Positions 1 to 64,000 of a stretch of DNA of 64,000 nt are shown piece by piece. Under the pieces are notes generated by a model, which did not search any database, was not told the DNA's origin, and was given only the letters and a program-made list of their open reading frames with translations. How positions within the stretch are numbered: position 1 is the first letter of the stretch; every line of letters begins with the position of its first letter. Made by a program: the position numbers and the translations under genes. This DNA is from Candidatus Chisholmbacteria bacterium (GTDB lineage Bacteria; Patescibacteriota; Microgenomatia; UBA1400; Chisholmbacteraceae), in assembly GCA_963704905.1 (NCBI GenBank), contig CAVPHZ010000001.1:323438-387437 (forward strand), given 5' to 3'.

Positions 1-379
1 TGCCTTTTTCCATATGACGAATGGCTCTGCGCCTGATGAATGGCTCTGCTACTGATTTCATTTCTATGGCGGTCTGAACTCGTGTGTCTGTGCCATTTTT
101 TTCCATTGCATCCTGGAGGGCGAGCGCATTCATGACTGTTGCCAACATCCCCATATAGTCAGCTGTTGCGCGGCTGATCCCACTTTTCTCACCAGCAAGT
201 CCACGAAAAATATTTCCTGATCCAATGGTTACAGCAACTTGTACTCCAAGTTCGTGTACTGTTTTTATTTGCTGGGAAACGTTTTTAGCTGCATCTACTT
301 CTATTCCATATTCTCGTTTTCCGAGCAATGCTTCTCCGCCAATCTTTACAAGCACTCTTTTATATTTCGGTTTTTCCAT
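1..379 (-). CDS. pyrH: UMP kinase (uridylate kinase), 3' part truncated by window edge
   Basis: Reverse-strand translation from the ATG at 379 reads MEKPKYKRVLVKIGGEAL...VAVTIGSGNIFRG...ADYMGMLATVMNALALQDAL, the amino-acid-kinase / UMP-kinase signature. The ORF runs off the window start. Confidence 0.8.
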   Translation of the reverse strand, partial: MEKPKYKRVLVKIGGEALLGKREYGIEVDAAKNVSQQIKTVHELGVQVAVTIGSGNIFRGLAGEKSGISRATADYMGMLATVMNALALQDAMEKNGTDTRVQTAIEMKSVAEPFIRRRAIRHMEKG

Positions 380-398
380 ATTTTTTCCTTTTATTAAT

Positions 399-701
399 TT
401 ATATTGATTGCTGATATATTGGTGAAGATCTCGATCGTCTTCGTTCCAAATTTGCAAACAGCTTAATGAGTGTAAATGTCACCAGCCAGAACGGCATATA
501 GGCGATAAATGCGAGAAGAAAAGCTGAAGGGAGAGATTCAATTGTAGGCGTGCCTGCTTGTTCTATTGACAGAGCAATTTGTGGGTGGAGCTGTTGTTTA
601 GCTTTTTCGGTATTGAGAAGCACCCACCAGGATACTTGAGAAAATAGCGCTGAGATACAGATGACTAATATAATATCCTTGAATGAAAGATATTTGCTCA
701 T
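399..701 (-). CDS. small hydrophobic membrane protein, hypothetical
   Basis: 100-aa ORF with two predicted TM segments. No recognisable motif. Confidence 0.3.
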   Translation of the reverse strand: MSKYLSFKDIILVICISALFSQVSWWVLLNTEKAKQQLHPQIALSIEQAGTPTIESLPSAFLLAFIAYMPFWLVTFTLIKLFANLERRRSRSSPIYQQSI

Positions 702-729
702 GTTAGGAACTTATTATACCAGCTGTTTT

Positions 730-1209
730 TTAGTTCTTAAGGGGTATTTTCGAAAGATCTCCATGAATAAAAGTTGGTGTTAATCCTAGAACTTCTTCTT
801 TTATTGGCAATTTTTCCTCAATATCATTGAGGATATAAATCGGCTTGTTGAGATAGAATGCAATTGCCATTTCGATGAGTACATTTCCGCCAATGTAACC
901 CTTCAGACTATTTTTTTCATTATTTACCACAAGGATCGCATCTGCTTTTTCAATTTTTTTGAAATGATCGGATATAAAAGTTGTTTTTTGGGAGTAGTTG
1001 TTCGGATTTGTTAACCAAGTTTTGTGGTCCTGAACGTTATAATTCCCACTCTTTTTCATCGCTTCTACGGTGTTGGGTTTTAGCGTGTTGAAACCCATCA
1101 GTTTTAGTTGATTTTCAATATCTATCAAGTCTTCGTAGAATGAAACGCTTGAGCAGAGTGTAATTGTTTTCTTTTTCATGATCAGGTTTTTTCTTATTTT
1201 CTTTATCAT
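730..1209 (-). CDS. hypothetical protein, possibly nucleoside 2-deoxyribosyltransferase-like fold
   Basis: 159-aa ORF. A segment ILVVNNEKNSLKGYIGGNVLIEMAIAFYLNKPIYIL resembles the deoxyribosyltransferase / YtoQ family; weak. Confidence 0.3.
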   Translation of the reverse strand: MIKKIRKNLIMKKKTITLCSSVSFYEDLIDIENQLKLMGFNTLKPNTVEAMKKSGNYNVQDHKTWLTNPNNYSQKTTFISDHFKKIEKADAILVVNNEKNSLKGYIGGNVLIEMAIAFYLNKPIYILNDIEEKLPIKEEVLGLTPTFIHGDLSKIPLKN

Positions 1210-1342
1210 TTCAGAGTTTGAGTTTCAGTACCTTATTAATTCGGTTGCTCCATTCTTCCAAGGCTGTTCAGTTGATATGTTCCCGATATATGGAAGGTTT
1301 TGTAGTTCTTTTTATTGCTTATCAATTGTTTTATATTTCATA

Positions 1343-1876
1343 TCAAGTATCGGCATCTACTCTTTGACTTAGAACTTTAACTAGTTGGGCATCTTTCCAT
1401 TGACTGAAGTTGTAGAGAATCCCTGGTTTATTATTGAGAATGTGATCGAAATAGAACTTTGATGGGGGAAAGATGTTCTTCAGTGCTTTAAGTTCTTCAA
1501 TCTCGATCCACTGCGATTTTCCTTCGTGCGTTGATTGTATCTTTTGTGACTGAGGAATTGCGGCTCGGAACAGATATTCAATCCAGACTTCGTCTCTATC
1601 AATATGATGGTGAAATGCAAGCACTTTGAGTTTGATATTTTTTGGTTTAAGTTGTACGCCGGTTTCTTCCTTTACTTCTCGAATAGCTGTGGTTAATACA
1701 TCTTCGCCTTCTTCTACATGTCCTCCTGGACCAATCCAATATCCAGGAAACTTTTTCTTTGTACCACTTCGTTTATGCATTAATACTTTATTGTCATAGA
1801 CAATGTAGGTCTCACACGCAACGATGGGGTTTCCGAGTTCGTGTAGACGTCTGGTAATTCTATTTTTCATTGGCAC
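1343..1876 (-). CDS. Nudix hydrolase
   Basis: Near-perfect Nudix box GGHVEEGEDVLTTAIREVKEETGV (GX5EX7REUXEEXGU). Confidence 0.8.
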   Translation of the reverse strand: MPMKNRITRRLHELGNPIVACETYIVYDNKVLMHKRSGTKKKFPGYWIGPGGHVEEGEDVLTTAIREVKEETGVQLKPKNIKLKVLAFHHHIDRDEVWIEYLFRAAIPQSQKIQSTHEGKSQWIEIEELKALKNIFPPSKFYFDHILNNKPGILYNFSQWKDAQLVKVLSQRVDADT

Positions 1877-1930
1877 TATTCTATCAGGTATACTTTTTTT
1901 TAGTATTCTTGGTTTTGTATGATCTGCTGA

Positions 1931-2758
1931 GTGATGAAAACTTTAGAGTTATCAAATCTAACTCGATCTATTGATTTTCGCTATCCAACAAATCGCTGGA
2001 TTGTTATTGTATCGCTTATTGTATTGATGTTGTCTTCCGGGTTTAGTCTCTTTTCCACTGCAGATTTTCCAAACTCCCTATCGTTAGGGTTTCAGCTTGG
2101 AATGGCAACCTTTCTTGCATGGGTGTTGGCGCGAGAAGTTGACCCAGACCATAAGTATTCTGCGTTCGTTGCAGTTGGTTTCGCCTTGGTTGGGCTGCTT
2201 TATTGGGGAGAGATTAATCTGTCACATGTATTTTGGTTGATTTTGGCACTGCGCATTGTTAACCGTAGTGTTGGGTTACCAATTACCCATATTGATGCAA
2301 TTTCTATGACTGGCTTCTCTATTTGGCTTGCGCATTCATCGAGTTGGATATTTGCCATTTTTGCTGCACTTGTGTTTTTCCTCGATAGCCAGCTGCCGAA
2401 ACCAAATACATATAGTCTTCAATATTCAATCGGTTCACTTTCATTCGGCGTGGTATCGATCTTTTTCTTAAAGAATTATCAATTTCTCTCACTTCCTCTG
2501 GGTATAGCAGCTCCTTTGCTTGCAATTTCATTTCTTTTTTACCTTTTCATCACCCAGTCAAAGACTGTAAAAAGTGTGGGGGATAAAACTGGCAAGCCAC
2601 TTAAACTTTCTCGTGTTCGGGCAGCACAAGCTGTGATGTTTTTGTTTACCATTGTGATGTCGTTCTCAAATTACTTTTTGGAGTCGTTTTTGTTGTGGGG
2701 AGTAATGATTGGTGTGATTGCTTACCGATGTATTTTGTTTTTTAGAAGTAAACTATAA
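1931..2758 (+). CDS. polytopic integral membrane protein, hypothetical
   Basis: 275 aa with about 7-8 hydrophobic helices. No catalytic motif recognised. Confidence 0.4.
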   Translation: MMKTLELSNLTRSIDFRYPTNRWIVIVSLIVLMLSSGFSLFSTADFPNSLSLGFQLGMATFLAWVLAREVDPDHKYSAFVAVGFALVGLLYWGEINLSHVFWLILALRIVNRSVGLPITHIDAISMTGFSIWLAHSSSWIFAIFAALVFFLDSQLPKPNTYSLQYSIGSLSFGVVSIFFLKNYQFLSLPLGIAAPLLAISFLFYLFITQSKTVKSVGDKTGKPLKLSRVRAAQAVMFLFTIVMSFSNYFLESFLLWGVMIGVIAYRCILFFRSKL

Positions 2759-2790
2759 TCGATTTTCTTTGTTTGCAATTATCAGCGTCT

Positions 2791-3660
2791 CTACCAACTT
2801 CCAGATGCACCGCCACCGCCACTGCTTCCGCCACCGAAGCCGCCAAATCCACCACTACTTTTTCCTCCACCTGTCCAAAATCCACCTCTAGATGACCAAA
2901 ATCCGGTGGGTTGGTTGGCTGTTCTCAGTTTCTTATAGTTGGAAGAAAGAATTTTATCGAGTATTAGACCAATTATTCCAAATATGAATCCTGCAGTAAG
3001 GCTGGTAAATATTCCAATGAGAAAACCTATCATACCTCCAGCCCACCAACTTTTTGAGCGGGCTAGGAACGCTGCAAGATAACTGAGGATCGTGGCAAAG
3101 AATATGATCCTGATCAAGATATTTGGTCCTGATTCGTCTGCTGGTTGGGTGGTGCTCTCACCAATTTCTTCGCCTGTAACAGATGTAATTAGTTCTGCTG
3201 TGCCTTTTTCGATTCCTGCTTCATAATCTTGGTTTTTAAATTCTGGGGCTATGGTGTTGCGAATGATACGCCCAGCTTTTGCATCATTTAGACTTGCTTC
3301 TGCTCCATATCCCACTTCGATGCGCATTTCACGTTCGTCGATCGCAGCGAGGAAGAGTACACCGTTGTCCTGATCTTTTTTCCCAATACCCCACTCATTA
3401 AACAGTTCGACAGCGTAGTTTTCTATCGTGTCTCCTTCAAGACTTCTGATCGTTACGACTGCGATTTCTGGACCAAGTTGGGCGCTAACACTTGCCAGTT
3501 TTTCTTCAAGATTCTGTTCAAAATCCTCTGATAGTACATCAGCAAAGTCGTTAACATACCCAACTGGATCGGGAAGAGCAAAGGCTGGTTTTAGTAAAAA
3601 CAACTGAGCGAGAAGTACTACGGTCGGTAAGATTAATAATTTAGTTAATCGAAGTATCAT
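2791..3660 (-). CDS. TPM-domain (YgcG-like) membrane protein with Gly-rich C-terminal tail
   Basis: Signal peptide, then PDPVGYVNDFADVLS..LE..L (TPM/YgcG phosphatase-like domain), a TM segment and a GGFGGFGGG tail. Immediately downstream of lemA with a 4-bp overlap, the usual LemA-TPM pairing. Confidence 0.6.
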   Translation of the reverse strand: MILRLTKLLILPTVVLLAQLFLLKPAFALPDPVGYVNDFADVLSEDFEQNLEEKLASVSAQLGPEIAVVTIRSLEGDTIENYAVELFNEWGIGKKDQDNGVLFLAAIDEREMRIEVGYGAEASLNDAKAGRIIRNTIAPEFKNQDYEAGIEKGTAELITSVTGEEIGESTTQPADESGPNILIRIIFFATILSYLAAFLARSKSWWAGGMIGFLIGIFTSLTAGFIFGIIGLILDKILSSNYKKLRTANQPTGFWSSRGGFWTGGGKSSGGFGGFGGGSSGGGGASGSW

Positions 3661-4223
3661 TCATCAGTACTCAAGTCTACCTTTGGGGCTGTTTCTGCAG
3701 CATCAACTGACTCAAAATAGGCACGCTCGTTGAAGCCAAACATAGAGGCAATGAGGTTAGTAGGGAACCTTTTAACTTGAGTATTGAAGGTTTTTACTTG
3801 ATCGTTGTAGCGTTTACGCTCAACGCTGACCCGGTTTTCGGTTCCAGCAAGTTCATCCATCAGCCCAGTTACAGTCTCGCTTGATCTAAGTTGTGGATAA
3901 TTTTCAACGATTACCAACAAACGCCCTAACGCTGATTCTACTTGGGCGGCGGCTTCGGCTCGCTCGTCTGGTGTTTGCGCACCAGCATACCCCTGGCGAG
4001 CTTCGGCAATCTTTCCGAATACTTCCTGTTCTTGCTCAAAAATTCCTTTGGTGGCTTCGACGAGATTGGGGATAAGGTCGAAGCGTCTTTGGTATTGAGT
4101 TTCAACCTGAGCCCACTGGTTATCGACGTTTTGTGATTGGGTGACTAAGGAGTTATAGGTACCAACCAGCGAAAAGCCGATGAGTGCCGCTATGACAGCA
4201 AGGATAGCTAACGTCTTTTTCAT
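3657..4223 (-). CDS. lemA: LemA family protein
   Basis: N-terminal TM, then NVDNQWAQVETQYQRRFDLIPNLV...RKRYNDQVKTFNTQVKRFPTNLIASMFGF, the LemA signature. Confidence 0.75.
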   Translation of the reverse strand: MKKTLAILAVIAALIGFSLVGTYNSLVTQSQNVDNQWAQVETQYQRRFDLIPNLVEATKGIFEQEQEVFGKIAEARQGYAGAQTPDERAEAAAQVESALGRLLVIVENYPQLRSSETVTGLMDELAGTENRVSVERKRYNDQVKTFNTQVKRFPTNLIASMFGFNERAYFESVDAAETAPKVDLSTDE

Positions 4224-4285
4224 GTTGTTATTTAATCACACTCCTGTTTTCCAGTAAAGTTCACTTCTATGGTAGAGAAGGACTT

Positions 4286-5221
4286 TCATACTTGGCTGAA
4301 TTTTTCTGTATATTCGATGATCTTTTTGGTCATTCTTGGCTCAGAGGAACGATGACCAGTAGCTGATACAAATTCGAATTTTGCTTCCGGCCAAGCTTTG
4401 TGGAGATCCCAGGCAGTGAATGGGGGACACTGCATGTCATATCGGCCGTGGAGTATGACAGCTGGAATGTTTCTCACTTTATTAATATTTTTTATTAATT
4501 GTCCTTCTTTTAAAAATCCTTTGTTTTTTGTATAGTGAAAATACACTTTAAATGATGAAATTAACTTTTGATCTACCTGAATAGTTTCTGGATCACCGAT
4601 ATCTGAGATTAGATTCATTTTGAAGTCATCCCAATAGCTTATTGCCTTAAGGGCTTTTGTTTGAATATTCTTATCTTTGCTATAGAGCCGTTTGTAGAAG
4701 GCTTTGAACAGATCTTTTCTTTCGCTTTTTGGAATTGGACTTGTATAATATTCCCAGATATCTGGATAGAAATAAGAAGGTTTGTCATTAAATGACCAAT
4801 CAATTTCAATCTTTCTAAAAGTAAAAATACCTCGGAGGAGAAGGGCGCTAGCGTGTTGCGGATATACTTGAGCATAGGCAAGCGCTAGCGTGCTTCCCCA
4901 GCTTCCTCCTGAAACATGCCATTTTCTAATATCTAAATGGTTTCGAAATTTTTCCATATCTTCAACCAAATCCTGAGTGGTGTTTTCTCTTGTTTCTCCT
5001 AAAGGTGTGCTCTTGCCGCAGCCACGTTGGTCAAATTGAATGATTCGATATGATTTTGGATTGTAATACCTGCGGTAATTCGGTTTTGATTTACTCCCTG
5101 GACCACCATGAAGGTGGATTATTGGTTTTCCTTTCGGATTTCCAGATTCTTCGAAGTAGATTTTGTGAATATCTGATACTTTTAAGAATCCTTGGTTGTG
5201 TGGCTTTGTGGCTTTAAACAT
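4286..5221 (-). CDS. pip: prolyl aminopeptidase (proline iminopeptidase), alpha/beta hydrolase
   Basis: HGGPG...GGSWGSTLALAYAQ nucleophile elbow, about 310 aa, and overall similarity to the S33 proline iminopeptidase family. Confidence 0.65.
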   Translation of the reverse strand: MFKATKPHNQGFLKVSDIHKIYFEESGNPKGKPIIHLHGGPGSKSKPNYRRYYNPKSYRIIQFDQRGCGKSTPLGETRENTTQDLVEDMEKFRNHLDIRKWHVSGGSWGSTLALAYAQVYPQHASALLLRGIFTFRKIEIDWSFNDKPSYFYPDIWEYYTSPIPKSERKDLFKAFYKRLYSKDKNIQTKALKAISYWDDFKMNLISDIGDPETIQVDQKLISSFKVYFHYTKNKGFLKEGQLIKNINKVRNIPAVILHGRYDMQCPPFTAWDLHKAWPEAKFEFVSATGHRSSEPRMTKKIIEYTEKFSQV

Positions 5222-5223
5222 AT

Positions 5224-5997
5224 TTATATCCTCTCATTTTTCATTAGAAATTTACTCAGTAATGATTTTACTTTGTTGAGTTGTTCTTTACCTTTAAATA
5301 CATGTTCCGCGCCTTCGATAATATGGAGTTCTTTTTGATTTGTATCGAGTATATCGAAGAATTTCTTTTGATCTTTATACGGCGCTGCTTGGTCTTCGCT
5401 ACCCACAATCAGAAGGGTTGGAGTATTAATTCTCTTGGCAAGATTTATGAGTTCATATTTTAAAACATCTATCATGAACAGCCAGCTAATTTTTTTCTTA
5501 GCTCCTGGTTTGGATTTACTTATCTCAATTTTGTAGCCCTTCTCTTTCCAGTCCTTTAGTTCGTCTTTTTTAAATTCGTGATATGACCTGCCAGAGAGAA
5601 ATGCAGAAATTGGAGCGATTGAGCTGATTTTATCTGGGAATTTTTCAGTAAAGAGGATTGCGCAAGCACTTCCTAAGCTGTGGCCGGAAAGAGAAAATGG
5701 TTCAATGTACCAATCTTGTAATTTTGCCCAGTTGATCACATCTTCAAAATCCTCGTAGTAATCGGTTAAGGTTGCTAACTCTACGTTACCTTCGCTTTCG
5801 CCCATGGCATTGGCCGCGTCCCAGCGAACGACAGTAAAACCATTTTCCAGATAGGTTTCGGTAATTGTTTGTATCCAGGGTTGTTCTTTGTATCCACCTA
5901 GTCCATGGGCGATGAAGGTAAGTCTTTTTGTGGATTTTTCAGGGTCAATTTGAACAACGATTTTTTTGCCTTTGCGATTTTTGAAGCTGGTTTTCAT
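5224..5997 (-). CDS. alpha/beta-fold hydrolase (esterase/lipase-like)
   Basis: GHSLG nucleophile motif (SLSGHSLGS). 257 aa. Confidence 0.5.
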   Translation of the reverse strand: MKTSFKNRKGKKIVVQIDPEKSTKRLTFIAHGLGGYKEQPWIQTITETYLENGFTVVRWDAANAMGESEGNVELATLTDYYEDFEDVINWAKLQDWYIEPFSLSGHSLGSACAILFTEKFPDKISSIAPISAFLSGRSYHEFKKDELKDWKEKGYKIEISKSKPGAKKKISWLFMIDVLKYELINLAKRINTPTLLIVGSEDQAAPYKDQKKFFDILDTNQKELHIIEGAEHVFKGKEQLNKVKSLLSKFLMKNERI

Positions 5998-6017
5998 GAG
6001 CTGATTGTAGCAAACTA

Positions 6018-6060
6018 AGTAAAAAAGAACCGCTCCGGTAGGGGAGCGGTTCTTCGTTTA
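6018..6060 (-). terminator. rho-independent terminator after groEL
   Basis: Perfect hairpin GAACCGCTCC-ggtagg-GGAGCGGTTC (6027-6052). On the minus-strand transcript it is followed by a UUUUUU run, and it is flanked by A6 on the plus strand, so it could act bidirectionally. Confidence 0.75.
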
Positions 6061-6081
6061 AATAATATTTCTTACAATATT

Positions 6082-7728
<1,647 letters not shown>

Positions 7729-7735
7729 TTATTGT

Positions 7736-8050
7736 TTATGAAACTACTGCTAATATGTCTTCAAATTTGAGGAACTGGTATTCAATCGCGTCGAGCTTTA
7801 CCTCGTTACCGCCCCATTTTTTGTAGATGACTTTGTCACCCTTTTTACAGGGTGGATTGATCTTGGCTCCATACTCAGAGAGCCACACTGGGCCAACCGA
7901 TAAGACCTTTCCTTCTTGAGGTTTCTCATCGTGAGAATCGGGGAGATAGATTCCAGCTTTGGTTTTTTGCTCAGCCTCGTCTGGTTCAACTAATACGTAG
8001 CCTGGTGCAGGCTTCAGTTTACTCAATAAAGTTGCTTTGGATTTAGCCAT
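7736..8050 (-). CDS. groES: co-chaperonin GroES (Cpn10)
   Basis: 104 aa directly upstream of groEL, with a typical GroES mobile-loop and beta-barrel sequence. Confidence 0.93.
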   Translation of the reverse strand: MAKSKATLLSKLKPAPGYVLVEPDEAEQKTKAGIYLPDSHDEKPQEGKVLSVGPVWLSEYGAKINPPCKKGDKVIYKKWGGNEVKLDAIEYQFLKFEDILAVVS

Positions 8051-8099
8051 TTTATGATTCCTCCTTGACTATTTATATATATGATCCCAAACAAAAAAG

Positions 8100-8154
8100 T
8101 TATCAGTTATTGATAACGACTGCTATTTTACCTGTTGCGTAGTAGGGTTGTCAA
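8100..8154 (-). promoter_or_regulatory. putative sigma70-type groESL promoter with overlapping inverted-repeat operator
   Basis: On the minus strand: TTGACA (8149-8154), an 18-bp spacer and TAAAAT (8125-8130). Just downstream is the inverted repeat TTATCA-N5-TGATAA (8100-8116), overlapping the predicted transcription start. No CIRCE (TTAGCACTC-N9-GAGTGCTAA) is present. Confidence 0.5.
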
Positions 8155-8667
8155 GAAATACTGTAAAGTACTCACAAATCTCATTTCTACTGTTTTGTAT
8201 GATAAGACTGATGTATCGGTTATTAATCACTCATTTCACGGGCAGTAAGAGAAGGGGAGTGATGACTTTAGCTTCTCCTATCCGTGTTTTTTTAAGTTCT
8301 TTTCGCTATATATACGTTTCGTTCGTATTCTCTTCGTCAAAAATATTCGTTTTTTACCTGCGATTTAAATGGTTTTTTAATAGTGGTTGCCAAAGCCTAG
8401 TTTAGCGATTTGTTAGACATTTTACGTTTACTCGTTCGCCGTTGGTTGATCAGATTTTTATTTTTATGACAATCATCTGAGCACCCACTTCTCCGCTCTT
8501 TTTTCTTTGATATATTAGATTCATTCCCTGGAATAGCCTGGATTGTTATTTTCCGCAAGGCTTTCATTTTTTCTATTCAACAGATTACCTTCATTCATGC
8601 ATCTCTCCCCGACTTTGATATGTGGGGCATTAAAGCTGATGAGGTTTCGGTTCTGGTTATGAAGGCG

Positions 8668-9282
8668 TTAATTCGTTTGCGGTTTGGTGAAGAGGACTTC
8701 ACCATTTTCTTGAGGTTTTTTTTCTTCTCTGAGGAGTTTCACCTCGGAGAGCGGTGCTCCTTCGCAGACAAGACCTTTATCGCTAAAGTGTTTATTGAGT
8801 TCTTGAGTGAGGAGGTCCTCGATTTGGGTACGTTGGTTTTTGATCTGGGTGAGTGTTAGTCCCGCAAAAACGGCTGCAATTCGCGAGCGACTGATTGGAC
8901 GGATAACCTTTGATACAAAGTCTTCTCCAACATTCTCCCAGAGTTCGGGTGCGTCAGTCTTATCAATTCGAAAGAGGATAGAGCATTCTATTTGGACGTA
9001 GTTACCATCACTAGTTGAGGTACGGATGGGTTTATCTCCTAGGGCTTCTTTGTTTGCGAGATCAAATTCTTCACGGATTGTATATTCTACGATGCGCGCA
9101 TTGAAAAGTTTGGCAATTTGCCAAAATGGTATTTTGAGATGTAATCCAGGTCCCCATACCTTTTTTAATACCCCCCTACCCCGATCATATAAACAAGCTA
9201 TGTGGCCAGGTGGTACGGAGATGAAAAAACCACCTACAACTTCGTCAACTAAAAATGAAACAACTAATCGATCAAATTCCAT
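8668..9282 (-). CDS. SPFH/band-7 (prohibitin-like) domain protein
   Basis: GPGLHLKIPFWQIAKLFNARIVEY matches the band-7 PGLHFxIPF motif. 204 aa. Confidence 0.45.
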   Translation of the reverse strand: MEFDRLVVSFLVDEVVGGFFISVPPGHIACLYDRGRGVLKKVWGPGLHLKIPFWQIAKLFNARIVEYTIREEFDLANKEALGDKPIRTSTSDGNYVQIECSILFRIDKTDAPELWENVGEDFVSKVIRPISRSRIAAVFAGLTLTQIKNQRTQIEDLLTQELNKHFSDKGLVCEGAPLSEVKLLREEKKPQENGEVLFTKPQTN

Positions 9283-9308
9283 AGGATTGAATTATAAACA
9301 TCATTATT

Positions 9309-9797
9309 TTACTCGTTTTCTTTACTTTTTGCATTGAGCACAATAGAGGATGAAATGTGCGGGTTGTATTTATGAATCACTTTCAGCTTACCTCCAAACA
9401 ATTTCATGATCCGCTGCTTCTCTTTTAAATATGGTGTATGCTCGCTGACGGCGTAAATATCTGGTGCTATTTTGCTAATCAAACGCTCTCTCCCCTCTGG
9501 AGTTGAGAGATTATTGGGTAGTACAAACACATAATTTATGGATGAGAGTGATGCAAGCACTTCCAACCGATCGGCTTGTTTGTTAATTGGTCTGTTTGAG
9601 CCTTTGAGCTTTTTTACTCGCACGTCCGGTTCAATTCCAACTATAAGTATGTCCCCTTCTACTTTTGCTTTTTTTAGAAATCTCACATGCTCAACATGGA
9701 GAATATCAAAGACTCCAGTTGCAAGTACAGTTGTTGGTCTTCTTTGATCAGCCTCTTTGATTTTTACTAGCTTGCTTATTTCTATTATTTTATTCAT
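9309..9797 (-). CDS. cytidylyl/adenylyl-transferase-like nucleotidyltransferase (HIGH-type)
   Basis: LATGVFDILHVEHVRFLKKAK is a HxGH-type motif, as in TagD / RfaE domain II / NMNAT-family nucleotidyltransferases. 162 aa. Confidence 0.5.
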   Translation of the reverse strand: MNKIIEISKLVKIKEADQRRPTTVLATGVFDILHVEHVRFLKKAKVEGDILIVGIEPDVRVKKLKGSNRPINKQADRLEVLASLSSINYVFVLPNNLSTPEGRERLISKIAPDIYAVSEHTPYLKEKQRIMKLFGGKLKVIHKYNPHISSSIVLNAKSKENE

Positions 9798-9832
9798 TGG
9801 GGGTTATCGTCTCATTACGTGTTCAAAAATGC

Positions 9833-10759
9833 TTATTCGGTTATTCCATATCGAGATAATTTTGTATTATAACGCTTAAGAATGTGTTTTCCTGTGTCTC
9901 TGGGATGGAAGAAGGCAGAATGCTTAGTCACTCTTTCAGATGTGATTCGATTTCTCATATACCAGGTTTGCAGATTGAAAGAAGCAGCATTTAATTGATT
10001 AAGAATCAAGGTTCCAGGTATAATTTGTGTTTTGTTCGGGTATTTATTACTGGTGTTCTGGTATTGATTGATTCTTGCGTTTGGAAGGTATTTGTCACAC
10101 CATTTGTTTTCCTGTAAAAATACCATATCTGTATGTCCTCTCCTCCAGAGCGTTTTTGTTTGGATGACTTCGTGAGCGGTATAAAGATTTTGCTTGGCTT
10201 TGGGAACTTGAAGAGACGCCTCATCAAGAAACAGGTTAAGACAGAGGGAATTTTTCAGCTTTAAGGATTGATTGGTGTTTAGGTTACCAACATCTGGTGT
10301 TCGTCGTTTGGTTATTGTTGAAAGCAGCGGAATAACCAGCAATCGAGTGAGCCAGAGTCGATTTTCCGAGGTCACAATCATGAGATCAATGTCATCATCG
10401 TCTGATGCATTCTCCATTGCTACTGCTCCAGTGAGGGCGATCATTTGAATGCTGGGTATTAACTTGAGTATGCTGGCAATTTTTCTGGCTATCATGTTTT
10501 TATTCTGGGCTATGGCTTTTCTTTTTTTACGTAAGTTAACGATATCTTTTCGTTTATTTAAGTAAATGTAGCCATCTTGCTCCCCAATAGACTTTTTTTC
10601 TAAGAGCTTACCGATTTCCCGTTTGACACGCATCAGGTTTGTGGTTGAGTGATAAATGAGATAACGATGAAGTTCTTTGCGTGTCAGCGGGTAGTCAAAT
10701 ACATCTGCATAACAGAGAGTTCTGATGATTGCTTCCCCCACGCGATCCTTTTTTAGCAT
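9833..10759 (-). CDS. hypothetical protein
   Basis: 308 aa with an acidic DDDDIDLMIV segment, possibly nucleotidyltransferase-like. No confident family call. Confidence 0.3.
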   Translation of the reverse strand: MLKKDRVGEAIIRTLCYADVFDYPLTRKELHRYLIYHSTTNLMRVKREIGKLLEKKSIGEQDGYIYLNKRKDIVNLRKKRKAIAQNKNMIARKIASILKLIPSIQMIALTGAVAMENASDDDDIDLMIVTSENRLWLTRLLVIPLLSTITKRRTPDVGNLNTNQSLKLKNSLCLNLFLDEASLQVPKAKQNLYTAHEVIQTKTLWRRGHTDMVFLQENKWCDKYLPNARINQYQNTSNKYPNKTQIIPGTLILNQLNAASFNLQTWYMRNRITSERVTKHSAFFHPRDTGKHILKRYNTKLSRYGITE

Positions 10760-10844
10760 GGAGTTATCATAGCATCAGGAGTTTTTTACTGAATTTACTA
10801 GGTATGAAGAGTGTTTTAATACTAGAAAAGTGAAATGAGGGGAA

Positions 10845-12629
10845 TTATTTGACTCTATACTGCTCAAGTATTTGATTTACACCTTGAGAGGCTGTTTTAA
10901 GCGCAGACTCTGGATTTCCTCCAGAGTTTACACTGTTGACAGCATCTTCGAAGTATTTAATTATTCTGTCATTGATCCCATTATCGTGTGTGCTTGAACT
11001 CAGATACCAACTTTTTGCCGTTGGTGCCTGTGAGATATACGCCCCGACTAGCGGATCATCTTTGAGCAACTCGCTCATGTCGGTTCGGCTATATGGTTCA
11101 CCGATTGCTCTTTCGTTTGATGCCGCTTGGTACAACTTTTCAAGCGTTTCTTTTGATGAGAGGAATTTTAAAAATTTCCAGGCCTCAGGCTTATATTCAC
11201 TGCTGCTTGAAACACCTTCCACCCAGTACGATGCCCAAGTGACGTTTGAATTTGGAAGAAGTGGAACTGGTAAGACTCCAAATTCAAGCTGAGAGTTGAG
11301 TGCTTGAATTTCGAGAATGCGCCAGGAGGGTGCGAACATCATTGCAAGCTTTCCTGAAGCGAATGCCTGGGTTGAGTTTGGAAAGGTTGCATCCCAAACC
11401 TTGTCTGATCGAAAAAAGAGCGTATAGAACAAGAGCGCGTCAGCAGCCAGTTTATCGGTTGGATCATTTAGGTCAGCTCCATTTTGATACATCATGAGAG
11501 CCAGAATATCTGGCCAATGATCAATGTTGCCGGTGGTTCCAAGAGCAGCTCCTGCAGTTTGTATGCGACCACTTTGATCTCTCACTGTCAAATCGAAAGC
11601 TGTTTTTCTGAGTTCCTCCCAATTGGTTGGAGGAGATTTCCCAGCAGCTTGGAATATTTTCTTATTGTAGAGAAGTGCAAGTCCATCAACCTCCAATGGT
11701 ATGCCGACAAATGTGCCTCCGGAACGTAAATCATTGGCTGCAACTGGGTAGAAGGTGTCTTGAAAATCACCTGCACTGTAGACATCAGCAGGTACTTTAT
11801 CGAGTTCATCGCGAAACATCGGTACCCATGTATTATGAAATCGGAAGATGTCTGGTCCTTCACTACGGGCAATAGCTGATTGAAGTCTTTCTCTATATTC
11901 TTTGTGACTCTGTTGAGCATATTCTATTTTTATACCGGGATTTTGATCATGAAATTCATTAATGATCTCTTGCATTACCGATGACGGTTCCCATAATCCC
12001 CAATAGGTCAGTGTTACTTCTTTTCCTGGGAATCCAGGAAGACGTAATGATTGTAATCTGGGAAGCAATAAATTAAAGACAAGGAAAGCACCAGCAACTA
12101 ATGCAAGAATGAGTGCGATGATAAAGAATATCTTTTTCGTTCCCTTTCCCTTGTCTGGTTCTTTAACTTCTGGGTTTTCGGCCATTGGTGGCGGTGGTGC
12201 TTGAGTGGGTGGTGGAGGTGGGGGTGCTATTGGTTGTTCGAGGGAAAGGGCTTGCGGAGTTGGTGGTGGAGGTGTTGGAGGTGAAGAAGACTCCATTGGC
12301 GTGGATATTACTGGATCTTCGGAAGGCATCGGTGATTCTGTGGTTGATTGAGTTGTTACATTACCCTGAGCATCTTGAGAGGGTGTATTTATATTTTGCG
12401 GCTGCGCTTCTGTGAGTGGAAGAGAAGATTCTTGTTCTTGACTTAAAGAGTCACCCTCTGAAGCAGCAGGAGGCTGACTTAGTGTGGGTTCGGTTAAGCT
12501 TGGTTGGCCAAGTGGTTTTGGTTGCTGATTGTCTCCATCGTCCATAGCTAACACATCATAGCATCGAACTTTGTCCCCTTTCAAGCGTGGTATAGTTAGG
12601 GCTATGCGGTGGCTATCTTCCCTTGTCAA
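10845..12629 (-). CDS. ABC transporter substrate-binding protein (family 1, sugar-type) with Pro-rich N-terminal extension and TM anchor
   Basis: The C-terminal 400 aa resemble extracellular solute-binding proteins (YWGLWEP...DIFRFHNTW...). They are preceded by a TM helix and a 170-aa low-complexity Pro/Ser/Gln region (PPTPPPPTPQ..PPPPPPTQAPPPP). The true start is possibly the internal Met near 12545. Confidence 0.55.
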   Translation of the reverse strand: MTREDSHRIALTIPRLKGDKVRCYDVLAMDDGDNQQPKPLGQPSLTEPTLSQPPAASEGDSLSQEQESSLPLTEAQPQNINTPSQDAQGNVTTQSTTESPMPSEDPVISTPMESSSPPTPPPPTPQALSLEQPIAPPPPPPTQAPPPPMAENPEVKEPDKGKGTKKIFFIIALILALVAGAFLVFNLLLPRLQSLRLPGFPGKEVTLTYWGLWEPSSVMQEIINEFHDQNPGIKIEYAQQSHKEYRERLQSAIARSEGPDIFRFHNTWVPMFRDELDKVPADVYSAGDFQDTFYPVAANDLRSGGTFVGIPLEVDGLALLYNKKIFQAAGKSPPTNWEELRKTAFDLTVRDQSGRIQTAGAALGTTGNIDHWPDILALMMYQNGADLNDPTDKLAADALLFYTLFFRSDKVWDATFPNSTQAFASGKLAMMFAPSWRILEIQALNSQLEFGVLPVPLLPNSNVTWASYWVEGVSSSSEYKPEAWKFLKFLSSKETLEKLYQAASNERAIGEPYSRTDMSELLKDDPLVGAYISQAPTAKSWYLSSSTHDNGINDRIIKYFEDAVNSVNSGGNPESALKTASQGVNQILEQYRVK

Positions 12630-14433
12630 GTCAGTCTCTCAATTCCTACTGCGCATACGAAGATCGAGAAGACTGCGACAATCTTTTTTCATTTTGGGAT
12701 TGGTCGGAGGAGGCATTCTTCTCGTCTTGATTAGTTTTGGAGTATATTATCGAAACCGTGTTTTTCCTGGTATCTCTGTTGGTGGTGTATCAGTTTCATC
12801 TCAACTTATTGAAGATCTCAAACCACTCCTTACTCGTAGTGCCGAAGAGATAATCTCTACCCCTATCACGCTATTTTATGATGGTGAGGAGTGGACAATT
12901 CACCCAAAAGATATTGATCTCGACTATGAGATTCGACTTGCAGAAACACAAGCTTCCACACTAGGGAGAAACAGTATAAGATCTGGAATACCTTTGTTGC
13001 TGAAGTCTTTAACTTCCGGAGTCTCTCTTCCAATGCCATATACTATTAATGTTGACGTGCTTGAGGCCAGCCTATCTGCAATTGCAACTGATTTTGATAT
13101 CCCAACCATTCCACCTTCTTTAGAGATCTTACAAACACCTGATGAAGACAATTCAAGAGTAGCTGTGCATGAAGGCGAGAAGGGACGACGTATTGATCTC
13201 GATTCTGCTAGAAAAATATTACTTCAACAATTTTCGATATTTTCATCCGAACCGATTATTCTCATGCTTGCTGATGAGCCTGATACGTTTAATCACTATG
13301 ACCCTGAGCTGACAAAACTACGTGCGGATCACCTTCTCGATAAGCGGATGGTTCTTTCTTATGATGACAATTCGACGCAGCAGAACTCAGAATGGGAACT
13401 CGCTGGTGAAAACCTGATTGAGTTTCTTGATTTTGATGGCACTTTTAACGAGGAGAAGATCGCGTCATATTCCTCGACACTTGCCCAGAGTATCGATCGT
13501 GATCCTCAAGACGCTACATTTTTATATAAAGACGGACGAGTAACAGAGTTTGCTCCAGCAAAAGATGGATTGAAGCTTGATATTGAGAAAACCACACAAG
13601 AATTGGTGACGGCATTCGCTCAACTTGAACACTCAAGCGAAGAATACTATTCGGTTGCACTACAACCTCAAACTCAACCGCCAGAAATTACTATTGAGGA
13701 TGTCAACTCTCTTGGTATCAAGGAACTCCTTGGCCGTGGTGAGTCGACCTTCCATGGGTCGATCATTAATCGTGAGCATAATATTGCTCTCTCTTCTTCG
13801 CGTATGTCCGGTGTGCTTGTCCCCCCAGAAGAAATCTTTTCGTATAACGCATCGGTTGGTGACATTTCAGGAGCTACCGGTTACCGTCAAAGCTACATAA
13901 TTAAAGATGGACGAACTGTCCTCGATGATGGTGGAGGTGTATGTCAGTCTTCAACAACGCTCTTTCGAGCTGCATTGGATGCTGGACTCCCTATTGTTCA
14001 GCGTCATCCCCATAGTTACCGAGTTACTTATTATGAGCAAAATAGCAAACCTGGATTTGATGCGACTGTGTTTGCACCATCAGTTGACTTGAAGTTTAAA
14101 AATGATACACCAAGACACATTCTTGTTCAAACAGCAGCAGATCTGGTAGCAAATACCCTTGTTGTTGAAATTTACGGCACTAAAGATGGTCGTGAGTCTA
14201 CCATTGCAAATCATCGCATTTGGGATGTAACTCCCCCGCCACCTGATCTCTACGAAGATGACCCGACTCTTTCCTCAGGACAATTCAAGCAAGTTGACTG
14301 GAAAGCATGGGGAGCAAAGGTAAAATTTGATTACTCTGTTACCCGAAATGGTGAGACTCTATTTGAAAAAACGTTTTACAGCAATTATCAACCCTGGCAA
14401 AGTGTGTTTTTGAGGGGAACAGGCCCCATATAG
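12571..14433 (+). CDS. VanW-domain protein with N-terminal TM anchor
   Basis: GYRQSYIIKDGRTVLDDGGGVCQSSTTLFRAALDAGLPIVQRHPHSY is the VanW signature. N-terminal TM. The start may be the Met at 12604. Confidence 0.65.
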   Translation: MSPFKRGIVRAMRWLSSLVKSVSQFLLRIRRSRRLRQSFFILGLVGGGILLVLISFGVYYRNRVFPGISVGGVSVSSQLIEDLKPLLTRSAEEIISTPITLFYDGEEWTIHPKDIDLDYEIRLAETQASTLGRNSIRSGIPLLLKSLTSGVSLPMPYTINVDVLEASLSAIATDFDIPTIPPSLEILQTPDEDNSRVAVHEGEKGRRIDLDSARKILLQQFSIFSSEPIILMLADEPDTFNHYDPELTKLRADHLLDKRMVLSYDDNSTQQNSEWELAGENLIEFLDFDGTFNEEKIASYSSTLAQSIDRDPQDATFLYKDGRVTEFAPAKDGLKLDIEKTTQELVTAFAQLEHSSEEYYSVALQPQTQPPEITIEDVNSLGIKELLGRGESTFHGSIINREHNIALSSSRMSGVLVPPEEIFSYNASVGDISGATGYRQSYIIKDGRTVLDDGGGVCQSSTTLFRAALDAGLPIVQRHPHSYRVTYYEQNSKPGFDATVFAPSVDLKFKNDTPRHILVQTAADLVANTLVVEIYGTKDGRESTIANHRIWDVTPPPPDLYEDDPTLSSGQFKQVDWKAWGAKVKFDYSVTRNGETLFEKTFYSNYQPWQSVFLRGTGPI

Positions 14434-14469
14434 ACTTCATGATGTTTTACTGAGTGATACAATCTGGCA

Positions 14470-15480
14470 ATGAAGATACTTGGTATTGAAACTAGCTGCG
14501 ACGAGACAGCGATGGCTGTGGTCGAAGATGGCCAAGTCATTCTATCTAATGTTGTTGCATCTTCATCTGAAATGCATACAAAATATGGTGGTATCGTTCC
14601 GGAAGTTGCAGCGCGTAGGCAAATAGAGGTATTGATACCTGTGCTCGTTGAAGCTCTTCAAAATATTCCATTAAATGAGATTGATGCAATTGCTGTTACC
14701 GTTGGACCTGGTCTGGTTGGGAGTTTACTAGTTGGCATTGAAACAGCAAAGACTCTGGCATTTGCGTGGAATAAACCAATCGTTCCAGTCAATCATCTTA
14801 TTGGTCATTTGCATGCGACATGGTTAAACACCACAACTACACCTGAGTTTCCAATGCTGGGAATGGTTGTTAGTGGAGGACATACAGATTTGGTGTTGAT
14901 GCAAGACCATGGAAAGCTTAAATATCTCGGAAGCACGAGAGACGACGCAGCGGGAGAGGCTTTTGATAAGATTGCGAGGATGCTCGGATTAGGATACCCA
15001 GGAGGACCTGAAATTGCAGCTGAAGCTGCAAACTATTCAATAACCAAATCTAAAATAGCAATTAGATTGCCACGTCCTATGATAAATAGTGGTGATTATG
15101 ACTTTTCATTCAGTGGACTGAAGACGGCAGTTGTTAATGTTCTTCGAGAACATAAACTTACGTCAGCACTACGACAAATTATAGCTTACGAAACACAGGA
15201 AACAATTTGTGAAGTGTTAGTTTCCAAAGTAAGTAAAGCTGCTGAGGAATACAGACCTCATTCTATAGTCGTCGCTGGTGGAGTAGCAGCGAATACTAGA
15301 CTTCGGGAACTTATGACAGCAGATGTCAAGAATCTAGAATTAGGAATACAATTATTTATTCCAGCACCCGATCTCTGCACTGATAATGCAACATACATTG
15401 CTGGAGCTGCTTTTTTTAACTACTCGCCTTTACCCTGGAGCCAGATTCATGTTGATCCCGGACTTGAGATTGTCATGTAG
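14470..15480 (+). CDS. tsaD: tRNA N6-adenosine threonylcarbamoyltransferase
   Basis: MKILGIETSCDETAMAVV, HLIGHLHA and VSGGH motifs of Kae1/TsaD. Confidence 0.9.
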   Translation: MKILGIETSCDETAMAVVEDGQVILSNVVASSSEMHTKYGGIVPEVAARRQIEVLIPVLVEALQNIPLNEIDAIAVTVGPGLVGSLLVGIETAKTLAFAWNKPIVPVNHLIGHLHATWLNTTTTPEFPMLGMVVSGGHTDLVLMQDHGKLKYLGSTRDDAAGEAFDKIARMLGLGYPGGPEIAAEAANYSITKSKIAIRLPRPMINSGDYDFSFSGLKTAVVNVLREHKLTSALRQIIAYETQETICEVLVSKVSKAAEEYRPHSIVVAGGVAANTRLRELMTADVKNLELGIQLFIPAPDLCTDNATYIAGAAFFNYSPLPWSQIHVDPGLEIVM

Positions 15481-15499
15481 ATTGCGAATTCTGATAGGT

Positions 15500-15733
15500 T
15501 TTTGTACAATACTTGAGAATTAATAAAATGCGTTTAAGATAGGTTCGTCACCTGTCGATGTCTTAATAGTAGGCGCGCTGGAAAAAGAACGGTCGCATAA
15601 TGATTTCGGCTTAGTAGAATTTCCCGGGGAAGCCCGTGATAGCTGGAAGTAGCTCTCTGGGTAATTACGACAGAGAGAAAGAAAGGTGGTACCGTGGTCT
15701 TCGATCACCCTTGAGAGAAACCTCGGTTTTTTT
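15500..15733 (+). promoter_or_regulatory. putative T-box riboswitch leader upstream of the tRNA synthetase gene
   Basis: AGAAAGGTGGTACCGTGG at about 15676-15698 matches the conserved T-box antiterminator sequence (AANNNGGGTGGNACCGCG). It is followed by a GC-rich segment and a T7 run (CCTCGGTTTTTTT, 15721-15733) immediately before the valS ATG. Confidence 0.5.
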
Positions 15734-18019
15734 ATGGAAAAACAATATAAACATAACGATCATGAAGAACGAGTTTATTCTTTGTGGGAAAAAGGTGGAG
15801 CATTCCAACCAATTTCATCTTTGAAAGCAAAGCCTTTTTGTATCATCATGCCACCTCCTAATGCGAACGACCCCCTTCATGTTGGACACGCTATGTTTGT
15901 TACTCTTGAAGATATACTGATTCGTTATCATAGAATGCTTGGAGATGCCACGCTCTGGTTACCAGGATCCGATCATGCTGGTATTGAGACTCAGTTTGTT
16001 TTTGAAAAAAAACTTAAAAAACAAAGAAAGAGTCGGTTCGACTTTGATCGAGAAACACTTTATAAAAACATTTGGGATTATGTTCAAGACAATTCAGACG
16101 TTGCGGTTACACAACTTAAAAAAATTGGGGCTAGTGCCGACTGGAGTCGATTCAAGTTCATGCTTGATACAGAGATGGTACGCATAGTGATTGAGACATT
16201 TAAGGAACTAGCTGATCAGAACTTAGTTTACCGTGATCTCCGTTTGGTTAATTACTGCACACACTGTGGTACTGCTTTTTCGGAGCTGGAAGTGAAACAC
16301 ATTGAAAAAACTACTCCTCTTTACTACATGAAGTACGGACCGTTTTCGCTGGCGACCGTTCGACCTGAAACAAAATTTGGAGACACGGCTGTGGCAGTCA
16401 ATCCCAATGATAAAAGATATAAAAAGTGGATTGGAAAGGAAATCGAAGTAAAGGGTTTAGTAGGTAATTTTACAATGAAGGTTGTTGCTGATGATTTTGT
16501 TGACCCTACATTTGGGACCGGCGTGGTAAAAGTTACTCCAGCACATGACCCAAATGACTTTGAAATTTGGCAGAGACATAAAGATGAAATATCTGGCCCG
16601 AAACAAGTTGTTGAATTTGATGGAAAGCTTAACGAATTCGCAGGTAAATATGCTGGTCTCTATGTCGCAAAAGCGCGGCAGGTAGTCGCTGAGGACTTAG
16701 AATCAGCCGGACTCATGGAACGAGTTGATACTACCTACATGCATATGATTGGAGTGTGTTATCGCTGCGGAAACGAAATTGAACCGTTACCACTTCCACA
16801 GTTTTTCATCAAAGTAAAATCTCTGGCCAATAAAGCTTTAGAGGTGCTAGAAAATGAAAAAGTTATCGTGCATGGTGCCGGTCATGATAAAGTTTTGAAA
16901 CATTGGTTAGAGAACTTGAAGGACTGGAATATCAGCCGACAGATTATTTGGGGTATTCGAATACCAGTCTGGTATTCTGTAGAAAAGAATCCAGACATCT
17001 CGGTTGTATTCCTCGATAAGGCTGGAAAGAAATACAGCGGTGTTCTGAAAGACTTCATTAAGAAATATTCTCTCAGCGAAATTCGTAAGGGCTTGCAATC
17101 ACTACGAGCTCCATTACATGCTGAGTATGTCATTTCTCCAGGTTCCCCTGGTATGGACTTCATTCAAGAGACTGATACTTTTGATACTTGGTTTTCCTCC
17201 GCTCAGTTTCCCTTTACCAGTCTTATGACAGCAAAGAAAGGTGATTTTAAGCGGTTTTATCCAACCTCGGTTATGGAAACTGGGTACGATATACTCCCCT
17301 TTTGGGTTATGCGTATGCTCATGATAGGACTCTATAAAACGGGAGAAGTGCCGTTTAGAGATGTCTATCTTCATGGATTGATTCGAGATGAAAAAGGTCA
17401 AAAAATGAGTAAAAGTAAAGGAAACGTTATCAACCCACTCGATGTTGTCGAGCACTATGGTGCTGATGCATTGAGAATGGCATTGGTTATCCGATCAACA
17501 CCTGGGCAAGATAAAAATGTTGGTGAGCAAGATTTTCGAGCGATGAGAAATTTTACCAATAAAATCTGGAATGCGGCTCGATTTATTATTCTTAATTTCG
17601 AAAACTCGAAGCAACACCAAGTTTCTTCATCAGGACTTGAAGTTAACGACAGCGTTTTTCAAAAAAAACTCAATTCCATCAGTGAACAGATAACTCGACA
17701 AATATCAGAATTTCGCATCGGATTAGCTGCCGAAACTGTTTATAATGAATTTTGGCATTGGTTTTGTGATGAGTGTATAGAGAAAAACAAACACAAAGAA
17801 ATTAGTGATCCTGCGCTTCTTGATGGATTAGTTGTCTTTTTAAAATTACTCCATCCATTTGTCCCGTTTGTCACTGAAGCTGTATATATGGAGCTCAGAC
17901 AACAGTTCACTGATACTAAACGACCTACAATACTTTCATCAAAACAGCTTATCTCGGCACCTTGGCCTCTTAAAATAAGCTCAGAGAAAATAGATACATC
18001 TACTAGTTCTTTAAGTTAA
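15734..18019 (+). CDS. valS: class I aminoacyl-tRNA synthetase, most likely valyl-tRNA synthetase (short form)
   Basis: HIGH-type motif PPPNANDPLHVGHA. Editing-domain signature TVRPETKFGDTAVAVNPNDKRYKKWIGK, typical of ValRS CP1. KMSKSKGNVINPLDV. Start set to the internal Met MEKQYKHND (15734), since the 16 codons upstream fall within the T-box terminator. Confidence 0.65.
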   Translation: MEKQYKHNDHEERVYSLWEKGGAFQPISSLKAKPFCIIMPPPNANDPLHVGHAMFVTLEDILIRYHRMLGDATLWLPGSDHAGIETQFVFEKKLKKQRKSRFDFDRETLYKNIWDYVQDNSDVAVTQLKKIGASADWSRFKFMLDTEMVRIVIETFKELADQNLVYRDLRLVNYCTHCGTAFSELEVKHIEKTTPLYYMKYGPFSLATVRPETKFGDTAVAVNPNDKRYKKWIGKEIEVKGLVGNFTMKVVADDFVDPTFGTGVVKVTPAHDPNDFEIWQRHKDEISGPKQVVEFDGKLNEFAGKYAGLYVAKARQVVAEDLESAGLMERVDTTYMHMIGVCYRCGNEIEPLPLPQFFIKVKSLANKALEVLENEKVIVHGAGHDKVLKHWLENLKDWNISRQIIWGIRIPVWYSVEKNPDISVVFLDKAGKKYSGVLKDFIKKYSLSEIRKGLQSLRAPLHAEYVISPGSPGMDFIQETDTFDTWFSSAQFPFTSLMTAKKGDFKRFYPTSVMETGYDILPFWVMRMLMIGLYKTGEVPFRDVYLHGLIRDEKGQKMSKSKGNVINPLDVVEHYGADALRMALVIRSTPGQDKNVGEQDFRAMRNFTNKIWNAARFIILNFENSKQHQVSSSGLEVNDSVFQKKLNSISEQITRQISEFRIGLAAETVYNEFWHWFCDECIEKNKHKEISDPALLDGLVVFLKLLHPFVPFVTEAVYMELRQQFTDTKRPTILSSKQLISAPWPLKISSEKIDTSTSSLS

Positions 18020-18055
18020 TGATCTGACTTACACACCTACGATAAATGACGATAT

Positions 18056-18520
18056 TTAAAACTTGGGAGATAAATTGTCGCAGAGACCATCTTGGATAAC
18101 GTACCAGTCAACTTCTAGATTGGCGCAGGCCTTGCAGGTAGTACAGTAAGACTTCCCATCTGATCCACAGATAAATGGTGGATTTGCTAGACACTCTTCT
18201 GTACAAAAATCTGGACGCACAGATGAGCAATATTGCTGGTTATTATTAATCTTATCAGCCGAATTTAGTACCGCGCTTGGTGATGACTGTGTGTTTTGAA
18301 TTTCTTCTAACGATGAATGTGTACTTTCCTGTGAAGATACTAATGGGAATGTTGGTTGCTTCTGATTTTGATTACGTACTTCTGTTTGTTTCTGCAGTCC
18401 TTGTATTTGATCTCCAGTGTCTATTTTATCGCTCCAAAGAGATTTAAATTGAAGAAAGACAAGGATTATCACTGATCCTACAAGGATAAGTAAATCGGAT
18501 TTAGCTAGACCGTTTAACAT
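18056..18520 (-). CDS. secreted/membrane-anchored protein with C-terminal Kazal-like Cys-rich domain
   Basis: N-terminal TM/signal. C-terminal CTEECLANPPFICGSDGKSYCTTCKACAN fits the Kazal serine-protease-inhibitor pattern (CGSDGKTY...C..C). Confidence 0.5.
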   Translation of the reverse strand: MLNGLAKSDLLILVGSVIILVFLQFKSLWSDKIDTGDQIQGLQKQTEVRNQNQKQPTFPLVSSQESTHSSLEEIQNTQSSPSAVLNSADKINNNQQYCSSVRPDFCTEECLANPPFICGSDGKSYCTTCKACANLEVDWYVIQDGLCDNLSPKF

Positions 18521-18581
18521 GTTGTTTCTTTAGATCATTTTCTTCTTGATCCTGTTTAACTTAACGGTATCATAGGAGGAT

Positions 18582-19136
18582 ATGAATTTAAAGCTCTTTG
18601 CGAGTAAAAAGATGTCTCGTCGATTCTCTTTTCAGGTTGTTATCGGTATCTTGCTGGTTGGACTCATTATATTTCAAATAAGTTTTTTTTCCGAATCTCC
18701 TTTTGATCATTTAAAATTTACTGCGTTGCAAGACTTCAACAATCCTCAACAGCATCTGAGGCTGGCTCAATATGCTGCTGGTAGAAGTGATTGGAAATTA
18801 GCGCAGCAAATGTTGGAAAAAGCTACTTCCCTACTAATTGCTGATAATCAAAAACGAGTTGCTGGAATTGACTCTGATTTTGAACAAATAACCAGAGAGA
18901 TTTTTCCTGAAAGCGTCATCCAGAGTAAAATTGATTACTGGGAAGAGATTGTTGAACAGTATCCAACTTACCGAGATGGGTATCTTCGACTCGCACTATT
19001 GAATCTGCGGCTCAATAAAAATGAAATTGCACAGCGACACTTTTATTCGGCGTATACTATTGATCCAAATAACGGAGCAGTTGCAGCAGTGGGAAGATTG
19101 TTTCAAGGTCTTACAACTGGTGGTGAGAAGAACTAA
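18582..19136 (+). CDS. membrane-anchored TPR-like repeat protein, hypothetical
   Basis: N-terminal TM, then helical repeats (AQYAAGRSDWKLAQQMLEKA...YSAYTIDPNNG). Confidence 0.35.
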   Translation: MNLKLFASKKMSRRFSFQVVIGILLVGLIIFQISFFSESPFDHLKFTALQDFNNPQQHLRLAQYAAGRSDWKLAQQMLEKATSLLIADNQKRVAGIDSDFEQITREIFPESVIQSKIDYWEEIVEQYPTYRDGYLRLALLNLRLNKNEIAQRHFYSAYTIDPNNGAVAAVGRLFQGLTTGGEKN

Positions 19137-19843
19137 TTTTCTTTATTCTTGTCTTGCTTTTTTGTTTGTTCGTCTTCTTTCTTTTCGTCAGAAGTTTCGA
19201 CTGGCTGTTTTTGATCATCTCCATCCTGTGCATCAGCTTCTTCGGTTTCCTCGGTTGGAGCAAGGGTTTCTTCCTCTTCCTTTTTTGGCTCTTGAACAAC
19301 AACTATAGCCTCATCATCACCTACAAGTATACTCACTTTATTTTTATCTACTTTTAAATCTCCTACAACAACAGAGTCGTTGAAATCATGAAGATTGCTT
19401 ATATCCAATTTAAACTCGTCGGGAAGATCCTTGGGAAGCGCTTCAACCCTTATTTCATCAAGTAGTGTAATTAAGACTCCACCCTTTTCTTTCTCAGCTG
19501 GAGATTCTCCTTCTACGACAACAGGAATAGAAACGGTAACTTTCTGGGTTAAATCCACTTGGTGAAAATCAATATGAAGTGGAGCATCGGTTACAGGATC
19601 TTTCTGAACGTTCGTAATCAAAACTGGTCTAGAAACTTTATCTTTATCTACTTTCAGGTCGATGATGTTTGTCTCTCCTTCGCTGGCAAATACTTTTGCA
19701 AAATCACCTGTGTCTACTTTCACTGAAAGAGATTTGATCTTTTTCCCATAAATGTTTGCAGGCAAATGTCCTTGCTTTCTTAACGCTTTTACTTTTCTTC
19801 CCAAGACTTTCCGTTTTTGTGCTAGTAGAGAAACTGTTGCCAT
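19133..19843 (-). CDS. rplY: 50S ribosomal protein L25 / general stress protein Ctc
   Basis: N-terminus LLAQKRKVLGRKVKALRKQGHLPANIYGK is typical of L25/Ctc. Acidic/Lys-rich C-terminal tail. Confidence 0.85.
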   Translation of the reverse strand: MATVSLLAQKRKVLGRKVKALRKQGHLPANIYGKKIKSLSVKVDTGDFAKVFASEGETNIIDLKVDKDKVSRPVLITNVQKDPVTDAPLHIDFHQVDLTQKVTVSIPVVVEGESPAEKEKGGVLITLLDEIRVEALPKDLPDEFKLDISNLHDFNDSVVVGDLKVDKNKVSILVGDDEAIVVVQEPKKEEEETLAPTEETEEADAQDGDDQKQPVETSDEKKEDEQTKKQDKNKEN

Positions 19844-19884
19844 ATTTCTTTCGTCTTTTATTATTTTCAGAACTTATAAGGCAG

Positions 19885-22758
19885 CTATTGTACCATTTGT
19901 GATTTTTGTAAATCAAGGCCAACGGAGATGTCTTCTGTAAACAAATCTTTCCATAAAGTATGGACGTTCTGTTGACTCGAATTCATATTTTCAGAAGAAA
20001 GATTGAAATTATCCGGTAGTATGAGTGAGAGTGACAATGGTTGCTCACCTATCCCAGGCTGTTTCTGAACTAAAATTTCTAGATGACTACTGCTCGATTC
20101 TGACACATCGCTACGAACCAATGTAATTTCTGCTGTGCTTTTCTGTTTTATAGGAACCTTTAATAAAAAACCAATTGAAAGAAGATCATGTTGGGACTTT
20201 AAGTCAATTTCATGAGAATTCAACTCTTTTCCATCGACTATCACACTTTGAAGCGAATTATTTTTGTCAACATATATTCTTAAATAATTCTTATATTCCC
20301 CACCAGGCCAATTTTCATTTTGTCCACTATTTTCGTATTGAATATTTATCGTGGTTTTGAGATTGTTATCCACTTCCATGCGTATATCAGTTTCTCTGCT
20401 TGTATATTGATTGGCATGATTGATTCCCACATTTGCCTCTGTAACAGCAATTGATTGACTTATGCAAGAGTAAATGTCTTTAACTTTATCGCACTTCGAT
20501 CTGTTGAGCCTACCGTCCCATCCTAAGTCATTTATCATTTTCTGTTCTTTTGGTCTGTCTAAATAAATAAGAGTTTCTCCTTTTTGTAATGAATCATAGA
20601 TAACTTTCAGTACTTCAAATTTTTGAGACGGACTAGAGCTCTCTACTTCTCCCCAGAGACTTGTTACTAGACTAGCTAAAAAATCTTGCCTTTGAGATGA
20701 ACCTGGGAAAAAATTTACTTCACTATAATAATCAGCAACACTGGTGAGATTATCGTATGAGACTTTTATTTCATAGTCCTCGAGGTGTATTGGTCCCAAA
20801 ATACGAAGTAGATCTTGTATTACAAGTGTATTAATAGCAATTATTCCATCAATCATCTCCCCTTCTTCTTTCTCTACAAACCACTCAACCTGCTGCGCGG
20901 TAGTTGGAAAATCAGGATCCCAGTTACTATCTCGCAGATACCACCCTGATTCACCTAGATATTCTTTTATTTCCTGGGGAGGTTCGACAAAACCTTTTAA
21001 CTTACTATCGGAGGAATACACATCCTTGACTATGAACTCACTAATTACAGCGTCTTTAATTTTGGTTTTAATATACGATCCAATAAAACCACCTGTTGGT
21101 CGTAGTTCGCGATTGTTCTGTAAGAGTATGAAATAGGTCCTCTCCTGCTTGCTGGTAAACAACCCATTGAATTCTTCAGCTGAAAGAAGCGCACTAGAAA
21201 TTATTTCTTTTGACTTGACCAGCTCATTTATCTGCTCTGACAAATATTTAAATAAACCTTCTGAGATTGAAGAGCTATTTTCTGATGTAATTTTCATCTG
21301 TACTAATTCTAACTGAGACAAGGATGTGTTTAAGTTTCTCATTTCTCTTCCAAGCGACTTTGACAACACTTCAATATTTCTATTTTTATCTGAAATTATT
21401 CCTTCAAATATATCGTTTGATAGCATTGCAATAGAAAGTTTATATTTTAATGAACTCGATATAAGCTCAGCTGTCTCTAAGAGAAGAATTACTTCCCTAA
21501 ACCAATCACTAGTTGGAAGGATGTTTGATGTCGTCTTTGAAAGCACACTCAGTTGATGGAATGCAAAGCGGAAGGTGTTATTCGATAGAACGGCTATTTT
21601 TTCAGCCTTTTCAAGCTCTCCCTGTTCAATCATTTCAATGGACTGATTTAAATTTAAACCCGCAAAAAAAATCATCACGAAAAAGACGAGTGGATAAATA
21701 AGAGGTAAAAGAAGCACTCCAAACTTTGTTCTCTTCCAACGTATACTCGAAAATTTCTTATTCGTTTCTTTGGTATATTTTACTTCTGGTAATTCTATTC
21801 TATTTGAGCTGGACTGCTTTAGTGACTTTACCTGCTTAGGATTCTCAGATAAACCAGCCAACCATTGAAGAGTTTGTTGTAATCCTTCTTCGAGTGATGT
21901 CTCTTCTCTTACTCTCCAAGGAACCTTTTTATCCCCCGATACGATAAGCTCATTTTTCTGTTCTTTCTCACTCTCAAAATCTCCATTAGAAGGTTGGGTA
22001 AAACGAAGTTCAAGCAGTTTACCTGCTTGTTTGAGAGCAATTTCTCTGACCTTATATACCAAATTAAGCTGAGTAATCTCCCTTTCACCGGAGAGCATCA
22101 AAACATCACTCTCGGATGATTCAGAAAACATGATTTTAGCAATCTCTTTTACCGAGTCTGTAATAAAGATCGGACGGATAGTGCTTAAACCTTCCCCTTC
22201 AATGCTGATTGGAATCTCATTTCTGAGTTCACGCAAGAGATTGGCTAGCAACCAATCTTCTTCCAATGACATCTCGGGACCATACAGGTTTTCTAGAAAT
22301 ATTTTCTTGTCCAAACCTCGTGACTTTGAAGCGAGTTGAGGGATTAATTCATTATACTGAAAAGTATTGTTAAGCCGGAAGATTGTTAAAAGCTTGGCGT
22401 CATTACTCCCGATCCATTTGGATAAGACATCTTCAAGCTTGGATTTCCTGGATGTTCCATTTCCTTTTTCTAGATTTGCTGCATGAAATATGTATGTTGG
22501 TTTTTTTTCAAGAATACTCTCTAAATCAGAGGCATTATTAATAATCAACGAATTATTATCACCTCTTGAGAAATCAGTTTTATTATTTGTTGCATGATTT
22601 TCAACAATGCAGGTGATGTTTATAGGTAGCTTACTTAGATAATTTGATAGTTCTCGGATTAAAAAACCATCGTTACCAAGAAGAAACGCTGAAGGATGTT
22701 CTCCCAAGTTTTCAACTGATATTTTTCTAATTGACATGAATTTGCCTTTGATACTCAA
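19885..22758 (-). CDS. large bitopic membrane protein: degenerate Rossmann/epimerase-like N-domain, TM, large extracytoplasmic domain (DUF4012-like)
   Basis: 957 aa. N-terminal 330 aa have Rossmann-like spacing but a degenerate glycine motif (LLGNDGFLIRELSNYL). Single TM (FGVLLLPLIYPLVFFVMIFF), then a roughly 590-aa extracellular region. Sits next to Wzx/Wzy-like genes. Confidence 0.4.
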   Translation of the reverse strand: MSIKGKFMSIRKISVENLGEHPSAFLLGNDGFLIRELSNYLSKLPINITCIVENHATNNKTDFSRGDNNSLIINNASDLESILEKKPTYIFHAANLEKGNGTSRKSKLEDVLSKWIGSNDAKLLTIFRLNNTFQYNELIPQLASKSRGLDKKIFLENLYGPEMSLEEDWLLANLLRELRNEIPISIEGEGLSTIRPIFITDSVKEIAKIMFSESSESDVLMLSGEREITQLNLVYKVREIALKQAGKLLELRFTQPSNGDFESEKEQKNELIVSGDKKVPWRVREETSLEEGLQQTLQWLAGLSENPKQVKSLKQSSSNRIELPEVKYTKETNKKFSSIRWKRTKFGVLLLPLIYPLVFFVMIFFAGLNLNQSIEMIEQGELEKAEKIAVLSNNTFRFAFHQLSVLSKTTSNILPTSDWFREVILLLETAELISSSLKYKLSIAMLSNDIFEGIISDKNRNIEVLSKSLGREMRNLNTSLSQLELVQMKITSENSSSISEGLFKYLSEQINELVKSKEIISSALLSAEEFNGLFTSKQERTYFILLQNNRELRPTGGFIGSYIKTKIKDAVISEFIVKDVYSSDSKLKGFVEPPQEIKEYLGESGWYLRDSNWDPDFPTTAQQVEWFVEKEEGEMIDGIIAINTLVIQDLLRILGPIHLEDYEIKVSYDNLTSVADYYSEVNFFPGSSQRQDFLASLVTSLWGEVESSSPSQKFEVLKVIYDSLQKGETLIYLDRPKEQKMINDLGWDGRLNRSKCDKVKDIYSCISQSIAVTEANVGINHANQYTSRETDIRMEVDNNLKTTINIQYENSGQNENWPGGEYKNYLRIYVDKNNSLQSVIVDGKELNSHEIDLKSQHDLLSIGFLLKVPIKQKSTAEITLVRSDVSESSSSHLEILVQKQPGIGEQPLSLSLILPDNFNLSSENMNSSQQNVHTLWKDLFTEDISVGLDLQKSQMVQ

Positions 22759-23061
22759 CCGCTTTCATGTTACTTAATTGCGAACTATGAAGCAATGATG
22801 TTTCGGGATATATAGACCTGTAACCATCTGCTTATTGCATTATTATTCGTTCTTACCTTTTTCTTTCTTGTTTTTATTATTATTCTCTTCTGGTGTGCAT
22901 AGCTTTAATCAAACTTTCTTGTGCTTACTCTTTTCATGTGCTGTTTTCTGAGTACATATATCTTCACTAGAATATTAACAGCATAACCTATATATTATTC
23001 TGAGTTAGAATCTTACATTTATGGAAATTGTTGACTTAGACACGACGAAGAACGTACCAAT

Positions 23062-23550
23062 TTACTTAAAGTAACCCATACTTTCAAGCACTTTATTTAC
23101 TAAAGCGTCCGCTTTGGAGTTGTGTTCTCTGGGAACATATTCATAGACAATCGTATTGTTGAGCAACGACAAAGACTGAGAAGAATGATGTATATTCATG
23201 AGACTAAGCTCATCTTCAAGTCGTTTTACCTGGCTGAATAGTTTTCGAAGATTTTCATTTTTAACCTTAAATACACCATTTAATTGACTGGCAATTAAGT
23301 TTGAATCTACATGGATTCTGATCGTTAAATGATTTCCCGAATTTCTGTTTTGTTTAATCCATTGCAATGCTTCAATTACGGCTGAATATTCAGCGACATT
23401 GTTAGTCGTTTCACCAATATAACCTGATATGTTATCTAGGAATTCTCCCTTTTCATTTTCAATCACCACACCAATAGCCGCAGGGCCTGGATTTCCTCTG
23501 GCTCCCCCATCACAATAGATTGATAATTTAGAACTGTCTGCCTTAGTCAT
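23062..23550 (-). CDS. rnhA: ribonuclease HI
   Basis: IYCDGGARGNPGPAAIGVVI...AEYSAVIEALQ...IHVDSNLIASQ, the RNase H catalytic DEDD arrangement. Confidence 0.85.
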   Translation of the reverse strand: MTKADSSKLSIYCDGGARGNPGPAAIGVVIENEKGEFLDNISGYIGETTNNVAEYSAVIEALQWIKQNRNSGNHLTIRIHVDSNLIASQLNGVFKVKNENLRKLFSQVKRLEDELSLMNIHHSSQSLSLLNNTIVYEYVPREHNSKADALVNKVLESMGYFK

Positions 23551-23551
23551 T

Positions 23552-24802
23552 CTACGATTCTTGTCGAAGTGATTGTAACACGTACCTCATTGACAGAATG
23601 AGCACCATACATTCTGTTGCTCCGGTATTAATCGCAGCAGCTACCATTCCGTATTTTGGAATTAGCACCAGATTAAGAGAAAGATTTACACAGACTGCCA
23701 GAAAGTAAATGATTAGCAACTTATGTTCTTTCTTTACTGTTACTAATATCCATTGCATGAGTGCTGACAAGAAAAAGAAGGGCAGCGAAAGAGAAAGCAA
23801 TATCAGTGGATTTTCGGAAAAAATATAATCTTCTTTAATCCAAACCAAAAAAGGACTTATTACTACTAATCCAAATGTCACTATTACTGATAAAATAAAC
23901 AGCGTTATTGACAGTGTTTTTACTGTTTTTTTAAGCTTTACCATACCTATGTTTAGATGTTCTATGAGTACTGGGTATGATGCGTTCATAAGGAACGTTG
24001 GAATTACAAGAGCCACATCAAATACGCGGTAAGCTAAGCCATAATACCCAACTACTTCTGTCGTACGCATGGCGCTTAGTAGAAATATATCCAACCTCGT
24101 GGACAGCACATTTAGTATTAATACGAATCCTATAGGGCTGGATTCTTTAATTAATGCTTTCATTTGGATTAGTGAGATGGTTCTCAAATTCATTGAAAAG
24201 TATTGTCTTACGAAGATAAAACTTATCAGTGCCATTGTGAATGAACCAACTACATAGGAAAGGATGATTGTTGTCAGACTTGCTCCGAGAACTGTAAATA
24301 TCCCAACAAGGATAAGGATCACTATACTTCCTACAGTCGTAGCAATTGCTTGATATTTATATGCCATTCTGCTTTGAAAAATGGCATTAGCTGTTGTTGT
24401 GATACTTTGACTAAATAGTGTTATTAAAAATAGGTACACTGCATTCTTTACTTCATCTGAAAAACCGAAATTTGTTGCCGTTGGAACAAGCGTTACAGCC
24501 AGAGAAATAATGACTGAAAATATGAACGCAAAACATATTCTCACTGCAAGTGCATTTTTAAATTCAATCGGTTCACTAGATGTTGAATTTTTTAACCTTC
24601 TTACAAGAATCGCGTTCATTCCAAAATCAATTCCGATATAAAACATTGTTACGGTAACAAATACTTTGGTGAAATCACCATAAAAACCTGCACCCAAAGC
24701 TCTGGCAATAATTATGGTTATTAGAAGCGAGCTTATGGTATTAACTACTTTTCCAAGAAGCTGAAAGGTGGTGTTGCTGATAATATTTATTTTTTTACTC
24801 AT
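23552..24802 (-). CDS. polysaccharide/O-antigen flippase (Wzx / MOP superfamily)
   Basis: 416 aa with about 12 TM helices. An N-terminal LLGKVVNTISSLLITIIIARALG-type motif is typical of Wzx/MATE-like exporters. Confidence 0.55.
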   Translation of the reverse strand: MSKKINIISNTTFQLLGKVVNTISSLLITIIIARALGAGFYGDFTKVFVTVTMFYIGIDFGMNAILVRRLKNSTSSEPIEFKNALAVRICFAFIFSVIISLAVTLVPTATNFGFSDEVKNAVYLFLITLFSQSITTTANAIFQSRMAYKYQAIATTVGSIVILILVGIFTVLGASLTTIILSYVVGSFTMALISFIFVRQYFSMNLRTISLIQMKALIKESSPIGFVLILNVLSTRLDIFLLSAMRTTEVVGYYGLAYRVFDVALVIPTFLMNASYPVLIEHLNIGMVKLKKTVKTLSITLFILSVIVTFGLVVISPFLVWIKEDYIFSENPLILLSLSLPFFFLSALMQWILVTVKKEHKLLIIYFLAVCVNLSLNLVLIPKYGMVAAAINTGATECMVLILSMRYVLQSLRQES

Positions 24803-26142
24803 CTCAGGGCATTATCTTTACCTGAAGGTTCATTCCAGATCGCCGCAAGAATAAAGAGCACCATTAATTGATTTTGGTAAAGGGTCAACCAGTAATGATC
24901 CAGCATACCTGTAAATATAATTACTAACAAAGCAGTTAATAATGTCCATTTATTCTCTACCTTCGCTTTACGAAATGATTTTACAATTACCCAAACACCT
25001 ACCATAAACAAAACTATCCCGCCTTCAGATAAGACTAACATTGCAATATTATGTGTTGGCTGAAACTGAGATAAACGAGTACTTGTATATAAAAGATTGT
25101 TTTTTGTTCCTTCCATATCAAGCAGGCCCACACCTAGTCCAACACCTATTAGTGGTCTTTGAGAAAACAATTCAATTGATTTCTCCAACAACATCCTTCT
25201 CACAACAACTGACTCTTGCTCTGCAGGAATTTGTTTTAGCAACACCACTCCCAACATCACCATTGAGAGAGCTACATACTTCACCATACCCACTTTAGTC
25301 CTCCATGCTTTAACTATCCAGGCAGCTAAAAGTATCAATCCTATCACCCAACTCGCCTGGGAAAATGTAAGAATGAGTGTTATTAATGAAAGTGCTATTA
25401 CCACAATGTCAAACTTTCTCTTTTTCCTCTTACCAACCAAGATGATGAGACCTAGCAGCAAGAAACCGGCAAGCGCGTTTGGATGAGGAAAGGTTGCATA
25501 CGGTCTTAAGAACAACTGTCCATGTATATCAAGTTTTGCTATTCCGGGAGTGGTAAGAGAAAACCTTCTCTCACCTAGCCAGTAGAGTAGACCGCCAACT
25601 GATTGCTGTTTAAACCACTGTGTAATTGCTATTACTGATGAGTAGAAAAGCGGGATTGAAATCATATTTTTTAATTCTTCCACTATTAGGACTTGGGATT
25701 TTATTAACACGATACCTATTGCGGTCAGCTCTACTACCCTCAGCCAGTACAACGTAGAGACTGATGGTGAATTGGATAGAATTATATTCGTGAGAATAAA
25801 CATTGCCAAAGCAATAAGCATCACTGTGTTTTTTTTTGTGATCTTACATCTCATCCAATTATTATTTTCTCTAAACTTAAGAAAATAGTTCACAACTAGA
25901 GCAAAAACAATAAAGTCTGTAAGATATATTTTTGGCGACAGATAATCACTTCGAATGCCAGCAATATAGGCAAAGTCCGGCCAAAAGTGCTTCGCAAGTT
26001 GTACTGGAATTAATAGTATTAGCACAACTATTAAGTTTTTTTCGGTGTTTATTTTTTGGAAATGATCAATAAAACTCGGAAGAGAAATGAGTTTGTTAAT
26101 TTTACCTTTGCGGTTGTTGTTTTGATTGCCGCCGGGCTTCAC
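24799..26142 (-). CDS. O-antigen ligase / polymerase-like (Wzy/WaaL family) membrane protein
   Basis: 447 aa polytopic, with a large extracytoplasmic loop near the C-terminal third. 4-bp overlap with the upstream flippase gene. Confidence 0.5.
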   Translation of the reverse strand: MKPGGNQNNNRKGKINKLISLPSFIDHFQKINTEKNLIVVLILLIPVQLAKHFWPDFAYIAGIRSDYLSPKIYLTDFIVFALVVNYFLKFRENNNWMRCKITKKNTVMLIALAMFILTNIILSNSPSVSTLYWLRVVELTAIGIVLIKSQVLIVEELKNMISIPLFYSSVIAITQWFKQQSVGGLLYWLGERRFSLTTPGIAKLDIHGQLFLRPYATFPHPNALAGFLLLGLIILVGKRKKRKFDIVVIALSLITLILTFSQASWVIGLILLAAWIVKAWRTKVGMVKYVALSMVMLGVVLLKQIPAEQESVVVRRMLLEKSIELFSQRPLIGVGLGVGLLDMEGTKNNLLYTSTRLSQFQPTHNIAMLVLSEGGIVLFMVGVWVIVKSFRKAKVENKWTLLTALLVIIFTGMLDHYWLTLYQNQLMVLFILAAIWNEPSGKDNALR

Positions 26143-26618
26143 GTATCTTTGTTTTTTTTGAGATCAATGATCAATCTTCTATCTCTACCTGTTCCTTCTG
26201 AGAAGGTTTCGATTTCATTATCCTGGGAAAGCATGAGGTGTACAATTCTTCTTTCGTTACTACTTAAGTAGGGGAGCGTCACCGACTGTTGGGTCAGCTT
26301 CACTCTTTGAGCTGCATTCGATGCCATTGATTCAAGAGACTCTTTTCGCTTCTCCCTGTAATCTCCAATGTTTACACTTATTGGATTCCATTCATTGCTA
26401 CCTTTATTAATCATATATCCAAGTATCAGCTGTAAGGCTTGGATGTTTTCTCCATGAAATCCAATAAGCAGTCCTGAATTGTCAGGTGAGGTATCAATAT
26501 TCAAGTGAATCACACCATCATCGTCTTTGGTTGTGCTTATCGTGACATCATCAAAGCCTAGTTGGTTCAGTAGACTTGAAGCCGATTCTTCAGCTTTTTT
26601 AAGATAGTTTTTTTTCAT
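26139..26618 (-). CDS. jag: Jag (SpoIIIJ-associated) KH/R3H RNA-binding protein
   Basis: Position downstream of yidC, Jag-N-like N-terminus, and a C-terminal R3H-like segment (ERRIVHLMLSQDNEIETFSEGTG). Confidence 0.7.
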   Translation of the reverse strand: MKKNYLKKAEESASSLLNQLGFDDVTISTTKDDDGVIHLNIDTSPDNSGLLIGFHGENIQALQLILGYMINKGSNEWNPISVNIGDYREKRKESLESMASNAAQRVKLTQQSVTLPYLSSNERRIVHLMLSQDNEIETFSEGTGRDRRLIIDLKKNKDT

Positions 26619-27367
26619 AATTTCTCCTTGATACCTTTGATTTTAGCAGCTAATTGAATAAGACCCCCAGGTCCACTAATAACATATTGCTGAACTATTG
26701 AAAAAATCGTCGTGGTAACCCAATAGACTGCCAAACCGGATGGGAAGCTTAAGGCAATCACTCCGGTCATCACTGGCATAACGTATAACATTTGTTGTTG
26801 AATTGTCTCAGCCATTTCCTGAGATGATTCTTCTTTTTCTTTGTTCTTTATTGCTTTGAGCTCTTCAGTTTTGTGATGTTCTTTTCCAACCATAAGCATT
26901 TGAGACATAAGAAGCTGAGAACCAGCTGCTAGCACAGGAAGAATATAAAATGGATCAGGTTTTGATAAATCAAACCAGAGAAAGCTCATGTTGGCAGAAA
27001 ATGTCTCACCGTTTCCATTTTGAATAAAGTCAATAAATACCCGATATAATGCAATGAGTACTGCAAACTGTGCAATTGTTGGTAAACATCCAGCCGCTGG
27101 GTTTACTCCATGTTCTTTATATAAATTCAATTGCTCTTGTTGAAGGCGTTTTGCATCTTTTGCGTGTTTTTTCTTTAAATTATCAAGGTGAGGTTTTAAA
27201 TCTTTTAATTTTTTTGCTGATTTTAATGCTGGTAGAGAAAGTGGAATTAGTACAGTTCTTATGAGAATTGTTAATGCTATGATTGCAAAACCCAAGCTGC
27301 CACCAAAAATTGTGGTGAGAAAGGTTAGTATTGATAATAGTGGTTGATACAGTATTGTGTTAAACAT
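26615..27367 (-). CDS. yidC: membrane protein insertase YidC (short Gram-positive/Oxa1-like form)
   Basis: 250 aa. AQFAVLIALYRVF...LWF.DLSKPDPFYILPVL...LAVYWVTTTIFSIVQQY matches the YidC/Oxa1 core. Confidence 0.8.
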   Translation of the reverse strand: MFNTILYQPLLSILTFLTTIFGGSLGFAIIALTILIRTVLIPLSLPALKSAKKLKDLKPHLDNLKKKHAKDAKRLQQEQLNLYKEHGVNPAAGCLPTIAQFAVLIALYRVFIDFIQNGNGETFSANMSFLWFDLSKPDPFYILPVLAAGSQLLMSQMLMVGKEHHKTEELKAIKNKEKEESSQEMAETIQQQMLYVMPVMTGVIALSFPSGLAVYWVTTTIFSIVQQYVISGPGGLIQLAAKIKGIKEKL

Positions 27368-27410
27368 TTAATATCTTCATTGAAACTTTTTTAGGTCTTG
27401 ATACCATGCA

Positions 27411-27665
27411 TTACCGTGTGTCTATTGATACAGGGTCGTGCCCTCCCTTTGACCATGGATGACATCTTGCCATTCGTTTTCCCCCCAACAGAATGCCTTT
27501 TACTATACCATACCTCTCGACTGCTTCGTATGTATATTGAGAGCATGTTGGGGAGAACCGGCACGATCCACTTTGGTGTGTACTAGAGAAACTTTGGAAA
27601 ATACTTGATTTGATGGTAGACCATTTTTGATATTGACGAATAGTTTTCAATAGTATTACCTTCAT
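27411..27665 (-). CDS. yidD: membrane protein insertion efficiency factor YidD
   Basis: [45 protein letters not shown] is the YidD signature. Confidence 0.85.
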
Positions 27666-28012
27666 AATTTCCTACCCCTGAATACAGATGCCTTGTTTAG
27701 TGCTTCGCAAACATCTTTTGCTGCTTCAACGTATGACACTTTTCCTGCTGAAGTCGTTAGTTTAATCATTATCTTGTTTCCGGGTTTGGCAAAGGTGAGA
27801 TGAGTTATTAGTATCCCTTGTATTTTTCTTCTTAGCCTGTTTCTTTTGACTGCTTGGTTATATACATTTTTGCCCACCACAATAGTGAATTGGGGTGGTT
27901 TTTTATCTTGAGAAGATTCTATCCATACCAATGTATGTTTTCCTCTGATAATTAACTTATCGCTTAATTGTTTGTTTTTTGAAATCTTAAGACGATTGAT
28001 CTTTGGAAGCAT
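27662..28012 (-). CDS. rnpA: ribonuclease P protein component
   Basis: 116 aa basic protein ([15 protein letters not shown]...RNRLRRKIQ) between rpmH and yidD, the canonical order. Confidence 0.85.
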
Positions 28013-28053
28013 TTTTCTTGTTTCTTCTACCCGAAGCTATTATGCTGTTTGTA

Positions 28054-28203
28054 TTAGGAAGAGACTTTTACTGCTAATATTTTTCTGCCTTTTTTCATTC
28101 GGTTTTTTATGGTTTTAATTCCAGACGAAGAGCTCATCCGTTTAAGAAATCCGTGTTTCCTTACTCTCTTTTTTTTCTTCGGCTGCCAGGTTCTTTTTGA
28201 CAT
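28054..28203 (-). CDS. rpmH: 50S ribosomal protein L34
   Basis: Not in the ORF track because it is under 60 aa. Manual minus-strand translation from the ATG at 28203 gives [49 protein letters not shown] (49 aa), matching L34 consensus MKRTFQPSxxKRKRTHGFRARM..KNGRKVL..RRAKGR. Stop TAA at 28054-28056. Canonical position upstream of rnpA. Confidence 0.85.
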
Positions 28204-28421
28204 TATTACCTCCCTTATATTTTTTCAATTTCCCTATTTTATCATTTCTTAAATTATTTTTATCCACTTTTTTCTACTCCCTCCATTTTTTGGGGAAATT
28301 GTGGGTTGACTAATTGTGGAAAAGTTGATTTGATCTTAATCACTGCCATTCCTCTGTTTTTCAAAAAACCAGAGAAATTCATAGAACTTCTGTTATTTTT
28401 TAGACTATTTCTGCCCATCAT
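28204..28421. promoter_or_regulatory. rpmH/dnaA divergent intergenic region with DnaA-box-like sites (candidate oriC part 1 / dnaA promoter)
   Basis: TTATCCACT at 28260-28268. Reverse-orientation variants TGTGGGTT (about 28301) and TGTGGAAAA (28315-28323, complement TTTTCCACA). AT-rich. Confidence 0.45.
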
Positions 28422-29795
28422 ATGAAGGCGGATGAATTGTGGAAAACCATATTAAGCGATCTTGAGCTTTCTATGTCTCGAGGGAATTTTATGACATGGA
28501 TACGACCAGCAAGAATAAACCGTGTACAGCAGTTAGATGTAAATAAACAAATGGTTGAAATTGCCGTCCCCAGTGCATACCACAAGCAATACATTGAAGG
28601 AAAGTATATCGACGCTGTTCAAGAAGCACTTGATCGTATTACTCAAAAAAATAACACCATTCATCTGATTGTTGGTGAATCTTCGGAACAACCTCAAGAA
28701 AGCGAACCTGGTCCTTTATTTACCTCATCTCCTGCTTCAAATCAAGAACTTTACCGAGAGGCAATTTTTAAAGCGCGGTTAAGAGAAGATTTTATTTTTG
28801 ATACCTATGCTGTCTCATCTTCAAATGAAATGGCTCATGCAGCAGCCCAAGCAATTGCAACATCACCAGGTACTGCATACAACCCTCTTTTTTTATATGG
28901 AGGGGTTGGAGTGGGGAAGACCCACCTTACTCAGGCAATTGGACATTTTTTATTGAAAAGAAACCCTGAGTCAACTATCATATACTGCACCGGTGAAGAA
29001 TTTACCAATGAAATTATCGAAGCTATTCGTAGAAAACAAACACATCCATTTAAAAAACGATATCGTAGCGCAAAGATTCTTCTCATTGATGATATTCAAT
29101 TTATTGCTGGTAAAACTGCTGTTCAAGAAGAGTTTTTTCATACATTTAACGCTATTCAACAAGAAGGGGGTCAAATTATTCTTGTGAGCGATCAACCTCC
29201 TAATGAAATTGACGGTTTGGAGGATAGGCTTCGGAGTCGTTTTGAAGGAGGTTTAACCATTGATATTCAGCAACCTGATTTTGAATTACGAACTGCTATT
29301 CTCCTTATAAAAGCTCGTCGGTTGAATGTCTCTCTTCCCATGGACATTGCACAGCTTATTTCAGCAAATATTGAAAGTGCTCGTCGTCTTGAAGGGTTTT
29401 TAACTCGACTTGCTACAGAATCTAAACTTCGCAATCAACCCATCTCTGACACATTAGTTAAGGGTCTTCTGGGAAATGTTGCTGATACAGAAGTTGATAT
29501 GCATTCAAACGTGCGACCAAGAGAAATCATTAAAACTGTTGCTTCTCACTTCAACCTAAAACCAACACTCCTTTTCGGTCCACGTCGTTTGAAATCGTTG
29601 GTATTGCCGCGACATCTAGCTATGTATGTTCTTCGCACTGAACTCCAACTTCCTCTTGAGGAAATTGGAGATCTTTTTGGAGGCCGCGATCACACAACGG
29701 TAATGCATGCAGTTGAAAAAATAACAAATACTTTGTCAACTAATGAAGGGATTCGAGTAGATTTAGCAACTATACGAAAAAAACTATATTATTAA
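28422..29795 (+). CDS. dnaA: chromosomal replication initiator protein DnaA
   Basis: N-terminal ELWKTILSDLE, AAA+ Walker A GGVGVGKTHLTQAIG, Walker B ILLIDDIQF, and the C-terminal DnaA signature GGRDHTTVMHAVEKI. Confidence 0.95.
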   Translation: MKADELWKTILSDLELSMSRGNFMTWIRPARINRVQQLDVNKQMVEIAVPSAYHKQYIEGKYIDAVQEALDRITQKNNTIHLIVGESSEQPQESEPGPLFTSSPASNQELYREAIFKARLREDFIFDTYAVSSSNEMAHAAAQAIATSPGTAYNPLFLYGGVGVGKTHLTQAIGHFLLKRNPESTIIYCTGEEFTNEIIEAIRRKQTHPFKKRYRSAKILLIDDIQFIAGKTAVQEEFFHTFNAIQQEGGQIILVSDQPPNEIDGLEDRLRSRFEGGLTIDIQQPDFELRTAILLIKARRLNVSLPMDIAQLISANIESARRLEGFLTRLATESKLRNQPISDTLVKGLLGNVADTEVDMHSNVRPREIIKTVASHFNLKPTLLFGPRRLKSLVLPRHLAMYVLRTELQLPLEEIGDLFGGRDHTTVMHAVEKITNTLSTNEGIRVDLATIRKKLYY

Positions 29796-29854
29796 CAATT
29801 TTACAGAATAATGAATATTTACCAAATTTCAATTTTTAAAAATCTTCTATTTAT

Positions 29855-29925
29855 CCTCTTATCCACAAAATGATGACACTTATCCACAGTTTTATCCACA
29901 GGTTTACTCTTGACTATTCACAGTA
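29855..29925 (+). promoter_or_regulatory. DnaA-box cluster (candidate oriC part 2, dnaA-dnaN spacer)
   Basis: Three perfect TTATCCACA boxes in direct orientation at 29859-29867, 29880-29888 and 29892-29900, plus a degenerate CTATTCACA at 29914-29922, followed by an AT-rich stretch (29930-29990). Confidence 0.7.
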
Positions 29926-30033
29926 TTTTTATCAGTTGAACTTGATAAATAAATATTTTGTTGTCAACATATCCTCATTACCTACTACTAATGCTGCTAA
30001 TATTATAAATATAGTAGTTTTACGAAGGAGCAT

Positions 30034-31185
30034 ATGAAAGTAAATATCCTACAAGATAAACTCTCTAAGGGTCTGTCGTCTGTTATTCGAGTAGTGTCTT
30101 CAAGGCCTACACTTCCAATTCTCTCAAACGTTCTGATAGAGGCGAAGAGTGGAAGAGTGCTTTTATCAACAACAGATCTGAATTTAGGAATTCGATTGTG
30201 GCTAGGAGCAAAGGTTGAAGAGGAGGGAGCTGTTACTGTGCCAGCTAAAGTTATTAGCGATCTTGTTTCTTCCTTTTCACCATCAACTATTACTCTGTCT
30301 AGCGATGAATCATCTTTGAGAGTATCTGGATCTGGTCATCAAGCTCGATTAGCTGGCATACCTGCAAGTGAGTTTCCTTCACTCGGGAAAGTATCTTCAA
30401 AGAAAGGATTAAAAATTGAAACAAAGACTTTCAAACATGTTATAGAGAGAGTGGTTCTTTCTGCTTCTACGGACGAAACCCGTCCGGTGCTTTCAGGAGT
30501 GCTATGGAAATTTTCTGAAAAGCAGTTGCAATTAGTAGCTACAGATGGTTACCGTTTGAGTTTAGTGAACGTTCCTTATACAGGGAAGAGCTCACCCTCA
30601 ACGTGGCAAAAGATGGTAAAAGAAGTAGTAGGAGGAGGAGTTATCATACCTGCTAGAGCATTGAGAGACGTTGAAAAGCTGGCAGAGGAAGTTCAGGTTA
30701 AGGAAGTCGAACTAAGTCTTGCAAAGCAACAAAATCTGGCAGTTTTTTCTCTAGGAGATGCAGAGTTAACAACACGACTTATTGAAGGCACTTTCCCGAA
30801 TTTTACTCAAGTTATTCCAAAAGAAAAAGTAGGAGAGTCTACGATTGAAGTAGAGCTGCTTGAAAAGGCTGTGAAGACGGCGTCTATCTTTGCTCGTGAT
30901 AGTGCTAATATTATTCATTGGAAGATCGGCAATGATGCTTTGGTTGTCTCAGCGAACGCCCCAAGTTATGGGGAGAGCGAGAGCACTGTTGAAATTTCTT
31001 TAAAAGGAGAAGGAGGAAATATTGCATTTAATAGCCGCTATTTGATTGACTTTTTTTCAATATTTCCTTCTAAGAAAGTTTTGTTTCGAATGAAAGGAAG
31101 CTTGGATCCAGGAGTATTTCAGCCTGCTGGGAAAGAAAGAGAAGATTTTTTATATCTCATTATGCCTGTAAGAGTTCAAAAATAA
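30034..31185 (+). CDS. dnaN: DNA polymerase III beta sliding clamp
   Basis: 383 aa. MKVNILQDKLSKGLSSVIRVV...LPILSNVLIEA, and a three-domain clamp length. Confidence 0.9.
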   Translation: MKVNILQDKLSKGLSSVIRVVSSRPTLPILSNVLIEAKSGRVLLSTTDLNLGIRLWLGAKVEEEGAVTVPAKVISDLVSSFSPSTITLSSDESSLRVSGSGHQARLAGIPASEFPSLGKVSSKKGLKIETKTFKHVIERVVLSASTDETRPVLSGVLWKFSEKQLQLVATDGYRLSLVNVPYTGKSSPSTWQKMVKEVVGGGVIIPARALRDVEKLAEEVQVKEVELSLAKQQNLAVFSLGDAELTTRLIEGTFPNFTQVIPKEKVGESTIEVELLEKAVKTASIFARDSANIIHWKIGNDALVVSANAPSYGESESTVEISLKGEGGNIAFNSRYLIDFFSIFPSKKVLFRMKGSLDPGVFQPAGKEREDFLYLIMPVRVQK

Positions 31186-31219
31186 GCATATCGGTAAATG
31201 TTGACAAAGAAAAAAATGA

Positions 31220-33118
31220 TTAAAGGGGTTTTTGAGACTGTTGTTTTGGAACGGTGGCAGTTTGCATGGGTAGTTCTTCTTCCTGTTTCTTTTCAATTTC
31301 AAGAATTTCTTGGGGCTTAGTTGTAATGAGTTTGTGTTCTTCGCTTGAGGCAACAACCCTCATTGCTACGTGATTTTGACCAGCAAAAAAGAGTCCTTCG
31401 CCAATGTCAGCTGCCAAGAGAAGGTGTCTTTCTCCTTCAGAAAGGAAGAATGTTTCAGAGAGTTGTTCAATAGCTGCTGTTGATTGTTTGAAAAGAACTT
31501 GGATTGATGAGTTGGTTACTATTGCTTTTCCGTAGTCGGAATTGAGAAAATCTTCTACGTCTTGAGAAATGGTGGTCAGACCAAGATAATATTTTCTCGC
31601 CCGCTTGGCAATGGAGTAGAGAAATGTAGCAGAATCCTGGTTTTTCATTAAGTACCAAGCCTCATCAACAACAACCAACCTTCTTTTCATGTCTCTCTTC
31701 ACTTTTGTCCAGATATAATCAAGAATTATATACATAATTGTTGGTCTGGTTTCGTCTTCAACTTCTTTTAACGAGAACACTGTAAAAGAGTTTTTTAAGT
31801 CAACATTGCTTTGCTGGTCGAAGAAGCTTCGAAGTGATCCTTTTACAAACTTCTCAAGCCTATCTGCTAATCCTTTTGCAACTTGCTCTTCCATACCTAT
31901 AAGCGTTTTATAGAGATCTTCCATAAGCGGTGGTTCATTTCTTTGTGTAGAAGGATCTGGGGTGATACCCCTGGCTTTGTAGGTTGCAATCAGCGCCCGG
32001 TCAAGTATGGCTTCTTCTGAGGGGTTGACATCCCCAAGCATCACCTTTAACAACCCATGAAGAGAGAGAATTTTTAACCCCAGCTCATTTTCACCTTCTT
32101 CATAAACAGCAGATAAATCAAATGGGTTGAGTTTAGTTTGGGTGTTCAAGCTCAAGTTAATATAAGTGCCTCCTAGTGTTTCACACATCCTTTTGTATTC
32201 TTCTTCTGGATCGATGACAATTACCTCTGTTTCAAACATGAGAGACCGTAGTATTTCGAGTTTTTCAAAAAAACTTTTTCCAGATCCGCTTTTTCCAAAA
32301 ATTGCCATGTTTGCGTTTTCCATAGTGAAACGGTCAAAAATGATTAGTGAGTCGTTGTGTTCATTGATCCCATACATAATCCCTTCGTTGGCTGTTAATT
32401 CCGAAGAAGTGAAGGGAAAGGTTGTGGCGAGAGAGGTTGTATCCATGTTTCTGGTAACCACAAGCCGATCTTGGCCAAGAGGGAGTGTGGTTTTTAGACC
32501 TGCTTCCATCTGAAGAGTTGCTGCTTTTGAGATAATTAAGAGAGATCCAAGGGTGGATTGAACTTTTTTTGTCGTAGAATTTAATATTTCAAGAGAACTT
32601 GCACTTACTGTGATGTACAAACCAAACTGAAAGAAACGCTCTGCACCTTTAGCTAATTCTTGTTGGAGCCCTTTTGCATCTTCTAGTTTGATTTCTGTAT
32701 CTACGCTAGCGATATGACCGCGCTTGATGTCTGTTTCAATTTCAGCTTCCATTTCTCCAATTTTTCTTCGTAACTCGTCGAGAACTTCCCGACCTTCAAC
32801 GGGGTAGATAAACATAGAGATATCAAGAGAGTTTTCAAAGTTGATGAGGGGAGCCAGCCAGTTGGCGCTCACATACCTAGGATATCCAGCTACAAATAAC
32901 GTTCGGAGGAACATGTTTCCAACCTTGAGGTGATTGAAGTCAACGTCAATTGATTCCGGAGCAATGATGTCTTGAATTGAAACCATTCCGGATCCAAGTT
33001 GGTCTGCGGGATTTCCGGCATGTGCTTGTGGGGGGGTTGGATTTTGTAGAGTCTGTTCGCCGGCCTGCGTTTCCCTTTTTTTGTTTCTTTTTAGTGCATC
33101 TAAGATGTTTAAAGCCAT
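31220..33118 (-). CDS. VirB4/TrbE/CagE-family type IV secretion ATPase
   Basis: Walker A IFGKSGSGKSF, Walker B with the family-typical RLVVVDEAWYLM (DEAW), and a VirB4-like N-domain (LRTLFVAGYPRYV..WL). 632 aa. Confidence 0.6.
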   Translation of the reverse strand: MALNILDALKRNKKRETQAGEQTLQNPTPPQAHAGNPADQLGSGMVSIQDIIAPESIDVDFNHLKVGNMFLRTLFVAGYPRYVSANWLAPLINFENSLDISMFIYPVEGREVLDELRRKIGEMEAEIETDIKRGHIASVDTEIKLEDAKGLQQELAKGAERFFQFGLYITVSASSLEILNSTTKKVQSTLGSLLIISKAATLQMEAGLKTTLPLGQDRLVVTRNMDTTSLATTFPFTSSELTANEGIMYGINEHNDSLIIFDRFTMENANMAIFGKSGSGKSFFEKLEILRSLMFETEVIVIDPEEEYKRMCETLGGTYINLSLNTQTKLNPFDLSAVYEEGENELGLKILSLHGLLKVMLGDVNPSEEAILDRALIATYKARGITPDPSTQRNEPPLMEDLYKTLIGMEEQVAKGLADRLEKFVKGSLRSFFDQQSNVDLKNSFTVFSLKEVEDETRPTIMYIILDYIWTKVKRDMKRRLVVVDEAWYLMKNQDSATFLYSIAKRARKYYLGLTTISQDVEDFLNSDYGKAIVTNSSIQVLFKQSTAAIEQLSETFFLSEGERHLLLAADIGEGLFFAGQNHVAMRVVASSEEHKLITTKPQEILEIEKKQEEELPMQTATVPKQQSQKPL

Positions 33119-33132
33119 AATTGTTAACTCCC

Positions 33133-34107
33133 TTATTGCTCTTTAAGAGCGCTGTCTATTGTTGCTTGTATATTGTCTGTGGCTTTTGGTTGTTGAGCAG
33201 GATCTTGAGATACTATATGAGATTCACCTGATGTGGGTTGAGAAATAGCTGGCGTTTCATTGATAATTGATGACGTTTCAGGCTGGGGGGTAGGGAGTGG
33301 TGTGGGTTGGTTTGCGGGCGTAGATGTGCTTATTGGGTTTGGCGGAGGTGGTTGAGTTTTTGGTTGGCTCTCCTGGGGTAGTGGGGGTTGTTGTTGAGTG
33401 TTTATTTGAGGAACTTCTTGAAAGGCTACTGCAGGTTGAACGATAGGTGTTTCATATTCTTGGGGAGAAACTAATGTTTGACCTTGGGAGCTGTCTGGAT
33501 TGTATATTTCAAAAAGAAGCTGAATGAGCTCTTTAGTAGTGAGTTGTCTGGCTCGCAAACCAAGACGGGCAAGCTGATGTTCAACATGATCTCTTTTTGG
33601 TTCCAATGTCATTTTAGCTCGACCAATAATGTATTCTTTTGGGAAAGGAAGTCCGGTGTGACCGCCTTTTGCGATTGCTGTTGCCGACTTTGTAACTCCC
33701 AGCTCGAGAACAAAAAAAGGTATAACAATATAGAATTTTTTATCTAAAACATTTCTTTGACGGACTGTTTCCTCAATAAATTCCCTGTATTTTCTAATGC
33801 GTTCTTTGTTTTCTGGTTTTGCAGAGCGTAATTCCTGTTCCTCGAGCAACCTTTCATATCCAGTAATATCTTTTCTATTGCTTCTAATAAAAATCTGGAT
33901 AGGAAAGGTGAGTGAGTTAAGCAGAGCTGCGTAGGCATAAATTGTTGCGTCTTGCTCGGACTCAGATAAAAGACCAAAGTTCACCGCTGTGGTGGTGATT
34001 ATCATTGCAGCAGAACCATCTTTTAAAAGAATAAGATTCTCTGCAATTTCCTCGACATCGAGGTGTTGTTGAGTTGTAGATTTAATGACTTGTTTTGGGG
34101 CAGCCAT
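33133..34107 (-). CDS. hypothetical T4SS-associated protein with Pro/Gln-rich C-terminal tail
   Basis: 324 aa, immediately upstream of the VirB4-like gene. C-terminal 110 aa are low-complexity P/Q/T-rich. No motif recognised. Confidence 0.3.
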   Translation of the reverse strand: MAAPKQVIKSTTQQHLDVEEIAENLILLKDGSAAMIITTTAVNFGLLSESEQDATIYAYAALLNSLTFPIQIFIRSNRKDITGYERLLEEQELRSAKPENKERIRKYREFIEETVRQRNVLDKKFYIVIPFFVLELGVTKSATAIAKGGHTGLPFPKEYIIGRAKMTLEPKRDHVEHQLARLGLRARQLTTKELIQLLFEIYNPDSSQGQTLVSPQEYETPIVQPAVAFQEVPQINTQQQPPLPQESQPKTQPPPPNPISTSTPANQPTPLPTPQPETSSIINETPAISQPTSGESHIVSQDPAQQPKATDNIQATIDSALKEQ

Positions 34108-34119
34108 GCGTATTCTTTC

Positions 34120-35235
34120 TCAGGTTGCTTTAATTTCTATTGGTGGAACGAGATTCCCTACTAGATCGATTTTGATTATATCAAAGCTTTGTCCTTCGTG
34201 TTCAACTTCAATTTCATACATCCCGCTGGTTAGGGGGGTGGCGATAAAAAATTGTCCAAGCTTATTTGTCTTTAGTGCTCTGGCGACATTATTATCTTGA
34301 TCTCTTATGGTGAGAATGGCACCTTCAACAATACTACCAAGTTTGTCGACAACCATCCCAACCAATACATTTGGGGTGATTGGAGGAGTAGGAATGGGGA
34401 GTTTTGGTTTGATGGTTGCCTGGGTTGTTTTGTAGGGTTCTCTATCAATTTTTATAACCCCGGTAGGTGATAGTTTTCCAATATCATATTGTTTATCTTC
34501 CTCATTTTGACCATTAGCGATTATGACGGGCGGAACTGGTATTTTTTCAGCTTTTACAATATTAAGAGGTTCGGCAATGGGCATGTCCAGCTTTTTCAAT
34601 CCCGCTCTTGACCTCTTGGGAAGTATCACCTCTCCCCGCATAATTGCTTTCGGATTCAGAGGGGGGGATTTTAGTTTTCTTACCTTCACCTTCACATCTG
34701 CTGCTTGTTCAAGATCTTCAGCCACTTGTCGCTGAGGTTTCACTTTAGTTATGTGTGTCGGTTGGACTTCTGTATACATTTTCATGATGTCACTAACAAA
34801 ATGATTTTCCTTGTTGTCAAGGTTAGTTTGCGGTCCCAGGCTCGGTAGTGTTTCTAAATAGGCCTTAAGTTTTTTTCTATCACTTTGCTCAGTCTCAGTT
34901 TCTTCATATTTTTTTATTTTTACTGTTTCGAAAAATCTCGGCATGATTGTTTGTTTTCTCCAGACGAATTTGGTTGGAGAGTAGATGGCTTTAATGAAGG
35001 CCACCAACCATCTATCTAGCGGGCGTTCCTCGAGGGGTAGAAACGCAAACGCTACTCCCAAAAAAACAGAAAATATTATTAATGGCCAGCGGATGATGCT
35101 TGACACCGGAAGGGAATAAATAATCCAAGCGACAATGATGCCAGCGATAAGTTCGAGAAATTGCTTGATGGTCATGTCGCCAATCAAGCGAAAGTGGTAT
35201 GAGGAGATTTGTTGTGGAACTGGGTGTTGTTCCAT
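34120..35235 (-). CDS. membrane protein with two N-terminal TM helices and C-terminal beta-sandwich-like domain (possible VirB3-like anchor)
   Basis: The N-terminus has two TM helices separated by a short loop (IIVAWIIYSLPV...LIIFSVFLGVAFAFLPL) followed by PLDRWL, reminiscent of VirB3/PrgI-type proteins next to VirB4. C-terminal about 90 aa resemble a carboxypeptidase-regulatory-like beta-sandwich. Confidence 0.35.
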   Translation of the reverse strand: MEQHPVPQQISSYHFRLIGDMTIKQFLELIAGIIVAWIIYSLPVSSIIRWPLIIFSVFLGVAFAFLPLEERPLDRWLVAFIKAIYSPTKFVWRKQTIMPRFFETVKIKKYEETETEQSDRKKLKAYLETLPSLGPQTNLDNKENHFVSDIMKMYTEVQPTHITKVKPQRQVAEDLEQAADVKVKVRKLKSPPLNPKAIMRGEVILPKRSRAGLKKLDMPIAEPLNIVKAEKIPVPPVIIANGQNEEDKQYDIGKLSPTGVIKIDREPYKTTQATIKPKLPIPTPPITPNVLVGMVVDKLGSIVEGAILTIRDQDNNVARALKTNKLGQFFIATPLTSGMYEIEVEHEGQSFDIIKIDLVGNLVPPIEIKAT

Positions 35236-35331
35236 GATTATTGGTTTTGTACTTTCAATCTGTTCTACTTGTTTATCAAGTTCATTTCATTATAACAAGG
35301 GAGGAAGGGGTGGGCTAGGGCTGGTGGATGG

Positions 35332-36372
35332 CTACTCTGAATAGAGAAGCGGGGAATCAATGGCAGGCAGATAAAGCGTTGCATCCAACTCATCGGGGTA
35401 GGTTGTAGTTTTAATTTTTCCGGTAAAGAGAAACACTGGCTGGTAAATATTGTTTTTCAACTCGTCTGAAAAATAAGCAATTTCAACCCTCTCTATACTT
35501 ACATAGACTATATCATTGCTTTGCGGTTCATAATATTCTACGCTGGTTGAAATTAAACTTGCTACAGGTAAGGCAAGCCGCATTGCTTCAAAGGATTTAA
35601 TGGGATATTTTTTGTCGCTTACTTCATAGTTAATATCTTTTTTTAGCTTTATTTCTAAGGGGGTTCCATCCGGAAATATTGACACCGTGGTGAGTGAAAG
35701 ATTTGGTTCCAACCCAATTAATTTATATGGCTGATTACCAGATTTAAAATTAACGGTTGCGATGTTGGCATTTTCCTTTGAGGATCGTTTTAGGTCGTCG
35801 CTATTCTCAGAGAAAATATAACTTATATCGATGGGATTCGTTTCTTCGTCTGGATCAATGAAACCCTTTTTTATCATTGCATCTTTTGCGGTAGCGATGA
35901 TTTCTGTATCACGCTTCTTGTCAAACAAACCTTTAATTGGATATCCACCACCCAACGTGTAGTGTATTTCGTTGGTGATGCCAGAGATTGTTAGCGCATC
36001 TGAGAGCTGGACCCAAATATAAACATTTTCTCCTTGAGGACTTTGGATAATTCTTGGAGCTTCTATGAACCCTGCTCTTTTTGCAATGTCAACGGCTTGT
36101 TCTTGGGTTATGTTTGAAGAGTTACTCACCATTAGAAGTGGAAGCTCTTTTGGGAGATTAACATCTTTTTCGGTGAGAGCAAGCTGTATGGGGAAGAACC
36201 CACCAGTGAAGGCTGGAATGGTCGGTACTGCCTGAAGAAGCGGATCTTGTTGTAGGGGCTCTCCTGACGCTGGTTTATTAGATTGGGTGAATATCCACAG
36301 TAATATAGCAATGGTTGCGAGAAAAACGACGAGGAGGACGGTTAAAATGAATTTTCGATTAAATTTCATCAT
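35332..36372 (-). CDS. bitopic membrane-anchored extracytoplasmic protein, hypothetical (VirB8-like topology?)
   Basis: 346 aa. N-terminal TM (FILTVLLVVFLATIAILLWIF), rest predicted outside. No motif. Confidence 0.3.
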   Translation of the reverse strand: MMKFNRKFILTVLLVVFLATIAILLWIFTQSNKPASGEPLQQDPLLQAVPTIPAFTGGFFPIQLALTEKDVNLPKELPLLMVSNSSNITQEQAVDIAKRAGFIEAPRIIQSPQGENVYIWVQLSDALTISGITNEIHYTLGGGYPIKGLFDKKRDTEIIATAKDAMIKKGFIDPDEETNPIDISYIFSENSDDLKRSSKENANIATVNFKSGNQPYKLIGLEPNLSLTTVSIFPDGTPLEIKLKKDINYEVSDKKYPIKSFEAMRLALPVASLISTSVEYYEPQSNDIVYVSIERVEIAYFSDELKNNIYQPVFLFTGKIKTTTYPDELDATLYLPAIDSPLLYSE

Positions 36373-36384
36373 GTTGATTATAAA

Positions 36385-39300
36385 CTACGGGATTCTACTG
36401 GGATTTCCCGACGTATCTATGCAGGCAATTCCTCGATAATTGCAACACCCTCTTGGGAGTACAAATTCTGGAATATTTGGAGGTTCCATGGGCAGAACTC
36501 CCCCACGAACTTCATAATGCAAGTGGTTGTTTTCTGGACCCGTGCCGGTGTTTGACGTGTGTCCTACGGTGGTGCCGTAGTTTACAGGACCATTAGGCAC
36601 TCTAGTATCTGATCTAAGATGGGCATATCTGGTTGTAAATGGTTGTCCGTTGCATACCCCCGTTACATCGACATACGAACCATAATTACCACTGGAACCC
36701 TGAGCTGCAGTGCCTTGATGGGTGGCAATAACTGCGGCGCCGACAAGTTGTTGTGACGGTGTTTGTCCGAAAATATCGAGAGCAGATTCGAGGGCTCCGT
36801 GAGTGCAGATGCCTCGGTTCCCTTGGGTTATGCGGAGGAATGACATGCCAGCTGGAGGTAAAACCGGCCAACCAAACGGACAGTCATCAGGAGGGTTTCC
36901 AATCATGACACAGGCAACAGAGGTAGATGAATCCCTTCCCGCCACCGTATCGGCGGTGACTGTGAAATTATCACAGACAAAAGAGTCAGCGTATTGGGTT
37001 CCAAGATCGACAGCGTACGTCAGTGAATATGTGCTTCCATCAAGAATAGGAGTGAGTGGCGGGCTTGGTATGGTGGTAGATGGAGGTCCGGCGAGCAGAG
37101 GGTCCTGGCGGATGGTATAGGTGTTGTTGAAGGCGATGTTTGCAAGGTCGCTACCCTGGGCAGTAATGGTGACGGTGTAGGTTATTGTTGCTGGAAGATT
37201 GCTATTGCTTACAATTCTGTCTGGATTTGCATTTTTTACTACACCGATATACTGCGACTGCTCGGTTCCATACCCAGAACCTAGCCCGTACCCTAAATAG
37301 GGAATGACCTCTGTGGGTGGAACGTGAAACACCCCCAGCATTACCGTATAGACAAATAGAGCCATAACAATGACATAGCCAATAGAGCCAACGGAGGTAA
37401 GGTACAGCCAGCGGGGGGTGGTGTTTGATGTGGCCTCAAGCATTACCTGCTCGGCTTTGGCGAGGGATTTGGTGGAGGTTTTGAGGGTTTCACCGGCTAA
37501 TGCATTAACTGCACGAACTGCATTTGAGAATGCATTTTTGATGAGGTTGGAGGTTCCATTAATAAGGTTTGCAACCGGCCCTTCAATGAAGGTGTAATGT
37601 CTTGCAATATAGATGAGCTGCTTGCCGGTGGTTATTGGTTGGAGGATGAGATTTTTTGCTCCTGCGACAATGTTGGTGGCGAAATTTACAACTCCAGCTA
37701 CAACCGATCCAACCCACCCCAGTGCCGCTGATTTGATGGCTGTCCAAATTACTCTTCCTAAGCTTTTCCAAAACAACCTCATAACCAGCCAGCGCTTGAA
37801 TTTCTTGATGAGCTTTCTGCGGAATTCATAGCCGGCTTTTGCGCCAAACCCTCCCCCAGCTACACCACCAACTATTCCACCCAAAACGGCACCAATTGCG
37901 GTACCGATAACCGGGACCACAGAGCCAATCAGTCCGCCAACCAATGCTCCAACGGCTGCTCCTCCCGTTGCCCCAACAGCTGCTCCAGCTACAGTCATGC
38001 CGGTGTCGGCAACTGTTCCCATAAGACGAAGGCTGCCCTTTATCGGATCCCGAAGACCTTCTTTGATTGCCTCTTTATAATCCTTGGCAAGACCTTTTAT
38101 GGCTTGGAACATCTTCCCCAAACCTCTTTCAATTAGCTCTTGAGCAATAACAATTAGAATTCCAACGCCGGTTCCGGCTAGCGCGAGCTGCTCGATTTTT
38201 TTAACAAGTCCGCCAAGACCAACCTTAATGAGAGCTTTGGCTGCAAGTTGACCTAACTTGAGCATGAGTTTTTTGACGAGGCGTTTGATTGGATCGGTGA
38301 CTTTGCTGACTACCTTTTTTACTGCTGTTTTAGCCTTGCCATATACCTGCTTTATGGGAGTTGTTACCTTAGAAACAAGCTTTCTTACCGGGGAAGTTAG
38401 TCGTCTGGCTGCGGCAGACACCTTTGATCTGACTTGACGCACCTGTCTTCTGATTGGTGCGGTTAGTTTGCGAACCGCTTTGCGGACAGGTGCGGTTGCT
38501 TTCCGGTAAGCCATTTTAGTTGGATTGTTTATCCAGTCTCTGGCTTCACGGAATGACTTGATGTTCTTTTCGTCGAAGAGAAAGCCGTACTTTTGGGCGG
38601 CTTTACTATCAATTTTTCTAAGCGCCCGGGTGTCGATTTGGTCTTTATTGATATAGACGCGTTTTTTGGTTTTGGGATCGTAGACAGTGAAGGACTCGAT
38701 GGAGTCCAGTTTTACATCTTTTGGCCGTTGAATGCGGGTTCCATACTGGAAGGTTGGCATGGCGGCGTTGTCTGGCAGGTTGGGATCAGATTCTTTGGTG
38801 CGATTGTGAACTACAATTTTGATGTGTTTTTCACCGTTTATCTCAATCGGTTGTTTAAGATGAATGGTGGTTGGCTGACGGTCGTTTGATTCATCCGCCA
38901 CCGAGACTTCGACATCTTTTTCAATTTCATTTTTTACATGCTCTGAAAATCGCTCATATTTATCTAACACACTGTTGATCTCACCCGAAAGTCCTCCAAC
39001 TGATTGGGCTCTGCTTTTCAGTGATCCGCTTTCCATCACGCCGTCGGTTAGTTGTTCTTGCTGCTGACTTGAAAGATCATCGGTGTTTCTATCGATGGCT
39101 GTTTGGACCATGGCCCGCTGGGCTTCCGGTGATGGTTCGGCTCCGTTTCTTAGGGCTTCTTGGTCAACTTTGCTTCTTATGTCTCTGGCAATTTGCCGGC
39201 TGGTTTCCCGATCAATATCGTGTTGGTGCAACCTATCACGAATGTCTTTTTCCACGGTTTTGGTAGATGGAAGAGAGAGATCAAGGTCTTTGAGGTAGCC

Positions 39301-39729
39301 GGGTATTTCACCGAGAGCTGCTTGAAGGCTTCTTTGTTCTGCGGCGAGATCGAATGAGCCGGCTACGGCGGAGGCAACCTGTGCCCGACGGTTTTTTGGG
39401 AGGATCTCGTCGAATTCGACATTGTTTTGCGCATATTCATTGGCCGCTTTTAATACCGCTTCGCTTATACTTTCTCTGGTTAGGTTTTCTTTGGGGAGAA
39501 ATAAAGGAGTTCGTTGGGCTATCACATAGGCCGCTTTATGCGCATGGGAATCTCTGAATTCTTGGAGGAATACGGTCGAGATGTATGGTGTGGCAGCTTT
39601 GGCGTAGCCCGTTCTAATTTTCTCACCTATTCTGGTGAGGTTCTGATGCTTTTTTTTTAGCAGAGCACCTTGGTCTGCAGAAGCGTTTTGAGATGGTGAT
39701 GATGTTGTTGAGCTAGTGCTGTCCGGCAT
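36385..39729 (-). CDS. giant multidomain membrane protein: basic amphipathic tandem repeats, Gly-rich polytopic region, C-terminal M23-family peptidase-like domain
   Basis: 1114 aa. Residues 400-490 carry degenerate 11-residue-period repeats (TAPVRKAVRKL / TAPIRRQVRQV / TSPVRKLVSKV / TTPIKQVYGKA / TDPIKRLVKKL). A central region has many Gly/Ala-rich TM helices (VirB6/TrbL-like). C-terminus has ...HTSNTGTGPENNHLHYEVRGG, resembling the M23 (LytM) HxH zinc motif. Confidence 0.45.
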   Translation of the reverse strand: MPDSTSSTTSSPSQNASADQGALLKKKHQNLTRIGEKIRTGYAKAATPYISTVFLQEFRDSHAHKAAYVIAQRTPLFLPKENLTRESISEAVLKAANEYAQNNVEFDEILPKNRRAQVASAVAGSFDLAAEQRSLQAALGEIPGYLKDLDLSLPSTKTVEKDIRDRLHQHDIDRETSRQIARDIRSKVDQEALRNGAEPSPEAQRAMVQTAIDRNTDDLSSQQQEQLTDGVMESGSLKSRAQSVGGLSGEINSVLDKYERFSEHVKNEIEKDVEVSVADESNDRQPTTIHLKQPIEINGEKHIKIVVHNRTKESDPNLPDNAAMPTFQYGTRIQRPKDVKLDSIESFTVYDPKTKKRVYINKDQIDTRALRKIDSKAAQKYGFLFDEKNIKSFREARDWINNPTKMAYRKATAPVRKAVRKLTAPIRRQVRQVRSKVSAAARRLTSPVRKLVSKVTTPIKQVYGKAKTAVKKVVSKVTDPIKRLVKKLMLKLGQLAAKALIKVGLGGLVKKIEQLALAGTGVGILIVIAQELIERGLGKMFQAIKGLAKDYKEAIKEGLRDPIKGSLRLMGTVADTGMTVAGAAVGATGGAAVGALVGGLIGSVVPVIGTAIGAVLGGIVGGVAGGGFGAKAGYEFRRKLIKKFKRWLVMRLFWKSLGRVIWTAIKSAALGWVGSVVAGVVNFATNIVAGAKNLILQPITTGKQLIYIARHYTFIEGPVANLINGTSNLIKNAFSNAVRAVNALAGETLKTSTKSLAKAEQVMLEATSNTTPRWLYLTSVGSIGYVIVMALFVYTVMLGVFHVPPTEVIPYLGYGLGSGYGTEQSQYIGVVKNANPDRIVSNSNLPATITYTVTITAQGSDLANIAFNNTYTIRQDPLLAGPPSTTIPSPPLTPILDGSTYSLTYAVDLGTQYADSFVCDNFTVTADTVAGRDSSTSVACVMIGNPPDDCPFGWPVLPPAGMSFLRITQGNRGICTHGALESALDIFGQTPSQQLVGAAVIATHQGTAAQGSSGNYGSYVDVTGVCNGQPFTTRYAHLRSDTRVPNGPVNYGTTVGHTSNTGTGPENNHLHYEVRGGVLPMEPPNIPEFVLPRGCCNYRGIACIDTSGNPSRIP

Positions 39730-39816
39730 GCGTTGGGTTAATTTTGATCATCATAGCAAACTTCTTTGAGTGGTGGCTAGAGGTTGTCTGGTATACTAGC
39801 GGAAAGGAGCGGATAT

Positions 39817-40143
39817 ATGGACGAGCAAGGAACAGGTTACGTACCAGAATCAGCAGCTATCCCAGAATCGGAGCGGTGGAAATCATATGAGTTCATCGCC
39901 GAGAAGTTGGGTTTGTCGGCTGATCGGTTGCGAAGACTACTTAACACAAAGAAGGTTGATGGAAGGAAGATTCGAAAGACCCAACGCAATCCCGGGTTTC
40001 CGTTCCGATGGGTGACTACGGAGCGCAACGTGGCGAAATATCTTTCCAGCAAGCTGACGCCATCTGAATATGGGAAAAAAGGCGGTCGGCCGAGAAAGAC
40101 AGAGATCGGACGTCGGGGAGTGGTTTTTCAAGCAAGTTCGTAG
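39817..40143 (+). CDS. small basic protein with HTH-like segment (putative DNA-binding regulator)
   Basis: Start at the internal Met (MDEQGT), preceded by GGAAAGGAG. ERWKSYEFIAEKLGLSADRLRRLLNT resembles a helix-turn-helix. Very basic C-terminus. Divergent from the island operon. Confidence 0.3.
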   Translation: MDEQGTGYVPESAAIPESERWKSYEFIAEKLGLSADRLRRLLNTKKVDGRKIRKTQRNPGFPFRWVTTERNVAKYLSSKLTPSEYGKKGGRPRKTEIGRRGVVFQASS

Positions 40144-40225
40144 TATTTTCACGGTTGTAGTATCAAAAAAAGAAGTGTAACCTTGGTTGAAGAAAGTAAG
40201 TAATACTCTTGGGATTTATTAGTGG

Positions 40226-40254
40226 TTGACCCTTTCAGGAATTTATGGTAGAAT
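40226..40254 (+). promoter_or_regulatory. putative sigma70 promoter for the 1283-aa gene
   Basis: TTGACC (40226-40231), 17-bp spacer, TAGAAT (40249-40254). Confidence 0.4.
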
Positions 40255-40338
40255 TCGGTTCTTGTTAGGGTAATACAATTGTTTGCAGGTTTCGTAGAAA
40301 GTGGATAGTAATTGGTGTAGCATTTAGATAGGAGCAGT

Positions 40339-43300
40339 ATGAGCGAAGAAAAAGAACGATCTGAAGAAAAAGGCAAAACAGAAAGAGGGAAGAAACCTTC
40401 TGGATCTCAAGAAAAGGAAAAGAAGGAAAGCTCTGTGCGCAGAAGAGGGAAACAGCAAAAAGAAACGAGCGCTCCACAGCCTCCATCAACGCAGCCAGAA
40501 CAAACAGTTTATGAGCGAGGCGACAAATTCCAGGGTGTAAATGAGAAAGACCGGAAGAATGCCGGTCAGCTTACCGAGAAGATGCTTCAGAGCGCAGTCG
40601 GCGAAGCTATGAAGGCAGGCGTTGAGGTTAACGGCAAGAAGATTCAGGCTGAAGATTTTGATCGGCTCAAAGCACTGCTTTTCAGAAAAAAAGAGGTGGA
40701 TGAAGAGGAAGAGAAATCACTGCTTGAATTGCTCCTGGCACTGCTTCAATTTCTTTATGAACAGATCAAACAAGCGATTTTTGGCGATAAAGACGACCAC
40801 AAGGCAATAGTTGAGACAGCGAAGGCGTTTGGAATCGGAGATGATTCCAAAGAAATCATGAAATGGGTTACCAGCATATTTACCTTTTCCGAGGAGGGTG
40901 AGGCAGAGCTACAGAAAAACGTTGACCGTTACCTTGCCGATGAGCAAGACGTTCCAGTTCCTGATGAACAGATGTTGGAAGCGTGGAGAAAGAGAGGGTG
41001 GACTGAAGGTGATATCCAGCGTGTCCTTAAAGAAGGAAAACGAGGAGGAACTTCAGGTCCAGCGGACGGTGAGGATATTGATGTAATGATTGATGCAATG
41101 AGTGATGATGAAGTAGCCCGTATTGCAGCCCGGGGAGATCGGACACTTGCCACTGCTGATATCTGGCAGCAGTATTTTGCCCAATCCAGACAAGGAGACC
41201 AAGCTGTAAGCTTAAATCCTTTGCAAGCGACGCTTGACGAACAAGTAAAACGACTCAAACAAGCCCAGGAGATTGGTGACCAAGCTCGGGAAAAACACCT
41301 ACAAAGAGAAGTTGCCAAGTCAATTCTTCTGCTGGAGCGGATGGCACCAGCCAGGAAAAGTAATAATGGAGAAGATGTTGAGCGACAAATGGGATTGTAT
41401 GGACCGCGGGCGGTTGATTTGATGAGGAGAATTACTGAACTTCGCAAAGTAGGTGTTTATGCTGCGCTGACTGCACGTGAGGCTGATATTCGTGCGATAC
41501 AGATTGAGGGAGATACGGGTGATTCATTAAAAGTTCAAACAGGACATGGAGAAGAAATATTTCAGTCTGGAGAGAGCGAGGTTGGTAAAAAATTGCTTCG
41601 AGATGTAGCTTTGGTGCAGGCCGGTAACCTGAGCGTAGATGAGTTTAGGGAGTCGTTACGAGTGAATTATATTAAACCTGTTTATGAGGAAGTTATTGGT
41701 GATGCCGAAGAGGATCCAAGGCAGGGATTCAAGATGGAGTCTTGGGGGCATATCCTAATGGGAGAGCTGTTTGAGTCGGTTAAAGAAGCTGGCTACTATG
41801 GTGATCGCGAGAAACAACGCCTGAGCAGCTCTTTGTATGCTCGGCAAATCAGCTCACTGCTTAATGCTGATGCAAATAAAGGTGCGAGCATCACCGATAT
41901 GCACAAGAAGGCTGACCAGCTGTTTTTATCTGAAGATTACGACACGATGATGCGTACAGAGCCGGGGTTGGGGGCAGCACGCAGGCGTCTTGAAGCAGTC
42001 TTCAGCCTAGTACAAATGGATCCCAACAACCGCTACCGAATGCCATATAAAGAATTTATTGCTGATCCAGAAGGAAACTTCGAGGCACCACACATACAAC
42101 GAATGGTATCGGAAACACTCTTGCAACAGCAAGGTGAAGGGATTTTGAGGAACTCGCTTGACCAGAAGGTTTCAATTAAACGGAAAGAGGCTGCGCGGAT
42201 TGCCGGACAGGCGATGAGCGTTTCCAACTCTATGCTGCGGACGACTGAACGGATGTCGACGAGCTTGCTTGCACCTCGAGAAGGTGGGGAGTTTTTAATC
42301 AGCACACCGCATGATAAAGCCAGATATGACACGCTGCGCATGTCCGGAGAACGGTTTGAGACGTATGGCCGTGGCCGGGAGGCAATCAAGCCATTGGTTG
42401 ACCGAATGCGACAAGCTGTTCAGCCAGGGGTGTATGAGCCATTACCCGGTAATGGCGGGTTTGGCGTTGACCGATGGGAGTTGAACCCGGAAAACTTGTT
42501 TAAAATCGGAGGGAATTATAGTGCCTCTCATTGGAGAGCACATAAGGCAACTGAACAACAGCGAGCACGTGGATTGGCTTTGGGATTGAAACTCTATGAG
42601 CCGGATGCAAACAAAGCTGATTTATGGAGACAGGTTGGGGAGCGACTGCCGACAGTGGTTGCGCGATATTTTCCCACATTAGCGCTTGAGAATGCGAAGG
42701 ATAAAATTCACTATTTTGATTTTGAAGCACGGCTCCGCAGCGATGTCATTTCAGGAGGGGAAAAGGAAAGTTTTTTGAGGTATGTACAAACCAGAAGAGA
42801 CGCGCTCTTGAAAGACAAAAAAGAAGATCATCTCGGTGAAATTTCTAGTGAAATAACAAAAGATATTGAATCCCGAATTCTGCGGGGTGTATCCAAGGAC
42901 ACAGCAAAGAATAAAGAGGATCTCAAAAAAGCAGTGGCTGGTTTTAGAGCCAGTGGAGAATATACGTTGGATGGCAAGCTTGGGCGGGTTTTTCAAGAAA
43001 AAGTGGAGCAACGCCAAAGAGAACTGTACCTTCAAGAAGGCGCGCGGATTAGTTTTCTATGGATGGTAGCTAAAGAAACAGGCACAGAGATGAATTTGAA
43101 TACACCTGAATGGGAGGGGAAAGCCTGGGAGCGATGGGTTGAGATTGAGAACAAATTGGCGATTTTGCAGGAAAAGAAACTACAAGAATTTTTATTTGAG
43201 CGGAAAGAAGAGTACCAGGATGCAGATGGAATAGCGCAAAGTGCCTACGATGCAGGGCATGATGCTAGTTGGAGGATTTTAGACGATCCTACTTTAACTG

Positions 43301-44190
43301 AGGGAGTGAAAAACGTTGTCCGTCGGCTGACTTTCCTTGGAAATAATGACATTTCTGAGCGTGATTACACCACTTTTCACCAACAAGTATTAGGTTTATC
43401 CGATGAAGAGATTAATACAGAATTGGATTTGCACGATGATTATCAGGTTTCAAGTAGCAACAGGGAGGCAAAACGAAACGCTGTTCTTTGGAAAAGACTT
43501 GATAAAGAGAAGAAAAGAGGAGCGGAGCGGCTGGCGAGCGTGGAGTTTAGCTTTACGCCGTTTTTAGATGATGTTGCGCACGAGAAAGAGGAGTGGAAGG
43601 AGATCGGACCGAGGGGTGTATCTCGAAGATATGCTGACAATGAGATGTACCAAAACGCCCAATCGGCGTTCTGGAAGATTTCTAATAACCTGATGGTTGG
43701 TGACGACCGGGCCCCGCAAGACCGAGCTGAATTGGTGAAAAATTTGACTGAGTTTCAAAACATCATGCAGTATCTTTCTGAGTCTGATCGGCAGAAGATA
43801 ACCGCTTCGCTTGCGTACAATGTGGTTAATAATCTTTATAAGGCAGATAAATGGACGAACATTCCCTTTTTTGGCCCAGTGATCGACTGGGGAGGACCTT
43901 GGGGATTGTGGAAGTTTGCTGGAGTGTCTTCTCCTGCACAGCGGAAGTTTGGATACGATGCAATGAGCATGACTGCTTTAGAACGCTACCAATTCATAAA
44001 TGATTTACGCCCACTGATAGGTAATGAGTGGGCAGATAAGCTGATGAAAGATACTAAATCACGGTTTCGAAATGTGGTTTACGAGTTAGTTAACCAATAT
44101 TCGCTTCCAGGTGCAATAGCATCAGCTTGGTACCTGGCGAAACCATTTTTTACGGAATTAGCGGCGTATATGAAGCAGGATTTTCAGTAG
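40339..44190 (+). CDS. very large, highly charged soluble protein of unknown function
   Basis: 1283 aa, Lys/Glu/Arg-rich, with a low-complexity N-terminus (EEKERSEEKGKTERGKK). No TM, no nucleotide-binding or relaxase HUH motif seen. Confidence 0.35.
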   Translation: MSEEKERSEEKGKTERGKKPSGSQEKEKKESSVRRRGKQQKETSAPQPPSTQPEQTVYERGDKFQGVNEKDRKNAGQLTEKMLQSAVGEAMKAGVEVNGKKIQAEDFDRLKALLFRKKEVDEEEEKSLLELLLALLQFLYEQIKQAIFGDKDDHKAIVETAKAFGIGDDSKEIMKWVTSIFTFSEEGEAELQKNVDRYLADEQDVPVPDEQMLEAWRKRGWTEGDIQRVLKEGKRGGTSGPADGEDIDVMIDAMSDDEVARIAARGDRTLATADIWQQYFAQSRQGDQAVSLNPLQATLDEQVKRLKQAQEIGDQAREKHLQREVAKSILLLERMAPARKSNNGEDVERQMGLYGPRAVDLMRRITELRKVGVYAALTAREADIRAIQIEGDTGDSLKVQTGHGEEIFQSGESEVGKKLLRDVALVQAGNLSVDEFRESLRVNYIKPVYEEVIGDAEEDPRQGFKMESWGHILMGELFESVKEAGYYGDREKQRLSSSLYARQISSLLNADANKGASITDMHKKADQLFLSEDYDTMMRTEPGLGAARRRLEAVFSLVQMDPNNRYRMPYKEFIADPEGNFEAPHIQRMVSETLLQQQGEGILRNSLDQKVSIKRKEAARIAGQAMSVSNSMLRTTERMSTSLLAPREGGEFLISTPHDKARYDTLRMSGERFETYGRGREAIKPLVDRMRQAVQPGVYEPLPGNGGFGVDRWELNPENLFKIGGNYSASHWRAHKATEQQRARGLALGLKLYEPDANKADLWRQVGERLPTVVARYFPTLALENAKDKIHYFDFEARLRSDVISGGEKESFLRYVQTRRDALLKDKKEDHLGEISSEITKDIESRILRGVSKDTAKNKEDLKKAVAGFRASGEYTLDGKLGRVFQEKVEQRQRELYLQEGARISFLWMVAKETGTEMNLNTPEWEGKAWERWVEIENKLAILQEKKLQEFLFERKEEYQDADGIAQSAYDAGHDASWRILDDPTLTEGVKNVVRRLTFLGNNDISERDYTTFHQQVLGLSDEEINTELDLHDDYQVSSSNREAKRNAVLWKRLDKEKKRGAERLASVEFSFTPFLDDVAHEKEEWKEIGPRGVSRRYADNEMYQNAQSAFWKISNNLMVGDDRAPQDRAELVKNLTEFQNIMQYLSESDRQKITASLAYNVVNNLYKADKWTNIPFFGPVIDWGGPWGLWKFAGVSSPAQRKFGYDAMSMTALERYQFINDLRPLIGNEWADKLMKDTKSRFRNVVYELVNQYSLPGAIASAWYLAKPFFTELAAYMKQDFQ

Positions 44191-44201
44191 TACTTCTTTT
44201 C

Positions 44202-45695
44202 TTATTTTCTTCGAGTTTCACCGGCGAGTGATTCAATCTTCTGGGCAACGTAGGTTCTGGCTCCGGAGGAGATTCCACCCGCCACACCTCGTACCGGGGC
44301 TGTGGCTACCCTAGCTCCAGCGGCAATTGGAGCAAAGATGCCGGCGGCCGGTATTCCTTTGGCTTTCAGCGCTTGCTGGAGCGTGGTTACCAGCTGGGGG
44401 GTAAAGAGGATGAAACCATATCCTATTAAAGCGAGGACAGATTCGACGTCTGTGGTAAAGCCGATGAAAGGCGGAAGCCAACCTTCACCACTATCTCTAA
44501 TGACTGAACTGGTTATTCCCCACTCATCTCTTCCTAAAGAACAACGGTCTGGATCACTTGAAGTACATGGACCCATGAGAATAGCTCCAATGAGGAGGAG
44601 GGCTGCAGCGGCAGGAAAGACAAGAACATTGGCGAGGAAATTTCGAGCCCAACTGCTGAAGCTGTCTGATCCAGGCAGAGCATTGGGAAGGATCATCAAC
44701 GGAGAGAAGATGGTCAGCATGATGATTTTTACATAGGACATGAGCAACTGGAAAAAGAGACGGAAGGCGGCAAACAGAAGTGCAACCGACATGATGACGG
44801 TGACAAATGCGTCTCCGACGATTCCGACGATAAAGCCAATGGTGTCGTTGTCAAACACGTTCTCAATGATATTTCTGATTTGATCTCCTGCGGTGTCCCC
44901 GGAAACCGTGTCAAAGCCTTTAAAGAGAATGGTAAAGATGTTTTCACCGATGAATACCTGGCGCGGTGCGGAGGCACTCGTTAGGAGCCCTTGAGTGTAT
45001 AGTGTTGAGATGACGAGATAGATGCCGAGGTAGATGAGGTCGACGAAAAAGCCTGCTATCGCAAAGGAAAAAGTGATGAGCAGCAAAGTGACCACAAGTT
45101 TTGGGAGCGAGTTTTGAAGGTTGACCACGGTTTGAGGGTCAAGCTGAGCGCGAAACATGATCATAAATCCAATGAAGATAAAGATGATCACGTAGGCAAG
45201 ATAGGCGATGTTTCTAAACGCAGCCCAGAGATCTGTCAAAGGAAGGAGGGCACGATAGCCGGTGCTCTGCGCATAGGCAGGTTCAACCGGGTTTATTTTG
45301 CGAGCGACGTATTGAATATATTGTCCTGAAGAAACAGGCCGTTCGGCGATAAGTCCGGCGATGAAGCCTCCGGCGAATTGTACTGCACCTGGCCGTCTAT
45401 AGCTGAATGGAGTCGGGTCTGCTGTGGGATGCTCAGTGGTTCTGAATGTCGAGGTACTGGTGGTGTTTAAGATTGCATTTACGATAGCAGTAACTGTGCA
45501 CTCAAGACCCACGTTTCCGTCAGCACATTCTTGCAGCGCCAAGTCGTGTTCGGCTGAGCTGGGCTGAAACCATAGGCTTTGGGCAAATATTGGTATGGAA
45601 AAGAGGGTGAATAACACGATGAGAACAGCAACGATTTTCCAGAGTGGTTTGTTGAGAACATTTCTGAGCCAGCGCAGGTGTTTCATCAGCGTCAT
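44202..45695 (-). CDS. polytopic membrane protein (VirB6/TrbL-like candidate)
   Basis: 497 aa with an N-terminal signal/TM and at least six further hydrophobic helices, in a T4SS-like context. Confidence 0.35.
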   Translation of the reverse strand: MTLMKHLRWLRNVLNKPLWKIVAVLIVLFTLFSIPIFAQSLWFQPSSAEHDLALQECADGNVGLECTVTAIVNAILNTTSTSTFRTTEHPTADPTPFSYRRPGAVQFAGGFIAGLIAERPVSSGQYIQYVARKINPVEPAYAQSTGYRALLPLTDLWAAFRNIAYLAYVIIFIFIGFMIMFRAQLDPQTVVNLQNSLPKLVVTLLLITFSFAIAGFFVDLIYLGIYLVISTLYTQGLLTSASAPRQVFIGENIFTILFKGFDTVSGDTAGDQIRNIIENVFDNDTIGFIVGIVGDAFVTVIMSVALLFAAFRLFFQLLMSYVKIIMLTIFSPLMILPNALPGSDSFSSWARNFLANVLVFPAAAALLLIGAILMGPCTSSDPDRCSLGRDEWGITSSVIRDSGEGWLPPFIGFTTDVESVLALIGYGFILFTPQLVTTLQQALKAKGIPAAGIFAPIAAGARVATAPVRGVAGGISSGARTYVAQKIESLAGETRRK

Positions 45696-45746
45696 TGTAG
45701 ATCACAGCATTCGTATGAGTCAAATGTTGAGACTCTGTTTATTGTA

Positions 45747-46877
45747 CTACAGACCCTTTCTGACCCAAATCTGTTGGTTGCAGCGCTCATCATAATATAT
45801 ATACGGTTGAGATCCCGGGATGCGGGAAGAAATAGACTCCAATAGATTTTCTTTAGCACAGTGAATATAGCCAAGATAGCGGAAGTAGGTACGCGCATCA
45901 CTACCGGGATTGATATCAAGCGGAGAGCCGGCTTCTGCGTAGTCGTCGGTGAAGCGGTAACTCAGGCGTGACTCACCAGGCCAGTCAAAGGTTGGTTCGC
46001 TGAGGGCAGTGCGGAACATGGTGAAGATCGACTGAGTGTTATTTACGGTGTTGTTCCAAATCTCGTATAAGTACGGGGTGTATGTGTGAATGTACCCCGG
46101 GGTCATGGCAACTTTGATTTCTTCGTATAAGTCCTCACAAGCTCCTTGTTCGAAATCAAATGGGCTGGGGAACCAATTTCCATTGTATGGATCATTCGGT
46201 TGACCGCCTGATTGGCTAGAGTCCCAAACACATTCCATCCAAGGAGCGAAGGGGTCGCTGCGGCAAGATCCTGTTGAGCTCGATCCTCCCGGAACCCATG
46301 ACCCACCTATGCATTGGTGCCATCCATATCTGTATGGCTGGTTGCAAAATCTGGTGACTGTTGGTTCGGTTAAGTACCAATCATCGTCACAATATTGTCC
46401 TCCCTGACAACCAAAACCGCCAGTACAACAGTCTGAAAGACTGCAAGGTGAGGCAAAGTCAGGACATTGCTGAATCCGATTAACTTGCGTTCCAGGAGGA
46501 TGACCTGCTGGGACACCAACAACTGGAGCAGTGCAATACCAAGCAGGGCCAGTCAGATCGTTGGTTGGCATGCTTGCCGAATTACATTCGGCTCCCGGGC
46601 AAATATACTCGAAGTAATCTGCATAGTAGGGTTGGGGAATGTATTTGAGTTCGGCAGCCTGGAAATTGATTTCGCTGTTGAAGACATAATCACCAGGAGA
46701 ATAGTATTGATCTCCGAGATCGCACATCGGGCCAATTGAACAGGCGTTGTAGTAACAATCGAAACCTTGGGCAAAGATCGGTTTTTCCATTTTTGACAGC
46801 AGGAATAGTCCAATGATTGAGAAGAGAATGAGTGTAAGTGTGGCGTGAATTAATAGTTGCAGTCTTATACTGTTCAT
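45747..46877 (-). CDS. secreted Cys/aromatic-rich protein, hypothetical
   Basis: 376 aa. N-terminal signal/TM (LTLILFSIIGLFLLS), then over 30 Cys with many W/Y/G/P (CYYNACSIGPMCDLGDQYY...). Confidence 0.4.
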   Translation of the reverse strand: MNSIRLQLLIHATLTLILFSIIGLFLLSKMEKPIFAQGFDCYYNACSIGPMCDLGDQYYSPGDYVFNSEINFQAAELKYIPQPYYADYFEYICPGAECNSASMPTNDLTGPAWYCTAPVVGVPAGHPPGTQVNRIQQCPDFASPCSLSDCCTGGFGCQGGQYCDDDWYLTEPTVTRFCNQPYRYGWHQCIGGSWVPGGSSSTGSCRSDPFAPWMECVWDSSQSGGQPNDPYNGNWFPSPFDFEQGACEDLYEEIKVAMTPGYIHTYTPYLYEIWNNTVNNTQSIFTMFRTALSEPTFDWPGESRLSYRFTDDYAEAGSPLDINPGSDARTYFRYLGYIHCAKENLLESISSRIPGSQPYIYYDERCNQQIWVRKGL

Positions 46878-46880
46878 TTG

Positions 46881-48719
46881 TTAGCCTTCTGGTCTGTCAA
46901 TTAAAGCACAGGTAGAAACCCACCTCCATCGAGATTGAATGTTGCAAGCATATTGTCTTCCAGTTGACGAGTCGCAGCTTCCACTGCGATAGATAGCCAG
47001 GAATACTTCCAGGTCGTTCATCGGTCGGGCTGGTCCAGTTCCGCAGCTGGCAGTGGATAAGTTTGGATAGAGTGTCGTGAGCGGAGGATTACTGAAACAG
47101 CTTGAATAATTGGAGCGGTATACAGATGGCAATTGGATGTGACCGCTCAACCCGGTTCCACCGCCATTATTTTGACGCTCGAAACTACACTCCAGAGCTG
47201 GGTTGTTTACTCCGAAATCTTGCCGTGAGATGCTGTAGTTGCTGGCGTTGCTTTCATTTAGCCAGATGAGCATGGACAGGGCTGGGTGAATATTGCCGCT
47301 AGCATGGGCAATGACATCTCCATAGCATGCGGCAACATTGTTTCCTGGTCGGCCACTTACCCATGCTAGGGCAAGATTTTCAATATCTGATTGTGATCGA
47401 ACACAAGAATGTGTATTGGAGACGTTGTGGCAATCAACCACTGTTGTAGGATCGCATCCGGCTGAACCGCCACCGGCTAGACAGGCTGCTCCTGACATAG
47501 CCCAAGGACCAGCAGGACACATTTCACCCATATCTGCTTCGGTTTCTTCTTCAGGAGGTACAGGCACGGGGAGCAGGTTTGATGCAAGCATGTCTTGCAA
47601 GTAAGTGCTGACCTGGTTTAGGCGGGGAAGGTGAGGAATGCTTACCCTTTCTTCAATAGTTGAGAAGGGCTGTCCCGGCTCTGGATTGACTTGAATGAAG
47701 CCAATGGCATCTTCCCGGGTGACTGTGGGAATATTTGACCAGAGTTTGCCGTAAATTGTATCAGCCCACTGAGTGCGGTCTGCAATGTAGGTGGCAATAC
47801 AACTATTTCTGGCAACTGAACTGGCGATAGCACTACAGGTGTATTCTGGTGGAAGGTGGCTGGAAAAGTCTGATAGCCGAACTGGATTTCCTTGGTTCCA
47901 GTTTGCTGGTTCTCCATTATCTTCAAAACCAACGATATAGTCGTGATGTTCATCTCCAGCGTTATCTATCATGCTGATCTTTCTACCTCTTTGCGTTGAC
48001 AGATCTTCGTTAAATGGCAAGGCTGAAAGTAGCTTCCGATAAACACCGGCACGATTCCAAAGTTCGGGACGCTGATCAATATACACCAGACTATTGATGT
48101 CCGGTTCAAGCACTCCTTCGTAGAAGGCCCGGCCTTCAAGGTAATCGGCTAGATGTTCCTGAGCCCGGTTAAAGAAGGTGAGGTAGTCGTATCCAGCACG
48201 ATTGACGGATACCAGCGGAAGCTCGTAGGCGCGAGCATCCACGGTGTAGGTGCCTGCAATGCAAGGAAGATTATTTGGATTTGCGTCTATGCCGCAGGGG
48301 TTGTCTTGCGGCTGGACAGCGGCAACACAAGGAAAGTTCGGATCATTAAGCTCACATCCTTGTGTATGGCGAAGATAACCAACATTTTTGGCTGCCCAGG
48401 GACGCATGGCACAGTAGGGTTCGTTGGTGTCTTCTATTTCTCGGTCTGCTTCGGGACCACAAATCTCGCAGGGATACGGACGAAGCGGATGGCCTTCGCT
48501 ATCCCACGGGTCGCAGCGCTCAGCTTCTAACCCTGCAGTTCTCGGGCAGGAATCGACATCCGCTTGGGCAAGAGTTTGAGAGGGGGATGTGACTGTTGAT
48601 ATTACAACTACAATCAGTACTACTATCAACTGAAGTGATGTTTTTCTTTTATCTTGTTGTTGGTCAAAACGTTGCGTCATATTGACTAGGAAGAAGCCAA
48701 GATACCTCATAATTATCAT
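46881..48719 (-). CDS. secreted Cys-rich protein, hypothetical
   Basis: 612 aa. N-terminal TM/signal, about 30 Cys, 4-bp spacing from the downstream paralog-like gene. Confidence 0.4.
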   Translation of the reverse strand: MIIMRYLGFFLVNMTQRFDQQQDKRKTSLQLIVVLIVVVISTVTSPSQTLAQADVDSCPRTAGLEAERCDPWDSEGHPLRPYPCEICGPEADREIEDTNEPYCAMRPWAAKNVGYLRHTQGCELNDPNFPCVAAVQPQDNPCGIDANPNNLPCIAGTYTVDARAYELPLVSVNRAGYDYLTFFNRAQEHLADYLEGRAFYEGVLEPDINSLVYIDQRPELWNRAGVYRKLLSALPFNEDLSTQRGRKISMIDNAGDEHHDYIVGFEDNGEPANWNQGNPVRLSDFSSHLPPEYTCSAIASSVARNSCIATYIADRTQWADTIYGKLWSNIPTVTREDAIGFIQVNPEPGQPFSTIEERVSIPHLPRLNQVSTYLQDMLASNLLPVPVPPEEETEADMGEMCPAGPWAMSGAACLAGGGSAGCDPTTVVDCHNVSNTHSCVRSQSDIENLALAWVSGRPGNNVAACYGDVIAHASGNIHPALSMLIWLNESNASNYSISRQDFGVNNPALECSFERQNNGGGTGLSGHIQLPSVYRSNYSSCFSNPPLTTLYPNLSTASCGTGPARPMNDLEVFLAIYRSGSCDSSTGRQYACNIQSRWRWVSTCALIDRPEG

Positions 48720-48819
48720 AGAAAGTTCACTTCCTTATTGCAAGAATAGAGAATTATGATTTTGAGAGAAAGCTTTTTTGGAAGCTGAGGGTTGGGAGAT
48801 TGGGGATATTAAATAAAGA

Positions 48820-49290
48820 CTACAACCCTGTTGTGTCTGGGCAAGGTATATTGAACTCCAGTAGCGTGAAGGTGACACCGAAGATGAAATCGTCAATAAA
48901 TTTGAGAATAAACCAGGCAAGTATCATTAGTGCAATTCCTGCGATTGCATAGGTCATGGTATTTTTGGCGTCTTGTACCGCTTTTTGATCACCACCACTG
49001 GTAAGATAGCGGAAGCCTCCAAATATTAACATTACAAAGAGAAGTATTCCGGCAATTGAGACCGCGGCTGACAGGATATTGGCAAAAATATAGTTAAAAT
49101 CACATAGGGGATTTACTGCCGAAGGTTGAACTATTCCAGCGTAGATAGTCCTAGGTTTTAGTATGCCCAATACAGCCGTGAAGAGCGCAACTACCCACGT
49201 TCGCTTCAAGTTCATTATCAGATGATTAAAAACAATCGGAACGTTCTTGGTGAGGCTCCGATTGTTTTTTCTTTTTTCCATTATGATCAT
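48820..49290 (-). CDS. T4SS pilin-like two-helix membrane protein (paralog 1 of 7)
   Basis: Signal/TM1, loop LFVMLIFGGFRYLTSGGDQKAVQDAKNTMTYAIAGIAL, then TM2. Shares the W/Y-[LI]-[TS]-[AS]-G-[GN]-[DP]...K...A..G[LI] motif with the neighbouring ORFs. Confidence 0.5.
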   Translation of the reverse strand: MIIMEKRKNNRSLTKNVPIVFNHLIMNLKRTWVVALFTAVLGILKPRTIYAGIVQPSAVNPLCDFNYIFANILSAAVSIAGILLFVMLIFGGFRYLTSGGDQKAVQDAKNTMTYAIAGIALMILAWFILKFIDDFIFGVTFTLLEFNIPCPDTTGL

Positions 49291-49335
49291 TGCTCTGATT
49301 CACAACTTAAATTCTATCTTGTGTGTACTATCTGA

Positions 49336-49683
49336 TTAATAGAATGTTGGGAGTGAAAGGGTGCTCGTGAAATTGACTCCAAAGAAGAAGTTGATCAGTT
49401 GCATGATGGCCCAGGCTGCTGCGATGACAGCAAGTCCGACCAATGCGTTTGAAATTCTTCCGCGAGCTGCTTCAATGTTGGCCTTATCACCTCCGGCAGT
49501 AATCCATTGGATTCCACCCCAAACCAGATATGCAAAGACAAGAACTCCTGCAATGAGGAAGGCTGCTCCAATGGCCCCAGAAATGAGCGTTCCAATATCA
49601 GTAATCTGGAATCCTGATGGTCTGCCAACGTTGACGCTAGCGTATGCTTGTGGTGCGAGTTGCATATCTTCACCTCCTCTCAA
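49336..49683 (-). CDS. T4SS pilin-like protein (paralog 2)
   Basis: LVWGGIQWITAGGDKANIEAARGRISNALVGLAVIAAAWAIM. Confidence 0.5.
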   Translation of the reverse strand: MRGGEDMQLAPQAYASVNVGRPSGFQITDIGTLISGAIGAAFLIAGVLVFAYLVWGGIQWITAGGDKANIEAARGRISNALVGLAVIAAAWAIMQLINFFFGVNFTSTLSLPTFY

Positions 49684-49817
49684 TGCAGTGATGATTATGG
49701 TTTTATGTACTTTCCTTGTTTATTTTGATCAATATTCGACGAACTGTCAACTTCAGTATTTGAAAATTTCTAGTCTTTGCTGAAAACTTGCTCCATTTTT
49801 TAACCTTTATATTCTAT

Positions 49818-50132
49818 CTATATTGGGTTGATTGGAAGCCCAAGAACATAGATGGCGATAAGATAGACTGCCCATGCAGCTGCAACTAAGACTAGCCCAG
49901 TTGCTGCGTTGGTCATCCGTTGTTTGGCTGCTTCTACGTGGGTTTTGTCACCTCCAGCTGTTAACCATTGGAGTGCTGACATGACGAAGAAGAGGATGAA
50001 CGCGAGACCACCGAAGATGAGTGCGAGTGCCAATACATTACTTACCACATCACCAATCGATGTGATTTTAAAGAATGTTCCAATGTCTAGTTGAGAACTG
50101 ACGTTTACAGGTATTGGTGTAAAAAGTGTCAT
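49818..50132 (-). CDS. T4SS pilin-like protein (paralog 3)
   Basis: ALQWLTAGGDKTHVEAAKQRMTNAATGLVLVAAAWAVY. Confidence 0.5.
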   Translation of the reverse strand: MTLFTPIPVNVSSQLDIGTFFKITSIGDVVSNVLALALIFGGLAFILFFVMSALQWLTAGGDKTHVEAAKQRMTNAATGLVLVAAAWAVYLIAIYVLGLPINPI

Positions 50133-50146
50133 AGGTATCTATTGAA

Positions 50147-50533
50147 TTACGGTCCAGGAAAGTCAAACGACAAATCTTCTAGGAATTGGATATTTAAGAC
50201 AGAACCGAGAAACTGAATAATAGCCACAGAGGCCACGAGTATGACGAGACCGATAGCCCCGTTGGCAATTTTGTCTCTACCTTCTTCAAATTTGGATTTG
50301 TCACCCTGAGCAGTTACCCAACGAACCGCTCCCCATGCGAAGTATAAAACAAAGAAGATACTTCCAACAATGACGAGGGTTTTCCAGATGTTAGCGATCA
50401 TCATTGCTAACGCTTCACCGGGTGCTCCGGTGCTGTATGTGGGAGCAACGGGGTTAGAGATTCTTGCATAGCTAGGAGTTGAGCTAAGCAGTGTTAGGAG
50501 GGAGCTGGTAATTATTTTCAGCTTTTTTTTCAT
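50147..50533 (-). CDS. T4SS pilin-like protein (paralog 4)
   Basis: AVRWVTAQGDKSKFEEGRDKIANGAIGLVILVASVAII. N-terminal signal peptide. Confidence 0.5.
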   Translation of the reverse strand: MKKKLKIITSSLLTLLSSTPSYARISNPVAPTYSTGAPGEALAMMIANIWKTLVIVGSIFFVLYFAWGAVRWVTAQGDKSKFEEGRDKIANGAIGLVILVASVAIIQFLGSVLNIQFLEDLSFDFPGP

Positions 50534-50544
50534 GACATCAGGTA

Positions 50545-50904
50545 TTAAGGTGTTAGTTCACCAATTCTGGCTGCTAAATCTAGAATATCAAATCCGAGCA
50601 GTAAACCAAGTATTCCGGTAATTGCCCAAGTCATGACAATGATCACCAAACCAATAGCTGCATTCGATAAATACCTCTGGGCTTTTTTTACTTTTTCTTG
50701 GTCACCTTGGGCGGTGAGATAATTCAGCGCTCCAAGCAGAAAATAGATGATGAATGCCAAACCTCCTATTACCGTGAATGTTCCCAAGAGAACGCTGAAG
50801 AAATTTTCAAGAGTGCCCCCAACATCAGTTGCAGTTACTTGGAAGGGGCTGTCTCCTGTGATTGGCTGGAAGTCTAGTGCATAGATTGGCTTGATGTTAG
50901 TCAT
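50545..50904 (-). CDS. T4SS pilin-like protein (paralog 5)
   Basis: ALNYLTAQGDQEKVKKAQRYLSNAAIGLVIIVMTWAI. Confidence 0.5.
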   Translation of the reverse strand: MTNIKPIYALDFQPITGDSPFQVTATDVGGTLENFFSVLLGTFTVIGGLAFIIYFLLGALNYLTAQGDQEKVKKAQRYLSNAAIGLVIIVMTWAITGILGLLLGFDILDLAARIGELTP

Positions 50905-50905
50905 A

Positions 50906-51346
50906 TTATGGACCAGGCCCAGTTATAGACGGTTGTAAAATGGCGGTCGCGTCTCCAAAAAGTAAAAGTCCCATCAGCGCTGCAAAGGCAAAAGCCAAAA
51001 CGACTACTATCAACCCGATGATCGATTGATAGATTTTTTGCCAGGCACTGGAGATTTTTTCCGGATTACCGGCAGAGCTGATAAATGAAACCCCACCGAG
51101 TACAAAGTTGATAAAGGCGTACAGTCCAGCAGCTATAGTAATCAGGCGAATAACATTTGAGAGAAACACTGTGGCGTAAGGGAGATCTCCATAGGCTGTG
51201 ATGGGATTGGTAATTGTTCCAATCAATCCAGCATGCGCAATTTTTACCTGAAATATAGCGTTATACACTAGAGCGAGAAGAACAATTGAAATAGTTCTCA
51301 AACTACTTACTTTTGGCAAAAGATGATGATTATTGTTCATGACCAT
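50906..51346 (-). CDS. T4SS pilin-like protein (paralog 6, divergent)
   Basis: GVSFISSAGNPEKISSAWQKIYQSIIGLIVVVLAFAFA (GNPE variant of the loop). Confidence 0.45.
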   Translation of the reverse strand: MVMNNNHHLLPKVSSLRTISIVLLALVYNAIFQVKIAHAGLIGTITNPITAYGDLPYATVFLSNVIRLITIAAGLYAFINFVLGGVSFISSAGNPEKISSAWQKIYQSIIGLIVVVLAFAFAALMGLLLFGDATAILQPSITGPGP

Positions 51347-51364
51347 GTTTGCTGTTTCTTAATT

Positions 51365-51802
51365 TTAGAGTCCGGAGGTCAGGATAGCAATACCGGTTAG
51401 CACTTCGATAATTCGGATGATCCAAAATGCTCCAAAGACAAGTCCAAGCCCCATGACACCTGCGGTCGCTGCATTTTTGCCTTTCTCGTTTTGCTGCGGG
51501 TTTCCTGCTGAAGAGATCATGGCAATCCCAGCTCCGATGATGAGTAGAAATGAAATTAACCCAGCGCCTACCATGGCCGTAGTGAGTAAGGGAGAGATAT
51601 AGTCTCCAAGTGTTCTGGTCCCACCGAATGCAAGTGGATAGGCAGTTGCAATATCAACAGGAGGAGGTTGCGCATAAACGGCTGAGGTAATTCGGAAGAA
51701 TATGCCTGTTGAGAGGATTGTGATGATTGCTATTTGGCGATTGAGGGTGGGCTTCATGCTTGAGAATAGCATACCATTATTGTGATTATCATAGCCGGTC
51801 AT
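51365..51802 (-). CDS. T4SS pilin-like protein (paralog 7, divergent)
   Basis: GIAMISSAGNPQQNEKGKNAATAGVMGLGLVFGAFWII. Confidence 0.45.
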   Translation of the reverse strand: MTGYDNHNNGMLFSSMKPTLNRQIAIITILSTGIFFRITSAVYAQPPPVDIATAYPLAFGGTRTLGDYISPLLTTAMVGAGLISFLLIIGAGIAMISSAGNPQQNEKGKNAATAGVMGLGLVFGAFWIIRIIEVLTGIAILTSGL

Positions 51803-51833
51803 TGATGTTGGTACAATACATTATAATCATCCT

Positions 51834-52397
51834 ATGAAGTCGAAGTCTTCTGATATTGATGAGCGGTTACTTGTCGAAGGTTTGCTTAAGGGTTCAGAGC
51901 GTTGGTTAGGTTTGTATTACCGAACCTATTCATCTCCAGTTCGACGGTTTATCACTAGTCGAGTGAGGTTGCCTGATGATGCTGAGGAAATTCTCCAAGA
52001 TACTCTCTTATCTTCATTGGACTCTCTGGCACTCTTTTCGCGGAGATCGAGTTTGTTTACCTGGCTGTGCAGCATTGCGAGACATGAGATTGCGGATTAT
52101 TACCGGCGACGTACGATTAAGACGATTGTTTTTTCCAAGGTACCGTTTGTTGAGCGATTCGTGAGTCGGGCGCTTGAACCAGACGCCGGTTTTATGCGTC
52201 GTGAATATGAGCAGCGAGTTAAACAGGCGTTGTCTATGATTTTGCCTCATTATCGTACAGCGCTGGAGCTTAAATATATGGATGGGTTATCGGTGGCTGA
52301 AATCAGTGAACAACTGGGGATGAGTTTAAAAGCTTGTGAGTCGGTGCTTACCCGAGCGCGAAAGGCATTTGAGCTGGCGTATGAGCAGACAGCGTAG
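51834..52397 (+). CDS. ECF-type RNA polymerase sigma-70 family factor
   Basis: Region 2 (RFITSRVRLPDDAEEILQDTLL..L) and region 4 HTH (LSVAEISEQLGMSLKACESVLTRARKAF). 187 aa. Confidence 0.75.
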   Translation: MKSKSSDIDERLLVEGLLKGSERWLGLYYRTYSSPVRRFITSRVRLPDDAEEILQDTLLSSLDSLALFSRRSSLFTWLCSIARHEIADYYRRRTIKTIVFSKVPFVERFVSRALEPDAGFMRREYEQRVKQALSMILPHYRTALELKYMDGLSVAEISEQLGMSLKACESVLTRARKAFELAYEQTA

Positions 52398-52635
52398 TGA
52401 GAAAGAGTTTTATAGAGAACTTCAACGCAGGATTGGTGAAAACAAACAATTATATAGTGAGTCTTCCTTTCATCTTCCAGATTCGAGTTGTATGCGGTTT
52501 GTGGCTACCTACTTAGGTGTTAATCCATGGAAAGTGATCATTCCGGTGGCGGGTATTATAGTTTTGCTATTTCGAGTTGTGCTGGGAACGTCTTTTGCTG
52601 AGTTTATCTTAGATATTTTAGGAGGTGGATTATAG
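52381..52635 (+). CDS. putative single-pass anti-sigma factor
   Basis: Start (ATG at 52381) overlaps the sigma-factor stop by 17 nt. Short cytoplasmic part, one TM (VIIPVAGIIVLLFRVVLG). Classic ECF sigma/anti-sigma coupling; function inferred from context only. Confidence 0.35.
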   Translation: MSRQRSEKEFYRELQRRIGENKQLYSESSFHLPDSSCMRFVATYLGVNPWKVIIPVAGIIVLLFRVVLGTSFAEFILDILGGGL

Positions 52636-52721
52636 CTATTGATATATCATTTTCCAATAATCGCTATCGACAGTTCGGTACATTTCTTGTCTGGGTATTT
52701 TATCAAGTATCTCGGTTAAGT

Positions 52722-52985
52722 TTGGGTTTGGTGCTGCATCCATACCGAACGACACGGGAGATCATGCGGGGGCGTTGGTTTGTGCCGCTTGTCTTTCTTC
52801 CAAGCGTGATATTGGCTTGGATTTTTGTTTCAGGGAGAATTGCTGCCTGGGTTGTTGATGTGCCTCAACACTCGAGGGATGGAATCGGTTTGGTTTATGC
52901 GACGTTTGTATTCAGTCTGATTTTGTGGCAAATGCTTCTGGTCTATCTTGGTTTTCGATTTTGGTACGGTTTTCGTAAAAAGTAA
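52722..52985 (+). CDS. small two-TM membrane protein, hypothetical
   Basis: 87 aa, two hydrophobic helices, co-directional with the sigma/anti-sigma pair. Confidence 0.25.
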   Translation: MGLVLHPYRTTREIMRGRWFVPLVFLPSVILAWIFVSGRIAAWVVDVPQHSRDGIGLVYATFVFSLILWQMLLVYLGFRFWYGFRKK

Positions 52986-53119
52986 CACTTCTTTTTTCTC
53001 ACATTTTCTCGGGATAAGATTTGCATTGATTGACGCTTAGCGAAGGATTTTTCTCTTATTGTGCGACTAATATAGTGTAGGCGATTTATTCGCTTTTATT
53101 ATTTTGGCATGTTTTTGTT

Positions 53120-54400
53120 ATGACTACTGATGAATGGGTGAAAAAAAGTGTGCGGCAGGGAAAGTTGCTGGTTGAAGTTCCAGACCATTGGAGTGAGAAG
53201 AAGCGGGTGTTGGCTCGTCGGAAGGTGCTTGAGCAACTCACCGGTGTTCGCTTGTCTTCACTATCTTTGAATGAGGAGTTACTGAATGCAGCCTCCTCGA
53301 GAAATATTGAACAGGCAATTGGTGCGACTTCTGTTCCAGTTGGAATTGTTGGCCCGCTGCGCGTTCGCTCGGGGCAAGCACTTCAAATTTTCTCAAAACA
53401 AGACCTACGCATGCGTTCCCGCCATCAGGGTGGGCAAGCAAAAGAGGAGAAGGAATATTTTATACCAGTAGCGACAACTGAAGGAGCGCTGGTTGCGAGC
53501 ATCAATCGAGGGTGTAAGTCAATTACGCAGGCTGGTGGAGCTGCTGTGGTATCTGAAAAAATTGGGATTACACGGGCTCCTGTTTTTCGAGTACAAAGCC
53601 TCTCAGAGGGGAAGACATTTATTGCATATATCCGACAGCATTTGTCTGAACTGCGTACCATTGCACATGATACTGATCGACATCTGAAGCTTGTTCACAT
53701 AGAACCAAAGATGGTTGGACGGAGTGTTTTTTTACGATTTCGGTTTAATACCGAAGAAGCGATGGGAATGAATATGGCAACGATTGCTACTGATGCTCTT
53801 TCGCAGCATTTAGAAAAGGTTTGTAATGTTTCCTGTGTCAGTCTGTCGTCCAACTACTGTATTGATAAAAAGCCAGCATCGTTGAACTTTCAGTCTGGGC
53901 GAGGTTATCAAGTTTGGGCGGAAATTGTTTTACCGCCGTCTTCTGTAGCCAATTTACTTAAGACAACAGTTGAAAAAATTGCTGAAGTATCTTATCGAAA
54001 ACTGTTTGTCGGATCGGCACTTTCGAATTCACTGGGATTTAACGCACAATATGCCAATATTGTTGCGGCTTTGTTTCTGGCAACCGGGCAAGACATTGCT
54101 CATGTGGTGGAGGGATCGATGGGGATTACAACAGTTGAGCAGGTGAAGAAAGGACTCTATGTGAGTGTTTTCTTACCCTCGCTGGTTCTGGGAACGGTGG
54201 GTGGTGGAACTGGATTACCGGCTCAGAACGAAGCGCTACAGATCATGGGACTTGGTGGTGCTAAAACCGGAGATAGTGAAACATTGGCTGAGATTGTGGG
54301 TGCGACTGTGTTGGCTGGGGAGATTTCTCTTTTAGCATCTTTAGCGGAAGGGTCGCTGGCTCGGTCACACCAAAGACTGGGGAGGAACCATACAGCATGA
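53120..54400 (+). CDS. hmgA: HMG-CoA reductase, class I (archaeal/eukaryotic-type)
   Basis: EEAMGMNMATIATDA and LGTVGGGTGLPAQ match the class I DAMGMN / GTVGG motifs. 426 aa. Confidence 0.85.
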   Translation: MTTDEWVKKSVRQGKLLVEVPDHWSEKKRVLARRKVLEQLTGVRLSSLSLNEELLNAASSRNIEQAIGATSVPVGIVGPLRVRSGQALQIFSKQDLRMRSRHQGGQAKEEKEYFIPVATTEGALVASINRGCKSITQAGGAAVVSEKIGITRAPVFRVQSLSEGKTFIAYIRQHLSELRTIAHDTDRHLKLVHIEPKMVGRSVFLRFRFNTEEAMGMNMATIATDALSQHLEKVCNVSCVSLSSNYCIDKKPASLNFQSGRGYQVWAEIVLPPSSVANLLKTTVEKIAEVSYRKLFVGSALSNSLGFNAQYANIVAALFLATGQDIAHVVEGSMGITTVEQVKKGLYVSVFLPSLVLGTVGGGTGLPAQNEALQIMGLGGAKTGDSETLAEIVGATVLAGEISLLASLAEGSLARSHQRLGRNHTA

Positions 54401-55437
54401 TTCATCATAAAAAACTCACTGGAATTGGGATCGTTGGATATGGATCGTACGTTCCACGACTACGAATACGTATTTCGGAAATCGCCTCCTCGTATGGAGT
54501 CGACGGGAAACAAGTAGAACAGAATTTATGCGTCAAGCAAAAATCAGTGGCTCAGTGGGATGAAGATGTGGTGACGTTGGCGTACATGGCGAGTTCTGGT
54601 GCTCTTAGCATGGCAAATATTGATGCTACAAAAATTGGAGCACTCTATATTGGTAGTGAAAGCCATCCCTATGCGGTGAAGACTACGAGTACCATTGTTG
54701 GAGAAGCGCTCGGAGTTGGACATGAATACATGGCTGCTGACTTAGAATTTGCGTGTAAAGCAGGTACTTCGGGAGTGCAACTGATTGCTTCACATCTGCT
54801 CAGTGGTGTTATCTCATATGGTTTGGCTGTTGGGGCTGATGTGGCGCAGGCAGAGCCAGGAGATTTACTTGAATACACTGCCGCTGCCGGAGGAGCAGCT
54901 CTGCTTTTGGGAAAACGGAGAATACTAGCCCGATTAACTGGATTTTTTTCCTATTGCAGTGATACCAGCGATTTTTGGAGAAGGAGTGAGCAGAAGCTTC
55001 CACAGCATGCAGGACGTTTTACTGGGGAACCAGCATATTTCCGACACATTATTGCTGCAACTGAAGCTTTTTTTAAGGCTTCGAAAACCAATGCTTCTAC
55101 CTATGATCATGTGGTGTTTCATATGCCAAATGGAAAGTTTCCTGTACGAGCGGCTCAACGACTTGGTTTTGGCGAGAAACAATTAAAGCACGGCTTCATT
55201 GTTAGTGAGATCGGCAATCCGTATAGTGCTTCAACGCTTCTTGGTTTGTGCCGGGTGCTTGATAATGCAGATAACCAACAGCGCATACTTCTAGTTTCGT
55301 ACGGCTCAGGTGCAGGATCAGATGTGCTTTCTTTTTTTACAACACCGCTACTGGCAAGATACCGAAGAAGACTGTCGCAAGCAGCGCATCAACCAACCTA
55401 TCTTTCATATGGAGCATATCGGGCAATGGTGGGGTAA
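54397..55437 (+). CDS. hydroxymethylglutaryl-CoA synthase (archaeal-type, thiolase-fold)
   Basis: 346 aa, condensing-enzyme fold with active-site Cys context (LEFACKAGTSG). Translationally coupled to hmgA (ATGA overlap). Adjacent to the thiolase and DUF35 genes, as in archaeal HMGCS/thiolase/DUF35 complexes. Confidence 0.7.
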   Translation: MIHHKKLTGIGIVGYGSYVPRLRIRISEIASSYGVDGKQVEQNLCVKQKSVAQWDEDVVTLAYMASSGALSMANIDATKIGALYIGSESHPYAVKTTSTIVGEALGVGHEYMAADLEFACKAGTSGVQLIASHLLSGVISYGLAVGADVAQAEPGDLLEYTAAAGGAALLLGKRRILARLTGFFSYCSDTSDFWRRSEQKLPQHAGRFTGEPAYFRHIIAATEAFFKASKTNASTYDHVVFHMPNGKFPVRAAQRLGFGEKQLKHGFIVSEIGNPYSASTLLGLCRVLDNADNQQRILLVSYGSGAGSDVLSFFTTPLLARYRRRLSQAAHQPTYLSYGAYRAMVG

Positions 55438-55443
55438 TCAATT

Positions 55444-56622
55444 ATGGATAGAAGGCAACACATAGCTAGTCATGGGAAATTAGATATTGCCGTCCTTGGT
55501 GTAGGTCAGACGAAGTTTGGCGAGCTTTGGGACGCATCTCTTTTAGATCTGGCAACCGAGGCTTCTGCAGAAGCACTTCAGGATGCGAGCCTTGATTTTC
55601 GGCGGATAGACGCGGTGGTTGTGGGTAACATGCTTTCAAATACACTGCAAAATCAAGCACATTTAGGAGCGCTGGTTGCATCTCGACTCGGAATACAAGC
55701 CCCATCCTTACGAGTTGAAGGCGCTTGTGCATCTGGTGGGCTAGCAATTCGAACAGGCATTGAGAAGCTTTTGTCAGGAACTGCTGGGAACGTACTTGTG
55801 GTTGGAGTGGAAAAAATGACTGATCATTCCACTGACCTTTCAACCCAGGCTCTTATGGGTGCTTCGGATGCCCTAGAACAGTTTGCTGGAGTAACTTTTC
55901 CTGGTTTATATGCATTGGTTACCCGTGCGTATATGGAGGAGTTTGACGTTTCAGACCATAGTCTGGCAGGTGTTCCGGTTAAGAATCATGATCATGGAAT
56001 TTTGAACCCTAAGGCGCATTTTCGCTTTCGGATTAATACTGATCAGGTACTTGCGAGTCCATGTGTTGCTTCTCCTTTAAAACTTCTTGATTGTTCACCG
56101 CTGTCAGATGGTGCAGCTGCGGTTGTGCTGAGCCTTTCTAATGGATTTAAAAAACGATCGGTTCGGATTGTTGGTGCTGGGCAGGCGAGTGATGTCGTAC
56201 CTTTGGCTGATCGGCTTTCGCTCACGGAATTCAACGCAGCTCGCAAGGCTGCAGATGAAGTATTTGAAATGGCTTCTCTTGAACCTGCTGATGTTGATCT
56301 CATGGAAGTGCATGATTGTTTTACTATTGGAGAGATTTTAGCCCTTGAGGATATGGGGTTTTCAAAAAAAGGTGAGGGTTGGGTGATCGCATCGAATGGG
56401 GAGTGCCGTTTAGGTGGAAAAAGACCCGTCAATACATCTGGAGGACTTAAGTCGTGCGGGCACCCAGTTGCCGCAACGGGAGTTAAGCAAATTGTTGAGT
56501 TAACTCTCCAGCTTCGTGAAGCAGCAGGAAAGCGGCAAGTATCTGGCGCTCGGGTTGGGTTAGCTCATAATGTTGGTGGTGTTGGTGGAACTGCCGTTGT
56601 CCATTTACTTCAGTCAGCTTAG
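55444..56622 (+). CDS. acetyl-CoA C-acetyltransferase (archaeal-type thiolase)
   Basis: VEGACASGGLAIRTG (active-site Cys), ...CGHPVAATGV (C-terminal catalytic His/Cys region). 392 aa. Confidence 0.8.
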   Translation: MDRRQHIASHGKLDIAVLGVGQTKFGELWDASLLDLATEASAEALQDASLDFRRIDAVVVGNMLSNTLQNQAHLGALVASRLGIQAPSLRVEGACASGGLAIRTGIEKLLSGTAGNVLVVGVEKMTDHSTDLSTQALMGASDALEQFAGVTFPGLYALVTRAYMEEFDVSDHSLAGVPVKNHDHGILNPKAHFRFRINTDQVLASPCVASPLKLLDCSPLSDGAAAVVLSLSNGFKKRSVRIVGAGQASDVVPLADRLSLTEFNAARKAADEVFEMASLEPADVDLMEVHDCFTIGEILALEDMGFSKKGEGWVIASNGECRLGGKRPVNTSGGLKSCGHPVAATGVKQIVELTLQLREAAGKRQVSGARVGLAHNVGGVGGTAVVHLLQSA

Positions 56623-56627
56623 CTGTT

Positions 56628-56972
56628 ATGACTCAAACGACTCCAGTTTCCTTATCTCGATCAAAAGAAACACGCTACCGACTTCTGGGAAAGGTGGGAT
56701 CTGTTGTCTCATATACTTCCATTGCGGTTGGGCCAAATGGCCTTAAGAAACGAACACCGTATTTGATAGCAATTGTTGATTTCGGTGCCATGCGAGCAAC
56801 TCTGCCGCTGGCTGATGTTTCTGCTGGTGAAGTAAAAAATGGAATGAAGGTTGTGGGTGTGATGCGAAGGATGTCTGATCCTAGTGAAGATGGGATTATT
56901 TCTTATGGTGTGAAGTGTGTGCCAGTAGTCATGAATATCCGGAAGAGCTCAAAGAACAAAAACAATGAATAA
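56628..56972 (+). CDS. DUF35-like OB-fold protein (thiolase/HMGCS scaffold), lacking Zn-ribbon cysteines
   Basis: 114-aa ORF immediately after the thiolase. OB-fold-like composition. Assigned mainly by the conserved three-gene arrangement known from archaea. Confidence 0.45.
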   Translation: MTQTTPVSLSRSKETRYRLLGKVGSVVSYTSIAVGPNGLKKRTPYLIAIVDFGAMRATLPLADVSAGEVKNGMKVVGVMRRMSDPSEDGIISYGVKCVPVVMNIRKSSKNKNNE

Positions 56973-57507
56973 CATGCAACGAATGCACATCGATCAACAG
57001 GTTGTCTTGGTGGATGAGATGGACAGACCAATTGGCACGGCAGCCAAGAATGAGGTTCATACTGCTCATACACCTCTTCATCGAGGTTTGTCTGTGTTTC
57101 TTTTTGATAACAATGGCAAGGTTTTGGTGCAACAGCGGGCGCTTCGTAAGCAGACTTGGCCAGGGGTGTGGAGCAATTCTTGTTGTGGTCATCCTCAGCC
57201 TGGAGAAACATATGATCAGGCAGTATTACGAGAGGTGAAAGAGGAATTAGGCTTAGAGATACAGGATCTGAAAAAAGTGTCAGATTATCGATACCTATTT
57301 GAACGTGACGGGATGGTTGAAAATGAAATTTGCCCTGTTTTCATGGGAACGGCTGTGGGTGAAGTTACACTGGACCCAAGTGAAGTTGCTGATTATAAGT
57401 GGATGAAGTGGGAGGATTTCAAGCAGGCATTGAAAGATGATAGCGATGGAACATGGAGTGAGTGGTGTAAAGAGGAAGCTACGTTAGTGGACAAATTACT
57501 GCAGTAA
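56965..57507 (+). CDS. idi: isopentenyl-diphosphate delta-isomerase, type 1 (Nudix-fold)
   Basis: LHRGLSVFLFDNNGKVLVQQRALRKQTWPGVWSNSCCGHPQPGE...REVKEELG is the IDI-1 signature including the catalytic CC. Confidence 0.88.
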   Translation: MNNMQRMHIDQQVVLVDEMDRPIGTAAKNEVHTAHTPLHRGLSVFLFDNNGKVLVQQRALRKQTWPGVWSNSCCGHPQPGETYDQAVLREVKEELGLEIQDLKKVSDYRYLFERDGMVENEICPVFMGTAVGEVTLDPSEVADYKWMKWEDFKQALKDDSDGTWSEWCKEEATLVDKLLQ

Positions 57508-57510
57508 TGT

Positions 57511-58392
57511 ATGAAACCTGTAACGAGTAGATTTTCAGGAAAAGTGTTACTCAGCGGAGAACACAGCGTGGTTTACGGTCAGCCAGCACTTGTGGCAAGT
57601 GTTGATCGGAACATGACAGTTACCCTGCGACCTTCTAACGGTTTTCATTTACAGAGCGCTGTTGAGGATAAAATAGGTTTGGTTAGATATGCGCTTGAGT
57701 TGGCTGAGGTTGACCCTGATGTTTATAGCGTATCTATTGATTCAAATATTCCCTCTGGTTTAGGGACTTCGGCTGCGGTGTGTGCTGGTGTTATTCAAGC
57801 AGCTTATGAGTCGGTTGGAAATAAATTGGAGCGGGATGCGTTATTTCGACTGGCTTGGCAATGTGAGAAGAGAGCACATGGAAATTCTTCTGGTGTTGAT
57901 CCCGCAGCCGTCGTGTATGGAGGATTAATCTGGTATGTCCGGGATAAGGAGAGAACGACACTTCCACTCAAAACACACTACTCTTTTCTTTTGGTTGATA
58001 GCGGGACTCCTAAAGAATCTACTGGAGAGATGGTTTCATTGGTTGGTTCTCGCCTCAAACACAAGAAAGCAACATTCAAGAAACATATTACAGAAATCGG
58101 AGAAGTGACAAGATTATTTCGGAGACAGCTTTTGAAAGGACAGAGAGTTACAAAAGTAATTAATGATAACGGTTTGTTACTTGAGAAATTGGGGATCGTT
58201 AGTAAACAGACTCGAGAATTAAGCGAACACTTACGGGCAATGGGTTGCGGGGTGAAAGTAACCGGTGCAGGTGGTGTGAAAACAGGTTCTGGAATGCTTC
58301 TGGTTGACCATCCTGAGTTTGATACTATTTCAAGGAAATTAACATCTATGAGACTCAATTTGTTTGAGATTATCATTGGAGATGATCTATGA
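57511..58392 (+). CDS. GHMP kinase, mevalonate kinase family (mevalonate or phosphomevalonate kinase)
   Basis: N-terminal GKVLLSGEHSVVYGQPALVASV, and a GHMP ATP-binding loop PSGLGTSAAV. Confidence 0.6.
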   Translation: MKPVTSRFSGKVLLSGEHSVVYGQPALVASVDRNMTVTLRPSNGFHLQSAVEDKIGLVRYALELAEVDPDVYSVSIDSNIPSGLGTSAAVCAGVIQAAYESVGNKLERDALFRLAWQCEKRAHGNSSGVDPAAVVYGGLIWYVRDKERTTLPLKTHYSFLLVDSGTPKESTGEMVSLVGSRLKHKKATFKKHITEIGEVTRLFRRQLLKGQRVTKVINDNGLLLEKLGIVSKQTRELSEHLRAMGCGVKVTGAGGVKTGSGMLLVDHPEFDTISRKLTSMRLNLFEIIIGDDL

Positions 58393-59369
58393 ACACAGTT
58401 GTTTCTTCTGCGCCGGGAAAGCTGATGCTCTTTGGCGAACATGCGGTCGTGTATGGTCATCCATGCATTGTGACCGCAGTTGATCAGCGAATGCGTGTTT
58501 CTGTTTCATTCAACGGAAAAGGTGAGATTGTTGTCCGGGCTCCGCAGGTCGGGTTGGAGAGATATTCAAAAAAAATCGCGCTTTTGGGAAAACACGATGT
58601 TCCAAAACCAGTTCGTTTTATTGAATTGTTAGTGAAGAATTATCAGGATCAGTATGGTTTGGAGCGAGGGTTGGATATAATAACTGAGAGTGAATTTTCA
58701 GCCGATTATGGATTTGGTTCCTCGGCTGCTGTTACCGTTGCTCTTGCATATGGATTAGCTCAACTTCATTCTCTTCGGTTATCAAATCAGCAATTGTTTG
58801 AGCTTTGCTTCAAAGCGGTATTGGATGTCCAAGGTGTCGGTTCTGGTTTTGATATTGCAGCATCTATATATGGGGGCACGCTTTATTATATTAAAGGAGG
58901 TAGTAGCATTCAGTCGATATCTTGGGATGGCGATTGTCCAATAGTTGTTGGATACACAGGTATTAAAGCTGATACACCAACGCTTATTCGGCAGGTGGCG
59001 GAATATCGTGTGCATCAACTAGAAAAAACTACATCGACTTTTGAGCACATTTCAGAGATTGTTCATTCAGCTGAAGTTGCTTTTAGTAAACAACAGTATA
59101 AGGTTTTAGGAAAACTTGCGACTAAGAATCAAAAACTTCTTCATTCATTAGGAATTAGCAGTGTAGAGTTGGATCGACTTATCAGCGCCGCTCAACAAGC
59201 AGGAGCACTTGGATCTAAGCTCTCCGGAGCCGGTGGAGGGGATTGTATGATTTCCTTTGTGAGTGATAAGAAGAGAGAAGATGTTGAGGCGGTAATTTCA
59301 AATGCAGGTGGAGAAGTTGTCGATGTTCGTCTTCATGCTCAAGGAGTTCGAAAGGAGAAGATGTCATGA
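58389..59369 (+). CDS. GHMP kinase, mevalonate kinase family (second kinase of pathway)
   Basis: APGKLMLFGEHAVVYGHPCIV, and GFGSSAAVTVA. Translationally coupled on both sides. Confidence 0.6.
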   Translation: MNTVVSSAPGKLMLFGEHAVVYGHPCIVTAVDQRMRVSVSFNGKGEIVVRAPQVGLERYSKKIALLGKHDVPKPVRFIELLVKNYQDQYGLERGLDIITESEFSADYGFGSSAAVTVALAYGLAQLHSLRLSNQQLFELCFKAVLDVQGVGSGFDIAASIYGGTLYYIKGGSSIQSISWDGDCPIVVGYTGIKADTPTLIRQVAEYRVHQLEKTTSTFEHISEIVHSAEVAFSKQQYKVLGKLATKNQKLLHSLGISSVELDRLISAAQQAGALGSKLSGAGGGDCMISFVSDKKREDVEAVISNAGGEVVDVRLHAQGVRKEKMS

Positions 59370-60346
59370 AAGCGACAGCTTGGGCACCAGTAAATGTTGC
59401 ACTGATCAAGTATTGGGGAAAAGATGACCTACGGTTTCGTTTACCCTCAAACTCTAGTTTTTCCGTTTGCCTTAAGAGGCTAGGGACGCTGACAACTGTA
59501 GAATTCTCGCAAGATTTTATTAAGGATAAGGTAGGTATTGATGGATCTATCGCTGAAGAACGTGATCTCGATAGAGTTGTAGGACATGTTGATCATATGC
59601 GTAAGTTGAGAGGTGTTCAGTATCCCGTTCAAATTGAGTCGAAGAATAATTTTCCTATGAGTGTTGGTTTGTCTTCTTCAGCCTCGGGGTTTGCTGCGTT
59701 GAGCAAGGCAACTGATTCTGCTCTGGAATTGGGATTATCACCTCGCCAGTTATCTCGTATTGCACGCATGGGTTCGGGATCAGCTAGCAGAAGTGTTCCT
59801 GATGGTTGGGTTGAGTGGCGAGCTGGAACTTCTGATGTTTCTTCATATTCTGAGTCAATTTTTCCTGCCGATCATTGGGATTTACGTGTTTTGGTTATAT
59901 TACTCAGTCAAGATGAAAAACGGGTGAGTTCTACTGATGGACATGCAGCTGCTCAAACGAGTCCTTTTTTTAAAGTTAGAAAACGGGAGATTCGCAAGAA
60001 ATTGGTAAACATGAAGACGTTTGTTCAGGAGAGAAATTTTTCTCTATTTGGTGAGCTTTTGGAGGATGAAGCTCTGAACATGCATGCGGTGATGCTGACG
60101 AGTAAACCAAATTTAATTTATTGGTTGCCTGAGACAGTAAGAGTTATGCAAGCAATACAAGATTGGCGAGCTCAAGGTTTAGAGAGTTACTTTACGATTA
60201 ACACAGGGCAGAATGTGTTTGTGTTTTGTAAACCTAAAGATGAGAACCGATTAGTTAGAAAATTATCAAGGCTTGAAGGAGTAATTGAGATAAGGAGAGA
60301 TAGCATTGGGCGCGGGGCGAAAATTATAAAGAAGCATTTGTTTTAG
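59366..60346 (+). CDS. mvaD: diphosphomevalonate decarboxylase (MVD family)
   Basis: N-terminal AWAPVNVALIKYWGK and a GHMP-like SVGLSSSASGFAAL are typical of mevalonate diphosphate decarboxylase. Confidence 0.78.
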   Translation: MKATAWAPVNVALIKYWGKDDLRFRLPSNSSFSVCLKRLGTLTTVEFSQDFIKDKVGIDGSIAEERDLDRVVGHVDHMRKLRGVQYPVQIESKNNFPMSVGLSSSASGFAALSKATDSALELGLSPRQLSRIARMGSGSASRSVPDGWVEWRAGTSDVSSYSESIFPADHWDLRVLVILLSQDEKRVSSTDGHAAAQTSPFFKVRKREIRKKLVNMKTFVQERNFSLFGELLEDEALNMHAVMLTSKPNLIYWLPETVRVMQAIQDWRAQGLESYFTINTGQNVFVFCKPKDENRLVRKLSRLEGVIEIRRDSIGRGAKIIKKHLF

Positions 60347-60352
60347 AGCACT

Positions 60353-61066
60353 ATGACAATTGAAACTGAGAATTTACCCAAGCATATCGCAATCATCATG
60401 GACGGTAATCGGCGATGGGCGAGGAACAAGGGATTGCCGGCCGTGGCAGGACATGATTATGTGGCGGAAAAACTACTTGAACCTTTGGTTGACCGGTGCA
60501 TTGAGCTGGGAATACCGTTTATAACGTTCTGGGCATTTTCAACCGAGAATTGGCAGAGAAATCAGCGAGAAGTTAAAGGGATGATGCGGATATTCCGTAA
60601 AGGGTTAAAGCGGAATGCACGGCGGTTATTTGAGAAGGGTGCGCGGCTTACCATCATCGGAGATATTGAAAAGTTTCCAGAAGATATTTCCTTGCAAACG
60701 AAAGAGTGGGTTGAGAAGAGCAGAGAGAATAAGAATATTACCGTGAGTTTCGCTTTGAATTATGGTGGAAGAGATGAACTGCTTCGTGCTATTGCAAAGA
60801 TTGAAGCAGCAATTATTACTAATAAATTTTCAATTTCTAAATTGAATGAAAAAACGTTTGCTCAATACTTGGATACAGAGGGGATACCGGATCCTGACTT
60901 AATCATTCGCACCGGAGGAGAACAGCGACTTTCAGGGTTTATGAGCTGGCAGAGTGCTTATAGTGAGCTTTATTTTACTCAGACACTTATGCCTGACTTT
61001 GACGCGGAATGTCTTAGTGAAGCGGTTCAGTGGTATCAGCAGAGGAACCGACGGTTTGGCAGATAA
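60353..61066 (+). CDS. uppS: isoprenyl transferase (undecaprenyl-diphosphate synthase family)
   Basis: HIAIIMDGNRRWA...FSTENWQR...RTGGEQRLSGF is the cis-prenyltransferase signature. Confidence 0.9.
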   Translation: MTIETENLPKHIAIIMDGNRRWARNKGLPAVAGHDYVAEKLLEPLVDRCIELGIPFITFWAFSTENWQRNQREVKGMMRIFRKGLKRNARRLFEKGARLTIIGDIEKFPEDISLQTKEWVEKSRENKNITVSFALNYGGRDELLRAIAKIEAAIITNKFSISKLNEKTFAQYLDTEGIPDPDLIIRTGGEQRLSGFMSWQSAYSELYFTQTLMPDFDAECLSEAVQWYQQRNRRFGR

Positions 61067-61072
61067 TTGTGA

Positions 61073-61435
61073 TTATGGTGTGAATTGAAATCCAATTAAT
61101 ACTTCGACGAGTCTCCAAATCCAGAACGCAGCGAATATCAATATAAAGCCAACGAGCGATGCGGTGAGTCGTTTCTTCCCTTTTTCTAATCCTTCTGGAT
61201 TTCCTGCAGACATGAGGAGCTGATAACCAGAGACAATAATCATGAAGATCAGTATTACCCCAGCGATTGCAAATGCGTAGGTAGTGAGTCCTATTCCACT
61301 GCCGCTTCCGGTCAGTATTGTGCCTAGATTTGTAAGATCTCCGGTTCCGCTTCCGTACTCTGTGCCTCCAGGAGGTGAGGAACAGTACCAGCCACCTCCC
61401 CAGGGATAACAATAGGCTTGTGCAAGCAATTCCAT
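61073..61435 (-). CDS. T4SS pilin-like protein (second cluster, member A)
   Basis: Loop QLLMSAGNPEGLEKGKKRLTASLVGFILIFAAFWIW between two TM helices, related to the 48.8-51.8 kb paralogs. Confidence 0.45.
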   Translation of the reverse strand: MELLAQAYCYPWGGGWYCSSPPGGTEYGSGTGDLTNLGTILTGSGSGIGLTTYAFAIAGVILIFMIIVSGYQLLMSAGNPEGLEKGKKRLTASLVGFILIFAAFWIWRLVEVLIGFQFTP

Positions 61436-61444
61436 TATTTGGTT

Positions 61445-62239
61445 TTAAATAAATAAGTCTAGAAACTCTCTTGTAATGAGGTTGAGTATTAACCAGGCAA
61501 AAATCATTATAATCACACCGGTGATACCACGACTAAATACTTCTCTGCCGCGTTTAATCTGCTCGACATCACCCCGTGAAGTAAGCACGAAAAACGCACC
61601 TATCACCATGGTCAACAAGGCAACCCCTCCGATTGCTCCGACGAATAATCTTCGTACCCCAGCCAGGAAGTACAGCGGATGGGTGGGAAAGCATCCTAGA
61701 GCGGTGTCTAGGGGTGGATGATCAGTACAAAAGTCAGCCGTGAAATTAGAAGGCTGCCATGGAAGAGGGCAACTACACTCAGTTGGTTGCATTGGCTGTT
61801 CACAGCTGTTTCCGTTGTCGGTGTCAATGGTACAGCCCGCGTCTTCTGAGAGGTTGAGAGAAGAAAGTGAACACCAGGTTAATCCGATGGCGGTTCTCAG
61901 TCTTACCTTCAGAGATAAATTTTTATCCTGACATGATGGAATGACATGGTAGGTGGAGCAGGTGTACCAGAAGCCTGCTCCATCCTGAGCAGTGGCGTCG
62001 GTGCTGAAAGAGTGCCAGTTGTCGCAACTTCCTTCTCCCGAAGTATGGAGGCCATGTACTTGAAGCTCTTCCTCGGTTTCAAACTCACCTGCACAGAGAT
62101 CAAAACTCGATGAGGTGATGTTGAACGCTTCACAACGGGCTGCATAGATATTTTTTGTCGAAAATACGGTGGCAACTATCAGTATAAATAGGGTAATAGC
62201 GAATTTTCTTTTCATATTTCTTTTAACCATTGCATGCAA
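61445..62239 (-). CDS. chimeric protein: signal peptide, Cys-rich ectodomain and C-terminal pilin-like two-helix domain
   Basis: The N-terminal 190 aa have about 14 Cys (CEAFNITSSSFDLCAGE...CSCPLPW). The C-terminus LLTMVIGAFFVLTSRGDVEQIKRGREVFSRGITGVIIMIFAWLIL is pilin-like. Start may be the Met at 62215 (MKRKFAITLF). Confidence 0.45.
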   Translation of the reverse strand: MHAMVKRNMKRKFAITLFILIVATVFSTKNIYAARCEAFNITSSSFDLCAGEFETEEELQVHGLHTSGEGSCDNWHSFSTDATAQDGAGFWYTCSTYHVIPSCQDKNLSLKVRLRTAIGLTWCSLSSLNLSEDAGCTIDTDNGNSCEQPMQPTECSCPLPWQPSNFTADFCTDHPPLDTALGCFPTHPLYFLAGVRRLFVGAIGGVALLTMVIGAFFVLTSRGDVEQIKRGREVFSRGITGVIIMIFAWLILNLITREFLDLFI

Positions 62240-62421
62240 ACGGTGGTGATAATTATCACCATTCTAGCGGATTTATTTAAGGCATGTATCTATGAGTGTA
62301 ACAAAGCACGTTTACCTCCAGCAACTTAACGATTCCAGCGATTATCAAAAGATAAATAAACTTCGGCGAAGATCCAGATGATTTGTGGTAATGAAAAGGT
62401 TTTAACTCCCCATTCTTGTTC

Positions 62422-62808
62422 TCAGCTGGTGAACTGGTAGTAGCCGATGAGGACTTGGATGAGTTGAAAAATCCAGAATGCGGCAAATATGAGAATGAAA
62501 CCTACGAGCGAGGCAGTTAAGCGTTTTTTTCCAGTCTCTATCCCTTCTGGATTTCCTACAGAGGTGAGGAGTTGATAGCCAGAAGCAATGATCATGAGCA
62601 GTAAAATAAGGCCAGCGACTGCAAGGATATACGGCATGAGACTGCCAATCATTGCGCCTAGGCTGGAAAGATTCCCTATACTAAAACCATAACTTTGCGG
62701 ATTTGGGACGACCCGCCAGCTCCCAGCCCACGGTATTTGTAAATACATAAAAATCATCTTCTTACCCCTCCGATTGTTACTGCAGTATATTGAGCACGTC
62801 AACCCCAA
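62422..62808 (-). CDS. T4SS pilin-like protein (second cluster, member B)
   Basis: QLLTSVGNPEGIETGKKRLTASLVGFILIFAAFWIF, almost identical in its loop/TM2 to member A. Recent duplicate. Confidence 0.45.
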   Translation of the reverse strand: MGLTCSIYCSNNRRGKKMIFMYLQIPWAGSWRVVPNPQSYGFSIGNLSSLGAMIGSLMPYILAVAGLILLLMIIASGYQLLTSVGNPEGIETGKKRLTASLVGFILIFAAFWIFQLIQVLIGYYQFTS

Positions 62809-63500
62809 TCAATTCGAGCAGGAAGGTTGAGAAAATCAAAAACAATAAGCCAACTATTCCACCGGTCATGATCTCCTTTCCCCGCTTCATTCTTTCAGGC
62901 TGGCCCTGAGAAGTGAGCGTAAAGAAGGCGCCGATTATCATGATGAGAAGGGCGAGTCCTCCGCCTAATGCCAAGCAAGATGCCTCTGAAGGTGTTGAGA
63001 AATGAAATGGGGTGGGTGGGAATGCAGCCAACGGCGGTGTCAATGCTTGGATATTCGGTGATATAGGCAATACAATCATCGTATCCAGGTCCGGGGAGGC
63101 ACGTGTCGCATTCGGTGGGCAGGAAGGAGTCTACGCAGGTAGGGGAGGAGCTGAGGGGTCGACACAGCAGTCACTCCAAAATCCGCACCCACCATCGCCA
63201 TCGAAATTGCAGCGGAGCTGAGCAGGCTGGGGTAAACCACTCACAGGTGCCCGCAATGCCAGTACTTTCCCCAATGCACGCACCACCGGCGAGCGGTTCA
63301 CATTCGCAGGCTCTCAGATTGCAGGCAACTGATAGCGGAGCACACGCTACTGTGGGATCGGTGTCTGGGGGACAATTGCATAAACAACTGCCTGAATAAA
63401 ACTGGCAGACTCCGGGAACAGCAAATGTGTCTTTCGGCAACACTGCTGTGAATATTAGAAGCGTAAAGAGTATGAAAATCGAGGAAAGGTACTTTCTCAT
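62777..63500 (-). pseudogene. probable frameshift-split gene: Cys-rich secreted N-part (63171-63500) plus pilin-like C-part (62777-63079)
   Basis: 63171..63500 encodes a signal peptide plus Cys-rich module (CQFYSGSCLCNCPPDTDP...). 62777..63079, in a different frame, encodes a pilin-like domain (LLIMIIGAFFTLTSQGQPERMKRGKEIMTGGIVGLLFLIF). Together they mirror the intact chimeric architecture of 61445..62239. Confidence 0.4.
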
Positions 63501-63600
63501 TTAAGTTGAGTTTATCAGAAGGAGGTTCGTTGAGGCAACTCAATTCTTTCAGGAGGCTTGCATGTGTCGAAAATGTAGGAGAAGGTATAATGAGGGAGAG

Positions 63601-64000
63601 ATGGGAAGATTCAATTTTCGAGTTACACTTTTCAAGTTTGCGCTGATTAAGAAGTCGGCTTTGGTTTTTTGCCTGTTGCTTCTGCTGATCATTCCAGGAA
63701 GTTCGCCCATCTCTGCGGATGAGCTGATGGATATCCAGAAGCAGCTGGAAGATATAACGCGGGCGAGAGAATTGTCGGTGGCGGCGACGACACCACTTGA
63801 AGCGGAGGTGGATCGGCTGGAAGGGCAGATTACCAGTATCAGCAGACAGATTTCTGCTTATGAGCTCAAGCTGACCCAGCTTGAAGACGATATCTCCGTG
63901 CGGGAAGATGACTTGGCAATTCAGTTTGCTCTGCTGTCAGCACGGATACGCAGTTATTACAAACGGACGAAGCACCTCTCACCATTTCTTACTTTTTTCT
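63601..64000 (+). CDS. secreted coiled-coil protein, N-terminal part only (possibly peptidoglycan hydrolase/activator); truncated by window end
   Basis: Signal peptide (ALVFCLLLLLIIPGSS), then a heptad-rich segment (DELMDIQKQLEDITRARE...LEGQITSISRQISAYELKLTQLEDDI), as in the N-termini of M23/EnvC-like proteins. Confidence 0.35.
   Translation, partial: MGRFNFRVTLFKFALIKKSALVFCLLLLLIIPGSSPISADELMDIQKQLEDITRARELSVAATTPLEAEVDRLEGQITSISRQISAYELKLTQLEDDISVREDDLAIQFALLSARIRSYYKRTKHLSPFLTFF

Follow-up and report, generated by a model that had tools for sequence, protein, structure and literature searches.

A Patescibacteria-type T4SS locus with two pilin arrays beside dnaN in a Microgenomates-group bacterium

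INTRODUCTION

The T4SSs of Patescibacteria, their lack of relaxases, their pilin arrays, and their proximity to dnaA and dnaN are already in print (Wang 2023, PMC10633639; Quinonero-Coronel 2025, PMC12102498). In the 2025 survey, a Patescibacteria-specific VirB4 clade is placed inside MPF-FATA, with genes for TrsD, PrgI, VirB6, and an M23-type VirB1 near virB4 and, in Microgenomatia, with the T4SS near dnaA/dnaN/rnpA; the arrays hold 2–11 pilins of ∼25% identity, relaxases are almost absent, and VirD4-like homologues occur in most genomes, usually distant from virB4 (PMC12102498).

The evidence on function comes from S. epibionticum, whose T4SS (genes SEML1_0006-0019) and pilin array are required for epibiotic growth; for this system, no coupling protein and no relaxase were recognised (PMC10633639). 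Deletion of comEC abolishes competence, not viability, and the essential role of the T4SS is therefore not transformation (PMC12857230). Moreover, tubular structures, possibly T4SS pili, have been described at a parasite–host interface (bioRxiv 10.64898/2026.06.21.733656).

Here we describe a locus at positions 31220-51802 of a 64 kb stretch of DNA, referred to as the window, which is very probably a chromosomal, pilus-encoding T4SS locus typical of the ultra-small Patescibacteria (CPR), of MPF-FATA descent, and a core locus next to oriC that is inherited vertically and no longer mobile. The original prediction thought a previously undescribed machine possible; instead, it is a conserved core locus known from papers of 2023–2025, neither a new island nor an undescribed machine, and the system is covered by PMC10633639, PMC12102498, and PMC12857230. 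Less well described so far are the family of the 346-aa protein with its M23 partner, the conserved slot for Cys-rich proteins that separates the pilins from the VirB6-like gene, the large, charged, fast-diverging soluble protein convergent with the VirB6-like gene and preceded by a small HTH gene, and a second set of four pilin genes at 61–63 kb. The first three of these, i.e., the 346-aa/M23 pairing, the Cys-rich slot, and the convergent soluble protein, are not discussed in the available portions of the survey (PMC12102498).

GENE CONTENT AND RELATION TO DESCRIBED SYSTEMS

The locus belongs to a Microgenomates-group CPR bacterium, nearest to Candidatus Chisholmbacteria: among the 120 matches listed, the nearest VirB4 relatives belong to Candidatus Chisholmbacteria and other Microgenomates-group MAGs, in agreement with the earlier guess at a CPR episymbiont. 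All genes of the original prediction are present where it placed them, and its 20-kb list missed a small plus-strand gene; the second array, of four pilin genes, lies beyond its range (Table 1).

Table 1. Features of the T4SS locus and its context
Feature	Coordinates	Strand	Evidence or remark
dnaN (context, not a component)	30034..31185	+	DNA_pol3_beta domains
VirB4 ATPase motor, 632 aa	31220..33118	-	NF045971, P-loop_TraG, PDB 4AG5, Walker motifs
TrsD-like protein, 324 aa, Pro/Gln-rich tail	33133..34107	-	sub-cut-off profile matches and synteny
PrgI (VirB3-like) protein, 371 aa	34120..35235	-	PF12666 PrgI above cut-off
Bitopic membrane protein, 346 aa	35332..36372	-	one N-terminal TM segment
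Polytopic M23 protein, 1114 aa	36385..39729	-	PF01551 and hydrophobic segments
Small putative HTH DNA-binding protein, ∼108-119 aa	39784..40143	+	conserved position in relatives
Large soluble charged protein, 1283 aa	40339..44190	+	orphan
Polytopic protein, 497 aa, ∼7 TM segments	44202..45695	-	weak TrbL_4/TrbC/MMCAP2_0566
Cys-rich secreted/anchored protein, 376 aa, 19 Cys	45747..46877	-	N-terminal hydrophobic segment
Cys-rich secreted/anchored protein, 612 aa, 23 Cys	46881..48719	-	N-terminal hydrophobic segment
VirB2-like pilin 1, 156 aa	48820..49290	-	PF18895 2.5e-12; NF045849 Mbov_0395 pilin-like 4.6e-5 (below cut-off)
VirB2-like pilin 2, 115 aa	49336..49683	-	PF18895 3e-10
VirB2-like pilin 3, 104 aa	49818..50132	-	PF18895 2.6e-9
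VirB2-like pilin 4, 128 aa	50147..50533	-	PF18895 1.6e-7
VirB2-like pilin 5, 119 aa	50545..50904	-	PF18895 2e-9
VirB2-like pilin 6, 146 aa	50906..51346	-	PF18895 5.1e-7
VirB2-like pilin 7, 145 aa	51365..51802	-	PF18895 7.1e-6, 26.4 bits (cut-off 26.6)
Second array, four pilin paralogues	61073..63079	-	PF18895; outside the range of the original prediction
Pilin, second array	61073-61435	-	PF18895 1.2e-9
Pilin, second array, 264 aa	61445-62239	-	PF18895 1.8e-5
Pilin, second array	62422-62808	-	PF18895 6.2e-8
Pilin, second array	62777-63079	-	PF18895 1.4e-5

Across the window, ∼60 ORFs with a minimum length of 100 aa were scanned, and among these no relaxase, no T4CP/FtsK-like coupling protein, and no integrase or recombinase family was matched, as the original prediction had said; the absence of the coupling protein holds for the 64 kb window alone, and a T4CP or relaxase may lie farther off on the 772,908-bp contig. 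VirB7/9/10, the outer-membrane core, likewise gave zero matches.

With the Patescibacteria-clade T4SSs (PMC12102498; SEML1_0006-0019, PMC10633639), the locus shares an MPF-FATA-type VirB4 with adjacent TrsD-like and PrgI/VirB3 proteins, a VirB6-like protein, an M23-type wall hydrolase, tandem divergent VirB2-like pilins, a locus without relaxase or T4CP, and the position beside dnaA/dnaN/rnpA. It differs in being a Microgenomates-group instance in which a mevalonate operon splits the pilins into two arrays. In the survey VirB3 is rarely linked to virB4 (22.6%) and VirB6 is scarce in this class (PMC12102498), whereas in the present set 71 of 80 loci have PrgI in the adjoining position, and 26 have homologues of the 497-aa protein, which form a weak VirB6-like family.

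The Gram-positive MPF-FATA T4SSs (C. difficile CTn2/CD1110, pCF10 Prg, pGO1 Trs, pCW3 Tcp, Mycoplasma ICE) have in common with it the VirB4 family, a PrgI-type VirB3, a TrsD-like protein, a large wall hydrolase, and the lack of an outer-membrane core, although comparisons with pCW3 TcpC and TcpH gave no match. Unlike them, the present locus is chromosomal and vertically inherited, has no relaxase, T4CP, oriT context, or integrase, and carries VirB2-like pilin arrays, which they lack (PMC12857230). Two-helix VirB2/TrbC-like pilins, their tandem amplification, and their strong divergence are shared with the Agrobacterium VirB and Bartonella-type T4SSs, but VirB5, VirB7-11, and VirD4 are missing here, the architecture is monoderm, and VirB4 scores 125 bits against VirB4_CagE (cut-off 643). 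Finally, archaeal Ced and H. pylori ComB are also relaxase-free VirB4-family ATPase systems, to which an import analogy is possible; however, the CedB/CedD matches are far below cut-off and no CedA/ComB components were recognised.

THE VIRB4, TRSD-LIKE, AND PRGI BLOCK

The VirB4 protein has a Walker A motif, GKSGSGKS, at residue 275 and a Walker B motif, VVVDEAW, at 481-488 (DEAW at 485), confirming the predicted VirB4-family ATPase with a DEAW Walker B. It matches Pfam P-loop_TraG (1.9e-29), the VirB4 structure PDB 4AG5 (8e-48), and, above the cut-off of 325, NCBIfam NF045971 (“VirB4-like conjugal transfer ATPase, CD1110 family”, conju_CD1110) with 410 bits, the next-best matches being the VirB4 family of Mycoplasma ICEs and a VirB4 structure from Thermoanaerobacter. 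These family and structure matches rule out FtsK or HerA as the identity of the ATPase, as had been anticipated. CTn2, the prototype of the CD1110 family, is an MPF-FATA element, and since VirB4 lies above the curated equivalog cut-off of this family, a Gram-positive (MPF-FATA) origin is favoured. At E<=1e-10 the protein has 8000 relatives, with identities typically of 67–73% among the 120 matches listed.

The NF045971 alignment spans profile positions 184-734 of 752, so that the usual ∼180 N-terminal residues of the family are missing from VirB4. Directly upstream of virB4, on the same strand, a TrsD-like gene is found in 73 of 80 loci, and its 324-aa product matches, always below the curated cut-offs, NF045975 (profile positions 102-281, 2e-8), NF041427 TrsD (1.8e-5), positions 2-119 of the CD1110 profile (8e-4), and Pfam TraC_F_IV (0.0017). 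On these matches, the protein corresponds to the VirB4 N-terminal domain, detached and encoded on its own. Together with those to MMCAP2_0566 and Mbov_0395, the TrsD matches link other genes of the locus, below cut-off, to monoderm ICE components.

The PrgI protein, of a size shared by most of its relatives (330–390 aa), comprises a two-TM N-terminal PrgI domain (PF12666, 1.9e-7, 31.9 bits, Pfam cut-off 27), a linker rich in charged residues, and a beta-sandwich-like domain at the C-terminus; CarboxypepD_reg matches at 1e-6, under its cut-off.

GENOMIC SETTING

The locus had been described as an island inserted after dnaN, in an unusual position by the origin. As for the position, proximity to the origin is the norm in Microgenomatia and Paceibacteria according to the survey (PMC12102498). 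Regarding the insertion, a sample of 80 species-level loci from relatives has PrgI, TrsD, and VirB4 contiguous and in this order in 71, and dnaN at most 6 kb from virB4 in 62, that is, in 62 of the 66 informative loci, with only four loci in which the full downstream 10 kb is present but contains no dnaN. Here dnaN and virB4 are convergent with 34 bp between them, an arrangement found at less than 500 bp in 21 loci. The identity to the nearest relatives is 82–85% for VirB4, 67–68% for DnaA, and 58–61% for DnaN. Housekeeping genes flank the locus: rnpA, yidC, jag, dnaA, and dnaN at one end, and those for a sigma factor and the mevalonate pathway at the other. An inserted island is not supported, because the block abuts dnaN-dnaA in most relatives, VirB4 outconserves DnaA and DnaN, and hallmarks of integration are lacking; the same synteny and conservation argue for a vertically inherited core locus.

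An ordinary ICE, or its remnant, beside dnaN, with a relaxase, T4CP, and integrase either too divergent or outside the window, would fit the conjugative nature of the best VirB4 families (CD1110, Mycoplasma ICE), the several unrecognisable orphans of the cluster, and the GC content of up to 0.46-0.48 in the 36–49 kb part. However, GC fluctuates across the window without marking the cluster, the mevalonate operon and groEL being equally high; the orphan large proteins, including the 1283-aa one, contain no Walker A or HxH motifs; and neither an integrase among the ORFs scanned nor tRNA genes nor att-like flanking repeats were found in the window. In the survey, relaxases occur in only 103 of 3,035 genomes (PMC12102498). 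The synteny repeated in 62 of 80 different species largely refutes an ICE, which we regard as extremely improbable.

WALL, MEMBRANE, AND SURFACE COMPONENTS

The N-terminal half of the 1114-aa protein is hydrophilic and made of basic repeats; Gly-rich TM segments follow (510-800; at least four segments are hydrophobic), and the M23 domain at the C-terminus, which contains Cys, matches PF01551 Peptidase_M23 above cut-off (1.1e-7, residues 997-1079). Homologues occur in 15–21 loci, the M23 domain being verified in two of them (L016 and L051), and the protein is probably the cell-wall-remodelling (VirB1-role) component. The giant polytopic M23-like protein and the two-TM VirB3-like protein of the original prediction both hold, with Pfam matches above cut-off.

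The 346-aa protein consists of an N-terminal TM segment and an ectodomain of ∼310 aa, and jackhmmer gathered from the 80 loci a family of 25 proteins (315–399 aa), which adjoin the M23 protein in the loci inspected. It is here the founding member of a family that evolves fast and accompanies the M23 protein, and it is a candidate for the VirB8-position component; no similarity to Pfam, PDB, or TcpC and no VirB8-like fold was detected, the AF2 model having a pLDDT of 38.

The 497-aa protein is a probable VirB6/TrbL-like channel subunit, as suggested by its membrane topology and by sub-threshold matches to TrbL_4 (7.4e-4), TrbC (2.9e-3), and the MMCAP2_0566 conjugal transfer protein (NF045848, 2e-6); hhalign against pCW3 TcpH gave no significance.

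Of the two Cys-rich proteins, that of 376 aa ends in a conserved domain of ∼110 aa, which jackhmmer also found at the end of Cys-rich proteins of 331–1047 aa in five relatives (L004, L009, L010, L011, L015), where the pilin array lies on one side of them and the VirB6-like gene on the other. The 612-aa protein, a candidate adhesin or pilus-associated protein, matches one of these by BLASTP (residues 80-395 to 360-616 of L011_920_4063, 2e-14) and, more weakly, those of L009, L015, and L010, so that both proteins jointly correspond to one larger Cys-rich protein in relatives.

The predicted array of seven pilin-like genes at 48820-51802 proved correct: all match Pfam T4SS_pilin PF18895, six above cut-off, and pilin 7 is alignable with the remaining ones. 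Beyond the mevalonate operon, the pilins of the second array, which bring the total to 11, have in common with the first a two-helix core and an L-T/S-S/A-x-G-D/N loop, at 18–32% identity to pilin 1, and that of 264 aa bears a Cys-rich N-terminal extension.

Eleven diversified pilin paralogues, Cys-rich surface proteins, and a locus without coupling protein might suggest an organelle for adhesion only, whose T4SS merely assembles VirB2-like pili and Cys-rich adhesins and transfers no substrate; pilin diversification is compatible with adaptation to different host surfaces, as noted in the survey (PMC12102498). However, Saccharibacteria already adhere via type IV pili (PMC12857230), and the VirB6-like channel and the extremely conserved VirB4 have been kept, suggesting transport, so that we find adhesion alone very unlikely.

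PROPOSED ASSEMBLY AND FUNCTION

The roles of the matched families suggest the following assembly. VirB4, whose N-terminal domain the TrsD-like protein would provide as a separate polypeptide, would be anchored to the membrane via the PrgI/VirB3-like protein and drive assembly and transport, while the 497-aa protein would form a VirB6-like membrane channel. The M23 protein, probably with its constant 346-aa partner, would open the cell wall; the eleven divergent pilins would build an extracellular tube or fibre; and the Cys-rich secreted proteins may decorate or tip this structure, or serve as adhesins. The function may be host-cell contact and the non-conjugative exchange of macromolecules needed by the epibiont, an extrapolation from other classes that draws on Saccharimonadia and one 2026 preprint.

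A dedicated nucleic-acid import machine like archaeal Ced or H. pylori ComB, in which pilus and VirB4 pull in host DNA or RNA for nucleotides, seems unlikely. To our knowledge CPR bacteria are without nucleotide synthesis, relaxase and local T4CP are absent from the ORFs scanned, and VirB4 weakly matches the DNA-import ATPases CedB and CedD (51 and 30 bits); but neither score comes near its curated cut-off (700 and 600), and the locus holds nothing specific to nucleic acids. The preprint reports host RNA uptake along with the tubular structures at the interface, yet itself leaves the uptake mechanism open (10.64898/2026.06.21.733656), and S. epibionticum gains competence through ComEC and type IV pili, its T4SS still being essential without comEC (PMC12857230).

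THE CONVERGENT SOLUBLE PROTEIN AND ITS HTH NEIGHBOUR

Neither polytopic nor, from its sequence, secreted, the 1283-aa protein is soluble, with no TM segment, no Cys, and many charged residues (DE 17%, KR 15%). Its gene is convergent with the VirB6-like gene, the stop codons being 11 bp apart. The protein has 13 relatives in 1.84 billion representatives and no Pfam, NCBIfam, or PDB match; its C-terminal domain was modelled by AF2 as all-helical (pLDDT 59), and Foldseek with this model gave no match. It is a lineage-restricted orphan, tied to the T4SS by position alone, and a candidate cytoplasmic partner or substrate.

In 20 of 25 loci, the same convergent slot holds a comparable soluble protein, large, charged, and with hardly any Cys; between lineages these proteins have diverged past recognition, those of other lineages having no detectable homology to the 1283-aa protein. 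Such divergence is seen in host-interaction proteins, and together with the amphipathic C-terminal tail that many of these proteins have, judged by eye, it could indicate an effector delivered into host cells; protein export by the system is a possibility raised by Wang et al. (PMC10633639). Effector export is nonetheless doubtful: position is no proof of secretion, no secretion signal or domain evidence accompanies the large soluble protein, the T4CP, the usual effector receptor, is absent from the locus, and homology among the lineage-specific groups is unproven save for curt-g45. In the favoured, non-conjugative exchange system, the 1283-aa protein and its HTH neighbour in this conserved slot would most likely be, speculatively, a cytoplasmic partner or substrate and a regulator.

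The small gene encodes a putative HTH DNA-binding protein, to judge from sub-threshold HTH_17, MerR, and HTH_36 matches, and probably starts at Met12 (39817). Its product carries a C-terminal EYGKRGGRPRK motif and is 43–49% identical to ORFs in the same position in three relatives (L001, L002, L003).

Gene Order beside the Origin

An ORF listing and family scans bore out the gene list of the original prediction nearly entry for entry; a small HTH-like gene is not in that list. The left flank is an origin block, and 34 bases separate dnaN from the end of the convergent minus-strand gene string. Read in its own direction, this string starts with seven T4SS_pilin genes, which are followed by two Cys-rich proteins and a 497-aa polytopic protein; it is then interrupted by a plus-strand pair and resumes with, in order, the M23 protein, the 346-aa protein, PrgI, the 324-aa protein and the 632-aa ATPase. 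Within the window, an Rfam scan gave no match, and a scan for promoters and terminators gave no enrichment versus shuffles.

Features of the window in order of position (blank cells, not given)
Feature	Position	Strand	Remarks
Solute-binding protein gene	10845-12629		divergent from the VanW gene
VanW + PG_binding_4 protein	12571-14433	+	620 aa
Surface-polysaccharide block	19885-26142	-	just upstream of the origin genes
RNase H/RVT_3-like gene	23062-23550		in the polysaccharide block
jag/KhpB-type gene	26139-26618	-	origin block
yidC	26615-27367	-	origin block
rnpA	27662-28012	-	origin block
dnaA	28422-29795	+	origin block
dnaN	30034-31185	+	origin block
VirB4		-	632 aa
TrsD-like protein		-	324 aa
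PrgI	34120-35235	-	371 aa
Bitopic protein	35332-36372	-	346 aa
Polytopic M23 protein	36385-39729	-	1114 aa
Small HTH-like gene	39784-40143	+	precedes the 1283-aa gene
Large soluble protein	40339-44190	+	1283 aa
VirB6-like polytopic protein		-	497 aa
Two Cys-rich proteins		-	612 aa (23 Cys) and 376 aa (19 Cys), each with an N-terminal hydrophobic segment
Seven T4SS_pilin genes	51802 down to 48820	-	first array
ECF-type sigma factor	51834-52397	+	Sigma70_r2 + r4_2
Small ORF	52336-52635	+	C-terminal hydrophobic segment
Mevalonate-pathway operon	53120-61066	+	between the two pilin arrays
Four further pilin paralogues	61073-63079		beyond the mevalonate operon
264-aa pilin paralogue	61445-62239	-	Cys-rich N-terminal extension of ∼190 aa
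Cys-rich ORF	63171-63500	-	109 aa, without pilin domain

The Motor: VirB4, TrsD-like Protein and PrgI

Judged by its family and structure matches, the 632-aa ATPase is a true VirB4 of the MPF-FATA / CD1110 subfamily. It matches NCBIfam NF045971 ("VirB4-like conjugal transfer ATPase, CD1110 family") with 410.2 bits against a cut-off of 325, and the Thermoanaerobacter VirB4 structure (PDB 4AG5) at 8.4e-48, and it carries both the Walker A (GKSGSGKS at residue 275) and the Walker B (VVVDEAW at 481) motifs, so that the assignment to the VirB4 family made in the original prediction holds. Clustering with FtsK or HerA, named there as evidence that would speak against it, is absent, because the HerA-type DUF87 match of the ATPase is far weaker (2e-9), hence marginal, and the FtsK family gave no match to it.

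The match to NF045971 spans profile positions 184-734 only. The 324-aa gene lies 14 bp upstream of virB4, and its product matches the N-terminal parts of VirB4 profiles (CD1110 positions 2-119 and Mbov_0397 positions 102-281) as well as the TrsD family. These matches are sub-threshold yet colinear, and the protein resembles a VirB4 N-terminal domain encoded as a separate gene; a PDB search with it gave no match. The match of the VirB3-like PrgI protein is above the Pfam cut-off. In this class most PrgI proteins have roughly triple the canonical length (284-394 aa, with one of 679 aa), and the one encoded here ends in a CarboxypepD_reg-like beta-sandwich, detected at 1e-6, below the cut-off.

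Conservation at dnaN and the Question of Mobility

VirB4 has at least 8000 relatives at E ≤ 1e-10, and the 120 listed are 66-86% identical to it, most of them ∼67-73%. The best species-level matches are Candidatus Chisholmbacteria (82-85%), followed by Curtiss-, Beckwith-, Shapiro-, Woese-, Collier- and Woykebacteria and other Patescibacteria. Over both listings the closest relatives span 61-86% identity, and most bear the title Chisholmbacteria, Shapirobacteria, Woesebacteria, Curtissbacteria, Beckwithbacteria or "Patescibacteria group", which is consistent with a placement of the protein in the Patescibacteria clade. For the synteny comparison, 80 loci with VirB4 (L001-L080) were fetched from a collection with one genome per species, and the proteins of the window were mapped onto them. 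Many of the records for L004-L080 are titled "uncultured Gammaproteobacteria", "Pseudomonadales", "TM6", "Bathyarchaeia" or "Nanoarchaeia"; because these look like mislabelled MAGs, the titles are unfit for taxonomy.

The TrsD-like gene is directly upstream of virB4 in 73 of the 80 loci, and PrgI, TrsD and VirB4 are contiguous in 71. In 21 loci dnaN converges on virB4 at a distance below 500 bp, the same arrangement as in the window. In a further 22 the two are also convergent, with 0.5-6 kb of other genes between them; in the loci inspected (e.g., L011 and L015) the intervening genes encode the M23 protein and its 346-aa companion. In 19 loci dnaA-dnaN follow virB4 in the same direction, and 14 are uninformative, their contigs ending less than 6 kb downstream of virB4; only 4 are without dnaN although their downstream sequence reaches the full 10 kb. 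Between the window and the three closest species (L001-L003), identity is 82-85% for VirB4, markedly above DnaA (67-68%) and DnaN (58-61%), and it falls from 58-59% for PrgI to 32-35% for the M23 protein and 26-32% for the 1283-aa protein.

The 80-species comparison suggests that the core (PrgI, TrsD, VirB4) is more strongly constrained than DnaA, that the surface and wall-associated parts evolve very fast, and that three or four gene slots without an assigned role are conserved in position. From the synteny in the 80 loci and the identity values, we therefore infer that the cluster is a vertically inherited core locus, whose motor is hyper-conserved and whose envelope and surface parts evolve fast, and not an insertion.

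The competing view, a conjugative element (ICE or plasmid), was rejected on the basis of the 64-kb window and the comparison of the 80 loci. Among the ∼60 ORFs of at least 100 aa scanned in the 64 kb, no match was obtained to relaxase (MOB), VirD4/FtsK-type T4CP (type IV coupling protein), integrase or recombinase families, as the original prediction had noted, and NCBIfam and Pfam returned no FtsK/VirD4-type P-loop ATPase within the window. No tRNA genes and no convincing flanking direct or att-like repeats were found there either, and the GC content fluctuates along the entire window without being specific to the cluster. Mobility is argued against because synteny is conserved across species. 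The synteny comparison that the original prediction had proposed as a check found the PrgI-TrsD-VirB4 block beside dnaN in most of the related species, and the idea of an inserted island falls with this result.

Membrane, Wall and Surface Components

The 497-aa protein has about seven TM segments and probably takes the VirB6 role; this is said with reserve because its similarity to TrbL_4 (19.4 bits versus a cut-off of 27) and to MMCAP2_0566 of a Mycoplasma ICE (27.3 versus 90) is weak. A Pfam scan of 22 members of its family gave a TrbL_4 match in one, a PDB search with the protein found nothing, and hhalign versus pCW3 TcpH gave a probability of 1.5%. With window proteins as probes, 26 loci were found to carry the VirB6-like family; flanks of 10 kb limit this number.

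In the 1114-aa protein, residues 997-1079 match Peptidase_M23 with 32.4 bits against a cut-off of 28.7, and the domain is also found in the positional homologues at L016 and L051. A predicted peptidoglycan hydrolase domain encoded within a T4SS locus fits a cell-wall hydrolase in the VirB1 role. The 346-aa protein, bitopic by topology, belongs to a family of bitopic proteins of 315-399 aa, members of which occur in 25 or more loci; wherever inspected, the family adjoins the M23 polytopic protein, and the pair is placed upstream of PrgI in some cases and between virB4 and dnaN in others. Alignment puts it at ∼20% identity to its counterparts. Its family profile found no match in PDB or Pfam, hhalign versus pCW3 TcpC gave a probability of 0.1%, word-indexed searches with the sequence and with a 26-sequence profile returned only the protein itself and one other, and an AF2 model built from one usable homologue was unusable (pLDDT 38). 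In the tentative reading set out below for the large soluble protein, the 346-aa protein could supply the VirB8-like part that is otherwise missing.

The two Cys-rich proteins jointly match one larger Cys-rich protein of other lineages (582-1047 aa, 12-35 Cys), encoded there in the slot between the pilin array and the VirB6-like gene, and in the same tentative reading the Cys-rich protein could supply the VirB5-like (tip or adhesin) part. The pilins belong to PF18895; identity to pilin 1 is 18-32% across both arrays, and in the first array all but one of the seven score above the Pfam cut-off.

The Convergent Large Soluble Protein

Of the 25 loci with a VirB6-like gene, 20 have a convergent gene next to it; the ends of the two genes are separated by 1-75 bp, except in one locus, where they overlap by 3 bp. 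The product of the convergent gene is a soluble, nearly Cys-free and highly charged protein of 590-1357 aa, represented here by the 1283-aa protein, and four of the other five loci have a gene of this kind one ORF farther away. By eye, an amphipathic tail ends many of the proteins in this slot.

The family of the 1283-aa protein has 13 members among 1.84 billion representatives. Neither as a single sequence nor as a profile did the protein match Pfam, NCBIfam or PDB, a Pfam scan of six homologues was equally negative, and a scan for Walker A and HxH motifs found none in the large soluble proteins of the locus. AF2 modelling of its C-terminal 324 aa with eight sequences reached a pLDDT of 59, and the best Foldseek hit of this model versus PDB had a meaningless E-value of 0.3. 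Between the lineage-specific groups of large proteins, BLAST clustering and hhalign detected homology in one case alone, a C-terminal domain of ∼150 aa that links the Curtissbacteria-type group (L013, L018, L020, L024, L027, L036, L037, L039) to a second group (L045, L047, L062) with an hhalign E-value of 1.6e-4; jackhmmer confirmed it, recruiting all 11 proteins, and the 1283-aa family stayed outside this link.

We advance only tentatively, as a suggestion with the odds against it, that T4SS loci of the Microgenomates group hold conserved components absent from current T4SS catalogues, the large soluble protein foremost, which diverges too quickly for its versions in different lineages to be recognised in one another. 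This protein might serve as the otherwise missing cytoplasmic substrate receptor of the system, or be the chief cargo translocated by it.

The small gene preceding the 1283-aa gene encodes a protein with sub-threshold similarity to HTH domains (HTH_17/MerR-like) and an EYGKRGGRPRK tail, the motif EYGK(K/R)GGRPR near the C-terminus being invariant among relatives. Its homologues (3289-3591 in L001, 2893-3243 in L002, 2504-2806 in L003) are always upstream of the homologue of the 1283-aa gene.

Relation to Published Systems and Possible Role

Most of this picture has recently been published. In their survey, Quinonero-Coronel et al. (2025; PMC12102498) report VirB4 in 2,417 of 3,035 Patescibacteria genomes, as a clade nested in MPF-FATA, with TrsD as its most abundant neighbor and PrgI/VirB3, VirB6 and VirB1-like proteins with M23 or LysM nearby. 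VirB2 arrays hold 2-11 genes of ∼25% identity, especially in Microgenomatia and Saccharimonadia; relaxases occur in only 103 of the 3,035 genomes, T4CP homologues are usually far from virB4, and in Paceibacteria and Microgenomatia dnaA, dnaN and rnpA are the most frequent neighbors. The present locus resembles the systems described there (PMC12102498) in its TrsD-like and PrgI genes beside virB4, its divergent pilin array, the lack of a relaxase match in the window, and its chromosomal place adjacent to dnaA, dnaN, rnpA and yidC. For Microgenomatia the survey states that VirB3 is rarely linked to virB4 and that VirB6 is scarce; with the window proteins as probes, PrgI is adjacent in 71 of the 80 loci and the VirB6-like family occurs in 26.

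Tn-seq by Wang et al. (2023; PMC10633639) found the T4SS of S. epibionticum (SEML1_0006-0019) and its pilins essential in co-culture, with neither a coupling protein nor a relaxase recognised. Among T4SSs, that of the CPR alone has been reported as essential for the growth of its bearer.

The locus is thus a further case of a recently published kind, and the traits that the original prediction found remarkable were already in print. Its description as T4SS-like, minimal and of CPR type stands; the position beside the origin is, by the survey (PMC12102498), the usual one in Microgenomatia, and the supposedly undescribed machine had been published in the 2025 and 2023 studies. What the locus adds is modest and nothing categorically new: a clean example, on a complete-looking contig, from a still-uncultivated class.

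We are highly confident of the identity of the locus. If the matched families keep their roles, VirB4, with TrsD, would be held by the VirB3-like protein and energize assembly, the VirB6-like protein would form the membrane channel, the M23 protein would open the cell wall, the pilins would build an extracellular fibre or tube, and the Cys-rich proteins would act as adhesins or tip proteins. By analogy with other classes, the role may be an essential, non-conjugative host interaction, and we regard a conduit for host interaction, not conjugation, as the likely general reading.

More specific versions of it carry less weight. Import of host nucleic acids touches on a 2026 preprint (bioRxiv 10.64898/2026.06.21.733656) that describes tubular structures, perhaps T4SS pili, where parasite and host meet, and also host RNA uptake by a mechanism that the preprint itself calls unresolved; a 2025 FEMS review (PMC12857230) has comEC as needed for competence, not for viability. 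We consider such import rather improbable, export of protein effectors about equally so, and pure adhesion more doubtful still.

Neighboring Genes

The sigma factor gene is divergent from the first pilin gene, their annotated starts being only 31 bp apart, and from this adjacency it is possible that the sigma factor regulates the pilin array; the small ORF that follows could encode its anti-sigma factor. The 264-aa paralogue of the second array neighbors the 109-aa Cys-rich ORF. The mevalonate operon is apparently complete, in a CPR genome, and encodes an HMG-CoA reductase, an HMG-CoA synthase-like or thiolase-like protein, a thiolase, an OB-fold (ChsH2_C-type) protein, a NUDIX protein, two GHMP kinases and a diphosphomevalonate decarboxylase, then an undecaprenyl-diphosphate synthase.

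On the other side of the origin, the surface-polysaccharide block encodes a 957-aa DUF4012 protein, the RNase H/RVT_3-like protein, a Polysacc_synt flippase and a Wzy_C O-antigen-ligase-like protein. The annotated TTG start of the VanW gene overlaps the end of the divergent solute-binding protein gene, and its start codon is probably misassigned.

Follow-up and report, generated by a model that had tools for sequence, protein, structure and literature searches.

The T4SS of Patescibacteria, the ultra-small CPR bacteria, is MPF-FATA-like and encoded near dnaA/dnaN, and linkage of canonical VirB1 to virB4 is rare in them (PMC12102498). CONJScan-type VirB1 profiles seldom give virB4-linked matches in these classes. 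The same 2025 survey reported few virB4-linked VirB1 homologues outside Paceibacteria and suggested that pili may be built without one (PMC12102498). In Southlakia, a peptidase and a lysozyme encoded downstream of virB4 are both essential (PMC12102498). SEML1_0007 of Ca. Southlakia epibionticum ML1 (Saccharimonadia), a protein of 1113 aa, is listed as essential in the work of Wang et al. (2023), which used Tn-seq and structure-based annotation (PMC10633639 Tables S1/S2). It has a Hedgehog/DD-peptidase fold at 951-1105, and the structural neighbour of its whole model is an M23-domain protein (PMC10633639). The layout described for PrgK is an intracellular N-domain followed by a TM helix and extracellular hydrolases (PMC11323569).

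We analysed a stretch of 64,000 nucleotides from Candidatus Chisholmbacteria bacterium (the window), in which a single ORF of 1114 aa, starting with ATG, fills 36385..39729 on the minus strand. The encoded protein is probably a dedicated membrane-anchored peptidoglycan endopeptidase of a monoderm-type (MPF-FATA-like) T4SS-like apparatus, encoded beside the replication origin in Patescibacteria of the Microgenomates/Woesebacteria type. In functional terms, we regard it as a likely analogue of VirB1 and PrgK and as the counterpart, with an M23 head, of Southlakia SEML1_0007, and we reject homology to VirB6. The gene is the first of an operon and is followed by unk346, PrgI/VirB3 and the split VirB4, with dnaN/dnaA adjoining. 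These and further T4SS genes of the cluster are as follows.

36385..39729, minus strand: whole ORF, 1114 aa, probable T4SS-associated membrane-anchored M23 peptidase (ORF listing, Pfam M23 match, conserved T4SS synteny)
35332..36372, minus strand: downstream partner unk346, 346 aa, bitopic (TM aa 4-32), 12-nt gap after the stop of the 1114-aa ORF
34120..35235, minus strand: PrgI/VirB3-like protein with a C-terminal CarboxypepD_reg domain (profile match)
31220..34107, minus strand: VirB4 ATPase, split in two ORFs (profile matches)
33133-34107, minus strand: VirB4 N part, TrsD/TraC-like (profile match)
31220-33118, minus strand: VirB4 C part, CD1110-family ATPase (410 bits)
44202..45695, minus strand: separate VirB6-like polytopic protein, 497 aa, six TM-like segments (TrbL_4 and MMCAP2_0566 matches)
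48820..51802, minus strand: array of four T4SS_pilin (VirB2-like) genes (profile matches)

The gaps of only 12-14 nt between the 1114-aa ORF, unk346, PrgI and the split VirB4 indicate an operon. The synteny recurs in 12 Woesebacteria/Microgenomates-type loci, namely those with readable flanks, and the gene order of the P0003 locus is that of the window. VirB4 lies immediately upstream of the family gene in all 10 related loci with a readable upstream flank, unk346 is found downstream in 10 of 11 related loci, and dnaN stands beyond unk346 in 11 of 11. Linkage of the hydrolase to T4SS genes, within one operon in the window, is kept in the related loci and in L013. For unk346 itself, a search for known domains returned none, and the gene travels with M23 heads. 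Given the conserved PrgI/VirB4 synteny, the VirB1-like wall-cutting role that the first-pass annotation had proposed in a T4SS context is plausible.

That annotation had divided the protein into a soluble N-terminal region, tandem basic repeats of about 11 residues, a core of many Gly/Ala-rich TM helices and an M23-like C-terminal domain. The ORF and its four regions are real, and each was found again in the sequence, with the following layout.

38965..39657, minus strand: N-terminal all-alpha domain, aa ~25-255, predicted cytoplasmic (AlphaFold2 pLDDT 82-93; conserved blocks in alignments)
38647..38907, minus strand: beta-rich insert, aa ~275-361 (alignment A1; strands in a low-confidence model)
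38200..38523, minus strand: basic 11-residue repeats, aa ~403-510, predicted long 3-11 amphipathic helix (periodicity and moment statistics)
38128..38199, minus strand: hydrophobic segment A, aa 511-534, conserved G-x-G...QE, membrane-spanning or interfacial (hydropathy, alignment)
37840..37995, minus strand: glycine-zipper hairpin, aa 579-630, probably two TM helices (hydropathy, GxxxG pairs, invariant glycines, weak YiaD match, PHROG tape-measure cover)
37738..37839, minus strand: strongly basic loop, aa 631-664, predicted cytoplasmic (11 K/R vs 1 D/E)
37312..37410, minus strand: last TM helix, aa 774-806, predicted N-in/C-out, followed by a conserved VPP motif (hydropathy 2.35, helix in model, positive-inside bias)
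36901..37248, minus strand: Ig-like/E-set beta-sandwich, aa 828-943, predicted extracytoplasmic spacer or wall-binding domain (model pLDDT about 79-96)
36388..36897, minus strand: M23 peptidase domain, aa ~945-1114 (profile, PDB sequence matches, model, conservation)

By sequence and modelled fold, the C-terminus is a genuine M23 peptidase with presumed endopeptidase activity. Peptidase_M23 (PF01551) matches aa 997-1079 with 32.4 bits against a gathering score of 28.7 (E 1.1e-7), and homologues score up to 66 bits. The NNHLHYEV motif from which the LytM/M23 assignment had started is present, and its HxH (H1069, H1071) lies inside this match. Sequence matches of the domain in the PDB were to Csd2/TagE, NMB0315 and ShyA, and H1037 and H1069-L-H1071 align with the YAHL and HLHYE motifs of the PDB M23 chains 5j1l and 3slu. 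The AlphaFold2 model covering the head (pLDDT 80.9) retrieved the M23 structures 2hsi, 5j1l, 6u2a, 7qrl, 6smk and 4qpb with a Foldseek probability of 1.0 and E of about 2e-5. The predicted catalytic set is intact and nearly invariant among 149 relatives (H977 in 145, D985, H1037 and H1069 in 148 each, H1071 in 147), and Cys 950, 1026, 1095 and 1103 are further conserved residues of the head. The first zinc motif, past which the Pfam match begins, is spaced H-x7-D in this protein, H-x6-D in most relatives and canonically H-x3-D in P0004-P0008; the H-x7-D spacing is unusual against the canonical one, which weighs against the wall-endopeptidase reading. Pfam and NCBIfam detected no glycosidase (SLT/muramidase/glucosaminidase), CHAP or NlpC-P60 domain. 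M23 being the sole domain detected, the protein falls outside the sequence families of ALPHA/BETA/DELTA hydrolases, and its likeness to them is functional and architectural. The beta-sandwich ahead of the head gave weak Foldseek matches to GAE/TRAP/CLIPPER beta-sandwiches. The first-pass view of an uncommon arrangement was half right: at least 150 clusters (50% identity) carry the TM, beta-sandwich and M23 module, reduced in minimal relatives such as P0055 (321 aa) to one TM plus the beta-sandwich–M23 module, and the 1113-aa Southlakia counterpart had already been listed as essential.

Gly/Ala-rich hydrophobic segments are located by hydropathy at aa 511-534, 579-630, about 665-691 and 774-806. 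They are real, albeit three to five rather than many, and may cross the membrane 3 or 5 times. Residues G521, G523, Q530 and E531 of segment A are invariant in the alignment. The hairpin holds 13 GxxxG pairs within 60 aa, the glycines of aa 579-633 are invariant in the 8 closest relatives, and the YiaD glycine-zipper profile matches it weakly. In 140 relatives, the last TM is flanked by 2.57 K+R upstream vs 0.56 downstream (p=8e-18). All 8 cysteines of the 1114-aa protein, four of them at least 93% conserved, fall within aa 919-1103. This charge bias and cysteine distribution, together with the +30 charge ahead of the membrane region and the lack of a signal peptide, support a predicted topology with the N-terminus inside and the beta-sandwich–M23 module outside; the M23 domain is thereby predicted to be extracytoplasmic. 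Known T4SS hydrolases have a single-TM anchor, and the much greater complexity of the present chassis also counts against the wall-endopeptidase reading.

Hydropathy and charge scans of aa 1-400 (net charge -1) revealed neither a signal peptide nor a hydrophobic segment, in keeping with a soluble region, predicted cytoplasmic. The all-alpha domain is kept only in the close subfamily (alignments A1/A5) and returned no fold match in the PDB, and the beta-rich insert occurs only in the 1114-aa protein and P0003. In the repeats, copies of T-x-P-[IV]-[RK] start at aa 412, 423, 445, 456 and 478, and the unit carries Pro at 3, hydrophobic residues at 4, 7, 8 and 11 and K/R at 5, 6, 9 and 10. Their periodicity is significant by shuffle test: the residue-class autocorrelation peaks at lags 11/22/33 with 0.49/0.44/0.44, the highest of 1000 shuffles being 0.416. 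The hydrophobic moment has a sharp optimum at 98.2 degrees (3 turns/11 residues), where it reaches 0.48 over 102 residues against a shuffle maximum of 0.30. These statistics point to a 3-11 amphipathic helix of about 100 residues, and AlphaFold2 modelled the region as a single helix at aa 403-502 with low confidence. The net charge of aa 400-520 is +30. At the DNA level, no tandem repeat was found beneath the basic repeats.

We envisage that the N-terminal 500 residues stay cytoplasmic, comprising the alpha-helical domain and the +30 3-11 helix of about 100 residues, which, judging from periodicity and charge, probably rests on the anionic inner membrane face. The glycine-zipper hairpin and the last TM would anchor the protein N-in/C-out and probably oligomerise it, leaving a flexible linker, the Ig-like beta-sandwich and the putative M23 zinc endopeptidase outside. 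There, the head may cut peptide cross-links locally so that the T4SS or its pilus could pass the wall, while the cytoplasmic and membrane chassis might tether the enzyme to the co-transcribed VirB4/VirB3/VirB6 platform. The bitopic unk346 could be a head-specific partner acting as regulator, inhibitor or adaptor.

Other explanations deserve weighing. The first-pass annotation had read the protein as a fusion between a VirB6/TrbL channel subunit and a VirB1-like hydrolase, and several Gly/Ala-rich hydrophobic segments do precede the hydrolase in a class, Microgenomatia, that reportedly has few recognisable homologues of VirB6 (PMC12102498). However, no TrbL/VirB6 profile of Pfam or NCBIfam matches the 1114-aa protein even at E<=1, and hhalign of its membrane core against the cluster's own 497-aa VirB6-like family gave a probability of 0.2%. 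The six-TM gene for the latter, separate and 4.5 kb away, matches TrbL_4 (E 7e-4) and the MMCAP2_0566 family (E 2e-6). Moreover, one pair of the merely 3-5 hydrophobic segments is the glycine-zipper hairpin, and many family members have a single TM. VirB6/TrbL identity of aa 511-806 is largely refuted, and the fusion is hardly credible. We also consider it very improbable that the protein is a housekeeping division or wall-remodelling M23 factor (EnvC/NlpD/ShyA-like) merely situated beside T4SS genes. Cell separation is a common job of M23 enzymes, and the nearest solved relatives are Csd1/2, DipM, ShyA and EnvC; but all related loci with a readable flank keep VirB4/PrgI adjacent even though the gene order is permuted, the short intergenic gaps indicate an operon, and FtsEX and a LysM/coiled-coil architecture were absent in the Pfam scan. 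A third explanation follows what has been proposed for siphophage tape-measure and podophage ejection proteins: a module of basic helix, zipper and M23 domain, derived from a phage tape measure, would be extruded by the machine or inserted into a neighbouring cell's membrane to open a conduit. The tape-measure profile phrog_167 matches the protein in two stretches, with E 2.9e-12 over aa 490-752, further tape-measure matches are to phrog_794, phrog_58, phrog_1047 (central region) and phrog_4070, and PHROG tape-measure matches recur in close homologues. In phrog_167, a glycine-zipper part (profile about 575-813) precedes an M23 part (about 1210-1284), co-linear with the 1114-aa protein, and the M23 fold matches virion proteins, tape-measure and internal/ejection proteins included (PMC12002296). 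The profile matches nevertheless sit in compositionally biased sequence (Gly/Ala/Lys-rich helices), tblastn with aa 412-808 found nothing in 50,697 phage and 72,556 plasmid records, and no PDB chain matched the central region. None of the five flanking cluster proteins scanned had a PHROG match; the neighbours are T4SS and replication genes of a chromosomal operon conserved across species, and the charge distribution suits a resident N-in/C-out membrane protein. We therefore judge such a translocon improbable.

More weight falls on a host-directed role, although we still hold it to be rather unlikely: the exposed head would attack the host bacterium's wall where epibiont and host touch, heads would be exchanged to match host wall chemistry, and unk346 would protect the producer's own wall or set specificity, as in polymorphic effector-immunity pairs. 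In one orthologous operon (VirB4C 88%, dnaN 65% and PrgI 56% identical, chassis 33% identical), an Amidase_2-like head replaces the beta-sandwich and M23 domain, on the evidence of one representative and a sub-threshold Amidase_2 match, and the downstream gene is unrelated to unk346 beyond a TM anchor. This replacement of both head and partner makes an effector/immunity reading possible. The Southlakia head is M15-like with yet another downstream gene, and T4SS genes are essential for Southlakia epibiotic growth. Distances of the M23 module and unk346 correlate when VirB4C is controlled (partial r 0.56, permutation p about 4e-4, 10 taxa), although this Mantel result may reflect phylogeny poorly captured by the slowly evolving VirB4C. 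Both also evolve 2-2.7 times faster than VirB4, with mean distances of 0.54 for the M23 module and 0.69 for unk346 against 0.26 for VirB4C. Fast evolution and joint replacement fit a host-directed, effector-like role at least as well as housekeeping assembly. On the other hand, a polytopic protein with a large cytoplasmic domain should stay in its producer's membrane, the linker and beta-sandwich can extend only a short way, no signal for cleavage or secretion was identified in the 1114 aa, and ordinary conjugative T4SS hydrolases likewise swap catalytic domains. Taken further, and only as a tentative proposal that we doubt, hydrolase and bitopic partner could form a polymorphic fast-evolving T4SS module: a conserved chassis of tape-measure-like character, made up of the basic 3-11 helix and the glycine zipper, would present interchangeable heads (M23, Amidase_2-like, M15-like), each with its own immunity or specificity partner, to breach the host wall at the epibiont-host junction and help set host range.

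In the one system in which this has been tested, epibiotic growth requires the Patescibacteria T4SS-like machine. Under the endopeptidase reading that we favour, a predicted, non-homologous M23 endopeptidase, consistently present in the virB4 operon of the examined Woesebacteria/Microgenomates-type loci, would fill the VirB1 gap, providing a concrete candidate enzyme whose catalytic residues and topology are predicted and for which there is a candidate partner protein. The replacement of head and partner raises the question of whose wall the machine acts on, the symbiont's or the host's, and the tape-measure-like chassis the question of whether monoderm T4SS hydrolases borrowed phage wall-penetration modules.

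The repeats resemble those of the apolipoprotein, alpha-synuclein and perilipin type in their strict 11-residue period, 3-11 helical moment and proline punctuation, whereas the polar helix face here is purely cationic, without acidic residues. A Pfam match to ApoLp-III was weak and sub-threshold, and the likeness is an analogy of helix type that implies no homology. Phage tape-measure proteins and tail lysins with Gly-rich segments and a C-terminal M23 domain (PHROGs 167, 794, 58, 1047, 4070) share co-linear profile matches and, like our protein, belong to machines moving macromolecules across the cell wall; the 1114-aa protein differs in lacking BLAST-level similarity and phage gene context and in looking resident in the membrane. 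VirB1 of Gram-negative T4SS is likewise presumed to lyse the wall locally so that the machine can assemble, but is a soluble periplasmic lytic transglycosylase unrelated in sequence or fold. SEML1_0007, compared by its published annotation, is nearly equal in length (1113 vs 1114 aa), likewise lies beside PrgI and a split VirB4 near dnaA/dnaN, and likewise carries its peptidoglycan-peptidase head in the last ~160 residues. Its head is Hedgehog/DD-peptidase (M15-like) rather than M23, its gene lies downstream of VirB4 rather than first in the operon, and downstream of it a lysozyme/CHAP protein is encoded in place of unk346. PrgK of pCF10, the DELTA-class T4SS hydrolase, and TraG of pIP501 belong to monoderm T4SS and combine an intracellular N-domain, an anchor and extracellular hydrolase(s), as predicted here. 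PrgK contains a LytM/M23 domain and is tethered to the channel via another T4SS protein (PMC11323569). It has one TM helix and a degenerate metal-free LytM domain and relies on muramidase and CHAP, whereas our protein combines 3-5 hydrophobic segments with a basic amphipathic helix of 100 residues and an M23 domain in which all catalytic residues are present, and has no glycosidase or CHAP domain. By its operon linkage and predicted N-in anchor with outer hydrolase, the 1114-aa protein fits the functional class of monoderm T4SS wall hydrolases formed by PrgK, TraG-pIP501, CwlT and TcpG.

The 1114-aa protein, encoded by an ORF with an ATG start on the minus strand (36385..39729 in the ORF listing), divides by hydropathy and composition into the four parts that the first-pass annotation had proposed.

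Parts of the 1114-aa protein (residues and character)
aa 1-400: soluble region, net charge -1
aa 400-520: basic region, net charge +30
aa 511-534, 579-630, about 665-691 and 774-806: hydrophobic Gly/Ala-rich segments, from hydropathy
after the hydrophobic segments: Thr/Pro-rich stretch, then the C-terminal domain with NNHLHYEV

The M23-like nature of the tail was confirmed by a Peptidase_M23 match above the Pfam gathering score (32.4 vs 28.7 bits, aa 997-1079), and the closest PDB sequence relatives of the C-terminus are Csd2/TagE (5j1l, E 3.7e-6), NMB0315 and ShyA. A word-indexed homology search using the full length, aa 1-830 or an N-domain alignment returned the query alone, its candidate list probably being swamped by Gly/Ala-rich words. 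The family was revealed by an exhaustive HMMER search, which gave 1028 representatives at E<=1e-3 and 56 at E<=1e-30. For nearly all of the best 150 of these 1028, the alignment begins at the last TM helix and runs to the end (aa ~780-1100), and short family members consist of a single TM helix and this module of last TM helix, beta-sandwich and M23 domain. The M23 catalytic residues are present and near-invariant across the module alignment (n=149).

Conservation of M23 catalytic residues in the module alignment
H977: 145/149
D985: 148/149
H1037: 148/149
H1069: 148/149
H1071: 147/149

The first M23 motif is atypical: most members have H-x6-D ([ST]-H-x3-E-A-I-D), the 1114-aa protein has one residue more (H-x7-D), and the homologues P0004-P0008 retain the canonical H-x-G-[IV]-D. 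AlphaFold2 modelling of aa 770-1114 from a 17-sequence alignment (pLDDT 80.9) gave a TM helix joined by a disordered linker (aa ~800-822) to a beta-sandwich (aa ~828-943), which is followed by an M23 beta-domain. Foldseek matched this model with probability 1.0 to M23 structures only; in a viral fold library, the model matches M23 domains found in lysins and in tape-measure, tail and internal proteins. The beta-sandwich bears a weak likeness to generic Ig-like/E-set domains.

The protein has no signal peptide, and a strongly basic stretch precedes its membrane part. The loop after the Gly-rich segment (aa 631-664) contains 11 K/R and 1 D/E, and the 24 residues following the last TM helix contain no K/R. 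The same bias was found among 140 relatives, where the 15 residues flanking the last TM helix hold 2.57 K+R before it vs 0.56 after it (Wilcoxon p=8e-18). All eight cysteines fall within aa 919-1103, and C950, C1026, C1095 and C1103 are at least 93% conserved. The simplest topology consistent with these features would place the N-terminus inside, followed by a predicted glycine-zipper hairpin (579-601/604-630), the basic loop inside and a last TM helix running from inside to outside; segments 511-534 and 665-691 may add further crossings. Charge bias and cysteine placement thus predict the beta-sandwich and the M23 domain to be extracytoplasmic, a point that the first-pass annotation had marked for checking.

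The 11-residue basic repeat proved statistically solid, with T-x-P-[IV]-[RK] at aa 412, 423, 445, 456 and 478 and residue-class autocorrelation at lags 11/22/33 of 0.49/0.44/0.44 vs a shuffle maximum of 0.416 (n=1000). In register, K/R occupy positions 5, 6, 9 and 10, hydrophobic residues positions 4, 7, 8 and 11, and Pro position 3 in five of eight units. The hydrophobic moment over 102 residues reaches 0.48 at 98.2 degrees (0.22 at 95, 0.27 at 100; shuffle maximum 0.30), a pattern that reads as the signature of a predicted '3-11' amphipathic helix with an all-cationic polar face. Since no DNA-level tandem repeat was found across the repeat-coding region, the periodicity is old and kept at the protein level. 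The Gly-rich segment is a predicted glycine zipper, having 13 GxxxG pairs in 60 residues, 13 glycines invariant in the 8 closest relatives and a weak match to the YiaD glycine-zipper. The very basic helix and the dense zipper are confined to a close subfamily of 8 representatives and are absent as whole-family traits. AlphaFold2 modelled the full length poorly (pLDDT 49.7), and that model served only for secondary structure and the confident N-domain; a Foldseek search with it gave no significant match.

The membrane region had been read as a VirB6/TrbL-type channel, and this identity did not hold, as Pfam and NCBIfam gave no such match at E<=1. Alignment of 8 membrane-core sequences with the VirB6-like family of the cluster by hhalign also led us to reject a VirB6-like core (0.2% probability). 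The VirB6 candidate proper to the cluster is a separate 497-aa protein (44202-45695) with six TM-like segments and matches to TrbL_4 (E 7e-4) and the MMCAP2_0566 conjugal-transfer family (E 2e-6); a fusion of VirB6 with a hydrolase is hardly credible. A phage tape-measure-like translocon is also improbable, if somewhat less so. In its favour, the basic-helix/zipper region matches phrog_167 (E 2.9e-12, aa 490-752) as well as phrog_794, phrog_58 and phrog_1047, profiles annotated as tail tape-measure protein or tail-associated lysin and matched by close homologues too, and phrog_167 has the same order of a glycine-zipper part followed by an M23 part. The matched sequence is compositionally biased, and the central region found no match in the PDB by sequence or in phage and plasmid collections by tblastn. 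We treated the likeness as architectural resemblance rather than membership, possibly reflecting distant homology.

The gene belongs to the origin region of the chromosome, marked by yidC, jag, dnaA and dnaN, on a contig of 772,908 bp, and is the first of a tightly packed minus-strand operon.

Genes around the 1114-aa ORF
31220-34107, minus strand: VirB4 split over two ORFs, one for the TrsD/TraC-like N part (324 aa) and one for the ATPase (632 aa), which scores 410 bits to the CD1110 family
34120-35235, minus strand: PrgI/VirB3-like protein, long (371 aa), with a second hydrophobic segment and then a C-terminal CarboxypepD_reg (prealbumin-like) domain
35332-36372, minus strand: 346-aa bitopic protein (unk346), 12 nt from the 1114-aa ORF
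39784-40143, plus strand: small divergent ORF
40339-44190, plus strand: 1283-aa Cys-free, soluble, highly charged protein, divergent from the 1114-aa ORF
45747-46877 and 46881-48719, minus strand: two proteins with signal anchors and 19 and 23 cysteines, family unknown, separating the pilins from the VirB6-like gene
48820-49290, 50147-50533, 50906-51346 and 51365-51802, minus strand: four divergent T4SS_pilin (PF18895) genes
51834-52397, plus strand: ECF-type sigma factor, after the pilin array
53120-58392, plus strand: mevalonate-pathway-like block (HMG-CoA reductase, HMG-CoA synthase-like/ACP_syn_III, thiolase, NUDIX, GHMP kinase)

Both Cys-rich products probably belong to the same machine, as secreted or surface components, and T4SS_pilin arrays have previously been reported for Microgenomatia and Saccharimonadia. 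The small ORF lies inside a 609-nt divergent intergenic region and may encode a local regulator: it gives a weak HTH_36 hint, over its C-terminal 60 residues it shares 38% identity with a 68-aa ORF that occupies the corresponding place in the locus of homologue P0003 (L013), and a 108-aa gene was called at its own position in another assembly of the same sequence. The 1283-aa protein had no match in Pfam, NCBIfam or PHROGs, and its stretch carries the strongest GC skew of the window (about 0.21-0.26). GC content is 0.46-0.50 over the 1114-aa, 1283-aa and VirB6-like genes (36001-48000) and falls to 0.35-0.42 over dnaA/dnaN and the neighbouring genes of the operon (18001-36000). The 1114-aa ORF itself has 0.483 vs 0.397-0.415 for unk346, PrgI and VirB4, only partly owing to Gly/Ala codons, because its N-terminal third also has 0.468. 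The mevalonate-pathway-like block is notable in a genome possibly well below 1 Mb. Neither tRNA genes nor Rfam families at the gathering threshold were found across the 64-kb window. Promoter and terminator scans stayed within shuffle expectation, so we claim no transcription signals.

Scanning species-representative genomes with a 5-sequence alignment gave 12 loci, several titled Woesebacteria, Microgenomates or Patescibacteria, five 'Gammaproteobacteria' and one 'bacterium', with the same cluster in all six of the latter. The five (L002, L004, L007, L010, L012) are automated TPA bins titled 'uncultured Gammaproteobacteria' with the Patescibacteria-type PrgI-VirB4-M23-dnaN order, and these labels look wrong. 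VirB4 lies directly upstream of the family member in 10/10 loci with a readable upstream flank, a homologue of unk346 downstream in 10/11, and dnaN past the unk346 position in 11/11. The gene order is permuted, being M23-partner-PrgI-VirB4N-VirB4C in the window and L013 and PrgI-VirB4N-VirB4C-M23-partner in the other loci (L001-L011), and both arrangements terminate at dnaN on the opposite strand. VirB4 is also split in most related loci and in Ca. Southlakia epibionticum (SEML1_0009/0008), and appears as a single long ORF in L001 and L002. We rejected a prophage or ICE origin for the cluster: a relaxase, a coupling protein, an integrase and phage genes were all missing from the genes scanned, and its chromosomal place beside dnaN is kept from one species to the next.

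P0003 shares aa 5-820 with the 1114-aa protein, including a beta-rich insert, the repeats and the zipper, and has a different C-terminus. The latter matches Amidase_2 weakly and below threshold (E 1.9e-4), and its PDB matches are two muramoyl-alanine amidases only (E about 0.2). The gene order in L013 is exactly that of the window.

Identity between L013 and the window
VirB4C (ATPase): 88%
dnaN fragment: 65%
VirB4N: 63%
PrgI: 56%
cytoplasmic and membrane part (chassis) of the 1114-aa protein: 33%, with a different C-terminal hydrolase (head)
downstream gene: none (hhalign 5.8%, TM anchor only)

Among 10 M23-type loci, mean pairwise distances are 0.54 for the M23 module, 0.69 for unk346 and 0.26 for VirB4C, and M23 and unk346 distances correlate when VirB4C is controlled for (partial r 0.56, permutation p about 4e-4). 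We read this co-variation of head and partner as no more than suggestive, since VirB4C may stand in poorly for phylogeny. The unk346 family profile had no PDB relative and no Pfam, NCBIfam or PHROG match.

We consider the 1114-aa protein to be probably a T4SS-dedicated, membrane-anchored, predicted M23 endopeptidase. The VirB4/VirB3/VirB6 platform would hold it through its chassis, the head would open the wall for the machine or a pilus, and unk346 would act as a partner specific to the head type. The main alternative, which we hold to be considerably less likely, is that the exposed head targets the wall of a host and that its partner provides immunity or specificity; this would account for both the co-variation of head and partner and their fast evolution, but fits less easily with a resident polytopic membrane protein. 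A housekeeping hydrolase acting in division is very unlikely for a protein encoded beside VirB4.

T4SS-linked wall hydrolases and a patescibacterial 'peptidase next to virB4' are already known. Quinonero-Coronel et al. (2025) described a T4SS specific to Patescibacteria and related to the monoderm MPF-FATA class, often near dnaA/dnaN and without relaxase and coupling protein, with abundant pilin arrays and scarce VirB6 in Microgenomatia and VirB1 homologues mostly unlinked to virB4; they also note a peptidase and a lysozyme, encoded downstream of virB4, as essential in Ca. Southlakia epibionticum (PMC12102498). Three features appear undescribed in the literature searched: the polytopic form that joins an M23 head to a cationic 3-11 helix and a glycine zipper, the departure of the first motif from the canonical spacing (H-x6/7-D), and the joint replacement of head and partner between orthologous operons. 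The Woesebacteria member in locus L003 is annotated merely 'peptidase M23' (AKM83099.1). In Southlakia, SEML1_0010 is PrgI, SEML1_0009/0008 are the split VirB4, and SEML1_0007 (3342 bp, 1113 aa) is essential, with an ECOD Hedgehog/DD-peptidase assignment at residues 951-1105 and an M23-domain protein among its AlphaFold-database neighbours; SEML1_0006 combines a cysteine proteinase with two lysozyme folds (Wang et al., 2023, Tables S1, S2; PMC10633639). We thus take the 1114-aa protein as the M23-headed counterpart of a protein class flagged as essential but uncharacterised. The prealbumin-like fold sits in a separate gene of the Southlakia cluster (SEML1_0004), whereas it lies within the PrgI/VirB3-like protein in the window. 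The closest studied architecture is that of PrgK of pCF10, which spans the membrane with one TM helix between an intracellular N-domain and its extracellular LytM (degenerate), muramidase and CHAP domains, and docks to the channel via the VirB8-like PrgL (PMC11323569).

Follow-up and report, generated by a model that had tools for sequence, protein, structure and literature searches.

A candidate split scaffold-and-lysin complex encoded beside the pilin array of a Chisholmbacteria T4SS locus

We describe here a previously undescribed component of a CPR T4SS locus, encoded by two adjacent genes, A and B, which, judging from the domain composition of their homologues, are the evolutionary halves of a single protein of sister lineages. 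The genes lie in a stretch of 64,000 nucleotides from a Candidatus Chisholmbacteria bacterium (GCA_963704905.1 CAVPHZ010000001.1:323438-387437; hereafter, the window). Because their single-chain relatives carry interchangeable cell-wall-cutting enzymes, A and B more likely help to breach a cell wall than serve as simple adhesins, and our preferred explanation, which we hold with modest confidence, is that together they form a split, secreted scaffold-plus-lysin complex analogous to VirB1/PrgK.

The gene pair and its locus

Gene B (46881..48719, minus strand) encodes a protein of 612 aa and gene A (45747..46877, minus strand) one of 376 aa, in agreement with the two open reading frames originally predicted. 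The ATG of gene B is preceded by an SD-like AAGGAAG, the B/A junction reads GGC TAA CAA ATG, such that A starts 3 nt past the stop codon of B and in the same frame, and gene A has an SD of its own, GAAGG, 7 nt before its ATG. With 16 close homologues of B (down to E 1e-174) and 19 of A (down to E 1e-95), the nearest being Chisholmbacteria proteins with 51-55% identity to those of the window, both are real, conserved genes.

Each protein contains one strongly hydrophobic segment, which is N-terminal and followed by a conserved A-x-A/AQ-type motif, as anticipated in the original prediction of a signal or anchor sequence. A hydropathy scan places the sole segment with KD19>1.6 in B at residues 25-51, and the sole hydrophobic segment of A at residues 3-31. 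The signal sequence of B is predicted to span residues 1-53 (48561..48719, minus strand), with cleavage between LAQA and D, and that of A, possibly a signal anchor, residues 1-36 (46770..46877, minus strand), ending in …KPIFA before QG; these cleavage sites were called from hydropathy and inspection by eye, and are thus predictions. The A-x-A-Q motif closes the N-terminal region in all B homologues, and precedes the first conserved Cys in the homologues of A.

While the two proteins had been thought to contain about 30 Cys each, we count 19 in A (5.1%) and 23 in B (3.8%), which still represents a strong enrichment, far beyond chance, over the median of 0.6% for ORFs of 150 aa or more in the window. 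Most of these Cys are also conserved: 17 of the 19 in A and 16 of the 23 in B recur in at least 69% of the homologues aligned. The abundance of Tyr (7.7%) and Trp (2.7%) in A is likewise as first reported, and the CDxxDxYY and CxGGxxC patterns correspond to CDLGDQYY (A 52-59) and CTGGFGC (A 151-157), respectively. Taken at the level of sequence, these features support A and B being exported, extracytoplasmic proteins of the disulfide type, and the wider proposal of disulfide-rich extracellular proteins of a T4SS/pilin operon, belonging to no described family, holds in that searches of Pfam, NCBIfam, PHROGs and PDB sequences were empty. A suggested kinship with two other Cys-rich ORFs of the window (61445-62239 and 63171-63500) was rejected, as HMM comparison gave no match at E<1. 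The ORF at 61445-62239 encodes a pilin extended at its N-terminus by a Cys-rich stretch.

Immediately upstream of B lie seven VirB2-like T4SS pilin genes (48820..51802, minus strand), all of which match PF18895, and immediately downstream of A, across a gap of 51 nt, lies a gene for a VirB6/TrbL-like polytopic membrane protein (44202..45695, minus strand) with a weak TrbL_4 match and seven TM-like segments; A and B are thus co-oriented with the pilin array and T4SS genes, as had been pointed out. The pilin array and B/A probably share one operon. A promoter and terminator scan of 44000-52600 returned counts at the shuffled expectation, and therefore says nothing about operon boundaries. The rest of the T4SS module occupies 31220..39729 on the minus strand and comprises, with assignments from Pfam, a membrane protein of 1114 aa with a C-terminal Peptidase_M23 domain (36385-39729), PrgI/VirB3-like (34120-35235) and TrsD/TraC-N-like (33133-34107) genes and the VirB4 ATPase (31220-33118), together with an ORF of 346 aa (35332-36372). 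The locus is a monoderm-type T4SS adjoining dnaA/dnaN, of the same type as those described for Patescibacteria (Wang et al. 2023, PMC10633639; Quinonero-Coronel et al. 2025, PMC12102498). The loci described there share with the window a TrsD-like gene separate from VirB4, PrgI/VirB3, VirB6, a tandem array of divergent pilins of the VirB2-like kind, a position close to dnaA, and the absence of a relaxase or coupling protein from the vicinity.

Domains of A and B

Protein B consists of the signal sequence, a conserved core module that we call B_N, a short Cys-rich linker (CPAGPW...), and a C-terminal module, B_C. B_N (47544..48521, minus strand; residues 67-392) has an HMM match with E 2e-152 and is marked by the motifs HPLRPYP, YCAMRPWA, ELPLVS, ADYLEGRxYYE, GVxRKL, HxYIVG, KLWPYVPMFTRED and IPHLPRL. 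Residues R80, P81, P83, C103, P168, G196, G225, L230, Q243, P291, P331, E336 and D337 are invariant in all 32 members compared, near and distant. B_N has no match in Pfam, PDB, NCBIfam or PHROGs, and its AF2 model reaches moderate confidence for residues 245-340 only.

B_C (46890..47444, minus strand; residues 426-610) is a putative catalytic module, undescribed and probably lysozyme-like. It contains the motif IWLNESNASNY...QDFG(I/V)N, and W486, E489, F502, G503, Q516 and C541 are invariant in 19 sequences, with D501 at 95%. The candidate catalytic residue, Glu489 (codon at 47253-47255; 19/19 sequences), is found at the C-terminal end of a predicted helix spanning residues 479-490 (pLDDT ~90), and the E489/D501 pattern is compatible with the lysozyme-like superfamily, though not specific to it. 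For this module, AF2 gave a confident model (pLDDT about 85-95) that is weakly GH73-like: the top Foldseek match in the PDB is the GH73 domain of a C. difficile endolysin (8yxk_A), a weak match with E 0.58, prob 0.51 and TMt 0.49. For A, on the other hand, the model is unusable because its pLDDT is 46, and the Foldseek list obtained from it is noise. Neither B_N nor A could be assigned to a fold. In the B_C model, the beta-hairpin does not follow directly after the Glu helix, unlike in classical lysozymes, and hhalign gave no signal for B_C against SLT_3 regions and hen lysozyme.

No significant match in sequence or structure links B_C to any hydrolase. In A and B themselves, no muralytic domain (SLT/GH23, CHAP/NlpC-P60, M23, amidase) was found by Pfam, NCBIfam, PHROGs or PDB sequence, and neither isolated B_C domains nor the core domains of the relatives had a match in Pfam, NCBIfam or PHROGs. 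PDB sequence and profile searches with B, A and the family alignments yielded nothing beyond noise, the matches being to a zinc finger, Mediator and a GH1 enzyme with E>0.05; a Foldseek comparison of the B model with viral structures likewise gave noise.

Protein A comprises the signal sequence, A_N and A_C, and had no match in Pfam, NCBIfam, PHROGs or PDB sequences. Within A_N (46143..46769, minus strand; residues 37-245), residues 37-100 are conserved (CFYNACSxGPICDLGxQYYSPGDYV…IPQPYY; mean pairwise identity 0.59), while residues 101-245 are Cys-rich and variable, with a mean pairwise identity of 0.41 and 25% indel columns. A_C (45765..46139, minus strand; residues 247-371), at a mean pairwise identity of 0.65, carries the motifs TPGYxxTYTPYLxxIWxNTV, FRT, WPGES, AEAG, YFRYLGYIHCAKENLL and YYDxRC. 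Hevein-type modules have the spacing C-x4-CC-x5-C-x5/6-C with aromatic ligands. We rejected a hevein or chitin-binding type 1 (CBM18) module at A 145-163, as a similar spacing occurs in the window protein only, C151 and C157 are present in 5% of the family, and there is no Pfam Chitin_bind_1 match.

Split and fused forms in related loci

Homologous loci share the order ECF sigma, 7-10 VirB2-like pilins, B and A, and then, usually, a VirB6-like gene, and the slot after the pilin array is common to 15 related loci (L001-L015). Separate, adjacent B and A genes occur in the same order, with differing spacers, in L001/L002, L003, L006 and L007. An exhaustive profile search, in which the fused relatives were recovered with the A profile alone, also located A_C within the longer chains (600-1100 aa) of about 35 distant relatives, most of which have B_N upstream, and the protein P0014 consists of B_N, A_N and A_C. 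In hhalign, moreover, the conserved N-terminal part of A_N aligns with the linker found in these fused chains, at prob 86% and E 5e-6. The fused genes (P0036, P0037 and those of L008-L015) immediately follow the pilin array, and VirB6-like homologues directly follow both forms, including the fused gene in L004, L005, L011, L013 and L014. An apparent fusion of a pilin with B_N in a further locus (L018) was discarded as an artefact of a 100-N gap. These loci establish a fusion/fission relationship between the two forms, an invariant operon slot, and the presence of hydrolase cassettes in the relatives.

In the fused proteins, the cassette that follows A_C is Peptidase_M23 (n=5), Amidase_2 (n=3), CHAP (n=2), SLT_3 (n=2) or B_C (n=6), and four fused proteins carry NAGPA at the N-terminus. 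In roughly half of the fused chains, the C-terminus could not be recognised; the modules that can be recognised on the scaffold in relatives (M23, Amidase_2, CHAP, SLT_3, NAGPA) are all cell-wall hydrolases. A comparable exchange is seen closer to the window protein, in two proteins (P0011 and P0012) with 51-54% identity to B across the aligned N-terminal part (55-65% of B), in which B_C is replaced by a module with sub-threshold SLT_2/SLT matches (E 0.0015-0.05), and which UniRef labels as "Transglycosylase SLT domain-containing protein". Against this SLT-like module, hhalign aligns B_C with E 0.02 over 37 columns in the Glu-helix region. That cassettes in the same position are equivalent is a circumstantial argument.

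Since fused relatives have the order B_N - A - B_C, a simple break would not give the split form, which is instead a rearrangement. The same permutation argues against A and B being fragments of a single frameshifted or interrupted gene, the case that had been named as refuting the original prediction: A has its own ATG, GAAGG ribosome-binding site and signal sequence, B its own signal sequence, and the split is kept in five independent loci, yet the two are halves of one protein in sister lineages.

The family is small: 13 loci were found in 185,579 species genomes, and the 1.84 billion proteins searched contained 42 representatives; from these sequences it appears restricted to Microgenomatia-type CPR lineages. 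We found no tblastn match pointing to a phage or plasmid origin in a phage collection, a plasmid collection or IMG/VR. The B_N/A_C family is also not among the T4SS components given in the accessible parts of PMC12102498 and PMC10633639.

Possible roles at the secretion apparatus

In the scaffold-plus-lysin explanation, A and B would be Sec-exported, disulfide-stabilised subunits of a lineage-specific accessory part of the Microgenomatia T4SS/pilus. The single-chain layout of the sister lineages may be written as signal peptide, optional NAGPA, B_N, Cys linker (A_N-like), A_C and C-terminal enzyme cassette, where the B_N + A core would act as a scaffold or docking module and the cassette it carries as a peptidoglycan hydrolase. 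In the window, this gene would have been split, with B keeping B_N and bearing the cassette B_C, and A bearing the remaining core. Once exported, A and B would most likely re-associate outside the membrane, beside the VirB2-like pilus and the VirB6 channel, where the complex may cut the wall locally to allow passage of the apparatus. It is from the natural fusions only that we infer heteromer formation by A and B, and catalysis by B_C is suggested by its conserved residues and model; the wall that is targeted may be either the CPR cell's own or that of its host.

The closest functional parallels are the VirB1-type hydrolases PrgK of pCF10, TraG of pIP501 and TcpG, which are modular and encoded inside a T4SS locus, as are A and B. 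PrgK combines LytM/M23, SLT and CHAP domains, and its kind of enzyme set corresponds to the modules attached to A/B relatives (M23, SLT-like, CHAP, amidase). A reference on PrgK is cited in PMC12857230. A and B differ from these enzymes, however, in lacking an N-terminal membrane anchor after the signal sequence, in being encoded by two genes, and in that their sole candidate catalytic module, B_C, is outside the described families; nothing in PrgK, TraG or VirB1 corresponds to their large conserved scaffold of about 500 aa (B_N + A). A further difference is the adjoining array of VirB2-like pilins, absent from other monoderm T4SSs. In PMC12102498, a VirB1 search gave few matches near virB4, where VirB1-type wall hydrolases were largely missing. 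Counting against the lysin reading, the membrane-anchored M23 protein at 36385-39729 of the same locus could itself be the VirB1/PrgK equivalent. A further parallel lies in phage virion-associated peptidoglycan hydrolases and modular endolysins, which similarly join a conserved structural or binding part to interchangeable muralytic domains, and it is an endolysin domain that provides the best, though weak, structural match to B_C; unlike phage lysins, the A/B family has no homologue in the phage or plasmid collections and resides in a chromosomal T4SS operon rather than in a lysis or tail module.

Turning to the alternatives, the original prediction had taken A and B for candidate adhesins, and a VirB5-like pilus-tip complex, in which B/A would sit at the tip of the VirB2-like pilus or along it and recognise a ligand on the host surface, has the gene order on its side, as does the fact that both proteins are exported and Cys-rich. 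In the virB operon of Agrobacterium, virB5 lies between virB2 and virB6, and B and A occupy the corresponding place between virB2-like and virB6-like genes. VirB5/TrbJ minor pilins are also Sec-exported, but A and B are much larger, of predicted mixed alpha/beta structure, Cys-rich, and fused to hydrolases in relatives, and we found neither a VirB5/TrbJ match in Pfam at E<0.1 nor a VirB5-like structure in the Foldseek PDB lists. The variable, Cys-rich middle of A (residues 101-245, its most variable part at 41% identity and 25% indel columns) could serve as the recognition surface of such an adhesin, with B_C as a non-catalytic, glycan-binding lysozyme-like module, and, with no adhesins such as PrgB found in the Patescibacteria T4SS survey (PMC12102498), the adhesin role is vacant. 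Nevertheless, no feature speaks for an adhesin in particular. B_C retains invariant acidic residues of the kind expected in an enzyme, the core domains show strong conservation (mean pairwise identity 56-65%) and are not hypervariable, the recognisable fused modules are hydrolases with not one binding domain among them, and Pfam detects no lectin, Ig-like or repeat domain in B, A or 36 long relatives, all of which leads us to regard an adhesin as unlikely.

The conserved core also bears on the possibility that A and B are secreted T4SS cargo, Sec-exported, folded and assembled as disulfide-bonded proteins outside the membrane and expelled without a coupling protein as a wall-degrading effector against the host, since a core that is fixed in position, conserved and present in one copy per locus fits a component of the machinery better than an effector that diversifies; nor is there an evident immunity-like gene in the short gap between A and the VirB6-like gene. 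The precedent for such a route is the Ptl system, which exports Sec-delivered, disulfide-bonded pertussis toxin encoded beside the Ptl genes, and the Sec-type signals and many conserved Cys of both proteins, their multi-subunit or fused layout, and the swappable enzymatic "warheads", as in polymorphic effectors, are in keeping with it. According to PMC12102498, Patescibacterial T4SS loci mostly have no coupling protein or relaxase nearby, and the Ptl system also operates without a coupling protein. On balance, we consider cargo quite improbable. Least probable, in our assessment, is a purely structural, envelope-spanning T4SS part with a non-enzymatic B_C, for example, a substitute for a missing VirB8-like or stalk component. 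Its appeal is that Patescibacteria have almost no detectable VirB8 homologues (PMC12102498), that B/A have a fixed place among core genes, and that the window proteins belong to no recognised catalytic family; but VirB8-like proteins are bitopic, whereas neither A nor B keeps a membrane anchor after the predicted signal cleavage, and the five wall-hydrolase families found on the same scaffold in relatives would be left unexplained.

Returning to the scaffold-plus-lysin explanation, a bolder version of it, which we regard as doubtful, is that B_N + A forms an extracellular "drill head", docked to the pilus or channel, which directs its exchangeable wall-cutting enzymes at the envelope of the host and not at that of the cell itself, with B_C as a new glycosidase family. 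The T4SS is essential in the one genetically tractable Patescibacterium, yet its role was described as "completely unknown" in a 2024 perspective (PMC11665869; PMC10633639). The present family is narrow (Microgenomatia), its organisms are uncultivated, and its catalytic activity is inferred. It nevertheless adds no fewer than three new domain families (B_N, A_C and B_C), names concrete candidate catalytic residues for mutation, and, through its natural fusion and fission forms, predicts an A + B heteromer. In one large CPR class, a fixed operon slot thus holds an undescribed secreted scaffold with swappable peptidoglycan hydrolases, which is a candidate for the missing wall-breaching function. 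Should the drill-head version prove true, the complex would open a conduit for epibiont uptake or injection of material, and the split and fused forms would provide a natural handle on the subunit interface.

Two adjacent cysteine-rich proteins, predicted to be exported

Both open reading frames are present on the minus strand as given in the original prediction, namely the 376-aa protein A (45747..46877) and the 612-aa protein B (46881..48719). The count of about 30 Cys in each was an overestimate, as A contains 19 (5.1%) and B 23 (3.8%), compared with a median of 0.6% for ORFs of at least 150 aa in the window. The abundance of Trp and Tyr ascribed to both stood in part, for A (Tyr 7.7%, Trp 2.7%), while the quoted motifs are found (CDLGDQYY, CTGGFGC), as is the signal- or anchor-like sequence, with one strongly hydrophobic stretch, N-terminal, in each protein. 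Since an A-x-A-Q type motif closes this region in all homologues, we predict that A and B are both Sec-exported. No family had been recognized by eye, and neither protein has a sequence match in Pfam, NCBIfam, PHROGs or the PDB.

At the gene junction, B ends ...GGC TAA and is followed by CAA and the ATG of A, which thus starts three bases on in the same frame. A Shine-Dalgarno-like GAAGG lies 7 nt 5' of the A start, and AAGGAAG lies upstream of the B start. B has 15 close homologues (37–55% identity, E down to 1e-174) and A has 18 (38–51%, E down to 1e-95), annotated as hypothetical throughout and, where the source is named, from Patescibacteria or Chisholmbacteria. In the family alignments, 17 of the 19 Cys of A and 16 of the 23 of B are kept in at least 69% of sequences, which is compatible with structural disulfides. 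The order B then A is kept in independent contigs (L001/L002, L003, L006 and L007); A and B are real genes and a conserved pair.

The Cys-rich ORFs at 61445-62239 and 63171-63500, proposed for comparison, proved non-homologous to either protein. The former belongs to a second minus-strand cluster of PF18895 T4SS pilins (61073-61435, 61445-62239, 62422-62808 and 62777-63079), whose 264-aa member has a Cys-rich N-terminal extension of ~170 aa ahead of the pilin domain; a comparable extension precedes the B_N gene (see below) of the related locus L018. The latter, a small secreted protein of 109 aa on the minus strand, adjoins this cluster. The highest Cys content in the window (5.2%) is that of a 154-aa ORF at 18056-18520 (minus strand), which has no Pfam match.

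Split and fused forms and their attached modules

We built HMMs for four pieces of the pair: B_N (B 57-395), B_C (B 425-612), A_N (A 35-245) and A_C (A 246-371). An exhaustive search of 1.84 billion representatives with the A-family profile returned only 42 proteins at E ≤ 1e-3, some 35 of which are 600–1100 aa long and match A_C only, most of these also carrying B_N upstream in one chain; the 711-aa protein P0014 combines B_N, A_N and A_C. The conserved N-terminal part of A_N (GPICDLGxQYYSPGDYV…IPQPYY) aligns, at 86% hhalign probability (E 5e-6), with the linker that joins the domains in the fused chains (GPVCDP…SSGD.A…NP.Y). Taken together, the fused chains and this alignment indicate that A represents, as one contiguous stretch, the C-terminal half of an ancestral protein whose N-terminal half corresponds to B_N, a single protein having been divided between A and B.

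Genes of the fused form sit in the slot of B/A, directly after an array of 7–10 pilin genes with a divergent ECF sigma factor, and at several loci are followed by a homologue of the VirB6-like protein of the window (32–37% identity; E 2e-37, 8e-34). No VirB6-like gene was detected after the fused gene in L008-L012 (Beckwithbacteria-type), where a ~350-aa single-TM protein and a ~720–745-aa soluble protein lie downstream. Among the 185,579 species genomes scanned there were 13 loci, those named being from Chisholmbacteria or Beckwithbacteria, and the family had no matches in phage, plasmid or IMG/VR collections. L008, L009, L013, L016 and L018 come from MAGs labeled "uncultured Pseudomonadales bacterium" with a CPR-type locus (ECF sigma, pilin array, B_N/A_C protein), and these labels are probably wrong. 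An apparent single ORF in L018 (560-2842) was rejected as an artefact of a 100 N run joining a Cys-rich pilin gene to the next B_N-family gene.

The region after A_C in the fused proteins is a variable cassette, consisting of Peptidase_M23 (P0047, P0050, P0059, P0064, P0073), Amidase_2 (P0041, P0042, P0062), CHAP (P0044, P0066), "lysozyme-like" SLT_3 (P0068, P0074) or B_C (P0036, P0037, P0043, P0055, P0069, P0072), such that B_C is positionally equivalent to the hydrolase cassettes. In four proteins, a phosphodiester glycosidase domain (NAGPA) is also found at the N-terminus. In P0011 and P0012, close split-type orthologues of B, B_C is swapped for a module with sub-threshold SLT_2/SLT matches (E 0.0015–0.05) around the catalytic-Glu helix, a module that UniRef names "Transglycosylase SLT domain-containing protein". 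By these assignments (M23, Amidase_2, CHAP, SLT_3, NAGPA and SLT-like), every recognizable module on the scaffold is a cell-wall hydrolase. We note also an SLT-like insert (…IYWIEGT…LGLMQV…) within B_N of the L018 protein. The N-terminal extensions of two relatives, P0036 (1-330) and P0016 (1-110), have ITEFG / WITESG and NEP motifs that may recall glycoside hydrolases of clan GH-A; no Pfam match was obtained for P0036 at E<0.01, and an alignment scan of P0016 gave no GH-family Pfam match at E<1.

In the AF2 model of B, residues 430-612 (B_C) are of high confidence (pLDDT ~85–95), while B_N is modeled in part only and the model of A is unusable (pLDDT 46). Across 15–19 diverse B_C sequences, W486, E489, F502, G503, Q516 and C541 are invariant and D501 is present in 95%; the motif reads IWLNE(S/T)(N/G)ASNY…DFG(I/V), and E489 lies at the C-terminal end of a predicted helix (479-490). 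The top Foldseek match in the PDB is weak (a C. difficile endolysin, in its GH73 glucosaminidase domain; E 0.58, prob 0.51, TMt 0.49), and hhalign aligns B_C with the SLT-like module of P0011/12 over the Glu-helix region (E 0.02), with no signal against SLT_3 or hen lysozyme. These matches and the invariant E489 make a lysozyme-like catalytic role of B_C plausible but unproven.

The T4SS locus around the pair

B and A are part of a T4SS locus of the monoderm type. In order of transcription on the minus strand, a divergent ECF sigma factor (51834-52397, plus strand) and seven VirB2-like PF18895 pilin genes (48820-51802) precede B and A, which are followed by a seven-TM VirB6/TrbL-like protein (44202-45695), a conserved 1283-aa protein (40339-44190, plus strand), a 1114-aa membrane protein ending in Peptidase_M23 (36385-39729), and PrgI/VirB3-like (34120-35235), TrsD/TraC-N-like (33133-34107) and VirB4 (31220-33118) genes, with dnaN (30034-31185) and dnaA (28422-29795) beyond on the plus strand. 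The predicted co-orientation of A and B with the pilin array and T4SS genes is thus borne out.

As the T4SS cluster (31220-39729) borders directly, with its VirB4 end, on dnaA and dnaN (28422-31185), the secretion locus lies at the replication origin, as reported for some Patescibacteria in PMC12102498. The same paper describes Patescibacterial T4SS loci as MPF_FATA-like, near dnaA and seldom with VirB1 homologues, with pilin arrays abundant in Microgenomatia, and the window locus agrees with this description.

The gene for the 1283-aa protein separates the VirB6-like from the M23 gene and runs in the other direction; its product is highly charged, with no TM segments or Pfam matches, and homologues in L001-L003, L006 and L007 (E 7e-48 to 4e-180) are placed and oriented alike. 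The PrgI/VirB3-like protein has an additional C-terminal CarboxypepD_reg-like domain, and the N-terminal part of VirB4 seems to be the separate TrsD/TraC-N-like gene upstream of the ATPase. Just past the ECF sigma factor, mevalonate-pathway genes lie in a row (53120-56622, plus strand; HMG-CoA reductase, HMG-CoA synthase-like, thiolase).

Possible roles of the pair

We lean, by a modest degree, toward B and A being a pair of exported subunits that make up a T4SS/pilus accessory of scaffold-plus-lysin type, a functional analogue of VirB1/PrgK. The fusion/fission pattern predicts that B and A associate. On this reading the conserved core would serve to dock the enzyme, either to the apparatus or to the wall, and the cassette would cut peptidoglycan, of the cell's own wall or that of a host. 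Against this, no hydrolase match of B_C is significant, neither B_N nor A could be assigned a fold, and the separate M23 protein of the locus could itself be the VirB1 analogue. The position of the pair would also suit a VirB5-like pilus-tip adhesin, in line with the adhesin role first proposed, which we consider doubtful, the recognizable modules on the scaffold being hydrolases. It is improbable that B/A are Sec-exported cargo released through a coupling-protein-less T4SS, as pertussis toxin is, and a purely structural envelope component is the least likely of these readings.

If B/A are such a scaffold-plus-lysin accessory, monoderm VirB1-type hydrolases such as PrgK would be closest in mode of working; B/A differ in having no recognized catalytic domain in the window proteins and no membrane anchor, in their large novel scaffold, in being split over two genes, and in their coupling to a pilin array. 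The type of T4SS locus is already known (PMC10633639, PMC12102498, PMC12857230), whereas the B_N/A_C/B_C family is absent from Pfam, NCBIfam and PHROGs and is not mentioned in the passages of those papers that were consulted. The lineage of this component is narrow and uncultivated, and B/A are a specific candidate, open to experiment, for the breaching of the wall by a secretion system that is essential yet unexplained.
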